Source: Botryllus schlosseri (lineage: Eukaryota). Taken from it: DNA of 64,000 nt. A program made the position numbers and the translations under genes. Where the stretch lies: the NCBI GenBank assembly GCA_051294905.1, contig CM119371.1, positions 15,068,001-15,132,000 on the forward strand. Direction: 5' to 3'. The notes under the pieces are model-generated. The model was not told the origin of the DNA. It did no database searches and saw only the letters and a list, made by a program, of their open reading frames with translations. Shown here one piece after another: positions 1 to 64,000 of the stretch; position 1 is the stretch's first letter, and every line of letters begins with the position of its first letter.

Positions 1-392
1 GCCGTAGGGTGGGGGTTATGCAGCCAGTGACAAAAAGGTCCGAAGAATTTAAGTTTGTGTTGATTTTATTGACCTAAGCATAGTATCGAATTCAAGCATG
101 ACTAAATAAAAGACCAAAATTCTATTGGCGTAGCAAGAAGTATGCGATTCTGAACTCTGAATAGCAGTGCAGCTGCTACAATTTTTTGATGGTGCTGCAG
201 CGCCCCCTTGGGAATTACTTTTTTTGCGTAGGCTATGCTTTGAGTCGTCATTCGTGCAGTTTCAGTACGTCTCGCGTTTTTAACACAATATTAAAAGAAA
301 CAGTCTCGGCTTAAGATTTTCATGAAACGCTAACTTTCATGAGCGTCAGTAAAAATCTTTCAGTTAAATATAATTAAATTACATACCATACA

Positions 393-725
393 TAGGGTTA
401 CCATACGTCCTCTTTTTTGACTTTTTTGAAAGTGTCCTAGGAGGACACGATTAGACTCGAAGTGACGCTCCGGCGGGTATTTGAGAATGAAAAACGGTGA
501 TTTGAGCTCTGAGCGAAAAGTTGACTTTTTTTTCTAGTCAACCACCTAACAATGTGGAGAGAAAAATGGTATTTTGAGCATCGAGCGAAAAGTTGACCTT
601 TTTTTAGTCAATCGATCACAAAGTGGGAAAAATTCACCGAATTTTGAGAATTCTTCACCGGTTTTGCAAGTCTCAAATTTCTAAAAAGGTGTCCTCTTTT
701 GAGATTTCCAAAATATGGTAAGCCG
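393..725. mobile_element. Degenerate non-autonomous hAT-type element with TAGGGTTACCA termini
   Basis: Starts TAGGGTTACCATA and ends TATGGTAAGCCG (degenerate inverted copy). Same termini as 42515-43605; related fragments near 11678 and 50840-50888. No clean TSD. Confidence 0.45.
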
Positions 726-909
726 AATCAAAATGTCTTGACCAGTTACAACTGTTTAGCTAAACATAAACTTATCCTGCACCTTCATATTCTGTCAGGC
801 ATTGGAAAATGGAAACATTTCTTCACTCTGCACCCTTTCACACCAAACATACTAGACAACAACTGAATCAAAACCACAAAACAACACATCAGCTACAGTT
901 AGGATAGAG

Positions 910-2118
910 CAGAGGTCTCAAACACGCGGCCCGCGGGCCGCATGCGGCCCGCCAGAGCGTTTTGTGCGGCCCGCGACGACATTTTAGATTTTTAATACTT
1001 TGACAATGTATAGGCCTAAGTTTCACATATATCTTTTCAGGTTATAAAGTCAAAATTCCCTCTTAAATTGCCCCGAAATACTGAAACTATTCACCAAACT
1101 TCACTATCACATCAATTGCAAACGCTACCATGCAGTGGAAGATTCACTATTTCGCCATATTTCCAGTTCATGATAGCAAAACCTGACCCTTAGACGATTC
1201 CTGACTGAAATTTGTGAGTTGGACTTGGACGCGACCTTTCTTAGAATTACTCAGACTCGGGCTAACTCGATGCCAAAATGAAAATGACTCGAGTGGACTC
1301 GGAGTGACTCGGAATGCCGTGAATTTGTTAGAACCATGGACGCAACAAACTAATCGCGAATCAGGGGAATAGTAATAGATCAGAAGGTCGCAGCTTGGTA
1401 TTTCGCGAACTAAGCAAGTAGTTTTGGTAACCATTGGCAATCTGTCAGTTACATCTTTGGTCGCTAAACCATGTTATTAAGGGCACTTACAAGTACCGAG
1501 TACCGTATGTTGTACGCTCCAACGATGTAACAACAATGGCCCGTTCGGCGTCCCGACATTTCAATCACTAAGGCACAATCATTAATATATTTATATTATA
1601 TTTATATTTGTTTCTGCTCCTATATTTGAAGATATTTGGCTATGAGATTATTAGCCTACTTATCAGAAGTATACCGGAATCTTGGATTGGAATTACAATA
1701 CCCAACCTAAAAATGTTTTGATATCAAATCAGTATCTGTTATCAAACTGTTAAATTCAAAATATTCATAGTAGCTGCAAAATTATAACCCGATAGCTTTT
1801 ATGATGGCATCATACATTTGTCCGCCCATATTGTGGCTAAATCTTATAATTAATATATATCAAGTACAACAACAATTCTTTTCAAATAGTTATAAATGTG
1901 ATGATTCTTTTCGTGCCACGCCTGAATTTATACAAGAGTAAATCACATTTGACGATACTGTCAGCCTTTTGGATCGACTCATTTTCAATAGAACAATTCA
2001 TTCCCGCCAAATAAGCCCTACTTGGAAAGAGATAGAATATCCCTATAAATGCTGCGGCCCGTGGCGTCGTCAAAACTGGAAAACTGGCCCGCGAGCACAT
2101 TTGAGTTTGAGACCTCTG
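910..2118. mobile_element. Non-autonomous hAT-Charlie-type element
   Basis: TIR CAGAGGTCTCAAAC...GTTTGAGACCTCTG; perfect 8-bp TSD GGATAGAG (902-909, 2119-2126); GCGGCCCGC subterminal motifs; second copy at 42021-44302. Confidence 0.9.
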
Positions 2119-2296
2119 GGATAGAGAGAGAAAAGCAATCAAGTAGTCATCAGGAGCAATCACAGAAGCAATCACGACAGGTTTACAGCCATCACATGGC
2201 ACTCACTAAAATACGGAATCCATTACATCAAGATGCTCAGGTGCTAAGCGACGAATACTTCCACTTTTCCCAACCACTCACGTAGGATTTTCTTGC

Positions 2297-2790
2297 CAGG
2301 GTTGTAACCAAGGCTCAAGGTTCCGAGTCACAAGTCAATGTCACTTCCAAAATTTTGACTCAAGTCAAGTCGAGTAATTCTCAATTCACCACCGAGTCAA
2401 GTCAGCTAGTAGAGGATCGAGTCCGAGTCATAGTGTTTTGACTCAATGTTCCGTTATCAGTTCAATCCGGTTCAACCCATGTTTTTCAACTCTGCGCGAG
2501 TGATATAAAATAGCTCCGATTCATACTATAGTAATTTTCTTCAGCCCTAAGAGTTTCTGGCCCTATTTTCAAGTATCAGGACTAATAGACGAAATAACAA
2601 TAACATGGTAACTTTACTATTCTTTGAAGTTAATGAAATGTCCGTCTTGGCCGTCCTACTCTTGCGTCATATGACTTGGTTCGAGTCGTGCACAATGACT
2701 CCAGTACAAGTCGAGTCAATATAAAAATTGACCCGAGTCGAGTCATTTTACGCATTCGAAAAAATGACTCGAGTCACAAAAAAATCGCGA
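2297..2790. mobile_element. GACTCGAGTC-motif hAT relic
   Basis: Begins CAGGGTTGTAACC and has many GACTCGAGTC motifs. Also present at the equivalent site of the paralogous unit (~14809-15280). Further family relics near 32010-32520, 44460-44608 and 47400-47601. Confidence 0.6.
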
Positions 2791-3460
2791 GAAACAATCC
2801 TGTTGTTTGCAGACTATAACTTATATTTAACGGTTTTTCAGGATAAAACACGGCCTGGGCCGCCCGGCGCTAATCGTCACCACTACGCTATCAACAGGAA
2901 TTCATATTCATGACATGATATACCTGCTGTAATCCAGGGTTGTAATGACTCGAGTCAGACTCGAGTCACGATTTTTTTATGACTCGACTTGACTCGAGTA
3001 ATTTTCTTGAAATGGGAAAATGACTCGACTCGACTCGAGTCAATATTTGGATTGACTCGACTTGTACTCGAGTCATTACGCATGACTCGACCCAAGTCAT
3101 TGACTCGGCTTATTTTATATGACTTGAAGATGAAGAAATTTGCGAATCATAATGGCTAGATCAACGCATCCGACGAATTCTGCCGACATCGCTATTTGTC
3201 ACCACTGCTTTCGTTGCACTTGTCTGATATCAGATATGCCGCCGTAAAAACAACAGAAAATGATACATAGTAGCAATGCATTGTACAAAATCGTCCAGTG
3301 ATGAAGAGGTAATAGATCCTCCGCAATTAAAGTACTCAAGACTTTTCAATTATACAAGCAAACAATTGGATCAAAGTTCAATTAGAGGCAATGAAATGAC
3401 TCAGATGGTGAAGAGACTGATAATCTCATGTGTAGATTTGAAAGCGATGATTCTTTGCAT

Positions 3461-3643
3461 TTTTGGGCGACTAGACAGAATGAGTATTAAATGCTCTTCA
3501 GTGTGGTTCAAAAATGCTTGTCAATTCCTGCATCGAGTGCACTAGTGGAGCGTGTATTCAGTAGATGTGGATTCATTCTACGGCCATGCCGCTTTAACAT
3601 ATTCGAGGATCTCCTTTCCACATTAGTATTTTTGAGGTGTAAC
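3461..3643 (+). pseudogene. hAT transposase C-terminal dimerisation domain remnant
   Basis: Manual translation gives FWATRQNEY*MLFSVVQKCLSIPASSALVERVFSRCGFILRPCR...DLLSTLVFLRCN, matching the hAT C-terminal pattern (W...PASSAxxERxFS...LxFLxxN), with an internal stop. Confidence 0.8.
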
Positions 3644-3768
3644 TCATTGATTTGATCTGCTGTCTGTGAAAACACACAATGCCCCTCGTCCATTTGACGT
3701 TTTGTTAGGTATGTGCATTGTGCACGTGAGTAATAATGAATGGCTAATGTTGTGTGATGTTTGTACAA

Positions 3769-4252
3769 TATGGCTGTTCTAAAATAACTGCTTTTTTATT
3801 TTACTGGGTGGTTACTTGATAAAATTGTTATGTTGCATAAAAGGAACACTGAATCTGGCTTAATTTGAAAAAAGTGGAATCAATGATGTGAGAGAAGAAT
3901 ATTTTGGATTTGAAAATAAATGGAGTATTTTAGTGAGAAATTCTTTCATATAATATAATTACATAGTAGTAAGCCGATTATTTTTTCATATCCAAAACAT
4001 TCTACTCTAATAACTTCACTTTTTCTAGTTGGAATTGAGTCAAATTTGCTATGAATCATATTTTTACACAATGTAACAATATCATGAGATAGCCGGTAAA
4101 ATTCGAAAATCTCTATTTGTAATTAGTCTAAAATTTTCTTTCATAGCATTGCTTTCTACTGGTTGGAATTGAGCCAAATTTGATTTTTTAGGCAATCTAG
4201 CAATTTTAAGAAGTAGTCGGAAAATTTGAAAAAATGTTTTTGAACAGCCCCA
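3769..4252. mobile_element. Nested degenerate hATm-like MITE
   Basis: Termini TATGGCTGTTC / GAACAGCCCCA (consensus TAGGGCTGTTC); perfect TSD TTGTACAA (3761-3768, 4253-4260); 5' part resembles 5393-6014. Confidence 0.72.
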
Positions 4253-5392
4253 TTGTACAATTATTTCTCCAATGCTGTAACTGCGATGTAGTCTGTAATG
4301 CAATTGGGAAAACCTTTAGTATAATCAAAGGGTATCTGTTCTGTTGTCACTGCACAATGCACATAGTTGCATGCACGCTTTTACAGCATGCTGGCCTGTT
4401 GTAAATACCTCTACATAAACATGCATCTATTGATTCTCTATCAACTAGTATCTTGACGTGAATTTGTTGGTTCTCTATCAGCTATTCGTGAACTATCGTC
4501 GATGTGTTCATAATAAAAACTGAATGCTTGTATTGGTGATGTATCAGACTGACAAGAGAGATATTCGATTTTAAGTTCTAAGATTAGTAAAGTTATCTTT
4601 AACATCGGTAAATAAGACCAGGACCTGTCCGTTATCTGCCTAAATAAACACGTGCCAAGACTCTGATAGGGACAAAATGAGCATGTTTCGCAAACAAGGA
4701 ATTCGATATTACCCAAGCAGGATTGAAAACATGAGTTGAACATGACTTCAATACTGTGACTTGGACTCGACTCGAGTCATAACACCATGACTCGGACTTG
4801 ACCCTTTAAACGGTGACTTGGACTCGGACTCGAGTCTGTGATGAATTGAAAATGACTCGACTCGACTCGAGTCAAAACCACAAAAGTATGATTGACTCGT
4901 GACTCGGAACCATGTGACTTGGTTACAACCCTGCTGTAATCTCAGGTGTTGAAACAGTTCGACACTGGCTCAGTGGTTGTACTGTTGTTACCACAAGCCA
5001 GAAGTCGCAGGTTGTACTCTTCCTTCCTGTCGTTAATGCCTGACAAGCAAATTCAGTGCTGGTTCTGAACATGGATAAATAGGAAACATAACCAAATATA
5101 TTCTGACCACATTCGACAAAGTATAGGTACCAACTTCAATTTTCGAGAATGTATTCCCAACATTGTTATCAATCAAATCAACATAATATCCGATAGGACT
5201 GTCATAATAAGCATATCTTAGGGTTGCCATGAGAAACAAAGATAAGATGTCCGAAATGGGTCATTACTCCAGAATTTGTAAAGTAATATATATATGAATT
5301 GTTTAAAAATAATATGCACATGCACATTCAAATTTTCGATGTGTTCAATAAACAATATGTCATGAAAATGGTAAACAACAAAATCTGCAATT

Positions 5393-6014
5393 TAGGGCGG
5401 TTCAAAAAGAAACTTTTTTCCTGAATCTTGCTGGTTACTTGATTAAATCGTTAGGTTGCCTTAAAAAATGACGCACACCAAATTTGAATTCATTCCAACC
5501 AATATTCGCGGATTTCGTAGAGTTTGAAAATTTTGAATTTGCCTAAAAATGCAAAAAAAAAAATTTTTTTCAAATTTTTATGCCAACCCCATGAAATTAT
5601 TGCGCTGTCTTCAAAAACCATGCACAACAAATTTGACTCAATTCGAAGCCGTAGAAGTGGAGTTATTTCAGTTTTTCTTTGATAGTTCTGGGATTATCCT
5701 TGATTGAGGGATCATCCCAGAATTATCATAAAAAAACTTGAATAACTCCACTTCTGCAGCTTGTAATTGAGTCAAATTTGTTTTCCATCGTTTTTGAAGA
5801 CAGCGCAACAATTTCATATGGATCGAGGGAAAATTGGAAAAAAATTTTTTTTTTGCATTTTCAGGCAAATTCAAAATTTTCAAACTCTACGAAATCCGCG
5901 AATATCGGTTGGAATGAATTCAAATTTGGTGTGCGTCGTTTTTCGAGGCAACCTAACGATTTAATCAAGTAACCAGCAAGATTCAGGAAAAAAGGTTATT
6001 TTTGAACCGCCCTA
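5393..6014. mobile_element. Palindromic (hairpin) MITE with hATm-like TAGGGCGG ends
   Basis: TAGGGCGGTTCAAA...TTTGAACCGCCCTA. The ~300-bp arms are near-perfect reverse complements meeting near 5704. ATCTGCA is on both flanks (imperfect TSD). Absent from the paralogous unit. Confidence 0.85.
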
Positions 6015-6474
6015 ATCTGCATGGACTCGATGCATATGTCTACGAGACAGGTGGTCACAGGCCGTCGTGGTATGTTGAGATAATCAGATGATTCACTTAC
6101 GTGCTAGTCGGTCATTTGAGGAAGAATATCTAGCAGCGTTCACCAGCAGGTCATAAAACACACCGTTGTGTTCGTGCATTTTACGTTGGTAACCTATCCG
6201 TTGCATGATAGGCAGTACAGCTGTTTTTGTAGAGATTTTTTTCCAAATTTCAATAACCTAGTGGTTTGGTTGATGTTACCTAAAGACCGGTGAGCACTAA
6301 AGTTTCCTCAGTTCCAAGTCCCAACCAGTGGAAACGACTTACATCAAATCTTTTTTCGACCATTTTCTAATATACGGTAATAGTATGTGTAGTGATATTT
6401 TTTCACGAATTTTCATGTTAAGAAGGGTCTATGATAGAGATTGCAAATATTTACCATTAAAAAAAATCAATTTG

Positions 6475-6715
6475 CAGAGGTGGTCAGTTACGAAGTACTT
6501 GAAGTAGATTTTGCCTACTCACACTACTTTATAAGTAGTTATGATTTTAGACTACTTCGACTTCTACTTGAAAGTTTTGTAGGCAAAAATAAGCGTAGAA
6601 TACCTACTTACTTACATACTTGTGAACCACCACTCCTACTTCTACTTGAGTAGAAATTACGGCGTTACTTCTACTTCTACTTGAGTAGCAATGGTGACTA
6701 CTTTGACCACCTCTG
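6475..6715. mobile_element. Short hAT-type MITE with AGTAC/TACTT-rich interior
   Basis: TIR CAGAGGTGGTCA...TGACCACCTCTG; absent at the paralogous site (~16025); related pieces near 29200-29328, 57510-57640 and 63029-63180. Confidence 0.7.
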
Positions 6716-6848
6716 CTGATTTGTAGGAAATTAATCAAGTTCATTGAGACAACCACGTTCAAACTATGGTGTGATGATTCGCAAATAAAATACTTCCCAC
6801 ATTGAGATAATTCACAAGTCGTTAATCATTGGTCACAAATAGCACCCA

Positions 6849-8432
6849 TCATTTCGAAAATGACATGCAACAAACACTCGCATCTTTCGGAGAGGGTGGT
6901 TGCTCATCTTCAGATACCAAGAACTTATCCAATTCTACAGTTGCTATCTTTGTTCGTAATTGTTTATCATATATATACAACTTGTCCGTGATATGAATTT
7001 TGCATCCTGCATTGTATTTTTCAATGCGTAGACCAGGAACGAATTTCCATTGCTTTGTTATATCATCGTGGAATACAACTTCCTTTGAATGGTTACTGAT
7101 AGCATACACAGTCCCATTATACCTAAATGCAGATCCCTCCGCAACTGAAATTGGAATCTTTGAGATCTGGATACTCTGCATGGTTCTCAAATTGATCTGA
7201 AAAGCACGTGTGTTAACACAGCCTGGTACAGCATCAATGACATAAATGCATTCTTCCATACTCGTAATAGCAAATTTATTACTAATGCATGGTGCATTTC
7301 TTTTGATTTCAATTGATGACGACGTGCCAACGCCTAATTCATATAGGACTACTTGTCGTCGTGTAACCATCGCAATGTATTTCCCACATATGATGCATCT
7401 GTTGTATTCATCCTCCAAATCGTTCTCGTACAACTTTTTCCATTTCAACTCACTGTAACTAAAGACTGCATTGCCAGTTGTGACATAAATTATTCCTTTA
7501 TGCTCAACTACATCAAGGCACTTGGTTGATATGCCAGGAGGAAGTCTCGTAAATACCGACCATTTATCTTCAATTTGGCTGTACCTGTACACCGTCCTGG
7601 ATTTAGTGTCACATGATATGATGCCGGTCATCTGTTGACCACAAGCCAGGGGCACTTTGGAACATTTTTCCAATGCATAATCATGACTCACTATTTTCTG
7701 CAAGCATTTCTTTGAATCAGTCACCAATGCCTCACAAATGATATTTTCGCTTATAAATTGTCGAGTAAGAAATGCTAGATCAATCGACTGGAAGCAATCG
7801 TCAAAGGCATCTTTTCTTCTAAGCATGTCATGTTTGACCCAGGTCATCACTGCATTCCATTTTAACGTTTCATATTTCTTGCCCCAGTTTTCCACAAGAG
7901 ACAGCAAGTAAAGCAATATATCTTTTGATAAAGACTTCAGCTCTGGTGACTCAATAAATGCATTGAGATTTTCCTGGAAAAAGATTTGAATTGACGTTAT
8001 CAAAAGTTTCTTTTGATAAAGCAGAGCCACCGATAGCATCTCCGCTACATTTTCCATGGTTACATTCTCGGAAAGAAATTCAACGTAGAGATCCGTCAAA
8101 TCATGGAGGCAAAATATATCCGATGTTTTTATGAAATCAGTTATGCGATCCAAAGTAAAATCAACTTTCCCGGTATAAATGAAGTTGATGCATTGTTTCA
8201 CAACATCACCAGATGTATCAGGGAATGAGACAATCCCAGTCTTTGATTCTTTCGTATCATTCGAAAACATGGCTCGGAAATATTCCGACGCGGCAATCAA
8301 TACAAATTTATGAACTTTGATTTCGTCTTGCCCAGCCACAAAAGTGATGTCACAAAACTCTTCTTCTTCTCTCAACGCATTCATGGAATCGAGCATGGAT
8401 CGTGGATGCAAGGAACATTCCTTTGGAGACAT
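6849..8432 (-). CDS. BTB-BACK-Kelch-like protein, subfamily A (A1), 527 aa, intronless CDS
   Basis: BTB motifs FCDITF...HKFVLIAASEYFRAMF...FIYTG; BACK domain (F..L.KD.L..LL...V..WVKHD...R); C-terminal degenerate Kelch-like blades (IYVTTG, IYVI, VYAI, W-ending strands). Confidence 0.93.
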   Translation of the reverse strand: MSPKECSLHPRSMLDSMNALREEEEFCDITFVAGQDEIKVHKFVLIAASEYFRAMFSNDTKESKTGIVSFPDTSGDVVKQCINFIYTGKVDFTLDRITDFIKTSDIFCLHDLTDLYVEFLSENVTMENVAEMLSVALLYQKKLLITSIQIFFQENLNAFIESPELKSLSKDILLYLLSLVENWGKKYETLKWNAVMTWVKHDMLRRKDAFDDCFQSIDLAFLTRQFISENIICEALVTDSKKCLQKIVSHDYALEKCSKVPLACGQQMTGIISCDTKSRTVYRYSQIEDKWSVFTRLPPGISTKCLDVVEHKGIIYVTTGNAVFSYSELKWKKLYENDLEDEYNRCIICGKYIAMVTRRQVVLYELGVGTSSSIEIKRNAPCISNKFAITSMEECIYVIDAVPGCVNTRAFQINLRTMQSIQISKIPISVAEGSAFRYNGTVYAISNHSKEVVFHDDITKQWKFVPGLRIEKYNAGCKIHITDKLYIYDKQLRTKIATVELDKFLVSEDEQPPSPKDASVCCMSFSK

Positions 8433-9166
8433 ATTTCATAGAAGATCAGTTAGACACATGTAATTACATATGCTGCAAAATGTAACAAAAATACAATATT
8501 GTAATCAGTACAATTTTAAAATCGCTGCTTGTTTTTAAAAAAAGAATGCACCAAAAATGTTCACATTTGCCGACATTTAGGGGTCAGATTGTCGATTCTA
8601 TAAATAACCAACAACTAATGTTTATGGGCAATTATGAGATTGCCGTCGCAATTTTATCGCCATATAGGCTACAAGCGACTAAGTAATTGGCGATATTAAA
8701 CGCTTACGAGTCACTCTAATAGTAATATATATATTTGTCATTTACCGTAATTTTCCATGTATAATGCGCAAAATTTTACCAATTTTTTTGCCCAAAATAG
8801 GGGGTGCGTATTATACATGGGTACAGCAAGCCTTGAAAAAAAATCCCTCGATCAAAACTTCAAATCACTCCTTTCTTCATGTTTGTTTAAATCGCGCATC
8901 ACCTCTAGCCATTGGGCCCCCATAATTCGTATTATAGGTGATTCCCAACCGCGGCCCCCAAAAAAATATTGAGAAATCGATCTATGAAAAAAAAATATTT
9001 ATAAAATACTCTTGCTTGGCTTGGAGTCTGGAGTTTTCAATTAGCATTGCAGGCAAGTTGTGAGTAGACTGCTAAGATTACGTCACTGCTGTTTCAATGC
9101 AATGTGCCGTAACTTTCCAGTTGAACGGGCAGTACCTATAGATATAGGTATAGTTAGAGGTATTGA

Positions 9167-10541
9167 CAGGACCGTAACTGCCACACCCCAAGCCCCCCAA
9201 TTAGGGGCAGCGAGCTCGAAGGGGGCCCAAAATTATTTAGTGAATTAGCATAAATTATAGAGTATTTTATGAAATTTTATGCAACTTTTTCAAAGATTTT
9301 TCGCGCCGCGCGCGATTTCAAGTTTCCAAGTACCTTAATTATTGCGTACTCTTCGATCAAGATAAAATACGCAAGATTTATAGAAGTGGGCATATCGGCG
9401 TTAGCCATTACCGCGCCACGCCGCACGAAGACTTATAAAGTTTTAGGCCATGTAACATGCGATTCTAAGAAGTGTGCCAGAACGATCGGAAGCTAGAAAA
9501 CCTTGGCCGAAAAGGACTGCCCTTACGCTGACCGCAAACTCCGATCGAGGTCGACTTCCGAATTCCGATACGTAAGTGTCGGAGGCTCCTCCTAGGCTCC
9601 TCCTCGCCACCTCATCCGCGTCAGCGGTGTCTTACAAAAGCCTAGAGGTGGGCCGTGCTATAAGTCGGCAGTTACGGAAAATAAGAAGAATATCGGCCTG
9701 GTGTAAATGACCATAGTAGTCGACAAACACCATGAATACCCCAAATACAAAAAAAAAGTACGTTTGGGCGATTCTATATTTTTTGATACAGCAAACTGGA
9801 GGTCACGAAATAACAAATAACATCATGTAACGAAGTCTGACCAACGGGTCCGCCCGTCCGAATATGTTTAATTATTATTTACGGGCCATACAGTTTCCAA
9901 GACACCTCACTCAGCTCTACCGGTAAATCTGATTACGTGAGCAGAGAGGACAAGTAATTGATAGCAATATATATGCAATTCCCGATCTCATTGACCTATT
10001 TTATTTTGAATTATCGAAAATTTTCGCGCACAGCGCTGGCTCACTAAACGGGGATCCTGATTTCGTGGCAGAAGCGAACAACGGCACGGGGGGGTCGGTT
10101 TATCACCCTATGGGAGCTCAAGACCCAAGTGTTCTGGGGGGGGGGGGGGCTGACAAAGTGCTGTTTCGTTCCTGCCACCGGGTATACGCCCGAAGATGTT
10201 TAATTATTATTGATTGGTTCTACCTTTTCAAACACAACTCACTCGACTCAACCGGTCAATCTGATTACGTGAGCAGAGAGAGGATAAAAATTGATACCAA
10301 TATATATGCAATTCCCGATTATATTGACCGATTCAATCATGAATTATGGAAATTTTTCGCGCTTTGCGCGATTTGTCGTGAGTAGCTGCCTAAAACGGAC
10401 ACCCGATTTTGATGATAACTGGCGGTAAACAGCCATCTAGCCTGAGAAGGTCTGGGGGCTTCGAAGTTCGGTCTATCACCCTATGGCGGGCCCAAGAGAA
10501 ACGTTTTTTGGGGGGGCTGACGAAGTGCTGTAACGGCCCTG
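9167..10541. mobile_element. Nested non-autonomous hAT element (CAGGGCCG-type ends)
   Basis: CAGGACCGTAAC...GTAACGGCCCTG; perfect 8-bp TSD GGTATTGA (9159-9166, 10542-10549); internal ~340-bp diverged duplication; related fragment at ~50030-50780. Confidence 0.85.
9543..9758 (+). mobile_element. 5'-truncated SINE copy
   Basis: Aligns with the body of the tRNA-headed SINE at 38706-38972 (CGAGGTCGACT, CTAGGCTCCTCC, GGCCTGGTGTAAATGACCAT) and ends in an A-run. Confidence 0.65.
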
Positions 10542-12067
10542 GGTATTGACAACTAATTTACGGATAGATGTGCAACAAGTGACTCACGATTGAATACGCC
10601 GAAATGCGGACTGCTTAGCCGGCAAAAAGCAGCATAATTGGTAGTCCTATAGCTCGCGACCCAAGCATCCGAATAATTTGATATGTCGGTGTTTATCGAA
10701 AGCAAGTGTCGCACTGATTCCAAAAATACGAATTGAAATCTCGCCAGTGCAATAAAACTACTCCGAAATAGCCAGCAAATGTCGATTGTTCTGAACAATG
10801 GGAGCGCGGCAAACACAATGGCCAATGGCGTCAAACGAATGATCGGAACAATGCCAATTTTCATATTTTGGTGACTATTTTGGGTTCCTTTCATTGCCGT
10901 GGTATTCGTGCGGCCCCGGCCGTACTCTGAAATTCTAAATTTGGCCCTGCCATCGAAAAAGGTTGGGAACCACTGTTATAGAGTGTAACGCGCCGCCAAA
11001 TAGAGAAGCGTGTTGGCAACAAGGTGTTACCAATTAACGAAAAGTGTGTTTCTAATTAACGAGAGTCATCTGCAAAGCACGCGATCTCTTGCCGAGTTGG
11101 TTTGCAGTTTATACGCGAGCGAAATCAGGTCCCTGATCGCTACAAGCGTGCGCGGCAATCCTTATTGATTCATCGCGTTAACGACAGGCCTTAACAATCG
11201 CATACACAAGAGGCCACGTGCGCAAGATATAATCGCTTGCGTAATTAGTCGCATCTCCAACAGGACTGGTCCGCCCGACATAACCGTTGGCCTGAGCAAT
11301 CGCTTCTGTAATTGTAATAGGCGTCGTGCGCAAGATGTCGTGTGCCGCTAGCCTGAACTATTGCATCGCCGACCTCACAGGCTTTGGCTACTATCTACTC
11401 TCGTTTAGAGACAATGCCGTTTATTGTATTTTTATTTGCGATCATTATGTCATGATTGTTCGACAGTGACATCGTAAAACAGAACAACATCGAATACTAA
11501 ACCGCAATTATTCATGTACTCATGTACTGCGAATGCAGGGTGCGTAGTACTATACATGGGTATAGGCTTTTTCCCAGAATATACACGTCATTTTAAGGGT
11601 GCGTATTATACATGGGGGCGCACTATATCCGGAAAATTACGGTACATCTCAGTTATTAATTCTGCCACATTTCTACGTAGTGTTACCACATGTCATTTTT
11701 TAGGAAGATTTGTCCTCCTTTTTCGGGAAATCAAAAATGTCCCACGAGGACGCTTAAATGTCCTCCTTTTTGAAGAACCGTCCTCCTTTATAGCTTCGAC
11801 AGCCAAGGTAATGGACAGACTGATCAAAATAACGCTATAAATGACGTGAAATCTGTAATGCGGACGTTCCAGATTCCAGCTGGTGATTTGAGAGAAGGAC
11901 TGGAAAAACTTTTTTCAGTTAACACTACAGCAGTATTGTTAAAAAGTGGGTAATCCGAGAGTCGAATCAAAATGACGACAGCATAAGTATAATAAAAAAG
12001 TGTGTAATTCCATAGGCATTTTGGAAAAACGACCTTATTTTATTTAGTCAACACAAACTTTCTAGTA

Positions 12068-12666
12068 CCGTAAACCGGGGTAACTTTGGACTTCAGAGTA
12101 ACTTTGGACACTGAGCAGTAAAGGATTTAAATGGTTATTGATGGAAAAGAGTTGCCGCTGGATGTCCAATTCTTTTTCATGAGACAAAGTACCAATAAAA
12201 GGTGAATTCATTTCACTGCCAGATAAACTTGACCCAGCGTTGATAAATTATTGGCGGGGGTCAATTCCATCAAAATTGATGGCCATCAAAATTATTACAA
12301 CCAAACATAGATAGCATGTGATTCATAGATTCAAAACTTGGCAGCAGATACCTCTAAGTAGTCTTAATCCATGGCAAAAATCTCATTGGGCTAATCCTTA
12401 TATCGATATAAGAAAATGTGATGTCCAAAGTTATCCCCTCAAATTTGATTAGAACGGGGTAACTTTGGACAGTGGAAAAAGTGATATTTAGAGCTCTGGA
12501 AAGTGGCTCCTCATCTGTGTCAAAGTGTTTTGTCAACTATATTCGTTATGACCGGCTGGATGGCTTTTCAAAATGGAATGAGAAGGTTAATAATTAAGAA
12601 TTTGCAAAAATATGAAAAAACGGGTAGGCAATGAGCCGAGAGATTGTAATAGGGTGTAGGTTACTT
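12068..12666. mobile_element. TA-flanked DNA transposon fragment abutting the truncated KLHL-A2 pseudogene
   Basis: TA|CCGTAAACCGGGGTAACTTTGGAC with repeated GTAACTTTGGAC subterminal motif. Right terminus not found. Confidence 0.5.
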
Positions 12667-13171
12667 TCATAATGACTGCGGTTCTTGTGACTCGACAAAT
12701 GCCTTGAGATTTTCCCGAAAAAAGATTTGAATCGAGGTTTTCAAAAGTTTCTTTTTATGAACTCGAGCCACCGACAGCATCTCTTCTACAGTGTCCATGG
12801 TTACATTCTCACAAATAAATCCAACGTGGAGATCCGTCAAATTATGGAGGCAAAAGATATCCGATGCTTTTATGAAATCAGTGACGCAGTCCAAAGAAAA
12901 TTCAACTTGACCGGAATAAATGCAGTTGATGCATTGTTTCACATTCTCACCAGGAGTATCTGGAAATGAAACAATCCCAGTCTTTGACTTTTCTGTCACT
13001 CGAAAACATGGCTTGGAAATATTCCGATGCGGCTATCAAGACAAATTTATGAACCTTCACTTCATCTTGACCTGTCACAATGGTGATGTCACAAAAGTTT
13101 TCTTCGTCTTTCAAAGCGTTCATGGAATCGAGCATGGATCGTGGATGCAAGGAACATTGCTTAGGAGCCAT
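12667..13171 (-). pseudogene. KLHL subfamily A pseudogene (A2): frameshifted and 3'-truncated
   Basis: Two overlapping ORFs (MAPKQCSLHPR...; ...KSKTGIVSFPDT...) match the A1/A3 BTB across a 2-nt deletion near 12995. Homology ends early in BACK at ~12668; the Kelch region is lost. Confidence 0.9.
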
Positions 13172-16163
13172 GTTTCATAGATCAGTTTGAGAAAATAACT
13201 AACTATGCTGCAAAATTGTAACGGAACATGTTAGAACCTGTGCAATTATGAAAACGTTACTTTTTTCAAGCAAAAATGCACTGATAACATCAATGTTTCC
13301 CTCCATTTGGAGGTCAGATTGTCAACTATGCAAATACAAATAAAGGTTTTGAGCACTTTTCGTCACACAAACAGTATAAAATAATTCTACAATGATTTTT
13401 CATTTTGCTGAATACTCACTCTAGAAACCAAATGTACAAATTATATTCTTCAGAAGAAATGGAAATACAATTAAACTTGAAGACACCAACATGAACATTC
13501 CCAAGTAGCCACACCTATGAGAGTAGTTGTTCGACAAATTACTTATGCTTCAAAATCGCAAAGAAACGTGTCATATGCAGTACAATTCTGTAAAACCAGG
13601 CTTCAAGCAAAAAAAAATTTGCTAACAACATTATTGTTTACCTCATTCAAATTGTCAATTCTACGAATACAACTAAAGATTTGCACGATTTTCAGGTTGC
13701 AGTCAAACATAGAATAAAAATTACTTCAATAGTATGAACAGAAAATCATTGGCACACATGTCTAAGCAATCGGATGGTACAATTTACACTAATTTTTGAT
13801 TTTGCTGAACAGTGAAACAGGAAGCCAATAGGAACAACAGAATGTAATTGCAGACAATGTCAAGGAAGACACTATTCTATCTGATAGTTGAATTTGCAGA
13901 TAGCACGCACTCATGACAAGGACATGATCCTACTCCAGCAGTATCAGTCTAATTAAAATGTATCGTGAGCTATTTGATCACAGGTGATCAAGATTTGAAA
14001 ATCGCACAACATAAAATTCAATTCAGACTCATGATTCCTGTGCACTAGCTGGTGGGATGAGGTGAGGATTACATTGATAGAGTGTTTATCTGTTGCTTCG
14101 ATCGCCTCCTATATTTCACATTGTGCATTGCTTGTCTTGAGCAGTTGAAATACCAGGATTGGAAATTATGATCTTGCAATGGTGACAATATGTACGTAAT
14201 ATGTAATATGGATTCAAGAATTGAGTAGGGGTGCTTGAAGCAAGGATGTAAATTCCTATAAAGGATCCTCAATAAAATGTAAGATAGCAGGCAAAATAAG
14301 TACAGTATCACATATTGACATATGCGATGATCAGTCAAGAAGTGGGTTCTATGAATACGAATTGAACGTGCAGTTCTTGGATTATTGCCAAATGAGCTAA
14401 AATTACCAAATTACAATAGCAGAAAACAGAATTGTAATCGCCGATTATTTGCAAACAGAATAAATCATGCAGCACATTAAAATAATCAACCAGTTACAAA
14501 TGTAAAACAGAAATCCACACTGCACCTTCACATTTCTGTCAGTCATAAGAAAATGGATACTTTATTAACCCCTGCAATCTGCATCCTTTCACACCAATCA
14601 TACTATACAAAAAATAGCATCAATCACCACAAAAACACACATAAGTTACAGTTAGAAAAAAGCAATCACAGAAGCAATCATTACAGCCATCACAAGGCAT
14701 TCACTAAAATACGGAATCCATTACACCAAGATGCTTAGGTGTCAAGTGATGAATACTTCTACTTTTTACGACTACTCCAGCAGGATTTTGTCTAGTTGTA
14801 ATACTTGCCAGGGTCTTAACCAAGTCACAAGTCAATCTCACTTCTACAGTTTTGAGTCAAGTCGAGTAATTCTTAATTCACCACCGATTCAAGTCAGCTA
14901 GTAGAGGGTTGAGTGTGAGTCATAGTGTGCACTTTTCCGTTTTCAGTTCAATCCGGTTCAACCCACTTTTTCAACTCTACTCCAGTGATATAGAATGGCT
15001 CGCATTCATAATATGGTAATTTTCCTCATTCTTAACAGTTGCTGGCCCTATTTACAAGTACCAGGACTGATAGCCAAAATGCCAATAACATGGTAACTTT
15101 ACTATTCTTTGAAGTTATAATGAAATGTCCGTCTTGGTCATCCTAGTCTCGAGTCACATGACTTGATTCGAGTCGTGCACAATGACTCCAGTCCAAGTCG
15201 AGTCAATGAGTCATGTTACGCATTTGAAAAATGACTCGAGTCAAGTCGAGTCACAAAAAAAATCATGACTCGAGTCATTACATGCAAATTCAGTGCTGGA
15301 CCTGCACATGGAGAGATAGAAAACATAACGATATCTGACGACATTCGACAAAGTGAATGTACCAACTTTAATTTTTGAGAATGTATGCCCAACATTGTTA
15401 TTACATTTAGATATTATCTTATAGGAGTGTCATAATAGGCCTATCTTGAGGTTGCCATGAGAAACATAGATAATATGTCGCACAGGGGTCACTACTCCAG
15501 TATTTGTGTGAAATATACATATGCATTGTTCAAAAATAATATGCACATGCACATTCAAATGCAATGGGTCCAATAAACAATACGCCATGGAAATCTCAAT
15601 GCACACGAGATAGAAGGCCATCAGATGATTCACTCACATGCAAATCGGTCATTTGAGGAAGGATATCTAGCAGCGTACACCAGCAGGTCATAAGAGGAAT
15701 ATAAAACCTATGTGTCGCGTTATAGGCAGTAGAGCTGTTTTTGTACGGAATTTTCCCCAAATTACAATAACCTAGTGGTTAGAGTGATAGGTTACCTAAA
15801 GACCAGTGCACACTAAATTTTCCTCAGTTCCAACTCCTTTTTTACCATAATATACGGTAATAGTATTTGCGTTGATAAGTTTTGTGACTTGGTGATGACC
15901 AATTAATGTGTTCCAGGCATGCCTGAAGGGAGAGTTATGTTGTTTTCACGAATTTTCATCTTAGCAGGGGTCTGTGATGGAGTTTGGATAAAGATATTGC
16001 ATATTATTCAAAAATCTAATGACACTGAATTGCAGGCAATTACCGTAATCAAGTTCATCGAGACAACCACGTTCAAACTATGGTGTCATAATTCACAAAA
16101 GAAATGTTTCCCACATTGTCACATTTCACAAGTCAGTAATCAATGTCCAATAATAAGAACCCA

Positions 16164-17747
16164 TCATTTCGAAAATGACAGGCAACAAACACTAATATCC
16201 ACATCTTTCGGAGCAGGCGCTTGCTTATCCTTTTCCGATACCACAAACTTTTCCAGTTCTACAGCACATATCTCTGTTCCCAATAGCTTTCCATATACAT
16301 ACAACTTGTCTGCGATATGAACTTTGGATCCTGTGTAGTAATTTCCAATGCTAAGACCTGGAATAAATTCCCATTGCTTTCGTATATCATTGTAGAACAC
16401 AACTTTCGTAAAATTGTTACTGATAGCATACACAATCCCATTATATCCGAAAGCAGATCCCTCCGTAACCGAAATTGGCATCGGTGAAATCGGGATACAT
16501 TGCATGGTTCTCAGGTTGATCTCAAAAGCAAGCTTACTATTAAAACATTCAATGACATAAATGCATTCTTCAAGACTCGTAATAGCAAATTTATTACTAG
16601 CCCATATTCCGTTTCTTTCGATTTTAATTGATGTCGACTTGCCACCGTCTACTTCATACAGGACTGCTTGTGTTTCAGTAACCATCGCTATGTATTTTCC
16701 ACATTTGATACATTTGTTATATTCTTCCTTCGAATCACTCTCGTACAATTTTTTCCATTCTAATCCATCGTAACTGAAGAGGGATTTGCCGGTTGTGACA
16801 TAAATCATTCCTTTATATTCAACAACATCAAGCCAATCACTTTTGATTATCGGAGGAAGTTTAGTAACTACCGACCATTCATCTTCAATTAGGCTGTAAC
16901 TGTACACCATCCTAGATTTCTTATCACATGATATGATACCAATCAACTGCTCACTGCAAGCCGGCAGTACTTTTGGATTTTTTTCCAATACATAATCACG
17001 ACACACTATTTTGTGCAAGCATTTCTTCGAATCAGTCACCAACGTCTCACAAACAACATTTTCCGTTATAAATTGTTGAGGAAGAAATGCTAGATCAATC
17101 GACTGGAAGCAATCATCAAACGCATCTTTTCTTCCAACCATGTCATGTTTGACCCAGGTCACTACTGCTTTCCATTTTAACATTTCATATTTCTTACCCC
17201 AGTTTTGCACAAGAGACAGTAAGTAAAGGAATTTATCTTTTGGTAATGACTGCAGCTCTTGTGAATCGACAAATGCCTCGAGATTTTCCCGAAAAAAGAT
17301 TTGAATGGTGGTTTTCAAAAGGTCCTTCTGATAAATTAGAGCCACCGATAGCATCTCCCCTACATTTTCCATGGTTATATTCTCTGACAGAAACTCAACG
17401 TAGAGACTCGTCAAATCATGGAGGCAAAACATATCCGATGCTTTTATGAAATCAGTGATGTGATCCAAAGTAAAATCAACTTTCCCGGTATAAATAAAGT
17501 TGATGCATTGTTTGACAACATCCCCAGGAGTATCGGGGAATGAAACAATCGCAGTCTTTGATTCTTTTGTATCATTCGAAAACATGGCTCGGAAATATTT
17601 CGACGCGGCAATCAATACAAATTTGTGAACCTTGATTTCGTCTTGACCGACCACTATGGTGATGTCACAAAACTCTTCTTCGTCTTTCAATGCATTCATG
17701 GAAGTGAGCATGAACCGTGGATGCAAGGAGCATTCCTTTGGAGCCAT
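16164..17747 (-). CDS. BTB-BACK-Kelch-like protein, subfamily A (A3), 527 aa, intronless CDS
   Basis: Full-length paralog of 6849-8432 with the same BTB/BACK motifs and degenerate propeller. Confidence 0.93.
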   Translation of the reverse strand: MAPKECSLHPRFMLTSMNALKDEEEFCDITIVVGQDEIKVHKFVLIAASKYFRAMFSNDTKESKTAIVSFPDTPGDVVKQCINFIYTGKVDFTLDHITDFIKASDMFCLHDLTSLYVEFLSENITMENVGEMLSVALIYQKDLLKTTIQIFFRENLEAFVDSQELQSLPKDKFLYLLSLVQNWGKKYEMLKWKAVVTWVKHDMVGRKDAFDDCFQSIDLAFLPQQFITENVVCETLVTDSKKCLHKIVCRDYVLEKNPKVLPACSEQLIGIISCDKKSRMVYSYSLIEDEWSVVTKLPPIIKSDWLDVVEYKGMIYVTTGKSLFSYDGLEWKKLYESDSKEEYNKCIKCGKYIAMVTETQAVLYEVDGGKSTSIKIERNGIWASNKFAITSLEECIYVIECFNSKLAFEINLRTMQCIPISPMPISVTEGSAFGYNGIVYAISNNFTKVVFYNDIRKQWEFIPGLSIGNYYTGSKVHIADKLYVYGKLLGTEICAVELEKFVVSEKDKQAPAPKDVDISVCCLSFSK

Positions 17748-19196
17748 ATTTCATAGGAGATCAGTTATACACAATTATTTATGCTGCAAAAATGTAACAA
17801 AAATACAGTATTGCAATCAGTAGGTTACAATTCTAAAAACGTTGCTTGTATAACAAAAAAGAATGCACCAACCTCCTGTTGAAGTTATTAACTCGGCGCA
17901 GTACTATATTCAATGTGAGCTACCACATTCTCATTTGATTTACTAGTTACACAAAGCAATAAAACAATCCGCAATACAACTAACTGCCAATATTACCAAT
18001 CGCAGAGGGAAATTCAGGATGTGTACACCGAGCTCGAAGCAGATCGTACGAGTTCATACCCAATGGTTGCTGTAACAATCTTGATTTGATGGCGAATAGA
18101 GCACATACAATTGCTCTAGCGTTAATTACTCGAGTGGTCCTCGGATGCGATTCAAGTGCTAAATATTTACAGAAGTAAAGTCCTAGTACGAAAAGATCGA
18201 CCGGAATTCGACCTCTTACCCATTGGTTTTACTACAGTCCTTAAAATATGGGGGGGGGGGGGGGGCACCAGACCTAGGCAATTTTTGAAAAGGGGTGCCA
18301 CAGGAAAAAAGGTCAAGAACCGCCAGCCTAACCATACTATTGGTGTAATCTACAATAGTTCTTCATTTTGATGAATAGTCAAACAAGGAACCAAATATAC
18401 AAATTATATTATTCAACAGAGATGGGAATTCAGGTAAACTTGAAGACAGCCACAGGAAGTTCTGTTTATATAATAAATAGCGCCGATTCATTGTTGACGT
18501 AGCAAGATGGACAGTGTAGGATTGGACACAGTGATTTGTGTAGGCTACTTGAATCTGAATCGAGTGTTGATTGTAATGATTTGAGTGGAGATATGATTTA
18601 CAAGATATTTGAGCAAAGTACAGATGAATATCAAGAAATTATCCACAAACGCAAATCATTAAATCCAAAATAATGATGTGAAGTAGGTAGCAATGTTTTG
18701 TAGTCAGCATACACAAGTGACCTTCTGGATTTAGATCACATAAGAGTATACATGCGCTGTAGTAGTAGTTCTCTGCTATAAAAGTGTAACTTATCTGCAA
18801 CGCGAACTTTGCATCCTAATCCAATTATGTAACGGATTTTAATGAAGCTGTTTATAAAAATGCGCCAGCCTCACAGTGACTCTTGATGAGCCTATTAGAT
18901 CATTAGCGTAAATTGTATCTGAAACTACTAATGCACGAAACTAGATTTTCGGATTACCCGATGCTGTTAGCAAGGCATTTGGGAAGCAGTTACTTGTTAC
19001 AAAACACCATTCGGATACAGATATATTGGTTCTGCACAATTGCACAATAATTTATAATAAGAAGAACATGGTGCAAGGTGTTACTATACCACTAATGATA
19101 TAAATACACTTGAGGCATTAAGTGATTTACAAATATTTTTAAAGAGTGGGCTCAATGTCTTTGGTGATTTTTACACCTGCTCTAGACAATGTACAT

Positions 19197-20642
19197 CAGG
19201 GGTTCTCAACTTCCCTTGTACAACGGCCGCATTTTTACAAATAAAGACGCTGCGGGCCGCAGAATATTATTATCATGTATTTGTGGGCTACTATTAAATT
19301 TAGGCTACTATAGCCTATTTAACAGTCATATACTGGCATTTAGTACATTTTCATGCATTCTGTAGCATTAATGGACAGCGTTTGTAAGTTTACATTGGCT
19401 GTTTATTTGTGTGAGAATATGTATCTTCCAGCGGCGCAAGTAAATCCCCATAGGGAGCCTGCATTGCATTCGTTTCCAAGTAGGTATATGCACCCCAAAC
19501 CATTCCAACAGAGAACTGAACTCCCTGTTTCATTGCGTGAGTGAGCAAGTATGTAATAACGGTCACTCTTTCGTTACAGAGGCCATCATCAGCTCTGAGT
19601 GACATGAGAAGAAGTCTGGTGTTCGGGGTCATTTCTGAGCAAACCAATCAACCCTTCTCCTTTCCTTCCATGGCTGATGGAGCCCTGCACCAAGAGTTAC
19701 AGGAGTCAGCTTTGTAAATTTGTTGTTTTTCGCATTTCCTCTGCAAATATGTCTACTCTGATAAAATGCACACAGATAATTAGCTATGCCATATCTGTGG
19801 AGTCAGTGGATTCGTCCAATGCTAGGCTAAAGTAGTCTACGCGGCAAACGTGGTTCAGAAAATACGAGAAAAGATTGACTGGCATTGCTGTTACTCTTCT
19901 GGTCACGGTTGAATCACACAATTGTAGCTTCGAAATTTGTCAGGTCATGTTGGCCTCGCTGCTAAGTTCTGAAAACAGCTAATATTCGCACAGTACGTTG
20001 AAGTCTTATTGAAATCACACCCTCTCTAGCAGATTTCTTGGGTTTAGCGATATTCTAAGTAATTTTGAAAGATGCGTCTATAACGTCGCTTCCAATTTTA
20101 ACAATGCCCGAAATATGGATTGCTGGGCTTGCCACCAAGCTAGCTTCGTTTTTTCTAAGATCAGGCGATATGTGAAACTCCAGAAGAAACAGGCGTAGTA
20201 TCATTTCAAGCTTTGACGCTTCGTTACGACAACTGACAACATCGATTTTCCATTTAAATCTGGGAAAGCAAATTCATTGCTCGACGAAGAGTTACAAACC
20301 CAGCTTTTGACGTTCTCGTTTCTAGTACTTGTTTCTGCTCAAACCATTCACGGTGTGTAAAACACTTTTTAAAGTGTTCTACGCAGCGGGACTCTCTTGA
20401 AGCAAAGTGCAGTCGAATACCGATTCAAAACAATAACAATCTAAACTTTAGCATAGGCCTATATCAAGAAACCAGAACACATCAAAGAATGAGTAATCAA
20501 ACGAAACAGACAGCGCGATAAGAAAGCTAAGTAGCTAAATTAATATGTAACAATTCTGTGCCAGTATAGTAATTGCTTCCGTAATGAAAGATGTCACGGG
20601 CCGCAAAATAAACGTCTGCGGGCCGAAAGTTGAGAACCCCTG
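19197..20642 (-). mobile_element. hAT-Charlie/SPIN-type deletion derivative with decayed transposase
   Basis: TIR CAGGGGTTCTCAAC...GTTGAGAACCCCTG; TSD ATGTACAT/ATGAACAT; minus-strand remnants QLCDSTVTRRV, DYFSLALDESTDSTDMA*L and SAMEGKEKGL (Charlie-class motifs). Confidence 0.88.
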
Positions 20643-20789
20643 ATGAACATCATCATAGTATAAGATCTTCATCAAAAGACCAAATATCCGATTCCTTGTA
20701 ACAACAGCACCTAACTCTTCCTGCATAACATATAACCATTTTGTCCATTCTAGCACAGCGGCATTTAAGGCTTAAGATAATAGCTACAC

Positions 20790-21676
20790 CAGGGGTGTCA
20801 AACTCAAATTGCGTCGCGAGCCGGATTCAAGCCTTCAAATCGCTCGTGGACTGGACCAGTCATCTGATTCAAAATGTTACCTCGTGTCCTTGCTTTTCAC
20901 TTGAATACATCACAAGCATATATCATAGATAATACATGGATCATAGGGTTTTCAAAGTAGCAAGTCGCAACACCTTTATTCGCGAACAATCAAATTCGCA
21001 AAAATACGATGATTGTCCAGTTGAATACAGTTCAGAACCGCTAAAACAGTGGCGGTAACGACGATATAAGTTAGCATATTCCATGTTCCCTTTGATTTAG
21101 TCGTAATCTGGCGTTAGCCCTGCATATGCATTATGCATTGTGAGGAATACAACATATTTAATTGGAAACGCGGACGTTGTAATTTGGTTTATTATTATTA
21201 CACCGCGAGTCTGGTTTCTCTCTCTCTATGTCTGGGGATCTATTGGGTCGAAAGCAGTGCGTCCATCGATGTTTCAATTATATATTTGGGCAGCTAATAT
21301 ATCTTCCATGTAAACTGCATATAATGGTTCCGCATTGGCGTTTTCGCTTCCGTGAATAACTACTTTTTGGTCCATATTTGTATAAAACTCTGAAATTAGT
21401 GTGCACTTTTAGCCTTCTTGAAACTGGATGTTAATTTCACAGACTTGTTGTTACTAGTGGTAACAGCTAGAGTGAAACCACAGCGCCATAGTCGGGTGGT
21501 TAATGGGAGCTATAATAACATGGAAGTATTTCCTGCAAAATTCTCGACATTTGTTGTAAATGTGCTCGAAAATATAAGAATTTTTCAAGCGATTCAGAAT
21601 CGATTTGTGGGCCGAATGAAATCGTCTGGGGGGGGGGGGGGGGAGTCGGATGCGGCCCGTATGTTTGACACCTTCG
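20790..21676. mobile_element. hAT-Charlie-type MITE
   Basis: CAGGGGTGTCAAAC...GTTTGACACCTTCG; TSD AGCTACAC/AGCTACGC. Confidence 0.75.
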
Positions 21677-21721
21677 AGCTACGCTGTAAATTCTTAGGTA
21701 TCCCGCGATACAAGTATACAT

Positions 21722-23196
21722 TAGGGTTGTTCAGATTTGAAAAATTGTAAGGATATTTCGATGCTTGTTACCCAAATGATGGTTTAGTACATAAAAACAC
21801 TTATATGAGCAATTTTGGTCATCTTCGTCGTGATCTTCTATCCCCGAAAAGCCCCCAAAGATGCACGGGGCAATTCTCCTTACTGCTTGATCGGTAGTGT
21901 TGACCATGTCACTGGTTTATAGCTTTTGTGACGTTATCATTCGAAAACGGCCATGTAGAGACGAGATATTGCAATAAAATAGATATGTTTTCAAAATATT
22001 ATTTAAATGCAGTCCTGTAAAGGCCACATCCATCTCAGTTTTGCTCAGCAAAATCTGTCTGTCATGCTCATGGGAATCATGTATTAGTTGCACTATTGAC
22101 ATCGGCTTGATTTAGATCGTACATTGAAGAAGCGCCGTTGGGTTGCAATTCGTGAACAAATACTGATATTCCCAGCTAGTTTTCAGCCATAAGGTATTAT
22201 TCAAAGGTATGTAATGCCAGTCCTAATAATTTTCTCAACTTCAAATCATCTGTAAAATACCGAGTTATCTTATTTTATGGTCGACTGCTATTTAGTTGAA
22301 GAAAAATGCCTGAAACAATGCATAAACACAATGTTCAGCGCTTGCCTTATAGGCATTCTTGTCCTATTCCATACGTTGGCAACCTCTTCAACAGTTAGAA
22401 GGACACAGTCCTGCGTTGTGGTAGTTTCGGGGCAATTTTCTTTCAGATAGGGCGGATGTAGTAGAACCTCATCTAGAGTCGGTAACTTGGAGTGACTAAT
22501 ACACTCAGATAAATATCCGATCGAATAGTGACCAGAATATGAGACCAGATAGTGGGCAGACCTGAATCTTGTTCATGGTTGGTCCGCAAAACCCATATCC
22601 CCTTTGTTTCAGACATTCTTCTGCAACTGAATTGCAGTCTACCATAAAATAAGATAACTCGGTATTTTACAGATGATTTGAAGTTGAGAAAAGTATTACT
22701 GACATTACATACCTTTGAATAATACCTTATGGCTGAAAACTAGCTGGGAATAGCAGTATTTGTTCACGAAGTGCAACCCAACGGCGCTTCTTCAATGTAC
22801 GATCCAAGTCAAGCCGATGTCAATGGTGCGACCAATACATGATTCCCATGAGCATGATAGACAGGTTGTGCAGAGTGAAATCGATATGCATGTGGCCTTA
22901 ATATGACTGCATTCAAGTACAATGTTGAAAACATGGCTATTCTATTGCAATTACTATCCATACACGGCCGTTTTCAACTGATAACGTCACAAAAGCTATA
23001 AACCGGTGCCGTGGTCAACATTACATATCCAGTAGTAAGGAGAATTGCCCCGTGGATCTTTGGGAGGTTTTCGGGGATAGAAGATCACGATGAAGATGTC
23101 CAAAATTGCTCATAAAAGTGTTTTTATGTACTAAACCATCATTTTGGTCACAAGCATCGAAGTTTCCTGACAATTTTTCAAATCTGAACAACCCTA
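21722..23196. mobile_element. Non-autonomous hATm-type element with ~590-bp inverted arms
   Basis: TAGGGTTGTTCAGA...TCTGAACAACCCTA; perfect TSD GTATACAT (21714-21721, 23197-23204); arms ~21722-22318 and ~22603-23196 are reverse complements around a ~285-bp spacer. Confidence 0.92.
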
Positions 23197-24039
23197 GTAT
23201 ACATGTAAAGCATAGCCACGGTGTAAAGTGCTATATGATTCGAGTAGCTCACGATCATGACAGGCGCGCCCTAACACAAAAACGAATCACTTCAATCTAT
23301 TCAAACATAGCAACCGTTTATACGGCGTAAAGCTACAGTGTAGATCGCTATGGTCCAAGTATTTCTCTGCCATGGCCGCCTCAACAAAAATAAATCTTTG
23401 TCATCTATTCAAGCATAGCAAGCGTTTATTCAGCGTAGCTACACTGCTAATTGCCATAATGATCCAATATCTTCTCACCATCACCCTGGCGATACGCCTC
23501 AACAAAAACAAATCTTGCTTTCCTACTTGGGGGTTTCCCTCTCGTTTTTACGCTCAATAGACACTTACGTGACCTTTGACACAAACCAATCAGGTTGCAG
23601 CAGGATGTAAACAAAGAACAAGGCCGGGCAAGCTTACTATGAGCTCTATGGAAAGGGTTGAAAAATGAAGGTTTTAAGAAAAATTACATTGAATTGGGAA
23701 TAGCTGGCTTTGGTGAATGGTAATAACGTAGAGCTAGTATGTATTTGCAGTGTTTTAACCTACAATAAACATGAATGGTAGCAAGCACGCATCAGCATGG
23801 TATGTCCAAATGAGATGATTTCTGACAACTTTTCGGATGAAGCAACTATTGCTGTATTATCCTTTGTCGTTTAATATAGGATTGTCGTACCAAATAGAAT
23901 GTATGAGAGAAATCTTGAGTCAGGATAGGTGGGTTATTCATTATGTGGGCTCGCTGTTATATGCGTTCTATTTATGGAATCGTATATGCCATATGCTACA
24001 GTCTGTATCATTATCTAGCAAATCACTGTTACACTAGAC

Positions 24040-25168
24040 CAGGGGTGGGCAAACTTTTGAGCTCGCGGGCCACATTCAACATCTGAATCCATTCACGGGC
24101 CGCACTATATAAAATGGGATTATAAACCAAAACGCGATATTGGTATTTGATTATATAGTGAGGACATGGAGACAATATATGTGCTTATTTAAAACAAAAC
24201 AAACATAGCTTTGATGATATCGTACACGCGTCAGAAAGATAGTTAGTGGCGGGATTTCATAGACTGGTCAACCTAACCAATTAGTCAAAACTATAGAGAT
24301 GAAAGTCGGTTGTACCGATTCTTAGAACAAGATTGAAATTTAAATCTGTGAGCAGCGATCTGTTCATAGATTTACTAATTTCACTTTTGGTTCAGTTCCA
24401 GGACACACAATCATAACCATGTTAGCTTCTACTATGTGTAGATAAAATATAAATGCCTCAATTCTACGCATAAAGAGATCGAATCTACCTAAGACACGCG
24501 CGGATCGGTTTTTATAAGCACGTCACTGAAATAATGAAAACTGGAGTGACCAATCTGAAATCCCACTCGTGATCCGAATTATGTCAATCTCGTTTAGGAT
24601 TTCTGTGATGTTTAGCAGTTGAAACCTTTCAAACTGTGTGGGCCTTGAGATCGAGCTGTCACGCCAGAAATTGAACATAAAAATAAAATAGGAAGTATTT
24701 ACCTTAGAACAGTGGTTTTCAAACTTTTTAAGACACGCCCCCCCCCCTAATGATGGTGAAAGATTTCGCGCTCCCTTATCGTCATATCACAAAACGCAAC
24801 CTAACAGATAATTTGATAGCATGGAAGGTTACGACTATGGTTGAGAGATTTTGAAATGTGTAAATTCAGACTAAATACAGAGCAACAATTGTGAAATTGT
24901 TGGTAAATCGGGCGAAAAATTGTGTCAGTTGAGCTCAGCTTCGCGCCCCACTTCTGATGCTTTCACGCACCCCAGTTTGAGAACCACTGTCCTAGAATTA
25001 TCATGGTGAAATATACTAAGAGATAGTTAAATGAAGTCCCTGCATTATTTCGATTTTTAGTACGCATTTTATCATTATTCAAAAAAAGTTTCTTTAGACT
25101 CTCGCGGGCCGCACAGAACGGTGTTGTGGGCCGTATGCGGCCCGCGGGCCGTAGTTTGCCCACCCCTG
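24040..25168. mobile_element. hAT-Charlie-type MITE
   Basis: CAGGGGTGGGCAAAC...GTTTGCCCACCCCTG; perfect TSD CACTAGAC (24032-24039, 25169-25176). Confidence 0.9.
24710..24989. mobile_element. Nested small Charlie-type MITE
   Basis: CAGTGGTTTTCAAAC...GTTTGAGAACCACTG; TSD CCTTAGAA/TCCTAGAA; same family as 30945-31243. Confidence 0.75.
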
Positions 25169-25277
25169 CACTAGACACTTGTCTGCATATTCAATAATTA
25201 TATTAATATAATATATGTTAGGCAACATGATCCGTTCACAGCTGAAATCGTCATTTTTTGTTCTAGCTCATGTACGG

Positions 25278-25460
25278 ATAAACACTCTGCTAATAGCCTG
25301 TGTAACTTGGAGATTGCCACCCAGACCGTTCCTGTGTGCACTTGTACCTTTCCCAGAGCCGGTCACATTCATGGAAGAATGCATAATCTGGATAAAGGCA
25401 TGTGGACTTCCTTGGAGTCATCTGAATTCTCATTTTATTAATAAAATGACGTATCTATTA
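25278..25460 (+). pseudogene. Decayed THAP-like zinc-finger coding remnant (probably transposon-derived)
   Basis: Translation ...PFPEPVTFMEECIIWIKACGLPWSHLNSHFINKMTYL fits the THAP core spacing FP...W...C; a frameshifted KHSANSLCN lies upstream; the terminal CxxHF is missing. Confidence 0.45.
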
Positions 25461-26148
25461 TTGTACCAGAAATATTGAATCGTGACATAATTTAACTGAA
25501 ATGCAGTCACGCCGCTTGCATTCTTGATGCCACAATCGACTTATTGTGTGCCTCATATTATTCCGCTCCAGTGTTGTTTCTTGATGGTGTGTAATGGATT
25601 GAGAAGCTGAGATTGTGTAATGTATTTAGGTCTTCAACATGCCCTGAATTAATCCTAAATAATTATCCGCCAATCTACCTACAATGCGCTTTCAGAATCG
25701 CAGCAGACTCCTTGATCACCTAATCAGCAAGCAGCTGCTGTCGTGATCATTGAAGCATAGCCGATTGTCCAATCAAGATCCCTGGTTTCGTGATTACTAG
25801 TCTTCTCACCGTTCTATGGGCGGTTGCACTCCCATTCTTCGGCAGCTGCTTTCAAACGCTTTGCACGAAATCTTATCGGCTTTCCTGCGAGCTTCGTTTT
25901 GGTCCATTGTTGTTTTTTATCAATAATCTATAGAATAAGACATTACATCGGAGCATTTGTAAGATTTTCCAAATTATGGACAACCCTGTCGGCCAGTCTA
26001 ATATGTGTTGATAGCTACCTCGACACCAGAGATAAGCTAGAGTGGAAAGTAACACTCGTGTAAATATTTGCAATTTGAATACGAACAAGCCATTTGTGGC
26101 ACAGAACTTCAGAATAACGCGAAACAATAACTTCATATTGTTAATTTA

Positions 26149-26188
26149 TTCGCTAAAAGCTTTTCGACTGACACTCATCAGTAGCGAA
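26149..26188 (-). ncRNA. Degenerate minimal type I hammerhead ribozyme motif (Penelope-like)
   Basis: Minus strand reads UUCGCUA-CUGAUGA-GUGUCAGUC-GAA-AAGCUU-U-UAGCGAA: 7-bp stem I, intact core boxes, palindromic stem III AAGCUU, overlapping AAUAAA. Stem II is reduced to 1 bp. Confidence 0.45.
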
Positions 26189-27193
26189 CGTCAGTGATAG
26201 CTGATAGGGTGGATCAAATTCGAAATGTAAGAACTAGTTTGTGTCTATGACATAATAATGACAAAAACAGACAACAATACGGTAGCTTTCTAGGTGGAAA
26301 TGGATGCTGCCACAATTTTTCAAGCTGTTATCTCAAATTCGAGACACTGTTACAAACACAGATCTATGTTATTGTAACATTTATATGCTGCAATCCTATA
26401 ACTGCAACTGCACACAGTAAATATTGCATTCAGTTTACTATATATATATTTTGTGTACTGAGTCACAGTCAAAGTCTAATAAAGAAAGTGCATCAGATCA
26501 ATTCCAAAAAGTGTTAAAACATCAATCAACTGCCAAGAAACAAACACCCGATACAAATTTCCTGCCAAACTCAGATGAAAAATGTTCTGTCGTTGATACT
26601 ATGGTATCTGTATGAAATATATATCCATTCTATGCATTCAATTTGCAATTGGGTGCAGTGAGGACGGTTAACATCTATATCAGTGTGGCGTTACAACACC
26701 TACTTGTACTTGAGTACCAACGCCGAATACTTTGACACCTCTGCACTTCTGCAGTCTGCACATTGTGTAGCCATAGAATCCATAATTATTAATCTTGTCG
26801 ACAAAACCTAACTGCAAAACTGAGCTGAGACAGGCTTGCACACTAGAATATCAATAGTTATATATCTCTGAAATAGAAAAATGTAAAAATTGACTTGCAA
26901 GTAAAGGAAGGGTAACATACAGAGTCAACATCACTAAATGAAGCAGCAGGTGTACGAATGATAGTTCATTAACATTGCAACACCGCTCAAAGGAACACAG
27001 AACGACTTAACAGAAGAGAGAGCGACCCCACAATGACATATCAAAGCACTTTAAAGTTTCATCACAACCGAAACTTATTCCATACTCAAGAATGCATGTT
27101 TCAACAGTACTCAGACTTTTCAGCCCGCGTTAAAATATCTCAAGTCCTCCTAAGAGTGGTGCGGCCTTCAGTTGAAGGACCAGAGATGTACTC

Positions 27194-28807
27194 CTACACC
27201 TTGACCATTGCAGATCCACAGAGTTCAAAAGATCGACGTGCCTCTTTTTTGATGCTGTACCATTTTTTGTTCAATAAATTGTACTTCTCGATACAATCAG
27301 AGTCGCCAAGTCTATCCACTACAATTATCCAATTGCCAATGAGATAAGTCGTATTGAAACTATGACAAAGATTCGTAGATGACAATGAAGTCCACTGTGC
27401 TGAAGTAACATCGTAACATTCCACGTCATTGATCATCTCATTTCCACTCCACCCACCGGTCACATATATCATTTGATCGACTGCAACAGTACCACAGCCA
27501 AATACAGGATATCTCATGGGTTCAAGATCTACCCACTCTGAAGAGGATGGATTGAATCTGCAGAATGAAGAAACTTGAACACGATCCCGAAACCCTCCGA
27601 TACAATAAACAGAATCATCCAATGACACAAGACTTGCATGACAAATTGGTGTAGGTTTGTTTGGCAGTTGGAACCATCGATTCACCGAAGGGTCATATCT
27701 TTCCACATCAGTAGATTCAATGCGATATTCTCCTATTTCACTTCCACCAATGACAAATATTGACCCGCACAATGACACTGAGCAAGGATCCGTCCCGTGT
27801 TCACAAATCATGTCTTCCATATTTTGCCATTTTGAATTAGTTCGTTGAACATTGAGTCGATAAACGGATTTACCTTTGCATAAAATGTAAACATGTAAGT
27901 CGAGGAAAATTGCTGTAAAACAATTAAAACGCCTAAACCCAGCATTGTGGAACTTGGTTATTTTCTCCGAAACTGGATCAAAGGACCGAATACAATCTGT
28001 TTCCTCATCAAAAAGAATTATTAATTCGGTTGTTTTTACCAGTTCAACCGATGCTTCCTGAAGATGTCCGCTGATCAACTTGTTCAACTTATAATCATTC
28101 CTGATAGTGGGGTTATTTTCTAGAAGATGTTGCAAAAATGTTGGGGAGATTTCATCGAAGTCAACGAATTCAAGACATTCATACAAATATTCCTTCTTCT
28201 TTTCACATGTCTCGGTCCATTTGAGAGATAATTCTAGTTTTTCTTCCTCCCATAACTTTGCTTTCGTCGACTTCAAAACACTGATGAGGTCATTTTTTTC
28301 AACGCTGACAAATCCGGCTTGGTTTGCGATTTCCATAATATTTTCTTGTAAAAATATTCTGCATTCTGAAGAAACAACATCCAGTCCATAAATATCACCA
28401 ACATTTCTTGTTGAGAAGAAATTATCGATGGTAACTGTATTAACCAAAATATCGGATATTGTATGCTTTATACCTTCCAACTGCATCATGATTGCGACGT
28501 GAAGAAGTTCAATCATTTTTCCATCCGGAAATTCAATTTCACTGGAATATATAGAATCGATGCAGATTTTGACACATTCGGAATCAACATCTTTAAAAAC
28601 GACTCTACTCTCTCGACTCTCTTTAGTGTCATGTTTCAACATGGCTCTGAAATAATCAGAGCCAGCCGACAATATATTTTTGTGGGCGTAGTAGACGTCG
28701 TTTCCAACTTCAATAGCAAAATCACAATGGTCCTTATCTTCCTTCATTCGATTTAATTCCACCATCATCTTCACAGCATGTTGCTCCACATTCTGACAAA
28801 GGACCAT
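27194..28807 (-). CDS. BTB-BACK-Kelch protein, subfamily B (B1), 537 aa from first ATG, intronless CDS
   Basis: HCDF...AHKNILSAGSDYFRAML BTB; BACK; canonical Kelch repeats (IFVIGG...VERYDP...W; YCIGG; YVTGG...VECYD...W). The ORF track starts at a TTG; the ATG is at 28807. Confidence 0.94.
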   Translation of the reverse strand: MVLCQNVEQHAVKMMVELNRMKEDKDHCDFAIEVGNDVYYAHKNILSAGSDYFRAMLKHDTKESRESRVVFKDVDSECVKICIDSIYSSEIEFPDGKMIELLHVAIMMQLEGIKHTISDILVNTVTIDNFFSTRNVGDIYGLDVVSSECRIFLQENIMEIANQAGFVSVEKNDLISVLKSTKAKLWEEEKLELSLKWTETCEKKKEYLYECLEFVDFDEISPTFLQHLLENNPTIRNDYKLNKLISGHLQEASVELVKTTELIILFDEETDCIRSFDPVSEKITKFHNAGFRRFNCFTAIFLDLHVYILCKGKSVYRLNVQRTNSKWQNMEDMICEHGTDPCSVSLCGSIFVIGGSEIGEYRIESTDVERYDPSVNRWFQLPNKPTPICHASLVSLDDSVYCIGGFRDRVQVSSFCRFNPSSSEWVDLEPMRYPVFGCGTVAVDQMIYVTGGWSGNEMINDVECYDVTSAQWTSLSSTNLCHSFNTTYLIGNWIIVVDRLGDSDCIEKYNLLNKKWYSIKKEARRSFELCGSAMVKV

Positions 28808-29859
28808 GATAACCAATCACCTTTAAGGGCTATTTAAGAGAATTGTACTGTCTTGAAAGCAAATTTGATTTATATCACCAGATATTGAAAAATGAGGAGT
28901 GGAGTGGTAACCAACTACATTTATATTGATTGATAATTTCTCAAAAAGTGCAGGCAGGTGCAGTACTGCTACAGTGCTACATATCATGCATAAACCAGAG
29001 AGAGCAAAATTAGAAAACATATGTCCGAATAGAGGCAATACAATAGGGGAGAGGAGGCCAAGATGAGACCCTTTTCTGTTATTTCAATGCCACTCAAAGA
29101 GTAATGCCTTCTGAGGATTAATTTTGGTACCAATGGAAAGCCCCGAAAAAACAGCCCCGAAATTCTACTTGACGAACTGTAAATAGCAGAAAGTAAGTAA
29201 GTAGATCACAAAACATTACGAATTAGAAGTAGAAAAAATCAGATATACTTGAGTAAGTACCAGAAGTAGAGGAAACCTACTTGAGTACTTCGAAAAAGTA
29301 GAAGTACTTCGTTACTGACTACCTCTGGTGATACCTGGGTGAATTCCGGGTACGTTTTGTTTTATATAGCATGGGAGTAGCGATGATTCTCCAAGTTAAA
29401 GTAATAAAAAATAATAATAAAAAAATCAAGAATTGTGTGAACACAAGACACCGATTCCATACCGTAGAGTGGTGATACAGCTGATACAGAGCTGATACAG
29501 CTTTATATCCACAAGGCCCTGTTTATGACTATGGCTTGAGTTATACTAAATAACATACTGGATTTCTTGGCCCTCAAAAATCCTTTCTCAAATATCTCAA
29601 CTTACCTCCGCGGTGAAGGTAAGAAGAGTCACCAAGCAATTCTTGCTCATTACACCACCAATTCATTACAAATTATGAATCAACTAGCAACATCATGAAT
29701 AAAATATAATAATCATGGAATCATTCACTTTTAAAAAGAATTCGGACATCATACACGAATTAAAATGACATCGAAAACCAATTATCTATGGGATCCAGCA
29801 ACAATAAGAGTTTCGCTATTATTTTGTCTTGTAATGTCAGATCTGGTATTCTACTAGAT

Positions 29860-31369
29860 CAGGGGTTCTCAACTTCCCTTGTATAACCGGCCGCATTTTA
29901 GCAGCAAAATACGCTGCGGGCCGCAGAACAATATTACCTTGTATTCATCCCTACTATTCATTTTAGACTATTGTAGCCTATTTACCAGTCGTATACGGGC
30001 ATTTAATACAGTTTATGCATTATAAAGCATTAATGGACAGCGTTCGTAAGTTTGCAGCTGCTGCTTGTGAGAATATGTATCCTCTAGCAGTGCATGTAAA
30101 TCCCTTCATGGAGCGTGCATTACATTCGTTGCCAAGCCGGTATATGCAACTTCAAATCCTTCCACCAGAGAGCCGAACTCTCTGTTCCAATGCGTGGGCA
30201 AGCAAGTATAAAATTACGATAACTTTTGCTTTACAGACGCCATTATCACATTGAGCTCTGAGTGATATGAGAATAAGTCTGGTGTTTGGGGTTATTTCTG
30301 AGCAAACCAATCAACCCTTCTCTTTTCCGCCCATGCCCGGGGCCCTGCACCAATAGTTACAGAAGTCAGCTTTGTCAAGTTGATATTTTTCGTTGGTCCC
30401 CTCCCCACGTTTGCCAGTAAGCATGTCCTCTGCAAATATGTCCACTCTGATAAAATTCAACCAGATAATTAGTTATGCAATGTCGGTGGATTCGTCCAAG
30501 GCTGGGTTAAAGTAGTATACGGCCTACGCGGCGACATGTTCCAGAACATGCGATAAAAGATTGACTGATATTGATGTTACTCGTCTGGTCATGATTGAAT
30601 CAGACGACTGTATCTTCGTAATTTGTCGATTGGTGATGTTGTCCTTGCTGCTAAGTTCCGGAAGCAGCAAATATTCGCAAAGTATGTTACCGGTACCGTT
30701 TTATTGAATTCACACCTTCTATATCAGATTTCTTGGGTTTAGCGATATTCGAAGCAATTTCAAACGATGCGTCTGTAACGTCATCGGCAATCTCAACAAC
30801 AGTTTGCAGTGAGTCAAACAATCTTCAAAAGTGTGGACCTACTACGTAGCGGGATTCTCTTGAACCAGAGTCCAGCCGAATAATGATTCAAAACAATAAC
30901 AATCTGAAGTCGAGCATATATCAAGAAAAGAGAACGCATTAAAGCAGTGGTTCTCAAACTTTTTTTAGACACGACCGCCACCTTTTGGATAGGGAAAATT
31001 TTTGTGCCCCTTATCGTCATATAACAAAATGCAACCAGAATGCTAGCAGTACAAACGGCTAGTTTGATGACATGGAAGGGCATGGATGTTAATTAGAGAA
31101 TTCTCCAATATGAAATTCGGACTATACGCAGAGAAATAACTATGAATTGGGGATAATTTGCGCGCAGCGTGAAATTTTTTTCAGTTCTCCGCAGCTTCAC
31201 GCCCGCTTCAGATGCATTCACGCCCCCCGTTTGGAAACCACTGCCTTCAAGAATGAGTAGTCAAACGAAACAGAGACGTGCGGTACAAAATTAATCTGTA
31301 ACAATTCCGTGTCATTTGTAATTGCGTTTATAATGAAAGATGTCGCCGGCGGCGGGTTGAGAACCCCTG
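29860..31369 (-). mobile_element. hAT-Charlie-type deletion derivative (second copy of the 19197-20642 family)
   Basis: CAGGGGTTCTCAAC...GTTGAGAACCCCTG; perfect TSD TACTAGAT (29852-29859, 31370-31377); LDESTD remnant on the minus strand near 30480-30510. Confidence 0.9.
30945..31243. mobile_element. Nested small Charlie-type MITE
   Basis: CAGTGGTTCTCAAAC...GGAAACCACTG; degenerate TSD CATTAAAG/CCTTCAAG; empty site visible in the sister copy near 20480. Confidence 0.72.
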
Positions 31370-34164
31370 TACTAGATAACTAATCTAGGCTATTATGTGT
31401 GCCTTGAACAATAAATTTTGAATCTTGCGAGGCCTTCAATGGAAAATCCCTCCGATAACCATGTCTCAACTTACCCCCATGGTTTTGTCTCATCTTACCT
31501 CCACACCTCAATTATTGTGTAAAATTGAATAAAAAATTTCTGTCCATTACTTTTCAGAGGTAAGTGCATGATTACACTGCTAATTATTACACTCTACCAG
31601 CTCCAACAATAGCTCCAATAATGTTGTTTTATAATATGAAGTACTATGATAGGTATGCCATTACAAACATGAATTCACATAACTGACACAGACTATGAAA
31701 ATATAGTTTTTGGAATTTTTCTGCCCAACCTCAAATCTGTTCGTCTTGTTAATATGGTAGGACTATAGAATGACATTATGAGAGCAACATAGTTGAAGGA
31801 ATATGTCCATCAGAAAATTGTTCTATGAAAAAATTGCATGTCTTCTCATCTTGCCCCGTGTCTCGTCTTGGCCTTCTCTCCACTACAATAAACATCAAAT
31901 ACCGTACTCAGCCTGTTTCGAATGAGCTATATCGTGTAGAACAGTGGGCAGAAGTGGTCTGTAACAAAATACTTTTATAAAGCTGCCCACAAATACACTA
32001 TCTGTATATTGACTTGGCTTGTACTCGAGTCATTGCGCATGACTCGTACCAAGCCATATTACTCGAGAATCGGACGGCCATTACATTGATAACGCAACGA
32101 TAACCGAAGGCGGTCAATAATGAAGTAAATTTTCGAAGGTGACTCGTGTAAAGTCAAATCACTCAATTTCTGGAGGTGACTCGAGTCAAGTCACCATTTT
32201 AAATTGTGTCGATGAGTAATATAAACACATAAAACTATAAGCTATTCACTCAGCACGTCAGCACTGAGCAGTCGTAGGAACAGAGATACATTGCCATTGG
32301 ATTAATATGCTACTAGTACAACCTAAATTGTCAGCTAATCGGTCAATGTATTTGTGACATAACAATGCGCGATATCGCGAACAATCCAACATGTACAAGA
32401 TACATCGATTGATAGTCAACAACGATTACTTGAGTTGATGACTTGAAATTGACTTGTACCTTTTGCTCAGAGTCACGAGTTGACCCATATTTCTGAAACA
32501 CAGAGTCAAGTCATGTCATACCGTACTAAAAAGTTCACTCTTGTGACAAAAACATAAAGACAGACACTCGATTAAGGGGCGGCGAATTTTGGAGAACTGT
32601 TAGCTTTGCTGGACAACAAGGCTTTTTCACCAAGATGCACAATGCGGCATGCATTAACACGTTATTAGCTGCTTTCAATTAAGGCATAAAATTTATACGC
32701 TGCAGGATAGAGTACAACTTTTTAACTTGGTCCGCCAACGGATTTTTTTGCTTTTCCTGTCGCCACAGAGAAAAATAATTGCTCACCCTGCATCACAGAT
32801 TGTTCTAACTTCCCAATGGCCCACACACTAGTTCAACTTAGACAGAAGTCACAGCCACTGCGTGCTTTTTCCGCTTCCAGAGACACCATGATCACCATGA
32901 ACACTACACTGATTGATTAAGTATTTGCTAAATGAAATAGAATAAGAGGCATAAAATATGTTTTGACAGAAACATGAATAATCACAGTCATCACATACAT
33001 GGAGACAGACTGGGCGAAATTTGACTGATTCAACGGCAATTGAAAATTCGAGTCTACAACGAACAATGCATATAACGTATAGCCAAGGATTGACATCACA
33101 AATGACAAGAAAACGGTCAAATGTGGCATCTGTAAGATCCCTCCACCACTGTAGCCAAATCATAATGACCAGAGTTCTAGCAAAAACCAACCTCATGCTC
33201 TGTATGGAACTGGCTCGTGTTTGTGTGTTGAGCAAAATTTCATTTTCGAGAACTGAATTTGTCCGACAGCTGATTATCCGAAGGACAATCCATTCGTATC
33301 AGAAGAATCTCGTCCAACAATCCGAAAAAGTTGTTTTAAATAACCATTTTGAATAATCCCACTCATACAGCTGAACCAGGATGCAATCGAGCAATAGACT
33401 ATCACTAATTTTATTCCTGTGGAAACAAAAACATATAAGACATAAAATTGCAATTGCAGATATAAGAAGAGTGACGTAAACAGACTACGTCGCTAATTTG
33501 AAGCAGGTCTACGAAAATCAATGAAATTTCGACATTACCGCAGATATAGAAGGCAATAATGAGCCGAGTGAGATGTATAAGTGACGGAAATCATTAGGCA
33601 GTCAACATATAGAACAGCCAAACATAAAACCATAAAAAGCAACAACATCTTACATCCTAGCGTCAAAGAAGGCAAATTATTGCAAGATTCTATGGTCATG
33701 AGAGAGTCAACAGTGGATGGAGAAAGTCTCATCCGCTCTATGCCGAAGGTAATCCAGCAATATTTGAAAGAATGCTCATATTGACGTATTCTTAGAATCA
33801 CGTTAGCAGACATGGTCATGGTCAGTAACAAAGCACGCCCTCATGGACCCCACAGACCTACCCAAGTTTTAGTTCAAATTTAGCTCAATTATCGTGCAAC
33901 TGTCAGCTGACTAGTGCAAATGACATCTAGCCTAGTCATTTGTATTTAACAGCTTATCTAGATGTCATTCTGTTCGGCTTGTATATAAAAGGAGAATATG
34001 AATTTTTGTTAACAGATTTTTACCAAAATCCAAACCAAACCAAACATCTCTAAACAGGAAATCTTTGTATCAATTAGCGATTGGCAATTGAAATGAGTTT
34101 GTACAGTAGAATATTTCATCTCAGACGACAATTATGTTTATGTGAGAGAAAGGAAGAGAAAGGA

Positions 34165-34478
34165 CGTAGTTTATTTTCGTCCTTGATGTTTTTGCGGCAT
34201 ATACACCGACTCATGATACACATACACATGATCTGTGCATATGCATACCATGAGTGCATGATGTGCATATGCCACTGGACAAGGAAGGTGCAGATACGGC
34301 TTGTACGGCTTTCTAAGTCTTGCACCACCCGTCCATACTATCCCAGTAATGCATGAGTGCCAAGCAGGGAAGTTATGAATACCAGTGTTACTAATCAGGT
34401 CTTTGGACTGACCCGGCCAGGGATCGAACCCGCGACCTACCGATCAAGAAGCCGGACGCTTCGCCATTACGCTATCTT
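34165..34478 (-). mobile_element. tRNA-derived SINE
   Basis: Minus strand: A box TAGCGTAATGG, B box GGTTCGATCCC, then GGTCAGTCCAAAGAC...CTTCCCTGCTTGGCACTCA central region and AATAAA near the 3' end. 3' boundary approximate. Confidence 0.7.
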
Positions 34479-34894
34479 GTCTTGAGTCTTAAAGTTTTAG
34501 CAGTAATGAAGCAAAACAGCCTCGGGGTTTTCTCTTTTTGAAAATAATACACTTCATGTCATCAACCATTTTGCAAATATGGAGGTTTCACTGACCCCTT
34601 GAAAATGCTTCTCGGTTGTGAACCACAGTTCTAGAGCATTCGTTTCTACTTTGGTTTGAAATAGAACTGCCATGTCTTGGAAACTGATTGCAGATTTCAA
34701 CTTATATTTTTAGTAACATAGCTGACTATTTTGACAACCTGCGGATAGAGGTGAGATGAAGTTAGTGTGATAGATTGAATATGATTTATCAGTTGATTGA
34801 TACAAATAGATCACAGGAACTTTACTTTGTTTACTCAAACGATCAAAACTGTACTTTTAAATTTGTCACTCAAAACTCACAATTTTATTAATTA

Positions 34895-35535
34895 CCGTAA
34901 TTTTTCAAGTATAGTACGCCCCCATGTATAATACGCACCCCTAAAATAGCATGCAAATTCAGGGAAAAAGCCTGTACCCATGTATAGTACGCACCCTGCA
35001 TTTCAGTACATGAATAGTTCCGATTTAGTATACGATGTCATTATATTTTGCGATGTCACTCTTGAACAATCATTACACAACGATCTCTAATCATTATACA
35101 ATTAGCGGGATTGTCTTTAAACGATAGTAGATAGCAGCCAAAGCTTGCGAGGCGGGCGGCGCGATAGTTCAGGCTAGCGACACGACATCTAGAGCACGAG
35201 GAGACCTTTTACAGATGCGATTGCTAATCATTATACAGCTCGCGTACAAACGGCAAACCAACTCAGCAGGAGATCGCGTGCTTGTGCACACGACTCTTGT
35301 TAATTGGCAACACGCTTCCCGCTAATTGGCAGCGTGTTACACTATAATACGGATTACTGTGCGCGATGGATGAAAGTGAAGCGCGATTGGAAACGAAAAT
35401 GAAGAAAGGAGTGATTCAAGTTTTCATCGAGGGAGATTTTTTTCAAGGCTTGTTGTACCCATGTATAATAAGCACCCCCATATTTTAGGGCAAAAAATCG
35501 TGAAAATTTTGCGCATTATACATGGAAAATTACGG
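34895..35535. mobile_element. Tc1/pogo-like MITE, TA TSD
   Basis: TA|CCGTAATTTT...AAAATTACGG|TA with subterminal CATGTATA(A/G)TACGCACCC repeats. Confidence 0.85.
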
Positions 35536-37221
35536 TATTCAAACTGTCACTCAGTATAATGCAGTGGTTCCCAACCGGGTGGGAATTTGGAAATTTGAAG
35601 GGGGGAATCTTGCTTTGGCGTTGTATCGGAAGATACACTGGGTTCACAATGTGTGGTGAGATAGCGCAGTGGTATAATCCACTACTGCAACACCAAGGGT
35701 TGTGGGTTCGAGTCCGACTCCAGAATTCCCACCTAGGTGTTGTGGGTTTATCTAGGCTCCTCCCTGCCATCTCGTCCGTGTACGCGGTGTCTTATAAAAG
35801 CCTAGCAGTGAAGCAGAGAAAAATAATTGCTCACCCTGCATCACAGATTGTTCTAACTTCCCAATGGCCCACACACTAGTTCAACTTAGACAGAAGTCAC
35901 AGCCACTGCGTGCTTTTTCCGCTTCCAGAGACACCATGATCACCATGATCACCATGAACACTACACTGATTGATTAAGTATTTGCTAAATGAAATAGAAT
36001 AAGAGGCATAAAATATGTTTTGACAGAAACATGAATAATCACAGTCATCACATACATGGAGACAGACTGGGCGAAATTTGACTGATTCAACGGCAATTGA
36101 ATATTCGAGTCTACAACGAACAATGCATATAACTTATAGCCAAGGATTGACATCACAAATGACAAGAAAACGGTCAAATGTGGCATCTGTAAGATCCCTC
36201 CACCACTGTAGCCAAATCATAATGACCAGAGTTCTAGCAAAAACCAACCTCATGCTCTGTATGGAACTGGCTCGTGTTTGTGTGTTGAGCAAAATTTCAT
36301 TTTCGAGAACTGAATTTGTCCGACAGCTGAGTATCCGAAGGACAATCCATTCGTATCAGAAGAATCTCGTCCAACAATCCGAAAAAGTTGTTTTAAATAA
36401 CCATTTTGAATAATCCCACTCATACAGCTGAACCAGGATGCAATCGAGCAATAGACTATCACTAATTTTATTCCTGTGGAAACAAAAACATATAAGACAT
36501 AAAATTGCAATTGCAGATATAAGAAGAGTGACGTAAACAGACTACGCCGCTAATTTGAAGCAGGTCTACGAAAATCAATGAAAGTTCGACATTACCGCAG
36601 ATATAGAAGGCAATAATGAGCCGAGTGAGATGTATAAGTGACGGAAATCATTAGGCAGTCAACATATAGAACAGCCAAACATAAAACCATAAAAAGCAAC
36701 AACATCTTACATCCTAGCGTCAAAGAAGGCAAATTATTGCAAGATTCTATGGTCATGAGAGAGTCAACAGTGGATGGAGAAAGTCTCATCCGCTCTATGC
36801 CGAAGGTAATCCAGCAATATTTGAAAGAATGCTCATATTGACGTATTCTTAGAATCACGTTAGCAGACATGGTCATGGTCAGTAACAAAGCACGCCCTCA
36901 TGGACCCCACAGACCTACCCAAGTTTTAGTTCAAATTTAGCTCAATTATCGTGCAACTGTCAGCTGACTAGTGCAAATGACATCTAGCCTAGTCATTTGT
37001 ATTTAACAGCTTATCTAGATGTCATTCTGTTCGGCTTGTATATAAAAGGAGAATATGAATTTTTGTTAACAGATTTTTACCAAAATCCAAACCAAACCAA
37101 ACATCTCTAAACAGCAAATCTTTGTATCAATTAGCGATTGGCAATTGAAATGAGTTTGTACAGTAGAATATTTCATCTCAGACGACAATTATGTTTATGT
37201 GAGAGAAAGGAAGAGAAAGGA

Positions 37222-37535
37222 CGTAGTTTATTTTCGTCCTTGATGTTTTTGCGGCATATACACCGACTCATGATACACATACACATGATCTGTGCATATG
37301 CATACCATGAGTGCATGATGTGCATATGCCACTGGACAAGGAAGGTGCAGATACGGCTTGTACGGCTTTCTAAGTCTTGCACCACCCGTCCATACTATCC
37401 CAGTAATGCATGAGTGCCAAGCAGGGAAGTTATGAATACCAGTGTTACTAATCAGGTCTTTGGACTGACCCGGCCAGGGATCGAACCCGCGACCTACCGA
37501 TCAAGAAGCCGGACGCTTCGCCATTACGCTATCTT
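37222..37535 (-). mobile_element. tRNA-derived SINE (duplicate copy)
   Basis: Copy of 34165-34478 inside the tandem duplication. Confidence 0.7.
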
Positions 37536-37951
37536 GTCTTGAGTCTTAAAGTTTTAGCAGTAATGAAGCAAAACAGCCTCGGGGTTTTCTCTTTTTGAAA
37601 ATAATACACTTCATGTCATCAACCATTTTGCAAATATGGAGGTTTCACTGACCCCTTGAAAATGCTTCTCGGTTGTGAACCACAGTTCTAGAGCATTCGT
37701 TTCTACTTTGGTTTGAAATAGAACTGCCATGTCTTGGAAACTGATTGCAGATTTCAACTTATATTTTTAGTAACATAGCTGACTATTTTGACAACCTGCG
37801 GATAGAGGTGAGATGAAGTTAGCGTGATAGATTGAATATGATTTATCAGTTGATTGATACAAATAGATCACAGGAACTTTACTTTGTTTACTCAAACGAT
37901 CAAAACTGTACTTTTAAATTTGTCACTCAAAACTCACAATTTTATTAATTA

Positions 37952-38594
37952 CCGTAATTTTCCAAGTATAGTACGCCCCCATGTATAATACGCACCCCTA
38001 AAATAGCATGCAAATTCAGGGAAAAAGCCTGTACCCATGTATAGTACGCACCCTGCATTTCAGTACATGAATAGTTCCGATTTAGTATACGATGTCATTA
38101 TATTTTGCGATGTCACTCTTGAACAATCATTACACAACGATCTTTAATCATTATACAATTAGCGGGATTGTCTTTAAACGATAGTAGATAGCAGCCAAAG
38201 CTTGCGAGGCGGGCGGCGCGATAGTTCAGGCTAGCGACACGACATCTAGAGCACGAGGAGACCTTTTACAGATGCGATTGCTAATCATTATACAGCTCGC
38301 GTACAAACGGCAAACCAACTCAGCAGGAGATCGCGTGCTTGTGCACACGACTCTCGTTAATTGGCAACACGCTTCCCGCTAATTGGCAGCGTGTTACACT
38401 ATAATACGGATTACTGTGCGCGATGGATGAAAGTGAAGCGCGATTGGAAACGAACATGAAGAAAGGAGTGATTTCAAGTTTTTCATCGAGGGAGATTTTT
38501 TTCAAGGCTTGTTGTACCCATGTATAATACGCACCCCCATATTTTAGGGCAAAAAATCGTGAAAATTTTGCGCATTATACATGGAAAATTACGG
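37952..38594. mobile_element. Tc1/pogo-like MITE, TA TSD (duplicate copy)
   Basis: TA|CCGTAATTTTCC...GGAAAATTACGG|TA. Confidence 0.85.
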
Positions 38595-38620
38595 TATTCA
38601 AACTGTCACTCAGTATAATG

Positions 38621-39593
38621 CAGTGGTTCCCAACCGGGTGGGAATTTGGAAATTTGAAGGGGGGAATCTTGCTTTGGCGTTGTATCGGAAGATACACTGG
38701 GTTCACAATGTGTGGTGAGATAGCGCAGTGGTATAATCCACTACTGCAACACCAAGGGTTGTGGGTTCGAGTCCGACCGAGGTCGACTCCAGAATTCCCA
38801 CCTAGGTGTTGTGGGTTTATCTAGGCTCCTCCCTGCCATCTCGTCCGTGTACGCGGTGTCTTATAAAAGCCTAGCAGTGGGCAGCTACAGAATAAAAAAA
38901 TGAAGAAAATTGGCCTGGTGTAAATGACCATGCTAGTCAACACACACCATGAACACCTCAAAATAAGAACAAACTGGGTTCAAATTTTTTTTTAATTTTT
39001 ATGGTATAACTGTTAAGTAGAAACTAGTTCTTTACAATTGTATGTTTCTTTGGCGGATTTTAAGCTGGGTGTATTTTTAAATGCCTTCCATAAATATTAC
39101 AACCCCTGATAAAGTGAGGCTCGTGGACGATTTCGTTGGGCCCGCGACAGCCTATTGACCAAATTGCTACTAAGCAGGAAAAAGTCCAGCCAAATTCAGC
39201 ACAAGGCCGCTGGTGAAATTCTTTACCTTTTAAAGTCAACATGTGAGCTAGCGTAAAAAACATATTCGACATAAAACATCAAAATATATCAAATTCATTG
39301 ATTCGACTCAAGGCCATAACAAGCGGACTTGGTGCTATATTTTTCGTCATCGACTACCCGACCGGGAAAAAACAGGTCAAATTTAGCTGTACTTTACCAA
39401 AGTGTAGTGCGGTCCGCATTCGACAAAGTTCGGACATATCTGAATATGTTTGGCCAGTAATTGCTCAGTCAACAACTGGTTGTGCATTAAAAAGCACCCT
39501 TTTTTAGTCACAGGCAAATTTTTCATAGGGGGGAAATTGTAGCTCAAATATCGGCCAAGGGGGCCACGAGACTAAAAAGGTTGGGAACCACTG
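38621..39593. mobile_element. hAT-Charlie-type MITE
   Basis: CAGTGGTTCCCAACC...GGTTGGGAACCACTG; TSD GTATAATG/GTGTAATG; truncated copy at ~35562-35810. Confidence 0.85.
38706..38972 (+). mobile_element. Full-length tRNA-derived SINE (second family)
   Basis: A box TAGCGCAGTGG, B box GGTTCGAGTCC, A-rich tail; 10-bp flanking direct repeat ACTGGGTTCA (38696-38705, 38973-38982). Confidence 0.8.
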
Positions 39594-39798
39594 GTGTAAT
39601 GAATACAACCATGATTGCTAATGCCACAACGTAGCTTCAAATCCGATTGCCAAATACGTTTAAGTTTAAACAGAAGGTAAACTTATTCCGATCTTAAAAA
39701 TGCATGTTTAAACATTATACACGTAAGTTTCTGGCCCACGCTAGTATATGTCACGACCCCCTAAGATCGGTACATCAGACAGTTTAGGAGCCAGTGAT

Positions 39799-41412
39799 CT
39801 ATAGCTTCACCATTACAGATCCGCAAACTTCGAACAAATGATTTGGTTCTTTTTCCATGTTACACCATTTTTTGTTACATAAATCGTACTTCTCAATGTC
39901 ATGCGAGTCACCAAACTGATCCACTACAAAAATCCAATTACCGATGCGATAAGCACTGTTGTTGCCATGAGTTAAATTCATAGATGACAACGAAGTCCAT
40001 TGAGCTGAAGTAACATTGTAACATTCTACATTGTTGAGAATATCATCTTCACTCATCCCACTCGTCACAAATATCTTTTGGTCAACTGCAACAACACCAC
40101 AGCCATCAGCAGGATATCTCATTGGCTCGAGATCAACCCACTCTGATGAGAATGGAGTGAGTCTGCAGAATGAAGAAACTTCGACACCATCTCGAAAACC
40201 TCCGATACAATAGATGGAACCATCCAATGACACGAGACTAGCATTGGAAATTGCTGACGGTTTGTTTGGCAGTAAAAACCATTGATTTACAGATGGGTCA
40301 AATCTTTCGACATCAGCTTTTTCTGTAAAACCACTTCCTCCAATAACGATTATGGATCCGGTTGAACAAACTGAGCTTGGAAATAAACCATGGTCGCAAA
40401 TCATATCATCCATCTTTTCCCATTTCGAATTTTTTCTCTGAAAATTGAGTTGATGAACAGATTTAGCTTCAGAAAAGACATAAATATATGAGTCCAAAGA
40501 AATCGCTGTGAAATCCATTGAGAAATCAAACTTTGCATCATGAAACTTTTCTATTTCCTCGGTTATTGGATTGAAGGATTGGAGGCATTTTGTCTCATCA
40601 TCAAAAAGAATTATCAATTTGTCAGCCTCATTATCTTCTTTTGCCTTAATGGAAGCTTTCAGAATATGACCAGTGAATGCCTTGTACAGCACGGAGTCAT
40701 TACTTATGTGGGGGTGAGTTTCTAAAATCTGTTGCAAATATGCCGGGGATATTAGATCTAATTTGATTACTTCGAGAAATTCATGCAACAATTCTCTTTT
40801 ACTTTGAGATGTGTCGATCCACTTGAGCGATAATGCGAGTTTTTCTTCTTCCCATAATTTCAATTTTCCCGACTTCAGAAGACCGAGAAGGTCATCTTTG
40901 TCAATGCTTTCAAATCCAGCTTGGTCTGAGATTTCCATGATGTTATCTTTTAAAAATATTCTGCATCTCAAAGAAACATCAGCCAGTCCATAAATATCAC
41001 CCACATTTCTGGTAGAGAAGTAATTTTTAATGGTGATTGATTCCTCCAAAATATCGGATACGGCTTGCTTTACGTCATCCAGCTGCATCATCATTGCGAC
41101 GTGAAGAAGTTCAATGATATTTCCATCAGGAATCTCAAATTTACCCGAATATATGAAATCGATGCAATTTTTCACACACTGAGAATCCACATCTTTCAAA
41201 ACAACTTTTCTGTCGCGACTCTCTTTTGTGTCATATTTCAACATGGCTCTAAAATAAGCGGAACCAGCCGACAAGACATTTTTGTGTGTACGATAGACAT
41301 CATCTCCGACTTGGATTATGAAATCACAATGATCATCATCTTGCTTCATTCGATGTAATTCCTCGAGCATCCTCACAGCATGCCTCGCCACATCTTGACA
41401 AACAACCTGCAT
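39799..41412 (-). CDS. BTB-BACK-Kelch protein, subfamily B (B2), 537 aa from the paralog-aligned ATG
   Basis: Same domain motifs as B1. Start placed at MQVVCQ by alignment with B1/B3; the in-frame ATG at 41505 lies upstream of a putative splice acceptor. Confidence 0.93.
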   Translation of the reverse strand: MQVVCQDVARHAVRMLEELHRMKQDDDHCDFIIQVGDDVYRTHKNVLSAGSAYFRAMLKYDTKESRDRKVVLKDVDSQCVKNCIDFIYSGKFEIPDGNIIELLHVAMMMQLDDVKQAVSDILEESITIKNYFSTRNVGDIYGLADVSLRCRIFLKDNIMEISDQAGFESIDKDDLLGLLKSGKLKLWEEEKLALSLKWIDTSQSKRELLHEFLEVIKLDLISPAYLQQILETHPHISNDSVLYKAFTGHILKASIKAKEDNEADKLIILFDDETKCLQSFNPITEEIEKFHDAKFDFSMDFTAISLDSYIYVFSEAKSVHQLNFQRKNSKWEKMDDMICDHGLFPSSVCSTGSIIVIGGSGFTEKADVERFDPSVNQWFLLPNKPSAISNASLVSLDGSIYCIGGFRDGVEVSSFCRLTPFSSEWVDLEPMRYPADGCGVVAVDQKIFVTSGMSEDDILNNVECYNVTSAQWTSLSSMNLTHGNNSAYRIGNWIFVVDQFGDSHDIEKYDLCNKKWCNMEKEPNHLFEVCGSVMVKL

Positions 41413-42020
41413 TATGGTCACCAATAACTTGTCAAGGATATTTCTATAGATTATAGTGCTGTTTTTAAAATACACATGGTTAGAGTCAATGCATACACAA
41501 ATCATTCATATCGACAAAATAAACTGCACTAATAACTGCCGGTAACCACCTGCGTTAATATTGATTGATAATTTCAGTGGAATAAAGCCACACATTTTCG
41601 AAAATTGCAGAGACATTCAATGAAACTTTCAAATAGAAGTCAGTCAATTATAAGAGTAGAACAAAATCATCAACTTTAGCCTCTACGACTGGTTACAGAA
41701 AACATATACCTGAATGAGGAAATGAAAACAGAACATACAAAATACTTAGAGAGGGTTGAACTACCTAGCTGTAGAAGAAGCATAAACTATGATCGAGGCA
41801 AGATCATTCATCGATTTTTCTTTGACCGATGGACATTTTTTCATAATACACTGAGTATTGAAGCTACGTTTGAGATTTCTAACTATTCGTTTGGTAGTGA
41901 ATGATGTGATCCAAACGTTTCATTAACCACTTCGAATTACTATCACCACAAGTGGTATAGTGAATTGTGTAAATGTCGTAAGTTTGCACGCTAGCAGTTC
42001 TACGTAAAGTCCTTTTAAAC

Positions 42021-44302
42021 CAGAGGTCTCAAACACGCGGCCCGCCAGGACATTTTGTGCGGCCCGCGACGACATTTTAGATTTTTATTAATTTGACAAT
42101 ATATAAGTGTCACATATATCTTTTCAGGTTATAAAGTGAAAATTCCCTCTTAAATTGCTCCGAAAGCCTGAAACTATTCATCAAACTTCACTATCACATC
42201 AATTGCAAACGCTACCATGCAGTGGACGATGCACTATTTCGCCACATTTCGACATCATGATGACAAAATCTGACCCTAAGACGATTCGTGTCTGATATTT
42301 GTGAGTTGGACTTGGACGCGACCTTTCTTAGAATTACTCAGACTCGGGCTAACTCGGTGGAAAAATGAAAATGACTCGAGTGGACTCGGAGTGACTCGGA
42401 ATACCGTGAATTTGTTGGAACCATGAACGCAACAAACTAAACGCGTATTAGTGGAATAGTAATAGATCAGAAAGTCGCAGCTTGGTATTTCGCTAACTAA
42501 GCAAGTAGTTATGATAGGGTTACCATATTTTTGTAACACAAATTCCAGACGCTTTTTAGCGCCAACTAGCGGATTTCAAAATGAGCTATGAGCACATTGT
42601 CGATAAATATGACGTCACACTAGCAAAGCTTTCTCTATCGACTAGAGGCGGTCACGATCCGGTTCAGGATTACGTGTTGTGTGTTGTAAGTTGTAACCAG
42701 GGCCGAAGCCACATTTTCCCAGCCCCTTCCTGTCAAAATAAACACTGATCTTGGCCCAACGTAGGGTAATCGATGCAACTTCTGGGGGCTTACTATATGC
42801 ATCTGGTTTCTACATGCATCTGGTCGATTAATGATTAGAATGAATTATGTCAATAATATTGGTTCTTCTGTATATTACTATATAATTTGATCCTCTCTCC
42901 GCTCACATGATCAGAGTTAGCGGTGGAGCTGGTGGATGATGACTTCGAAAATGAAAGGAGCATAATTGTACATCGTTTAGTCATGTTCATATCACACTGA
43001 TAACACTATTCATCAGCCTAGTACCTGTGCGCACTGCACCACTGAGCTATATAAACACCTCACATCCGGTAGTTTCCAACCATTTATGGTCGCGACTCCA
43101 TTTTCAATTTGAAAATGTTCCGTGGCCCAGCTCAAAATTTGACAAGCTGATTACTAATTAAGGGTCGACACATTTGCCTAGACTTACCCACGGCCTATTT
43201 TGGAAGCTGATTACGTTCAACTTTTTCGGCAAACTACCCCCAGGTTTAGAACCACTCTTCGAATAATGCATCCAAACGGCCCAAACCGATTCTATAAATA
43301 TACCGTTATCTTGTAATTGCGATTACAATTAGACTTATTTCTGTAAGTGAATGTTATTTTTATTTATTTTTGATCGCAGTTTTTGCGAGGGCGGTAGTCC
43401 CCATATTAAAACCAACATATGTGATATTAAATCGCGGGTGACGCGAAGAAAAATTTCATGTAGATCTGCCCAAAAATAATATTGTTTATGTTGATTTAGG
43501 AAAAAATTATGAGCTTACTTCAAAATTCCGGACATTTAGGCATATTTTAGAAATTCCTTCCGGACGCAGTTTTAACAGTGAAATTCCGGACGTATGGCAA
43601 CCCTAAGTTATGACAACCATTGGCAATCTGTTAGTTACATCTTTCGTCCCTAAACCATGTTATTAAAGCCACTTAAAAGTACCGAGTACCGCAGTGGTAC
43701 GCTCCAACGATGTAACAACAATGTGCCGTTCGGCGTTCCGACATTTCAATCACTAGGATACATTCAATAATATATTTATATTATATTTATATATATTTTT
43801 TTGCTCCTATTTGAAGATATTTGGCCAAGAGATTAATAGCCTACTTATCAGAAGCATACCCGAATCGTGGATCGGAATTACATTGCTCAACCTAAAAATG
43901 TTTTCATATCAGATCAGTCTCTCAATCTGTTCAAAATAATCATAGTAGCTGAAAAATTATAACCCGATAGCTTTTATGATGGCATCATACCTTTGTCCAC
44001 CCAAATTCTGTCTATATCTTATAATTAATATATATCAAGCATAAGAACAATTCTATTCAAATAGTTATAGATGCGATGATTATTTTCGTGCCAGGCCTAA
44101 ATTGATACAAGAGTAAATCAAAATTTGACGATGTGTGTTTACTGTCAGTCTGCTGGATCGGCTCATTTTCAATAGGACAATTCACTCCCGCCAAATAAGG
44201 CCTACTTGGAAAGACATATAATACCCCTATAAATGCTGCGGCCCGCGGCGTCGTCAAAACTGGAAAAATGGCCCGCGAGCACATTTGAGTTTGAGACCTC
44301 TG
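42021..44302. mobile_element. Non-autonomous hAT-Charlie-type element (copy of the 910-2118 family)
   Basis: CAGAGGTCTCAAAC...GTTTGAGACCTCTG; perfect TSD TTTTAAAC (42013-42020, 44303-44310). Confidence 0.92.
42515..43605. mobile_element. Nested hAT element with TAGGGTT(A/G)CCA ends
   Basis: TAGGGTTACCATA...TATGGCAACCCTA; perfect TSD AGTTATGA (42507-42514, 43606-43613); empty site seen in the sister copy near 1420. Confidence 0.9.
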
Positions 44303-45084
44303 TTTTAAACCCACTTTTTATAATTGTTTGGTGATAACGAATGGTTCGAATTTATGATATACTAATTTTCCTTACGTTTAGCAGTTTCTGGTGGCATTTT
44401 CAAGCACCAGTACCAATGGATGAAATCCCAAGAGTGTGGATACTTGACTTCTCGAAATCACAAGGAAATGTCGGTCTTGGCCGTCTTGAGTAATATGACT
44501 TGGTTCGAGTCATGCGCAATGACTCGAGTCCAAGTCGAGTCATTTCCACATTTTCAGAAAATGACTCGAGTCATCAAAAAATCGTGACTCGAGTTGTGAC
44601 AACCCTTGGTTTTTAGTGCACATTGGACATTGCAACATCTTAAGTCTTATGTGATTATAGTCAATGAAGTTGAATCATTTTGAATTCAGCACCAATTCCG
44701 TGTCCAACTCATTGTGTAGCCTGTTCAGTTTCGAGTTAAAACTTGGTTGCCAGTATTTACAACTCTGCCTGTTGTTATCGAATGATTCTCGTTGATAATA
44801 TACAAGTTTTCAACACTCTTAGGGTGTCTTCATACTGAGTTTCGGTAACATTCTATCCGGTAAACATTTATCGAAATCACTCAATGCGAACGGAACCCCT
44901 CTGGTGTGAACGTAATGTTCTCCGTAAATGTTTTCGAAATATGTGCAATATGAACGAAGGCAGCGCCGTACTCATTTCACCAAACTGTCAATCATTACGT
45001 GCCTTTCGTAAACTCGCCGTTCATATTGACTTACGGTACCGGTACTAAAGTCCTGACGGTACCGGTACTGCTGGTATCTTTTAA

Positions 45085-46868
45085 CCGATTGGCACCGACT
45101 GCCAGTTTCGAAAAATTTAACTTCATTTTTCAAAATCCAAAAATGGTACCTTCCTAGGATTCGAGCCCCGTCAACAAGGTACCGTTCGATTCAAAATGTC
45201 AACGCGTAGCCGATTGCGCCACTCAAACCAACACCGACGGCGTGTCTGATTACCTATATCAAGATCAAGCCGAGAAAACGTTGGTTGGAAACAGAAATGC
45301 TAAATTGCGCACCTTATGAACCTTAGTATAGGTATCAGATTGCGATAGAGTCTTATGTGTTGTATAGGCACAGTATTCATCGTTCCAGAGAGCCCTGAGT
45401 CGACACTCTACGTCTAGCAGGCGATAATTTCTAATCAAAACAATACCGACAGTTTTAGTCAACTCGCGACAGGCCACCGAGAGAGTGAGTCATGCCGAGT
45501 GATGCGCGCGTATGGTAACTTCGAAGGCTTATAACTGAAACTGTTGTGAACCTAAATCAGTCATTTTAGTATTCCTAGACGGAGATTATACCGTCCTTAC
45601 CACAATGATATACTGCAAATGCTTATCATTACTGCAACGTAAAGTTTATGATGTTATTTGGTAGCACTTCCGTCAAAGCCTACAACATTTTGCGGGTAAT
45701 GCATACCGAGTAGTATTGCAGTTATTACGATATATCCATGACTAATAACTGTTGTCTGATGTAGATATAATCTTATGGGCATGTACCCTTCACAGATACA
45801 ATCTAAGAATGTCTATTACAAACAGAATTCAGGACATATCACTTTATGTTATGGATATTCGTCCCTGCGTTTGACACTACCGTGGTAGTCTGCAGCAATT
45901 CTCTTCGCGATTTTCAGAAGCGGCCTTGGGGTGACTTAGGCATAACTAATGTTGTTTACTTTGACCTTGTAGGTGGAGATTGACTAGTGTTATTGAAGGA
46001 GACAAACCGCCAATCGATGTACGACAGCTCTTTGTATATCCAGACGCACGCTTTTGCGTAGGTATAATCGCTGAGTAATATTGTGCGTATTCCGAATTAT
46101 ACTTGACCATTAGCCGTTATTTAGAATCATATAGGCAACAACAACCTACAGACACAATCTATGAAGGTCTATGGCTATTAGAACACGATAAATATCACGT
46201 TATGTGACTGGTATTCATCCATCTGCTTGAAGCTGGTACGGTAGTCTGCGGGAATTCGCTTCCCGATTTTCAAATGGAACCTTGAGCGGTGTGGAACTAA
46301 CTAGTATAGTTGTTTTAGAAAAAAAAAAAGAAGCTGACAATCCCTATTCATAGCAACAAACTACAGCTGGTTATGACGAATAAAACCAAATGTACGACAG
46401 TGTATATGACGGGTAGCCTATGAGGAATGCGCGTCTGGGAAATGAACCTTCGGCGGATATTGTTGTCACGCGGCCTATCACATGGCTTTTGAACAGCTTA
46501 TATGTAACTAATATCAGATATGAAGATATGTGTGGACTTGTATGGACACTAGCTTTTCACAGAAAGAAACAACTATATGTTCTAATACGGCTAGAACAAA
46601 ACATACAGGACGTTATGTGAGCGTGGTTAATGACGCGCGCGTTGCCGAAACAACATATTTATCTACGGTATTTGATATCCGATTTCGACGTCTTAGATAT
46701 CATATATAACAAATATTATGGTATCAATGAACTTGCACAAACAATATATATCCGCAGAAATAAACAGCAACGACTTAGCATCATTAGAACGGGATATATA
46801 GTGGTTTTAATGCAGTACGCCTCCCTCTAACGGCAATGGGTAAAAATACCCACGCCGGCGCCAAACGG
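45085..46868. mobile_element. piggyBac-like non-autonomous element
   Basis: TTAA|CCGATTGGCACCG...CGGCGCCAAACGG|TTAA (13-bp TIR, 2 mismatches); internal diverged ~370-bp duplication (~45700-46400). Confidence 0.65.
45144..45229 (-). ncRNA. tRNA-like Pol III unit (not a functional tRNA)
   Basis: Minus strand: A box TGGCGCAATCGG, B-box-like GGCTCGAATCC, ends ACCA followed by TTTTT. Acceptor and anticodon stems do not pair well. Confidence 0.45.
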
Positions 46869-48279
46869 TTAAGGACGACCGGTGATGTAAGCTGTGATCA
46901 TGACACTTGATGTTAGTCATCATTATTTTGGTTACTCATAAAATTATTTTATTATACAACAAAATGGCTAGCAATGATAATGTTCAGCAGTGGCGCATGA
47001 GATGGGGATTCAGTCGCTTTTCAGCTTCATGATAGTTTTTAAATATTATTATACACATTTCCCTCACCATTTCAAAATTACAATACGAGACAACCTCGTA
47101 GCTGTAACGCTCTGTAACAACTCCAGTCGGTAGTTTCGTAACACTAGGAAGCCATGTTCACACTGAAGCAAAATTACGATATATTTACCGTAAGAGAGCT
47201 CAATGTGAATGAAAGTATTTTGAAAACCACCTTCAATATGAACAAAACTGTTTTCGTAAATATTTCGGTAATTCTATAGGCAGTGTGAACAGTGTTAGTT
47301 ACGGTAACTGTTTCGGAATCGGTTCGGAAACTCCAGTGTGAAGACGCCCTTAACTGTTTCTGGTCGCAATTTCATTTACCAGTACTAGTAGACAATGTGG
47401 CAATGTCGATATTGGCCGTTCAAGTCTTGCGTCATATGAGTTGCTCTGAGTCATTTGCAATGACTCGAGTACACGTCAAGTCAATGCACAGAATGACTCA
47501 GGTTGAGTCGCGTCATTTTCCATCTCTTGACAAAATGACTCGAGTTAAGTCGAGTCACTAAAAATTTGCCACTCGAATGGAGTCATGACTCCACAGCCCT
47601 GATTAATAGAGTAGAAGGCCTAAAGATTGAACATTAAACATGAATCATTTTCACATGTCAGCCTACACTGCATCGGACTGGGTTCATATTCAATATTAAA
47701 CTGATTCAACAACATTTAAATATTCAAATAGCCTATCTCTGTTACAATGTAATACTAAGTAAAAATACAAGTAGTCTAATAATTTCTAACAATGCGTAGG
47801 CCTATATAGGCATACTAGTGGTTCTCCTGCAAAGTCAACCCCAACTGTAAATATGACTGAAGTTTCCTGTTACACATTGTTCCATTAAAGTTTCTGCATG
47901 GCCAAGTTCTATTCAATTCATCATCAACTTGATTTGGACAATTGGATTTCTTCTTAAATAAATTTGACATTGATATAATCTACTTCACTACCAAATAGTG
48001 CTGAAAGCGAAATATTTCGTCAAATTTTGCCTAAAAATATGTCTAGTTTTCTTATATTATTGGTCCTAAACGTCGTATACGAGTTGTAGGCTGGCTTTCA
48101 GACAGTTTAGTATATAACACTTGCAACATCTTGAAATAGGATGAAACGAAAGTAGACCATGAGCTGTGTTGACTCTATAAAACACTAAAGAGTGTTCTAC
48201 ATTCGCAGCCTTCAAGCTTCAATAGGTTGAATTCAACCTTTTTTTCTCGTATGCAGATACCGTATACTTGTAATCTATC

Positions 48280-48713
48280 CCTCTACCTCATTCGTTGACA
48301 CTGACTGGAATCTGGGAAGGTGTCTTTACAGACTTTTCTTGCAGTTTTTGGTTTTTTACCGACTCACGTCACCGACGGTACCTGTGACATACGGCTCGTA
48401 CGTTCATCGGTTCTTTTACTGCAAGACCATTATATCTACAAGAAAAAACTACTACAAGCCACAATAAACATCGATTGGCTGTCGAATAAACATTACAACT
48501 CGATACCATCAGCTAGCAGCGTGTTCTCCTACTCAGTCAAGTGTACCTGTTTGATGCTGGTGTGATCAGACTAGATGACCTTCATGGTCTTATCGATCAT
48601 TCCTATCTAATACCGAATACTGTGCACGCATATTTTCTGTACCACCATCACTGCCGTTTGTTATGTATTTTGGTTCGATGAAAATAAAGACTCTCTCTCT
48701 CTCTCTCTCTCTC
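48280..48713 (+). mobile_element. Possible 3' end of a non-LTR retrotransposon with (CT)n tail
   Basis: AATAAA directly followed by a (CT)n microsatellite at ~48691-48713; upstream HYNSIP...SVK weakly resembles CR1/L2 ORF2 C-termini. Confidence 0.35.
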
Positions 48714-49155
48714 AGTACTCAATGTTATTGTTTATTGTCGGGCGAGCGTGAGAGAGGGAGATAGAGATAAAGAGAGAATTCATTTATTAGTCAACCAGCG
48801 AGTAAATCAATGATTGCGGCATGGCTATGATTACAGCAGCAGAGGGAAAGCAAATGTAATAACAAATATAGTATAGACGCTGAACTGATGAAACAGTTAA
48901 TAACGGTTGAGACACCGTAGAGCAGAGCTGGTCTCATTCGCAAATTTCCGAATCCACCCGGCTCCGGCTTGCCATTTGAAATTCAGTATCCGAAACATTT
49001 TGGATGAAGGATTTAGAGTCCAAAAAAGGCCGGCTGAAATCATACTAATGTCTCATACTTCAGTGGAAAATCCTGCTAGTCTCCTAATTTCCATGCGAAA
49101 TCACAATCCGGATCCATCCCACAAAATACAGTCCTTCGTATCAGGGCTTTGGAGG

Positions 49156-51382
49156 CAGTGGCGTAGCAGCCATCTGGCGCTTCTGGCTCTGCGCCAGGGG
49201 CGGCAGGCTCCAAGGGGGCGGCAAAAGGAGGCTGGACACAGCACGAAGAGATGGCTAATCACGAGCTAATTGTTGAAGTTGTTTGTAAACGTTTAAATGA
49301 CGGGTTGTGGTTAAATTTATACAAGAGGTAAATTAGACTCTCAAATCTCAAAATGATGACGTCGTATTTACGTTCTACCATGACTGAAGATCTTCTATCA
49401 GTAATATGAATTCTTTCTATAGAAAAAGACTACGTCCAAAAACTTGATTTTGAAGATGTTATCTCTGATTTTGCTTAGGCGAAAGCGCGAAAAGTTCAAT
49501 TTTGAGGAGGCTATTGAACTATAATTTTCTAATACATGTGCGGCCAGCCCGTGGCCCACAAGATAACTATCACCGAAACTTCACCAAGGTCATTTATTTT
49601 TAACTTTCAAGGTCAACCCCAAAGATTTTATTAGCCTGACCATGAAATTTAGGATACTGATGAGTAAAATATCAGTTCTGCGACGCATTGGTGTGGCCAT
49701 GGGCCAGCCACATCTTTCGGAGATATTCGCACACTATCGTAAAGATAATATTTCGTGTCAGATTTATTTCACTGGAAGTTTTTCTTAGCGCTGCATGTGA
49801 TCAATTGTTATTCGATCTATTGCTTATAAAATTGCTACCGCTACTGCAAATTAAAAACAAAAAATACGCCCATGAGGGTAAATCTATTCTCAATGATGGA
49901 GAGAAAGTGCTGTCCAACGAGAGACTTAACGTGTGCGCTCGCAGAAAGATCGTCGGCGATGGAAACTTGGCTCAAAATGTTGGACGCATATTGGCTGGGG
50001 TCACCATACGTACTTCTTTAGGAGCAACGTCGTAACTGGTGCACCCCAAACCCCTAATTTGGGGAGGGGCGAGCTTGAAGGGGGACCATAATTCATTTGT
50101 GAACGAGCATTAATTATACGTTTTTTTAATCGTTGCGTGCGATTTCATGTAGATAAATGTTTTGATTATTGGACACCCTTCCTCCACGAAAAAAACGCAT
50201 GATTTATGGAAATATGTATTTAAGCGTCGGCCGTTACCACGCCACAATGAAGTTTGGGCCAACATGGTTCTCCGAGAAGTGTGCCGAAAAGATCGTCAGC
50301 ATGAAATCATTAGCCGAAAAGGGTCCCCTTATGTTGACCGTAAACTTCGATATAAATATATATCTAATTGTCCGGGTGCCTGGATAATTTCTGACCCCGA
50401 ATCTTCCTGTCGAGGCAATCAGGACACCACATGACAAATGACATCCCGTAGAGAAAAATAATTATTTGGCAGTGAAGAAATTCCAATTTTGAATCGTGTG
50501 CTTCTTTTAGGCGATTTCAATATCTTTTGACTCTATATAGCGCACAGGTCAAGAAATAATAACATGTAACTATAAGTAATTGCACCAACGGTCACGACCG
50601 AACGTGTTTACAAAGATGAATTACGTGCACTAAATATGCCTAGACAACATGCACTGAACTCCACCGGTAAATCTGATTACGTGGACTGAGAGGGTGCAAA
50701 TCTTATAGCAAGATATATGCAATTACCAATATTATTGAACGAATCAATCATGAATTATAGAAATTTTTCGCTCATTGCACGATCATACAACTGTAACAAC
50801 TGTTACAAGTAGTGGTAATAACGTTCGTCGCGACGGGACATCTGTAAAAAGTGTCCTCCTTTTATGTTTTCCAAATATGGTAAGCCTAATATTGGCCGAA
50901 GTCGACGATATTAATAATATGTCCAAGTGCCCAGTTAGCCTACTTTTCGTGACATAAATATTAACGATTTTAATGCGTAGAAAGTGAAGTCTTGTTTTGA
51001 CGGTTACCTGATTTTGGCTTGTCCTATTGGACGACTAATATACCGTATTGTCAATTGGTCATCAACCTGTAAGTGGCCCGCGTAAAGGTTCGTAAACGTC
51101 ATGTGGTCCTTTGGACGAAAGGGTTGATAAACCTTAGCCTAACGCATTTGTTCTGCACCTTTTGTCTTTTATTTTTAGCCTTAACGCCAAGACAGTAAGG
51201 CTTCTTTCTCAAGTAATATAGAAGTTTTGAGATGCAGCACATTATTTGTAATCATTTTTATTGAAAAGATTGCTTGGACATGTAGGCTAACTATTTAGAA
51301 TTTTTTTTTGCAACCTCAAGTTCACTTAGGGCGGCATTTTCAACGAAAGCCAGGGGCGGCAGCATATGCTGCTACGCCACTG
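49156..51382 (+). mobile_element. hAT (Tip100/ZMYM1-like) deletion derivative with nested fragments
   Basis: Perfect 15-bp TIR CAGTGGCGTAGCAGC...GCTGCTACGCCACTG and a transposase C-terminal remnant; no matching TSD. Confidence 0.7.
49341..49505 (+). pseudogene. hAT transposase C-terminal remnant (Tip100/ZMYM1-like)
   Basis: Translation SNLKMMTSYLRSTMTEDLLSVI*ILSIEKDYVQKLDFEDVISDFA*AKARKVQF* matches the YLRSTM...LSIE...DFA..KARK signature. Confidence 0.82.
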
Positions 51383-54065
51383 TGTGTACATTAGGGTTGT
51401 TCAGAATTGACCGACTTTCAAAAAGTCTAGGTTTTCAGTCCGATTCCCATGCCTTATACCTTAAAAACAAATTCTGGCAACTTTTTTTTGTAATTCATCC
51501 CCTGCATCCGCGAGCACATTGCCGTTTTCTCATGCACCTAAAAATTTCTTCGGAATTAGGGGATTCCCCCGTTGTCAGTGACTCAATAGTAATGGCGTGT
51601 GTTCTCATTGACATGACGCGTATGTTCCAGCGCTGATGAAGCGCTGAGCACGGCTGTGAAACGGGGATCATTGATTAGTCAGGTGCCTTGCTGCTTTGTT
51701 GTTGATGGACTGTGTTTACGATTGAGGTGCAGGACTTATCAGGCGGCGTTTTGACTCATGCTATTAGCGAGTTTAGCGCGTGAATAGTGAACGTAGTATT
51801 ATAGCAGTATACAACTATTTGATATAATAGACCTGATACTCTTTTCCTTTCTACTGGGATAGAAACAAAGCTTGCAATGCCTATTCCAGTGACTGGGGAA
51901 AACCGCCAGTCGGTTGCTCTAAATTTTTTGTTATATCCCAAGATATCAATATACTGGTATGAGTTTTTCCAATTTAGGAATAACTATCTCCGATAATCTA
52001 CAACTGGATCTCATCTGGCTACTCCTGCACAAGTTATGCAGTATGTGTTCGACCTAAAACTCTAAAAGAACTGAAATGTTTTCCACTATTCTTTGTTGCT
52101 GGACTGAGTTTATGTATTTCTGTTTTTCTAGGATTAGCTGTAGTGCGAAATGTCTGAAAAAAAAAGAAAATCGTCATCTAGTGCAGCAGTACCGAATAAA
52201 ACTAGAAGAACACGATCGCAGACACAGCATTTCTTAGTTGGGCCATCTGAGGAAGCCATTACGGGATCGAAGTTGCCCACTCTGAGGCAAGTTATGCAAT
52301 ATGTGCTACACCTGAGAGAGCATTCATTTTTAAAAAATGTACCAGTCAAGTCGCACATCCAGATCGCAGTAGATGAAGTGATCGGTTTTTGGTTACTTGC
52401 TGGCATGAAGACTATCACAAAAGTCAATGCCACTAAAAGATTGGAAACAGTATGGACACAATGGCTGTCACTAAAAAAAACTGCAGGCCGGCAATATGTA
52501 TCAAAAAAACAAAGCGACTTTGAAGCCAAACTGAGTAAGCTATGGGATATAGGAGCCCCCGACGCAATAGCGACAATTGAAGCAAGTAGACTTCTTTCTG
52601 ACGATAAAAAACGTGAAGACATAGCATTTTATCAGGATCAAAGGGGTCCGAGATTAGCAACGATCGGTGGCAAAGATAAAGTGTTGAAAGCGAAAATCAT
52701 GCAACAAAAGAGACGGACCATGAGTGCAAGAGAGTCTGCACCAGCATCAAGTAGCGAAGGTGAATTTACAGAAAGCTCATCTATATCATCACAGGTAGCT
52801 GATACTTCTCACAGCACTGATTTTGAACTTGCACAGTCGACATCTGGTCATTCCGCTAAATTTGTGACTCTAAAAGCTCCTGTAAACCTATTCAGCGACG
52901 AAGACCTATGCCAGGTTTTTGATCGCTTGAAAGTCAGTGATAATGCCGCTACCATGATAACTGCAGCACTGATTAAAGCTTGCGATGGCAACCCTAATGA
53001 CTTCCATCTTTCAAGATCTGGGACCTATCGACGACGCATTGCAAATCGTTTGAAAATTTCCGAATCTATCTTTGAAAAAATATCCACCAATCCACCAGAG
53101 CACATTGCATTGCACTGGGATGGAAAGCTCACTAAGAGTCGTCTAGGATATCAATTTGAGGCCTTGGCAGTGCTCGCATCGTCTGCGTATTCCGGCGCAT
53201 TTAAGAAAGGGAAACTTCTTGGCATTCAAACTCTGGAGAGTGCTACAGGAAAAGCACAAGCTGATGCATCATTTGAACTGCTGGAACTTTGGAATTTAAC
53301 AAAATCTGTTAGAGCTCTTGTGTTTGACACAACATCCTCAAACACTGGTAAAAACAAAGGTGCGGTTCCGTTACTTGAACAATTGATTAACAGGAAAGTT
53401 TTCTACAATGCCTGTCGCCATCATATTTATGAACTGGTTATTCGAGAGGTTTGGAAGTGTTTGTTTGGATCGACAACCACAGGCCCTGAAAACACGGATT
53501 TTAATACCTTCAAGAAGAAGTGGAAACATATTGATAAATCAAGAAGCTATAAAACGCTGAAGTTTATTGAAGGCAGCTGGTTGGGGATGAAAGCTGATGA
53601 AGCAAAGCAAGAAATAATTCCACTGATGAAACCCAATGATGGAAAGCAGAAAGAAGTCTTGATAAGAGATGACTACAGAGAATGTGCAACAGGCACCTTG
53701 GCGATTTTGGATGACAAATATGTTGATCATCGTTTTCGCAAGCCTGGTGCTACTCATAGCGCTAGATGGATGGGTCAAGTCCTGTACTGTCAAAAAATGT
53801 TCATGTGGAGTGAGCAAATGGACTATTCTGAAGAGTTCATTGAAAAGTTGGAACGAATCAATACATTCATTGCTTTGTTTTATGTTCCAGCTTGGTTGAA
53901 AACTGGTATTGCATGTGACGCACCTTGGAATGATCTCAAATTCCTTCATGACATGAAAAACTTTTCATTATGCGATCTCGCTGTTGCTGATGTGGCATAC
54001 AAGAAATTGCGAAAACATCATTGGTATCTAACTGAGGAAATGGTGGTGTTTACCATGTTCTCGGC

Positions 54066-56257
54066 GGTCCGTGGACATATTAGCATGCGACACAATAGCA
54101 AGCGACACTTGAGCATGCGACACTTGAGCATAGCGACTTTTGGTCATGGCGACTCGTGGGCATGTAGACATATCAGCACAGGGACATATTAACATGAGGA
54201 CATATTAGCATGGGGACACATAAGTATAGGGACACACGAGCATGGATACACGTGAGCATAGGGACACGTCAACATGGTGACAATTTAATAAGTGCCACTT
54301 GAGCATGGTGACACATGAGCATGCGATACATGAGCCTTGACGACACATGAGCATGGGTACACAAGAGCATGGGCACACATGCGCATATGGACACATGGGC
54401 ATGGGGACATAAGAGCAAATGTGCACATGAGCATGGGGTCATGTACGCATGCGACACTTGAGCATGCGACACGTCTACATGCAGACACTTGAGCATGCGA
54501 CACGTGGATATGCAGACACTTGAGCATGCGACACTTGGGCATGCGACATTTGGGCATGCGACACTTGAGCATGCGACACTTGAGCATGTGACACTTGAGC
54601 ATGCGACACTTGAGCATGAGACACTTGAGCATGCGACATTTGAGCATGTGACATTTGAGCATGTGGGCATGCTACACTTGAGCATGCGACACTTGAGCAT
54701 GCGACACTTGGGCATGCGACACTCGAGCATGCGACTTTTGAGCATGCGACACTTAAGCATGTGACCGTATAGATTTGTCTGAAAAGCTCCAAATATCACG
54801 GTAAAGCGATAAAGGTTGTCATTGCTCCACATATATTGGAATCGTTTACACGTATCAGACGAACTAAAAGAATATATCCTTTTGTGAGACGAAAGCGATT
54901 GCAAATTCGCATTTCGACACGGGACTTGTTATATTATTTTAGTTTTACGTGCCGTGGGTGGGTAGGGGGGACATTAGGGTTGGAGGTGGGTTAGGGTTAT
55001 GATTAGGGTTAGGTTAGGGTTAAGATTAGGGTTTGCTTGGGGTTAGGATTAGGGTTAGGTTAGGTTAGGGTTATGATTAGGGTCCATATTGGAGTTAAGG
55101 TTTCCCAAGATTAGGGTTGGGGGAATGGATATTAGGGTTGGTTACGGTTAGAGTCAAGGTATCCCAAGATTAGGGTTCGGGGGTGATGAGTATTAGGGTT
55201 GGGAGGGGGATATTAGGGTTGGTTAAGGTTAGGGTTAGGGTTAAGGTATCCCAACATTAGGGTTGGGGGTGATGAGTATTGAGTATTAGGGTTGGGAGGG
55301 GGGATATTAGGGCTGGTTAGGGTTAGGGTTAAGGTGTTAAGGTATCCCAAGATTAGGGTTAGAGTTAGGGTTAGGATTAGGCTTTGCGTTAGGGTTACGG
55401 TATCCCAAGATTAGGGTTGAGGTGATGGGTATCAAAGTTGGGAGGGGGGATATTAGGGTTGGAGGAGGGGAGATATATCATTTTCGGACTGGTATAAATC
55501 CATGATTTTGACGCTAGTTAACTACACACTAAGAAATGACAAATGCTTAAGTGTCGCATGCTCAAGTGTCGCATGCCCAAGTGTCGCATGCTCAAGTGTC
55601 GCATGCCCAAGTGTCGCATGCTCAAGTGTCGCATGCTCAAGTGTCTCATGCTCTAGTGTCGCATGCTCTAGTGTCGCATGCTCAAGTGTCGCATGCTCAA
55701 GTGTCTCATGCTCAAGTGTCGCATGCTCAAGTGTCTCATGCTCAAGTGTCGCATGCTCAAGTGTCGCATGCTCAAGTGTCGCATGCTCAAGTGTCGCATG
55801 CTCAAGTGTCGCATGCTCAAGTGTCGCATGCTCAAGTGTCGCATGCTCAAGTGTCGCATGCTCAAGTGTCGCATGCGCAAGTGTCCCCATGCTCATTTGT
55901 CACCATGCTAACATGTCACCATGCTCATATATCACCATGCACAAGTGTCAACATGCTGAAGTGTCCCAATGGTTATGTGCCCCCATGCTCACTTGGTACC
56001 ATGCCCATGTGTAACCATGTTGATTAGTCCCCGTGCTAATGTGTAACCATGCTCAAGTGTCGCATGCTAATATGTTTCCATGCCCATGTGTCCCCTTGCT
56101 CATGTTTCACCATGCTGATATGTCCCCATGCGCATGTGTCCCCATGCTCATGTGTCCCTATGCTCATGTGTTACCATGCTAATGTGTCCTCATGCTATAG
56201 CGTCGCATGCTAAACTGTCGTTTTTCATTGTGTCGCATGCTCATATGTCGGGCAACC
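54066..56257. mobile_element. Foldback-type (MuDR-like) non-autonomous element with 15-bp tandem-repeat inverted arms
   Basis: 9-bp TSD GTTCTCGGC (54057-54065, 56258-56266); ends GGT...ACC with shared GACATAT(T/G)AGCATGCGACACAAT; left arm (GACACTTGAGCATGC)n ~54066-54765; right arm is its reverse complement ~55544-56257. Confidence 0.88.
54956..55471 (+). repeat. Telomere-like (TTAGGG/TTAGG)-rich interstitial tract
   Basis: Many TTAGGG units and G-runs interleaved with GGTATCCCAAGA and GGGGGATA spacers; strong G/T strand bias. Confidence 0.9.
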
Positions 56258-57941
56258 GTTCTCGGCTAATCCAAAGATTCCTGACAAACTGAAGGAAGCG
56301 ATGGCTGCTAAATTGCTGAAAATGCCAATCCCTGAACAATTTCGCAGAGGTATGCCTCTCAGTCTGATCTCTGACTCTGTCTCTGAGTCAACGAGTATGG
56401 TCGATTTGATTGGGCCAGAATCGTGGTTTCTATTTGATGCTATACATGTGGAACATGATTGGTTGAGTCTTCCAGTTTCGGAATGGCATACTGATCCGGA
56501 TTTCGTGACTGCTCAAGAATTTGTGAATACTGTTGAAGTAGTTAATGATGCAGCAGAGCGTATGGTAAAATTGAATACCGACTATGCTGCGTTCATAACG
56601 GATGACGAAAAACAGCGAGCGAGCCTCCTACAAGCTGTGGAAGATCACCGGAACAGATATGCAGATTTCTCGAAAGCAACCATATCATCCACCTGATTTA
56701 TGTAATATTTTGCCAAGTTGATCTCTTTCTTTGCCTTAGTTTTTCGTTTCCTGTGATGTGTTTGCCTTAGTTTTTCGTTTCCTGTGATGTGGCTGTGAGT
56801 GGATGTTACATTTACAGTTGTATTCTTGCACATGGGGATCCAGGAAATTGATGAACAGTGCCGGGTAGGTTTGAGGGGTGTAGGATATGTGATCCAACAA
56901 AATGACTATCAGTTTTAGGTAGTTTTGAGCAGTTCTAAGGCAGTGTGGGACATGGAAATGATATCCTGAACTAGGAATGCCTTATATAGTGGGGTTTTGT
57001 AGCACTCCAAACCGCAACAGCTGCATAAATCCATGTTATATGTCACTTTAACTAGGCTAGGTAAAATCGTGACACTCAGATTTTAGGGGAATCCCCTATT
57101 TTCAGCTGCTATTCTTCCAGCTCAATGTGCACACGGATGCAGGGGACGAGTTATAAAAAAAAGTAGCCAGAATATGTTTTTAAGGTATAAGGCATGGGAA
57201 TCGGACTGAAAACCTGGACTTTTCGAAAGACGGCCAATTCTGAACAACCCTAGTGTACATGTAACAAATTCATTGTAAAAGCCCTGTTCATGGACACATC
57301 GTCAGGAGTTCAACAGAAAACATGATCACAGAGTCCAAATTTATTGAGAATTCATTAAAATTGCTGGAAGAAGGTGCTAGGTAAAGACTGTGCTAAGAAA
57401 CGTCATAAAAAAATATTTCAAACAGCAATGTTTCCATCACATTCTGAAAGCAATTTCTAGATCATTCTTAACAATCCACTACACCCCATACAAAAGTGAT
57501 ATGGTAGATGCTGGAAGTCGTCAAATGAAGTACTTAATATTTTCGAAGTACTCAAGTAGGTTCTCTCAAATTGCACTACTCATTTAAGCAATAAGACTAC
57601 TTCTACTTTACTATTTGTGGGGTAAAACTACTTCACTTGTACATCATGAAATATTTCAGCTAGTTTTGTGGTGAGTTTGCAACGCTTCTGTGAGTGTGAT
57701 TATCTTAGGCCTAGAAGTAGCCCGTGTTATCGTAGCTAAATCTTCATCAATTTTTAGTGTCATCAGTCATTTTAAGCAGTCGAAGATACATTTAAAAATG
57801 ACAACCCATCTCGACTTAATGTACCTTTTCAAGTTTATTTGAATAATCGTAGTGCTAAGATGTCGAAAATGGACAGAGTGTAAATTTGTGGTGTGATCTC
57901 TAATGGACCAGTAACGCGGACAACTTTTACCAGCTCGGTGA

Positions 57942-59567
57942 CTACACCTTAACCATTACGGTTCCGCATACACAAAATGACGGACCTGCATTCAAACGAA
58001 TGTCATACCATTCCTTCTTCGATAAATCATACTTCTCAATATTATCTGAAAGGCCACACTCATCTACTGCATAAATCCAGTTGCCAATTAGATATGTAGT
58101 AGTCCAACCACGACAACGAATCATCGGTGGCAACGAAGTCCACTGTGCTGAAAGGACATCGTAACATTCAACAGAATTAATAGCGTCTCCTTCACTCCAA
58201 CCACCGCTCACAAATATTCTTTGATCAACTGCAACAACACCACAGTCATCAAGCGGATATCTCATTGGCTCAAGGTCAACCCACACTGATGACGATGGAC
58301 TGAATCTGCAGAATGAAGAAACAAAATTGCCATCCTCCCCTTTACCTCCGATACAGTAGATGTAATCGTTCAATGATACGAGACCTGCATCAGAAATCAC
58401 TGTAGGTTTGTTCTCCAGTTGGAACCATTGATTTACAGATGCGTCGAATCTTTCCACGTCCCTGGTTGTCGTAAGATAACTGCCACCGATGACGAATATG
58501 TATCCGGAAGAACAAACAGAGTGAGGAAAGATACCATGGTCACAAATCATACTGTCGGTCTTTTCCCATTTTGAATTTTTGCAATGAAAGTTGAGTCGAA
58601 AAACAGATTTAGTCTCGCATAGAACGTAAATATACGAGTCGAAGGTAATTGCAGCGAAATTCAACGAGGACTGAAACTTCGCTTCATGGAACATTTCTAT
58701 TTGCTCGGTTACTGGATTGAAGGATCGGAGGCATTCTCCTTCCCGATCAAAAAGAATAATCAATTCACCAGCAGCATTTTCTTCTTTTGCCTTGTTAGAA
58801 GTATTCAAAATATATCCAGAAATTGACTTGTACAATTCATAATCTTTGCTTATAAGGGGTTGAGTTTGTAAAACATGCTGCAAATACGCCGGAGAGATTT
58901 TATCAAAGTGGATCACTTTGAGACCTTCGTGCAAATATTCCTCTTTACTGTGGCATTTGTCGATCCACTTGAGTAATAACATAAGTTTTTCTTCTTCCCA
59001 TAATTTGGATTTTCCAGACTTCAAAATACAGAGAAGTTCAGCTTTTTCCACGCTCCCGAATCCAGCTTGGTTTGAGATTTCCATGATATTTTCTTGTAAA
59101 AATTCTCTGCAATCTGAAGACACACCTACCAGTCCATAAATATCACCAATATTTCTTGTAGAGAAGTAATTCTCTGTGGTAATTGATTCAGTCAAAATAT
59201 CGGATATCGCATCCTTTACATCTTCTAACTGCATCATAATTGCGACGTGAAGAAGTTCGAACATTTTGCCATCAGGAATCTCAAATTTGCTTGAATATAT
59301 GAAATTGATGCAACTTTTCACACACTCGGAATCTACATCTTCTAATACAGCTCTTCCTTGGCGACTCTCTTTTGTATCATGCTTCAGCATAGCTCTGAAA
59401 TAATCCGAACCTGCTGACAATATATTTCTGTGAGTGTGATAGATATCATTCCCGACTTGAACTATGAAATCACAATGATCTTGATCTTGCTTCATTCGAT
59501 ATAATTCCTCCATCATCTTCACTGCACGTTTCTCTGCACGTTTAATAGCAACCTGCACCATGATCAT
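57942..59567 (-). CDS. BTB-BACK-Kelch protein, subfamily B (B3), 541 aa from first ATG
   Basis: BTB HCDF...THRNILSAGSDYFRAML, BACK and canonical Kelch repeats; uninterrupted ORF; ATG at 59567 or 59561. Confidence 0.94.
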   Translation of the reverse strand: MIMVQVAIKRAEKRAVKMMEELYRMKQDQDHCDFIVQVGNDIYHTHRNILSAGSDYFRAMLKHDTKESRQGRAVLEDVDSECVKSCINFIYSSKFEIPDGKMFELLHVAIMMQLEDVKDAISDILTESITTENYFSTRNIGDIYGLVGVSSDCREFLQENIMEISNQAGFGSVEKAELLCILKSGKSKLWEEEKLMLLLKWIDKCHSKEEYLHEGLKVIHFDKISPAYLQHVLQTQPLISKDYELYKSISGYILNTSNKAKEENAAGELIILFDREGECLRSFNPVTEQIEMFHEAKFQSSLNFAAITFDSYIYVLCETKSVFRLNFHCKNSKWEKTDSMICDHGIFPHSVCSSGYIFVIGGSYLTTTRDVERFDASVNQWFQLENKPTVISDAGLVSLNDYIYCIGGKGEDGNFVSSFCRFSPSSSVWVDLEPMRYPLDDCGVVAVDQRIFVSGGWSEGDAINSVECYDVLSAQWTSLPPMIRCRGWTTTYLIGNWIYAVDECGLSDNIEKYDLSKKEWYDIRLNAGPSFCVCGTVMVKV

Positions 59568-60157
59568 CACCAACCAGTCTTCAAGGATGAATAATAGTAC
59601 TATCTAGGCTACATTAGATATAGCCTACCATGCTGCAAAAGTAAATATAGCCGATATTGAATCACTAGGAGTAAAAATACAGACATAATTTTATCACTAG
59701 AATACCAGCATTGACAAAATGTAGATAACCAATTGCATTAACATTGATTGATAATTTCACGAACATGGCAGGTTGGTAGTTTGAATGAAACCGAATGTGT
59801 GTTAAATCACAATAATATTCCAATTCAATTTATTAGAAACAATTTCATCATTTTAATACACCACGATACTGCGATACAATGAAAAAAAGGATTTTGTCGA
59901 AACGACTTGGAGTAATCTTTGAAATCAGACACCCACCTGTGCTAGGCGATGTAAAAAGGAGGTGTGAACACTGAATGAAAAGTAGATGCAGGTAATAAAA
60001 AAGGAAAGGTAATGACAATCACAATGTGTAACTCGAAACAAGTTTACTTCAGACCCACACTCGATTAAAACGGTACTTTCAAATTTGCCATTACAAATTC
60101 ATAATTTTATCACTCAACTGAGCCCCGGCACACAGTCAACTGTCTTTTACTCGCTAC

Positions 60158-60338
60158 CAATGTTCCCTCTAAGCTGCACAAATGTGAAGTGCTTTCACGG
60201 TCTTTGCGCACAGAAAATCCAAGTTGTGCACAAAAAATCCGAAGTGATGAACTTTTTTTTCGTTACGCACTGTTTTCCAAGGGTCTGCAGTGAGTTGGTG
60301 AGTGTGGGCAGACCCGTCAAAAATTAGAGGGAACATTG
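60158..60338. mobile_element. Small hAT-type MITE
   Basis: TIR CAATGTTCCCTCTAA...TTAGAGGGAACATTG; TSD CTCGCTAC/CTTGCTAC. Confidence 0.85.
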
Positions 60339-60489
60339 CTTGCTACCCAACCATTATTTAACAACAAATATATATGTAAGATCACTTTGATGTTGCAGCA
60401 CAGCAGAAACTTACTCGAATCTCGAGAATGCATGCTTAAACATGATTCAGAGAGGTTTTCAGTCAACACTAGAATATCACATATTCTCG

Positions 60490-62015
60490 AGAGCATTCAT
60501 AGATGGTAATGAAGTCCACTGAGCTGATGTGACATCGTAACATTGTTGATGAGCTCCTTTCCACTATGACCGCCCGTCACAAATATCTTTCGATCAACTG
60601 CAACGACACCACTATCACACACAGGATATCTCATCGGTTCAGGGTCAACCCACTCTGATGAGGATGGAGTGAATCTGCAGAATGAAGTAACTTCGACAAC
60701 ATCTCGTCATTCTCGCCAACCTCCAAAACAATACTCAGAATCATTTAACGGTACAAAACTTGCGTCAAAATTGTTATAGGTGAATATACCAGTTGACGCC
60801 ATCGATTTACCGAGGGGTCAAATCTTTCCACATCATATTTTTCTCTAATAAAAATTCCTCCAATAACGAATATTGATCCAGACAGAGATACTGAGCGAGG
60901 ATATAGTCCATGGTCAAATCTTTCCACATCATATTTTTCTCTAATAAAACTTCCTCCAATAACGAATATTGATCCAGACAGAGATACTGAGCGAGGATAT
61001 AGTCCATGGTCCCAAATCATATCTTCCATACGTTCGTTCCCCTTTGGAATTTTTTCTTCAAAAATTGAGTCGATGAACAGATTTATTCGCACATAAAATG
61101 TAAATATACATATCGAGAGAGATCGTGAAATAAGTCAAATGCTTAAATGTGGCATTGTGGAACTTGATTATTTTCTCCGTAATTCGATTATAGGATCAAA
61201 TACAATCGGTGTACTCATCAAAGAGGATTATCAATTATTTTTGTTGACAAATGCAACTGACACTTCTTGAATATGTTCACGAATGTGCTTGTATGACTTG
61301 GAGTCGTTCCTGATTATGGGATGAGTTTCTAGATGTTGCAAAATGGAAAATTAACTCCGTCAAACTCGATCAATTCGAGACATCAATGCAAATATTCCTT
61401 CTTTTTTCACATGTCTCAATCCGTTTTAACGATAACTGTAGTTTTTTGTCTTCGCATAAGTGTGATTTCTTGGACTTCAAAACACCGATACAGTTTTTAC
61501 AACTGTTTCAAATCCAGCCTTGTTTGCGATTTCCATGATATTATTTTTGTAAAAATAATCTGCATCGTGAAGTGACATCAACCAGTCCATAAATATCATC
61601 AACATGTCTTGTGGAGAAGTAATTCTCAACAGTAATTGATTCCGCCAAAATATCGGATATTGCATCCTTCACATCTTCCAACTGCATCATAATTGCGACG
61701 TGAAGAAGTTCAATGGTTTTTCCATCTGGAATCTCAAATTCATTTGAATAAATGACATTGATGCAATTTTTCACACATTCCCAATCTACATCTTTTAAAA
61801 GGACTCTTCCTTCACGACTCTCTTTTGTGTCATTCTTCAGCATGACTGTAAAATATACGGAACCAGCCGACAATACATTTTTTGTGGGTATGATAGACAT
61901 CATCTCTGACTTGAATTATGAAGTCACCGTGATCGTTATCTTGCTTCACTTGATGCAATTCCGTCATCATACACTTTCCACGCTTTTCTGTATCCATAGA
62001 TAGCATTCGCACCAT
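60490..62015 (-). pseudogene. KLHL subfamily B pseudogene (B4)
   Basis: BTB, BACK and Kelch homology split over several frames (ORFs 61830-62015, 61541-61903, 61477-61665, 60745-61092); 96-bp internal duplication; last blade deleted before the shared 3' flank. Confidence 0.92.
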
Positions 62016-63028
62016 GATCGCTAATCTCTAATTAGGTATATGCTGTACAAAAGAGAATAGCAGATGTAATCTGTACTGACAGTAAACATGAAGGCATCAC
62101 ATACCACTAGTCAGAACAGAGAAAATCAATATGAACTGAATATACTAGCATTCCGATGCACATAGCATATAACGAAGGTGTGAACAAGAAAATAGTCAAA
62201 ATTGACATCAGGGTACTAATCAAAATATCCAGATTGGAAACAAACATCAACTTCAGGCCGCCTGGTGTAAGCAAATGGATACTCTTTCACCAGGTAGCCA
62301 TATGGAAATCTAAAAGTCCTAGCCAATATCTTCGGCTAATTCCAGAGTTTTTACCTGACTCAACGTCAGATCAGCTAGTGTTACCAGATGGGCAATCCTC
62401 TATCCTCTATGAAACAAAGACAAAGAAAGCCTATAGGATTTGAAAGTTGACTTATGGCAACTCCGTTTGCTCTTGTTACCGTGTTAAAGGGCAGGCATGT
62501 TCTTGAGAATCTAAATCTGTCCGACACCTTAGTATCGCAACGATAATCCATTTCACTCATGAGGAACTTATCCAACAATCTGAAAATTCTGTTTCAGATA
62601 ATACATTGGAGAATCGCAATCATACATCGGAACGAATACAAATGAAAAAATAATTTGGACTTGCAAGTCTAGAAAGAGCAACGCAGTGAGACAACACCAT
62701 TAAATTAATGCAAGTCAACGAGTGTAAATGAACGTTCAACATTATCGCAACTCGGATCGGATGCAAAAAAAACAGCTGACAAAGATGAATGACAAATGAC
62801 AGAGTTTATAAAAACAGTCAATCAATAAACTGTAACAAAAAATGAACATCAAAGAGTCATAAAATGTAAATTGCTTCAAGACTTCAGGAGCAAAAGAGAA
62901 TCGGCAGTGGATGCAGACATCTCATCTGCTTTTTGCTCAGATTATTCCAGAAATATTTGAAAGAGCATACGAATTTAGGCTGACATGATTCTAAAAACGT
63001 TGGCTAATCGGCGCAAAGAACATCTAGC

Positions 63029-63180
63029 CAAAGGTGGTCAGTAATGAAGTACTGATAATTTTTTGGAGTACCCGAGTAGGTTTCGCCTATTTACACAACC
63101 TGCTCAGCTGGTTATAGACTTCGTCTACTTGAACAGTTTGCTGGGAAAACTTCTCACTTTTTAAATTTTGGCCACCTTTG
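63029..63180. mobile_element. Short AGTAC-rich hAT-type MITE
   Basis: CAAAGGTGGTCA...TGGCCACCTTTG; same family as 6475-6715. Confidence 0.6.
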
Positions 63181-63543
63181 GCTAGATGCAGCTACAGTTA
63201 TAGGTTGGATATGGGTTAGATTCGGTTGATTCAAATGGAATGCGGCAATATATCACAGGAAAAAATCATTTCCGTCATTCAAACAATTGAAACGATACTC
63301 TTAATGTATCACTACAACAATCTACAATTTTCTCACTAAAATGAGCTGTAATTTGATGGATCTGTCACATAGTCAATGTCGTTTCTGATATGAATACTAA
63401 CCACTTTGCAGTTACAGCATAACCAACTTATCCAAATTTCATGAATGCAGAATGTTCACACATTATTCTCAGAGGTTTTGAGCCCACATTAAAATATCTC
63501 ACGTCCTAAGATTCGAGAGGCCTTCAATTGAAGACACAGTTAT

Positions 63544-64000
63544 CTATATCTTCACCATTGCAGATCCGTGCCAGTACTTTACAACTGCTTCCTTTTTCAC
63601 GCTATGCCAATTTTTGTTCAATAAATCATACTTTTCAATGTTTTTATAGCCATCCACTACAAAAATACAGCTGCCAATGTGATACGCAGAATTGAATCCA
63701 TGACATATATTCATAGATGACACCGACGTCCATTGAGCTGATGATACATCGTAACATTCTACGTTCTTGTTGAGATCTTGTTCACTATAACCGCCGGTCA
63801 CGAAGATCTTTTGATTAACTGCAACAGCACCACATCCATACACAGGATATCTAAATGGTTCGAGGTCAACCCACTCTGAAGCGGACGGAGTGAATCTGCA
63901 GAATGAAGAAACTTGGGCAACATATTTCAATCCTCCAACACTGTAAATGGAATCATCCAGTGACACAAGTGTTGCTTTGCAAGTTGCTGTAGGCTTTTTT
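63544..64000 (-). CDS. C-terminal part of a subfamily B BTB-BACK-Kelch gene (B5), cut by the window edge
   Basis: Frame is open to the edge: KKPTATCKATLVSLDDSIYSVGG...EWVDLEP...VTGG...SAMVKI*; 3' flank is most similar to that of B1. Confidence 0.85.
   Translation of the reverse strand, partial: KKPTATCKATLVSLDDSIYSVGGLKYVAQVSSFCRFTPSASEWVDLEPFRYPVYGCGAVAVNQKIFVTGGYSEQDLNKNVECYDVSSAQWTSVSSMNICHGFNSAYHIGSCIFVVDGYKNIEKYDLLNKNWHSVKKEAVVKYWHGSAMVKI

Follow-up and report, generated by a model that had tools for sequence, protein, structure and literature searches.

The window (the whole 64-kb stretch of Botryllus schlosseri DNA analysed here) covers one part of a BTB-Kelch family with more than 100 genes. 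The reading that we favour, and hold to be rather probable, is that the genes in it are paralogs, arrayed in tandem, of a family evolving by birth and death, in which the scaffold is kept by purifying selection and the predicted top-face loops carry positively selected sites, and that their products are likely to be interchangeable CUL3 receptors ubiquitinating fast-evolving targets. KLHL-type adaptors are commonly regarded as conserved housekeeping regulators; 100 or more copies with pockets driven apart by selection would mean that the KLHL scaffold can be converted into a recognition repertoire. What results is an exact list of about 20 predicted specificity residues. The family also offers a natural collection of degron-binding pockets, and through it one could test how tunicates detect intracellular non-self or keep germline conflicts in check.

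Loci in the window and size of the family

Eight co-oriented BTB-BACK-propeller loci had been predicted, and all eight are present on the minus strand (Table 1). As a tandem array of eight genes the description holds for the loci but not for the genes, as two of the eight (A-psi and B4-psi, the latter with seven stops in a single tblastn piece) are pseudogenes and the loci belong to two distant subfamilies, A and B, alignable over BTB-BACK only (26–33% identity). The complete B5 gene is an intact 533-aa frame starting about 1.1 kb past the window end (C1:15133136), and B3 has near-copies (95–96% amino acid identity) 21 and 51 kb away, outside the window. Pfam BTB and BACK matches are above cut-off in all five full-length window proteins and the C-terminal domain of subfamily B matches Kelch_1; for the subfamily A propeller no Pfam Kelch match above cut-off was found, and Pfam gave no F-box or MATH domain in the 11 window ORFs. 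The propeller-type reading of A1 is supported through its paralog A2, for which the AF2 model (pLDDT 83.7) is a Kelch-type propeller (TM 0.55–0.68 to Kelch domains; top Foldseek matches KBTBD2, KBTBD4 and KLHL22) whose closing C-terminal segment, 511–527, has pLDDT below 50.

Table 1. Family loci and features of B1 in the window (positions counted from its first letter).
Feature	Position	Strand	Description
A1	6849..8432	-	Intact BTB-BACK gene with a single coding exon and a predicted, degenerate Kelch-type propeller; 527 aa
A-psi	~12649..13171	-	Subfamily A pseudogene: frameshift, stop, truncated to the BTB part
A2	16164..17747	-	Intact subfamily A gene, 527 aa, 73% identity to A1
B1	27194..28807	-	Intact BTB-BACK-Kelch gene, 537 aa; reference for residue numbering
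B1 propeller	27200..28027	-	Six-bladed (predicted), residues 261-536; holds all 20 robust positively selected sites
B1 T61-K62-E63	28619..28627	-	In register with the CUL3-binding phi-x-E motif (KEAP1 L-R-E)
B2	39799..41412	-	Intact BTB-BACK-Kelch gene
B3	57942..59561	-	Intact BTB-BACK-Kelch gene
B4-psi	60495..62024	-	Subfamily B pseudogene: stops, frameshifts, 96-bp internal tandem duplication
B5	63544..64000 (window end)	-	3' end of intact subfamily B gene

All scaffold and loop motifs quoted in the original prediction were found in the translations, and the four quoted loop sets all map to BC or DA loops of the AF2 model, although one example, GGSFIREKYDVE, derives from the pseudogene B4-psi. 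The scaffold, said to be nearly fixed, is conserved, but among the four intact window B genes identity reaches only 70% in the BTB and strands; it is 63–64% for BACK and the bottom loops, and the top loops are at 48%. The term intronless is correct for the coding region, but a splice-acceptor-like motif precedes the ATG in most B genes (27–71 nt upstream in 50 of 57, against 14.25 expected from upstream control windows, the pattern having been picked after inspecting the sequences and the genes not being independent).

Subfamily B has at least 105 genomic copies, as judged by exact matches to a 30-nt B-type BTB motif that recovers 54 of the 61 known B ORFs (105 matches, reversed control 0). 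Among 100 places listed, 46 lie at C1:6.5–7.6 Mb and 38 at C1:13.8–15.8 Mb. Of the 20 family loci in the 264 kb surrounding the window, 11 are intact and 9 broken or partial. A clustered, lineage-specific expansion with birth and death, as in arms-race cullin-adaptor expansions, is found.

Positive selection on the top loops of the predicted propeller

The set for codon tests was reached from 81 scored B matches through 70 fetched sequences and 61 distinct long ORFs to 57 intact genes, after exclusion of two sequences lacking a usual start (L030 and L093), of L112, which is 99.8% identical to L108, and of L118, whose C-terminus is long and aberrant, and is skewed to intact, B1-like copies. The alignment of 57 genes by 537 codons was analysed with our own codon-model code, for which the M0 likelihood on the 61-ORF set was −40808.4 compared with −40808.5 from IQ-TREE; M0 supplied the relative branch lengths, which were then kept fixed, and partitions were set from AF2 strands with a separate synonymous rate for each. 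Sites with dN/dS above 1, as originally predicted, are present: 2dlnL was 336 (F3x4) and 308 (F61) for M8 against M8a and 463 and 458 for M2a against M1a, with 5–7% of sites in a class at omega 2.3–3.0 (for M8, about 7% at omega about 2.3). In the partitioned fit omega was 0.24 for BTB, 0.40 for BACK and 0.32 for bottom loops, and no class with omega above 1 was found in any of these three (2dlnL 0–2.6, BACK being judged by M8/M8a). Of top-loop sites 22% are at omega 2.3 (2dlnL 174, or 133 on gap-free columns), while the mean over the top loops as a whole is 0.74–0.89, i.e. below 1; strand columns too have a small class with omega above 1 (2dlnL 24). Positive selection on the substrate domain and purifying selection on the cullin-binding domain are therefore both found. 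For subfamily A, the 7 genes that are intact among 11 close matches gave 2dlnL of 20–29, limited to the C-terminal domain.

The robust consensus sites (B1 numbering) are 269, 292, 296, 311, 339, 340, 362, 390, 406, 411, 436, 437, 453, 456, 457, 458, 484, 500, 505 and 528. Nineteen of the 20 fall among the 109 top-loop (DA/BC) columns and none among the 38 bottom-loop columns (Fisher p=0.004), and 528, the one site outside the top loops, opens the closing strand; variation is thus concentrated on the top face of the predicted propeller, as had been anticipated.

The omega>1 signal remains when the genes are split by clade, when synonymous rates vary and when multi-nucleotide hits are allowed, and it stands against null simulations with discordant trees. 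M8a was rejected in each of two non-overlapping paralog sets (94 and 313; 12 of 26 and 24 sites in common), site-wise synonymous rates left 21 sites at P>0.9 (19 in top loops), and under double/triple-hit models the best M8 was ahead of the best M8a by about 172. With segment-specific trees 2dlnL was 78, 45 and 135 for the three propeller segments and 2.1 and 0.6 for the two at the N-terminus, whereas null simulations with discordant segment trees gave just 5.6–28, at omega 1.09–1.25, in all eight cases. Yet 26–43 sites, at omega about 1.2, were flagged in these simulations too, so that posteriors for single sites cannot be relied on by themselves. When the synonymous rate was left free in cross-validation, omega was 1.3–1.8 and the tests were weak (2dlnL 2.5–9.9).

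These results bear on neutral drift, in which a duplication-prone array with relaxed loops would acquire its omega>1 signal from gene conversion, misalignment or mutation bias. Such drift would agree with the broken or partial state of 9 of the 20 nearby loci, with the top-loop mean below 1 and with segment trees that have just 14–33 of 54 splits in common with the whole-gene tree, but bottom loops as exposed as the top loops stay at omega 0.32, null simulations are more than 10-fold weaker, the signal holds in gap-free columns, in both paralog sets and under segment trees, multi-hit and synonymous-rate models, and the same positions are variable in Styela clava. We regard this explanation as largely refuted already and as very improbable.

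Predicted fold and pocket

A six-bladed Kelch propeller is predicted for subfamily B: the B1 AF2 model (pLDDT 89.9) has 24 propeller strands, and TM to the KLHL12 and KEAP1 Kelch domains is 0.80–0.85. It resembles KBTBD proteins in its C-terminal strand closing blade 1 and its short blade-1 BC loop (features described in PMC3597819, where the substrate pocket is said to be shaped by DA and BC loops). Consensus sites 390 and 458 align with KEAP1 R415 and R483, and sites 389 and 483 (M8 P>0.95 with both codon-frequency sets) with N414 and S508, all four of which are given as Nrf2-binding residues in PMC10146909.

Predicted docking on CUL3

The original prediction of a Cullin-3 receptor repertoire stands as to dN/dS>1 sites, their top-face concentration and the lack of one-to-one orthologs among the S. 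clava relatives retrieved; CUL3 docking is supported by conservation and by a model, in which the BTB is predicted to dock on CUL3 helices H2/H5. KLHL3 residues A77, M78 and E85 touch CUL3 (PMC3616122), and their B1 counterparts A55, M56 and E63 are kept in all 61 B ORFs, the alpha3 residues A55 and M56 being invariant in 72 of 72 aligned sequences. In the B1 model, helices 130–139 and 143–155 (3-box) come after the BTB. The complex model with CUL3, made with a stand-in CUL3 (P0108) 75–97% identical to host exons, scored 0.78 (best of three controls 0.01), with at least 73% of contacts in agreement between runs and partner pLDDT of at least 87. Among solved pairs this score mark was attained in 51 of 78 microbial and 71 of 105 eukaryotic cases; among mismatched microbial pairs it was attained in 2 of 108, and among unrelated eukaryotic pairs in 2 of 126. 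Since like complexes are already solved (KLHL11, KLHL22, KBTBD2), the pass may be recall by the model.

The phi position of the phi-x-E motif is Thr in 60 of 61 B ORFs and Ser in one, so that the large hydrophobic residue of CUL3 adaptors, which buries most surface in solved BTB–CUL3 complexes (PMC3616122), is absent from all 61. The presence of Thr in subfamily A as well, together with the chance that the complex model reflects memory of solved homologs, would suit proteins whose CUL3 coupling has been lost or weakened and which bind, sequester or decoy their targets instead of acting as ligase receptors. We consider this improbable, as A55, M56 and E63 are invariant, omega is 0.11 for the 23 modelled CUL3-interface residues (0.28 in the remaining BTB) and the modelled interface on H2/H5 is canonical.

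The genome has one CUL3 locus among 39 cullin-family matches, the cullin set comprising five multi-exon cullin loci and one APC2-like ORF; an expanded or retrocopied cullin partner was not detected among these matches. An intronless 797-aa cullin match was rejected as a CUL3 copy since it resembles APC2, which from its motif we presume it to be.

Relatives and known systems

The taxonomic range rests on two word-indexed protein searches (62 and 71 matches), among which were no viral proteins. The nearest named relatives are Styela clava 'kelch-like' proteins (27–31% identity; 8 of 12 on one 20.3-Mb record), their names being automatic NCBI ones and some entries possibly isoforms or duplicates from two annotations. 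In a quick BTB-BACK tree with 22 of the 57 B rows they form their own clade, sister to subfamily B, and none of those retrieved is a stable one-to-one ortholog, as had been expected. The pocket positions that vary in subfamily B vary here also (difference 0.65 at selected pocket positions of ten S. clava sequences vs 0.17–0.28 in scaffold classes); the cluster differs in having N-V-E in most members where subfamily B has T-K-E.

With vertebrate KLHL/KBTBD adaptors (KBTBD2, KLHL22, KLHL11, KLHL3, KEAP1) subfamily B has the predicted BTB-BACK-six-bladed Kelch layout in common, and the alpha3 A-M and the Glu of the CUL3 interface are kept in it; the best Foldseek matches of window proteins are the KBTBD2 and KLHL22 CUL3 complexes. 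However, the window family is just 13–22% identical to these adaptors, includes no ortholog of any named member and has Thr at phi. Vertebrate KLHLs have stable, mostly single-copy orthologs, whereas here there are more than 100 tandem single-coding-exon copies, many pseudogenes and a pocket under positive selection.

Expansions of F-box and MATH-BTB adaptors in nematodes were reportedly described by Thomas in 2006. Like them and plant F-box(-Kelch) families, the window family is lineage-specific, clustered and subject to birth and death, with a conserved cullin-docking domain and a fast-evolving substrate domain. It differs in its BTB-BACK-Kelch architecture, its chordate host and the lack of a detected expanded cullin set, and so resembles the nematode expansions in its working without being a member of them. 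Targets of nematode-type expansions are mostly unknown and immunity has been speculated (PMC12951971 and PMC8120010). A literature search, with most subscription journals outside its coverage, found no description of such a family in tunicates or invertebrates, and 'kelch' or 'BTB' has no occurrence in the main text of a 38-tunicate comparison (PMC13746493).

Possible targets and expression

A predicted docking half that is conserved, together with about 20 residues on the predicted binding face that evolve faster than neutral, likely marks a protein-recognition repertoire chasing fast-changing targets. Every copy would dock the same CUL3-RBX1 core and present a different pocket, and new pocket specificities would be repeatedly favoured by selection because, we propose, the targets evolve antagonistically. 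By analogy with nematode adaptor expansions, the most likely targets would be proteins of intracellular parasites, viruses or selfish elements, although germline or self-conflict targets would fit the sequence data equally well. Tunicates are, to our knowledge, without adaptive immunity. A possible but still tentative extension is an ascidian germline-encoded intracellular immune repertoire, in which well over 100 CUL3 receptors of several subfamilies, differing in their six-blade pockets, would recognise and ubiquitinate viral, intracellular-parasite or selfish-element proteins and would have been rebuilt independently, at the same pocket positions, in different ascidian lineages. If true, chordates would have, on a KEAP1-like scaffold, an equivalent of the adaptor-based defence of nematodes.

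The same CUL3-adaptor repertoire might instead serve internal conflict, with germline or sperm proteins, selfish-element products or cell-lineage competition in place of pathogens. KLHL10 is a spermatogenesis CUL3 adaptor, and most conserved outside relatives retrieved bear its name; identity to them is, however, just 20–24%, and the quick BTB-BACK tree keeps the window family apart from the KLHL10 clade. A 'Kelch-like protein 10' transcript, only a candidate relative of the window family, is raised 224-fold in fertile colonies of Botryllus (PMC4523013), and a nematode F-box paralog causes hybrid incompatibility (PMC12951971). We judge internal conflict rather unlikely, though the low bulk RNA signal is compatible with the restricted expression that it would entail.

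In two bulk RNA runs, which carry neither treatment nor tissue labels, depth over B1 and A2 was mostly below 1; joints seen there are not GT-AG and were rejected as introns. Two of four further runs compared with the window genes, X12 and X14, contained no reads. Sense-oriented reads over B coding regions are present in the single-cell run X3, and since none of 4868 placed reads is at least 99% alike to window genes, they come from paralogs or divergent alleles.

The array and its family

The window carries eight BTB-BACK-propeller loci, all on the minus strand, which confirms the co-oriented array of the original prediction. A1 and A2 (subfamily A) and B1, B2 and B3 (subfamily B) are full-length open reading frames, A-psi and B4-psi are pseudogenes, and B5 is truncated by the window end and intact in the genome. 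The subfamilies are distant and alignable over BTB-BACK only (26–33% identity). Identity among the four intact window B genes is 70% in the BTB domain and propeller strands, 63–64% in BACK and the bottom loops and 48% in the top loops (the DA/BC loops of the predicted target-binding face). The scaffold and loop motifs quoted in that prediction are all present in the window, although one loop example stems from B4-psi. It had also called the genes intronless; this holds for the A and B coding regions in the window, but an acceptor-like 3′ motif lies 27–71 nt 5′ of the ATG in 50 of 57 B genes (14.25 in control windows), which suggests, from sequence, a 5′ non-coding exon or spliced-leader trans-splicing. 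The motif (T-rich, ending in ACAG or GCAG) is conserved in A1, A2, B1, B2 and B3 at that distance.

In the 496-Mb assembly (window at G000:C1:15,068,001–15,132,000) a B1 query gave 81 scored matches from 550 candidates (eight with internal stops) and an A2 query gave 84. Exact matches to a 30-nt motif from the B-type BTB domain number 105 in the genome (none for the reversed control); because the motif finds 54 of the 61 known B ORFs, subfamily B can fairly be put at about 120 copies. Among 100 listed places with this motif, 46 lie at C1:6.5–7.6 Mb and 38 at C1:13.8–15.8 Mb, the cluster that includes the window. The 264-kb region that includes the window has 20 family loci, 11 of them intact, with members of A, B and group C (a third BTB-BACK group) interleaved. 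Group C (stretches L044–L060; C1:15.0–16.2 Mb, C2, C3, C5 and C13) consists of single-coding-exon genes whose propellers are degenerate; they show about 30% identity to subfamily A and are partly interspersed with A and B. Three pairs of B copies (L088/L090, L099/L100 and L108/L112), identical or nearly so and 120–490 kb apart, are either very recent duplications, products of gene conversion or assembly duplicates.

Among named proteins, the closest relatives are kelch-like proteins of Styela clava (27–31% identity); three further assembly-derived proteins are nearer (38–52%), and proteins from other animals mostly show 20–24% full-length identity. This pattern of similarity points to an ascidian as the probable host. 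A quick tree of the BTB-BACK region unites the 12 S. clava rows as one distinct clade with support 94; its sister group consists of B and the three nearer proteins, and subfamily A groups with group C. This tree contained no one-to-one orthologs among the S. clava relatives, in line with the expected absence of stable orthology.

Positive selection on the propeller

An AF2 model of a B protein (72-sequence alignment, pLDDT 89.9) shows a BTB domain, 3-box/BACK helices and a propeller of six four-stranded blades, with the C-terminal strand closing it; its best structural matches are the KBTBD2– and KLHL22–CUL3 complexes and the KLHL12 and KEAP1 Kelch domains. Subfamily A, in which Pfam Kelch gave no match over cut-off, is predicted to fold as a degenerate Kelch-type propeller of uncertain closure.

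Codon site models (our own code, whose M0 likelihood matches IQ-TREE) were applied to 57 intact B genes. Sites with dN/dS (omega) above 1 were found as predicted: 2dlnL was 336 for M8 versus M8a (308 with F61) and 463 for M2a versus M1a (458 with F61), with omega 2.3–3.0 on 5–7% of sites. Of 20 sites above 0.95 in all four fits, 19 lie in DA/BC loops, spread over all six blades, and the other begins the closing strand. With partitions taken from the predicted model, omega was 0.24 in BTB, 0.40 in BACK and 0.32 in the bottom loops, none with a class above 1; the top loops had 22% of sites at omega 2.3, and the strands a small class above 1 (2dlnL 24). The selected sites are concentrated on the predicted top face, as had been proposed. 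In 13 close pairs dN/dS was 0.89 in top loops versus 0.19–0.29 elsewhere, with equal pS. Variability in ten S. clava sequences was likewise highest at the selected positions (0.65 across the 19 sites that could be scored). Seven subfamily A genes gave a signal that was weaker and limited to the C-terminal domain. In solved KLHL proteins the substrate pocket owes its shape to the DA and BC loops (PMC3597819). Four selected B sites align, in an ambiguous blade register, with KEAP1 N414, R415, R483 and S508, described as Nrf2-binding residues in PMC10146909.

The null was rejected in each of two non-overlapping paralog sets, with 12 sites in common. Sites chosen in one set and measured in the other had omega 1.8–2.6 at the gene-wide synonymous rate and only 1.3–1.8, with weak tests, when that rate was freed. 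A site-wise alpha/beta grid gave 21 sites (19 in top loops); multi-nucleotide-hit models reduced the signal, which was still present, and with segment-specific trees it persisted in the three propeller segments and nowhere else. When discordant trees were used in eight null simulations, 2dlnL reached 5.6–28 and 26–43 sites were flagged as well, at omega ~1.2, so site lists need reading alongside omega. The gene family is real and under selection; neutral drift, by which the loops would have diverged unselected, is very improbable.

Predicted coupling to CUL3

Among 39 cullin-family matches in the host, a single CUL3 locus was identified, and its helix H2 matches the solved CUL3 sequence. Equivalents of KLHL3 A77, M78 and E85 are kept in all 61 B ORFs; the phi of the CUL3-binding phi-x-E motif is Thr. 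The B1 BTB-BACK dimer modelled with a stand-in CUL3 N-terminal domain scored 0.78 (best control 0.01; of the calibration pairs, 51 of 78 solved ones and 2 of 108 mismatched ones reached the mark), which speaks for likeness rather than binding since like complexes are already solved. At least 73% of contacts were common to the runs (partner pLDDT at least 87), and within BTB the strongest constraint lies on the modelled interface (omega 0.11). That the proteins instead sequester targets independently of CUL3 is improbable. A further intron-free 797-aa cullin-homology ORF (L122:43–2436, at C16 ~7.99 Mb) is, by motif, presumably APC2-like.

We consider it reasonably probable that the family supplies a set of CUL3 substrate receptors whose diversity arose through conflict with rapidly changing targets. 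Its members would share one conserved surface for docking onto CUL3 and have many different pockets between them; conflict would drive pocket diversification and, as the last step, the targets would be putative non-self proteins. Germline or self-conflict targets are a distinctly less probable alternative. The pattern is like that of nematode F-box and MATH-BTB expansions, which Thomas reportedly described in 2006. For nematode F-box expansions see also PMC12951971. Literature searches, with thin coverage of subscription journals, found no published account of this family, and the main text of PMC13746493 does not mention it.

Expression and other elements in the window

B1 and A2 gave little signal in two bulk RNA runs. 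One single-cell run held strand-specific sense reads across B coding regions and none at least 99% identical to window genes; transcription is therefore shown for some family members rather than for the window genes themselves.

The transposase-like ORF had no Pfam match; from its CxxH-like motif we take it to be DDE-type. The surrounding element contains internal inverted 15-bp minisatellite arrays and GGGTTA-like repeats. The direct repeats suggest that non-family DNA was recently duplicated in tandem, and the inverted-repeat pairs are likely MITE-like elements.

Repeats and mobile-element features of the window
Feature	Position	Details
DNA transposon-like element	51385–57259	137-nt terminal inverted repeats, 91%
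Transposase-like ORF	52144–54192	682 aa; inside the transposon-like element
Second piece of transposon-like element	56214–56696	
Direct repeats	~32884–38777	99–100% alike, ~3.06 kb apart; between B1 and B2
Long inverted-repeat pairs	5386–6021 and 21717–23201	84–94%

Follow-up and report, generated by a model that had tools for sequence, protein, structure and literature searches.

The window analysed here, a stretch of 64,000 nucleotides with about 39% GC and a cluster of BTB-Kelch genes, carries a foldback element in which inverted arms of ~700 bp each enclose a non-coding spacer of 775 bp. The element is without coding capacity and hence is a non-autonomous DNA transposon: the longest reading frame in the spacer spans 73 codons, the remaining frames of the element are translated repeats, and an Rfam scan at E up to 1 gave no match. 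We are fairly confident that it is a type-2 Foldback transposon, with the Mutator (MULE) superfamily as its most likely affiliation, and that its TTAGGG-rich middle travels as a passenger. This copy interrupts an otherwise intact 781-aa hATm-like transposase frame, and public sequencing runs indicate a dispersed family with dozens of different insertion sites. An earlier note on this DNA had proposed a mobile element of the Mutator/Foldback type that makes a 9-bp duplication, and the target-site duplication (TSD), the empty site and the many flanks support that proposal. The insertion and its host transposon, which has terminal inverted repeats (TIRs) of its own, are laid out as follows.

51392..57252, + strand: host hATm-like DNA transposon; length 3660 bp once the insertion is removed; ends TAGGGTTG; TIRs of ~130 bp, 91%; 8-bp TSD GTGTACAT
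52150..54065, + strand: host transposase frame interrupted by the insertion, 5′ part (reading frame)
54057..54065, + strand: left TSD of the element, GTTCTCGGC, 9 bp (sequence)
54066..56257, no strand: non-autonomous foldback element, 2192 bp, ends GGT...ACC; right end from loose ends at 56257, left end inferred by symmetry
56258..56266, + strand: right TSD of the element, GTTCTCGGC (sequence)
56267..56696, + strand: 3′ part of the host transposase frame (reading frame)

Removing the element together with one copy of its TSD restores a single open frame of 783 codons from stop to stop, or 781 from the first methionine. The intact host frame and the perfect TSD indicate that the insertion is recent, and a random 9-bp identity at one set position pair has a probability of ~6e-6. 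The uninterrupted junction of the transposase, corresponding to the empty site, is found in two contigs of run X9, two contigs of run X4 and 23 RNA reads of run X24. The coordinates, inverted arms, 9-bp direct repeat and G...C ends given by the earlier note are all present in the sequence. The duplication measures 9 bp if the left end has the symmetric GGT start; a TSD of 8 bp is possible if the left end is asymmetric and begins with an extra C.

By its termini and TSD length, the host transposon appears hATm-like. Its ends, TAGGGTT, agree at six of seven bases with the TAGGGTG-like termini of hATm elements, and its 8-bp TSD also fits the TAGGGTG ends and 8-9-bp TSDs that the excerpted source gives for that group (PMC6004678). 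A Pfam search with both transposase pieces returned nothing significant; 309 homologues were retrieved, the best at 57% identity, and these are widespread and mostly unnamed or hypothetical. The host family is represented over 56258-57252 in RNA reads, and because some of these cross the uninterrupted junction, intact copies may be transcribed; the X24 reads lie on both strands about equally and therefore give no direction. In the 3′ region of the host, a perfect 31-bp tandem duplication occupies 56730-56791, where long X4 and X9 contigs are ~22 bases shorter, which suggests that not all family members have it. A gene-less element of 1475 bp at 21722-23196 has ~610-bp TIRs and TAGGGTTGTTCAGA ends as in the host; its 8-bp TSD, GTATACAT, is one base off GTGTACAT, which hints at a target preference.

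Arms, ends and the dispersed family

The arms and termini comprise the following features.

54067..54076, + strand: left 10-bp terminal palindrome, 4/4 pairs, 2-base centre, one base inside the end
54074..54452, + strand: left arm, outer domain, degenerate 14-bp motif, mostly 16-bp period
54453..54761, + strand: left arm, inner domain, homogeneous 15-bp units CGACACTTGAGCATG
55542..55885, − strand: right arm, inner domain, homogeneous 15-bp units
55886..56249, − strand: right arm, outer domain, degenerate units, 16-bp period
56206..56257, − strand: terminal ~52-bp block common to many family members that diverge further inside (loose ends, depth peak)
56247..56256, − strand: right 10-bp terminal near-palindrome, 3/4 pairs, one base inside the end

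Tandem arrays at 54082-54765 and 55543-56196 run in opposite orientation and display the hallmark of type-2 Foldback elements, long terminal inverted repeats made of tandem subterminal repeats. When the two arms are aligned to each other, 566 of 739 columns are identical, and a computed structure predicts that the strand folds back arm on arm, the right arm pairing with 547 of the 700 bases at the left end. A motif parse recovers 44 and 45 copies of a 14-bp motif in the two arms. Outer copies (n = 47) average 80% identity to the motif and are followed by a 2-bp linker in 36 cases, while inner copies (n = 42) average 96% and carry a 1-bp linker in 37 of the 40 that have one. The greater internal homogeneity of the arms described previously is thus confirmed. 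The 15-bp unit given for the arms as a whole holds for the inner domain, about 300-340 bp per arm, to which this period is confined; the outer ~370 bp, with their 2-bp linkers, follow a 16-bp period. The inner arrays probably represent one unit that was recently expanded or homogenised, and the arms thus grade from older units with a 16-bp period to 15-bp units homogenised only lately. Within the right arm, the stretch 56056-56084 is similar to the left terminal block in the arm alignment, and some X1 contigs jump back from 56250 to 56048.

The extreme ends of the element, GGTCCGTGGAC and GGTTGCCCGAC, have only GGT in common at their start and differ at five positions. At each end, bases 2-11 are palindromic around a 2-base centre, starting one base in from the end; the two end sequences are unlike, with the fourth pair kept. 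We spotted this palindrome after reading about the mosquito element Muta1, and therefore give it modest weight.

Four public runs were aligned to 55900-57900, using contigs of X1, which may be the source sample, contigs of X4 and X9, and ~6% of the raw RNA reads of X24. Loose-end figures derive from 24 of 456 rows, a set that leaves out X1 behind 56258, and contig counts and depths do not equal copy numbers. Among the rows listed, sequences leave the alignment behind 56257 in 57 contigs of X1, 20 contigs of X4 and 20 reads of X24, where the flanks agree with one another at only 0.38, 0.40 and 0.61, respectively; this low agreement means that many different flanks join one end. Smaller numbers of loose ends lie behind 56258 (9 in X4 and 14 in X24) and 56259 (19 in X1 and 11 in X4), again among the rows listed, such that 56257 accounts for 20 of the 40 in X4 across these three positions. 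At 56259 the count exceeds the ~4% expected from random flanks and comes close to the 21% expected if the aligner extends through a mismatch plus a match; the excess may reflect alignment clipping. An end at 56258 would leave almost no sequences departing at 56257, and the loose ends therefore fix the right end of the family at 56257, ...CAACC.

A second group of loose ends lies before 56205-56207 (among the rows listed, 38 in X1, 3 in X9 and 8 in X24), and the X4 depth reaches ~880 over the terminal bin vs 55-78 over inner bins, about tenfold. This pattern suggests that many relatives share the ends of this copy, the last ~52 bp, rather than its interior. Near-identical relatives exist as well, since one X9 contig matches the right outer arm over 329 bp (55927-56255) with one difference. 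No second full copy was found in the 64-kb window or in viral, metagenomic and prokaryotic collections. The arm unit pattern had no match in prokaryote genomes or viral contigs; in metagenomes, a 30-mer of the unit had none, and a 20-mer had two single matches outside any array, one of them in bacterial-looking coding DNA. The match at L001, 899-918, lies in an AT-rich, possibly eukaryotic contig and is probably due to chance. The scanned collections hold non-animal genomes, so these blanks say little.

The TTAGGG-rich core

Between the arms lie a core and two spacers.

54766..54945, no strand: non-repetitive spacer, nothing similar elsewhere in the window
54946..55473, + strand: G-rich core, 25 TTAGGG (longest perfect run 2), 3 canonical G4 motifs
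55474..55541, no strand: short non-repetitive spacer (sequence)

The 25 copies of TTAGGG in the 528-bp core are all on the + strand, a count reached by none of 500 dinucleotide shuffles (mean 3.9) and none of 500 trinucleotide shuffles (mean 9.1). In the rest of the window, TTAGGG occurs at 0.39 per kb, counted over both strands. Three of the five canonical G4 motifs of the window and two of its six strongest G4Hunter-type windows fall within the core, in keeping with its earlier description as TTAGGG-rich and G-quadruplex-prone. The core is telomere-like in vocabulary and degenerate. Its proximal ~95 bp (54988-55083) form a degenerate hexamer array with a 73% match, beyond which it is built of 58-96-bp compound units starting GGTATCCCAA. 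A telomere array was ruled out, as no perfect run exceeds two units, TTAGGG makes up 29% of 516 bp, and a compound repeat occupies the distal part. We also considered whether the core is a separate nested insertion and rejected this, since it has no inverted ends and contains just its own internal direct repeats. The word TAGGGTTG, which is the first eight bases of the host transposon, has 9 of its 16 window copies in the core; a decoy for the host hATm transposase was rejected and the overlap taken as a coincidence of G-rich words.

The core resembles short or degenerate interstitial telomeric sequences in being an internal, G4-prone cluster of TTAGGG and its variants, and differs from them, as far as the excerpted sources describe them, in having at most two perfect units in a row, a compound minisatellite structure and a position inside a transposon (PMC6410037, 10.64898/2026.03.19.712643). 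A range of 2-25 is quoted for short interstitial telomeric sequences; the longest run here, two, just reaches it, and the 25 copies are dispersed. In the parts of an amphioxus genome paper and a coral MITE paper that were covered, no telomere-like transposon cores are mentioned, and a literature search to which most subscription papers lay outside found no DNA transposon with a TTAGGG-rich core.

The earlier note inferred a mobile carrier of telomere-like DNA that might recruit telomere proteins, seed satellites or create fragile sites; the degenerate core and the many relatives that diverge from this copy near the end do not support this so far. In its strong form, this reading holds that the core is constant and selected, binding telomere-repeat (Myb/TRF-type) proteins or forming G-quadruplexes, and that the family spreads functional interstitial telomere-like sites. 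The one-stranded enrichment and the G4 motifs speak in its favour, as do 21 YTAGGGTTR words in the spacer, a motif that we take to be the TRF1 half-site. Also in its favour, a degenerate TTAGGG region of human 2q14 is fragile and is bound by both TRF1 and TRF2, and transposition has been proposed as a source of interstitial telomeric sequence (PMC6410037). We nevertheless consider this reading unlikely. The same excerpted source has TRF binding depend on conservation and length, against which stands a perfect run of at most two units. Many relatives diverge 52 bp inside the end, and variable interiors are the norm among Muta1 derivatives (PMC5225508). The pattern of shared ends only thus points away from a constant telomere-like core, and a second copy of the core was not seen in the non-animal collections searched (prokaryote genomes and viral contigs): its patterns had no match in the former and one isolated match, without a TTAGGG cluster, in the latter. 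If the core were nonetheless fixed, with its ~20 putative half-sites, and under selection, every transposition would deliver a portable telomere-like site to a new interstitial position, and recruited telomere proteins might shield the element or its breaks. With a core constant across copies, a single genome would also allow a direct test of whether interstitial telomeric sequence can stem from transposition.

Since the last ~52 bp seem to be all that many relatives have in common with this copy, the core is probably cargo of a subfamily. It would then be passenger DNA, dispensable for movement, and might have its origin either in slippage or in the capture of a degenerate (sub)telomeric repeat.

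Affinities and movement of the element

Modular TIRs with repeat domains around a variable non-coding middle are also found in the sea-urchin TU elements, and a foldback element is known from Ciona; our literature search found no ascidian or Ciona foldback. The closest structural parallels come from published Mutator-type foldbacks, compared here on the basis of excerpts of each source. In Muta1, a MULE and type-2 Foldback of Aedes aegypti, the TSDs measure 8-9 bp, the termini bear an imperfect 10-bp palindrome whose bases 5-6 are unpaired, and 12-bp repeats with 3-4-bp linkers give a 15-16-bp period; it has >300 derivatives, most with variable interiors (PMC5225508). Our element shares the 8-9-bp TSD and the 15-16-bp period of its subterminal repeats, and its 10-bp palindromes with a 2-base centre may correspond to the terminal palindrome of Muta1; like the Muta1 derivatives, which vary in their middles, it is gene-less and has unequal repeat numbers. 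In vitro and in yeast, more repeats lead to stronger binding and excision by the Muta1 transposase, and the terminal motif is required for binding and joining (PMC5499845). The likeness is structural and by description, and there are differences: the arms here measure ~700 bp with 44-45 units compared with 145 bp and 9 in Muta1, they are divided into two repeat domains around a TTAGGG-rich middle, and the palindrome is offset by one base rather than being the terminal motif itself.

Tm1, a Phantom-like Mutator/Foldback of root-knot nematodes, is flanked by 9-bp TSDs and bears asymmetric end motifs of 7 bp; its composite TIRs contain tandem repeats of ~14 bp, and one of its subgroups carries a histone hairpin as non-coding cargo (PMC3169594). 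The 9-bp TSD, the non-identical end motifs and the ~14-bp tandem motif recur in our element, whereas the end and repeat sequences of Tm1 are different, its length is about 1 kb and its cargo is not telomere-like. Rehavkus likewise combines a 9-bp TSD with long inverted termini holding tandem arrays (PMC6446971, 10.1101/2024.12.02.626372); autonomous copies encode a PHD-bearing transposase, of which there is none in this element. Rehavkus arrays can expand into satellites in Tribolium (10.1101/2024.12.02.626372), as can the arm repeats of the Drosophila virilis foldback Tetris, which has modular TIRs with repeat domains, a non-coding variable middle and TSDs of 8-10 bp, but units of ~220 bp and, in the excerpted account, no telomere-like middle (PMC4079207).

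Because this anatomy matches Muta1 and Tm1, we infer that the element is moved by a MULE transposase acting in trans and that its middle is cargo. By analogy, it appears to work like a known non-autonomous foldback of the Muta1/Tm1 type. An autonomous element elsewhere in the genome would supply the transposase, which would bind the tandem 14-bp motifs of both arms, recognise the short terminal palindromes, cut at the GG...CC ends and paste the element with a 9-bp duplication. This copy would have landed recently in a young hATm-like transposase gene, knocking it out, and would thus represent a known class of element caught soon after disabling another transposon. The TSD of 9 bp at this locus (8 possible) lies within the 8-11 bp range reported for MULEs (PMC6446971), and the ~700-bp arms exceed the >100 bp of TIR used as a MULE criterion (PMC5499845). 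TSD length alone is insufficient to assign a superfamily, and exceptions have been noted (PMC4079207).

A foldback moved by some other superfamily that leaves 8-9-bp duplications is a further reading, which we consider improbable. Merlin, Zisupton and hAT elements, for example, make duplications of this length. The 8-bp reading of the TSD is formally possible and hAT elements are young in this window; against this, the ends of the element are unlike the local hATm ends TAGGGTTG, and the arm design fits Muta1 and Tm1 in detail. The earlier note had also offered a 7-bp TSD, with CGGT...ACCG ends. A single locus permits this reading, with the duplication TTCTCGG, and it would make the element a foldback of the Galileo/P type. 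Galileo is a foldback of the P superfamily, with a TSD length of 7 bp. The element would then have to end at 56258, yet 56257 is where the majority of the listed contigs and reads from other copies stop, the largest class among the rows listed (57 in X1, 20 of 40 in X4 and 20 in X24); this reading is largely refuted and has very little probability left. That the structure is immobile, either an artefact of the assembly or a local inverted minisatellite duplication that encloses the scar of an old telomere, would suit the lack of a second full copy in the window and in the viral, metagenomic and prokaryotic collections searched but is refuted by the clean TSD, the restored reading frame, the empty site in three runs and the many unrelated flanks at one end.

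Neighbouring features of the window

Five long single-frame genes of the BTB-BACK-Kelch type lie on the − strand at 6849-8435, 16164-17750, 27194-28816, 39799-41505 and 57942-59603. They are 73-83% alike within groups, and a Pfam scan was run on two of the five. Broken further copies lie near 60400-64000, where a 96-bp tandem duplication at 99% (60816-61011) sits within a Kelch-like gene remnant. The window also holds a 622-bp palindromic MITE-like element at 5393-6014, with TAGGGCGG ends and no clean TSD, and a tandem duplication of about 3.06 kb at 32766-38879, with 98.9% identity.
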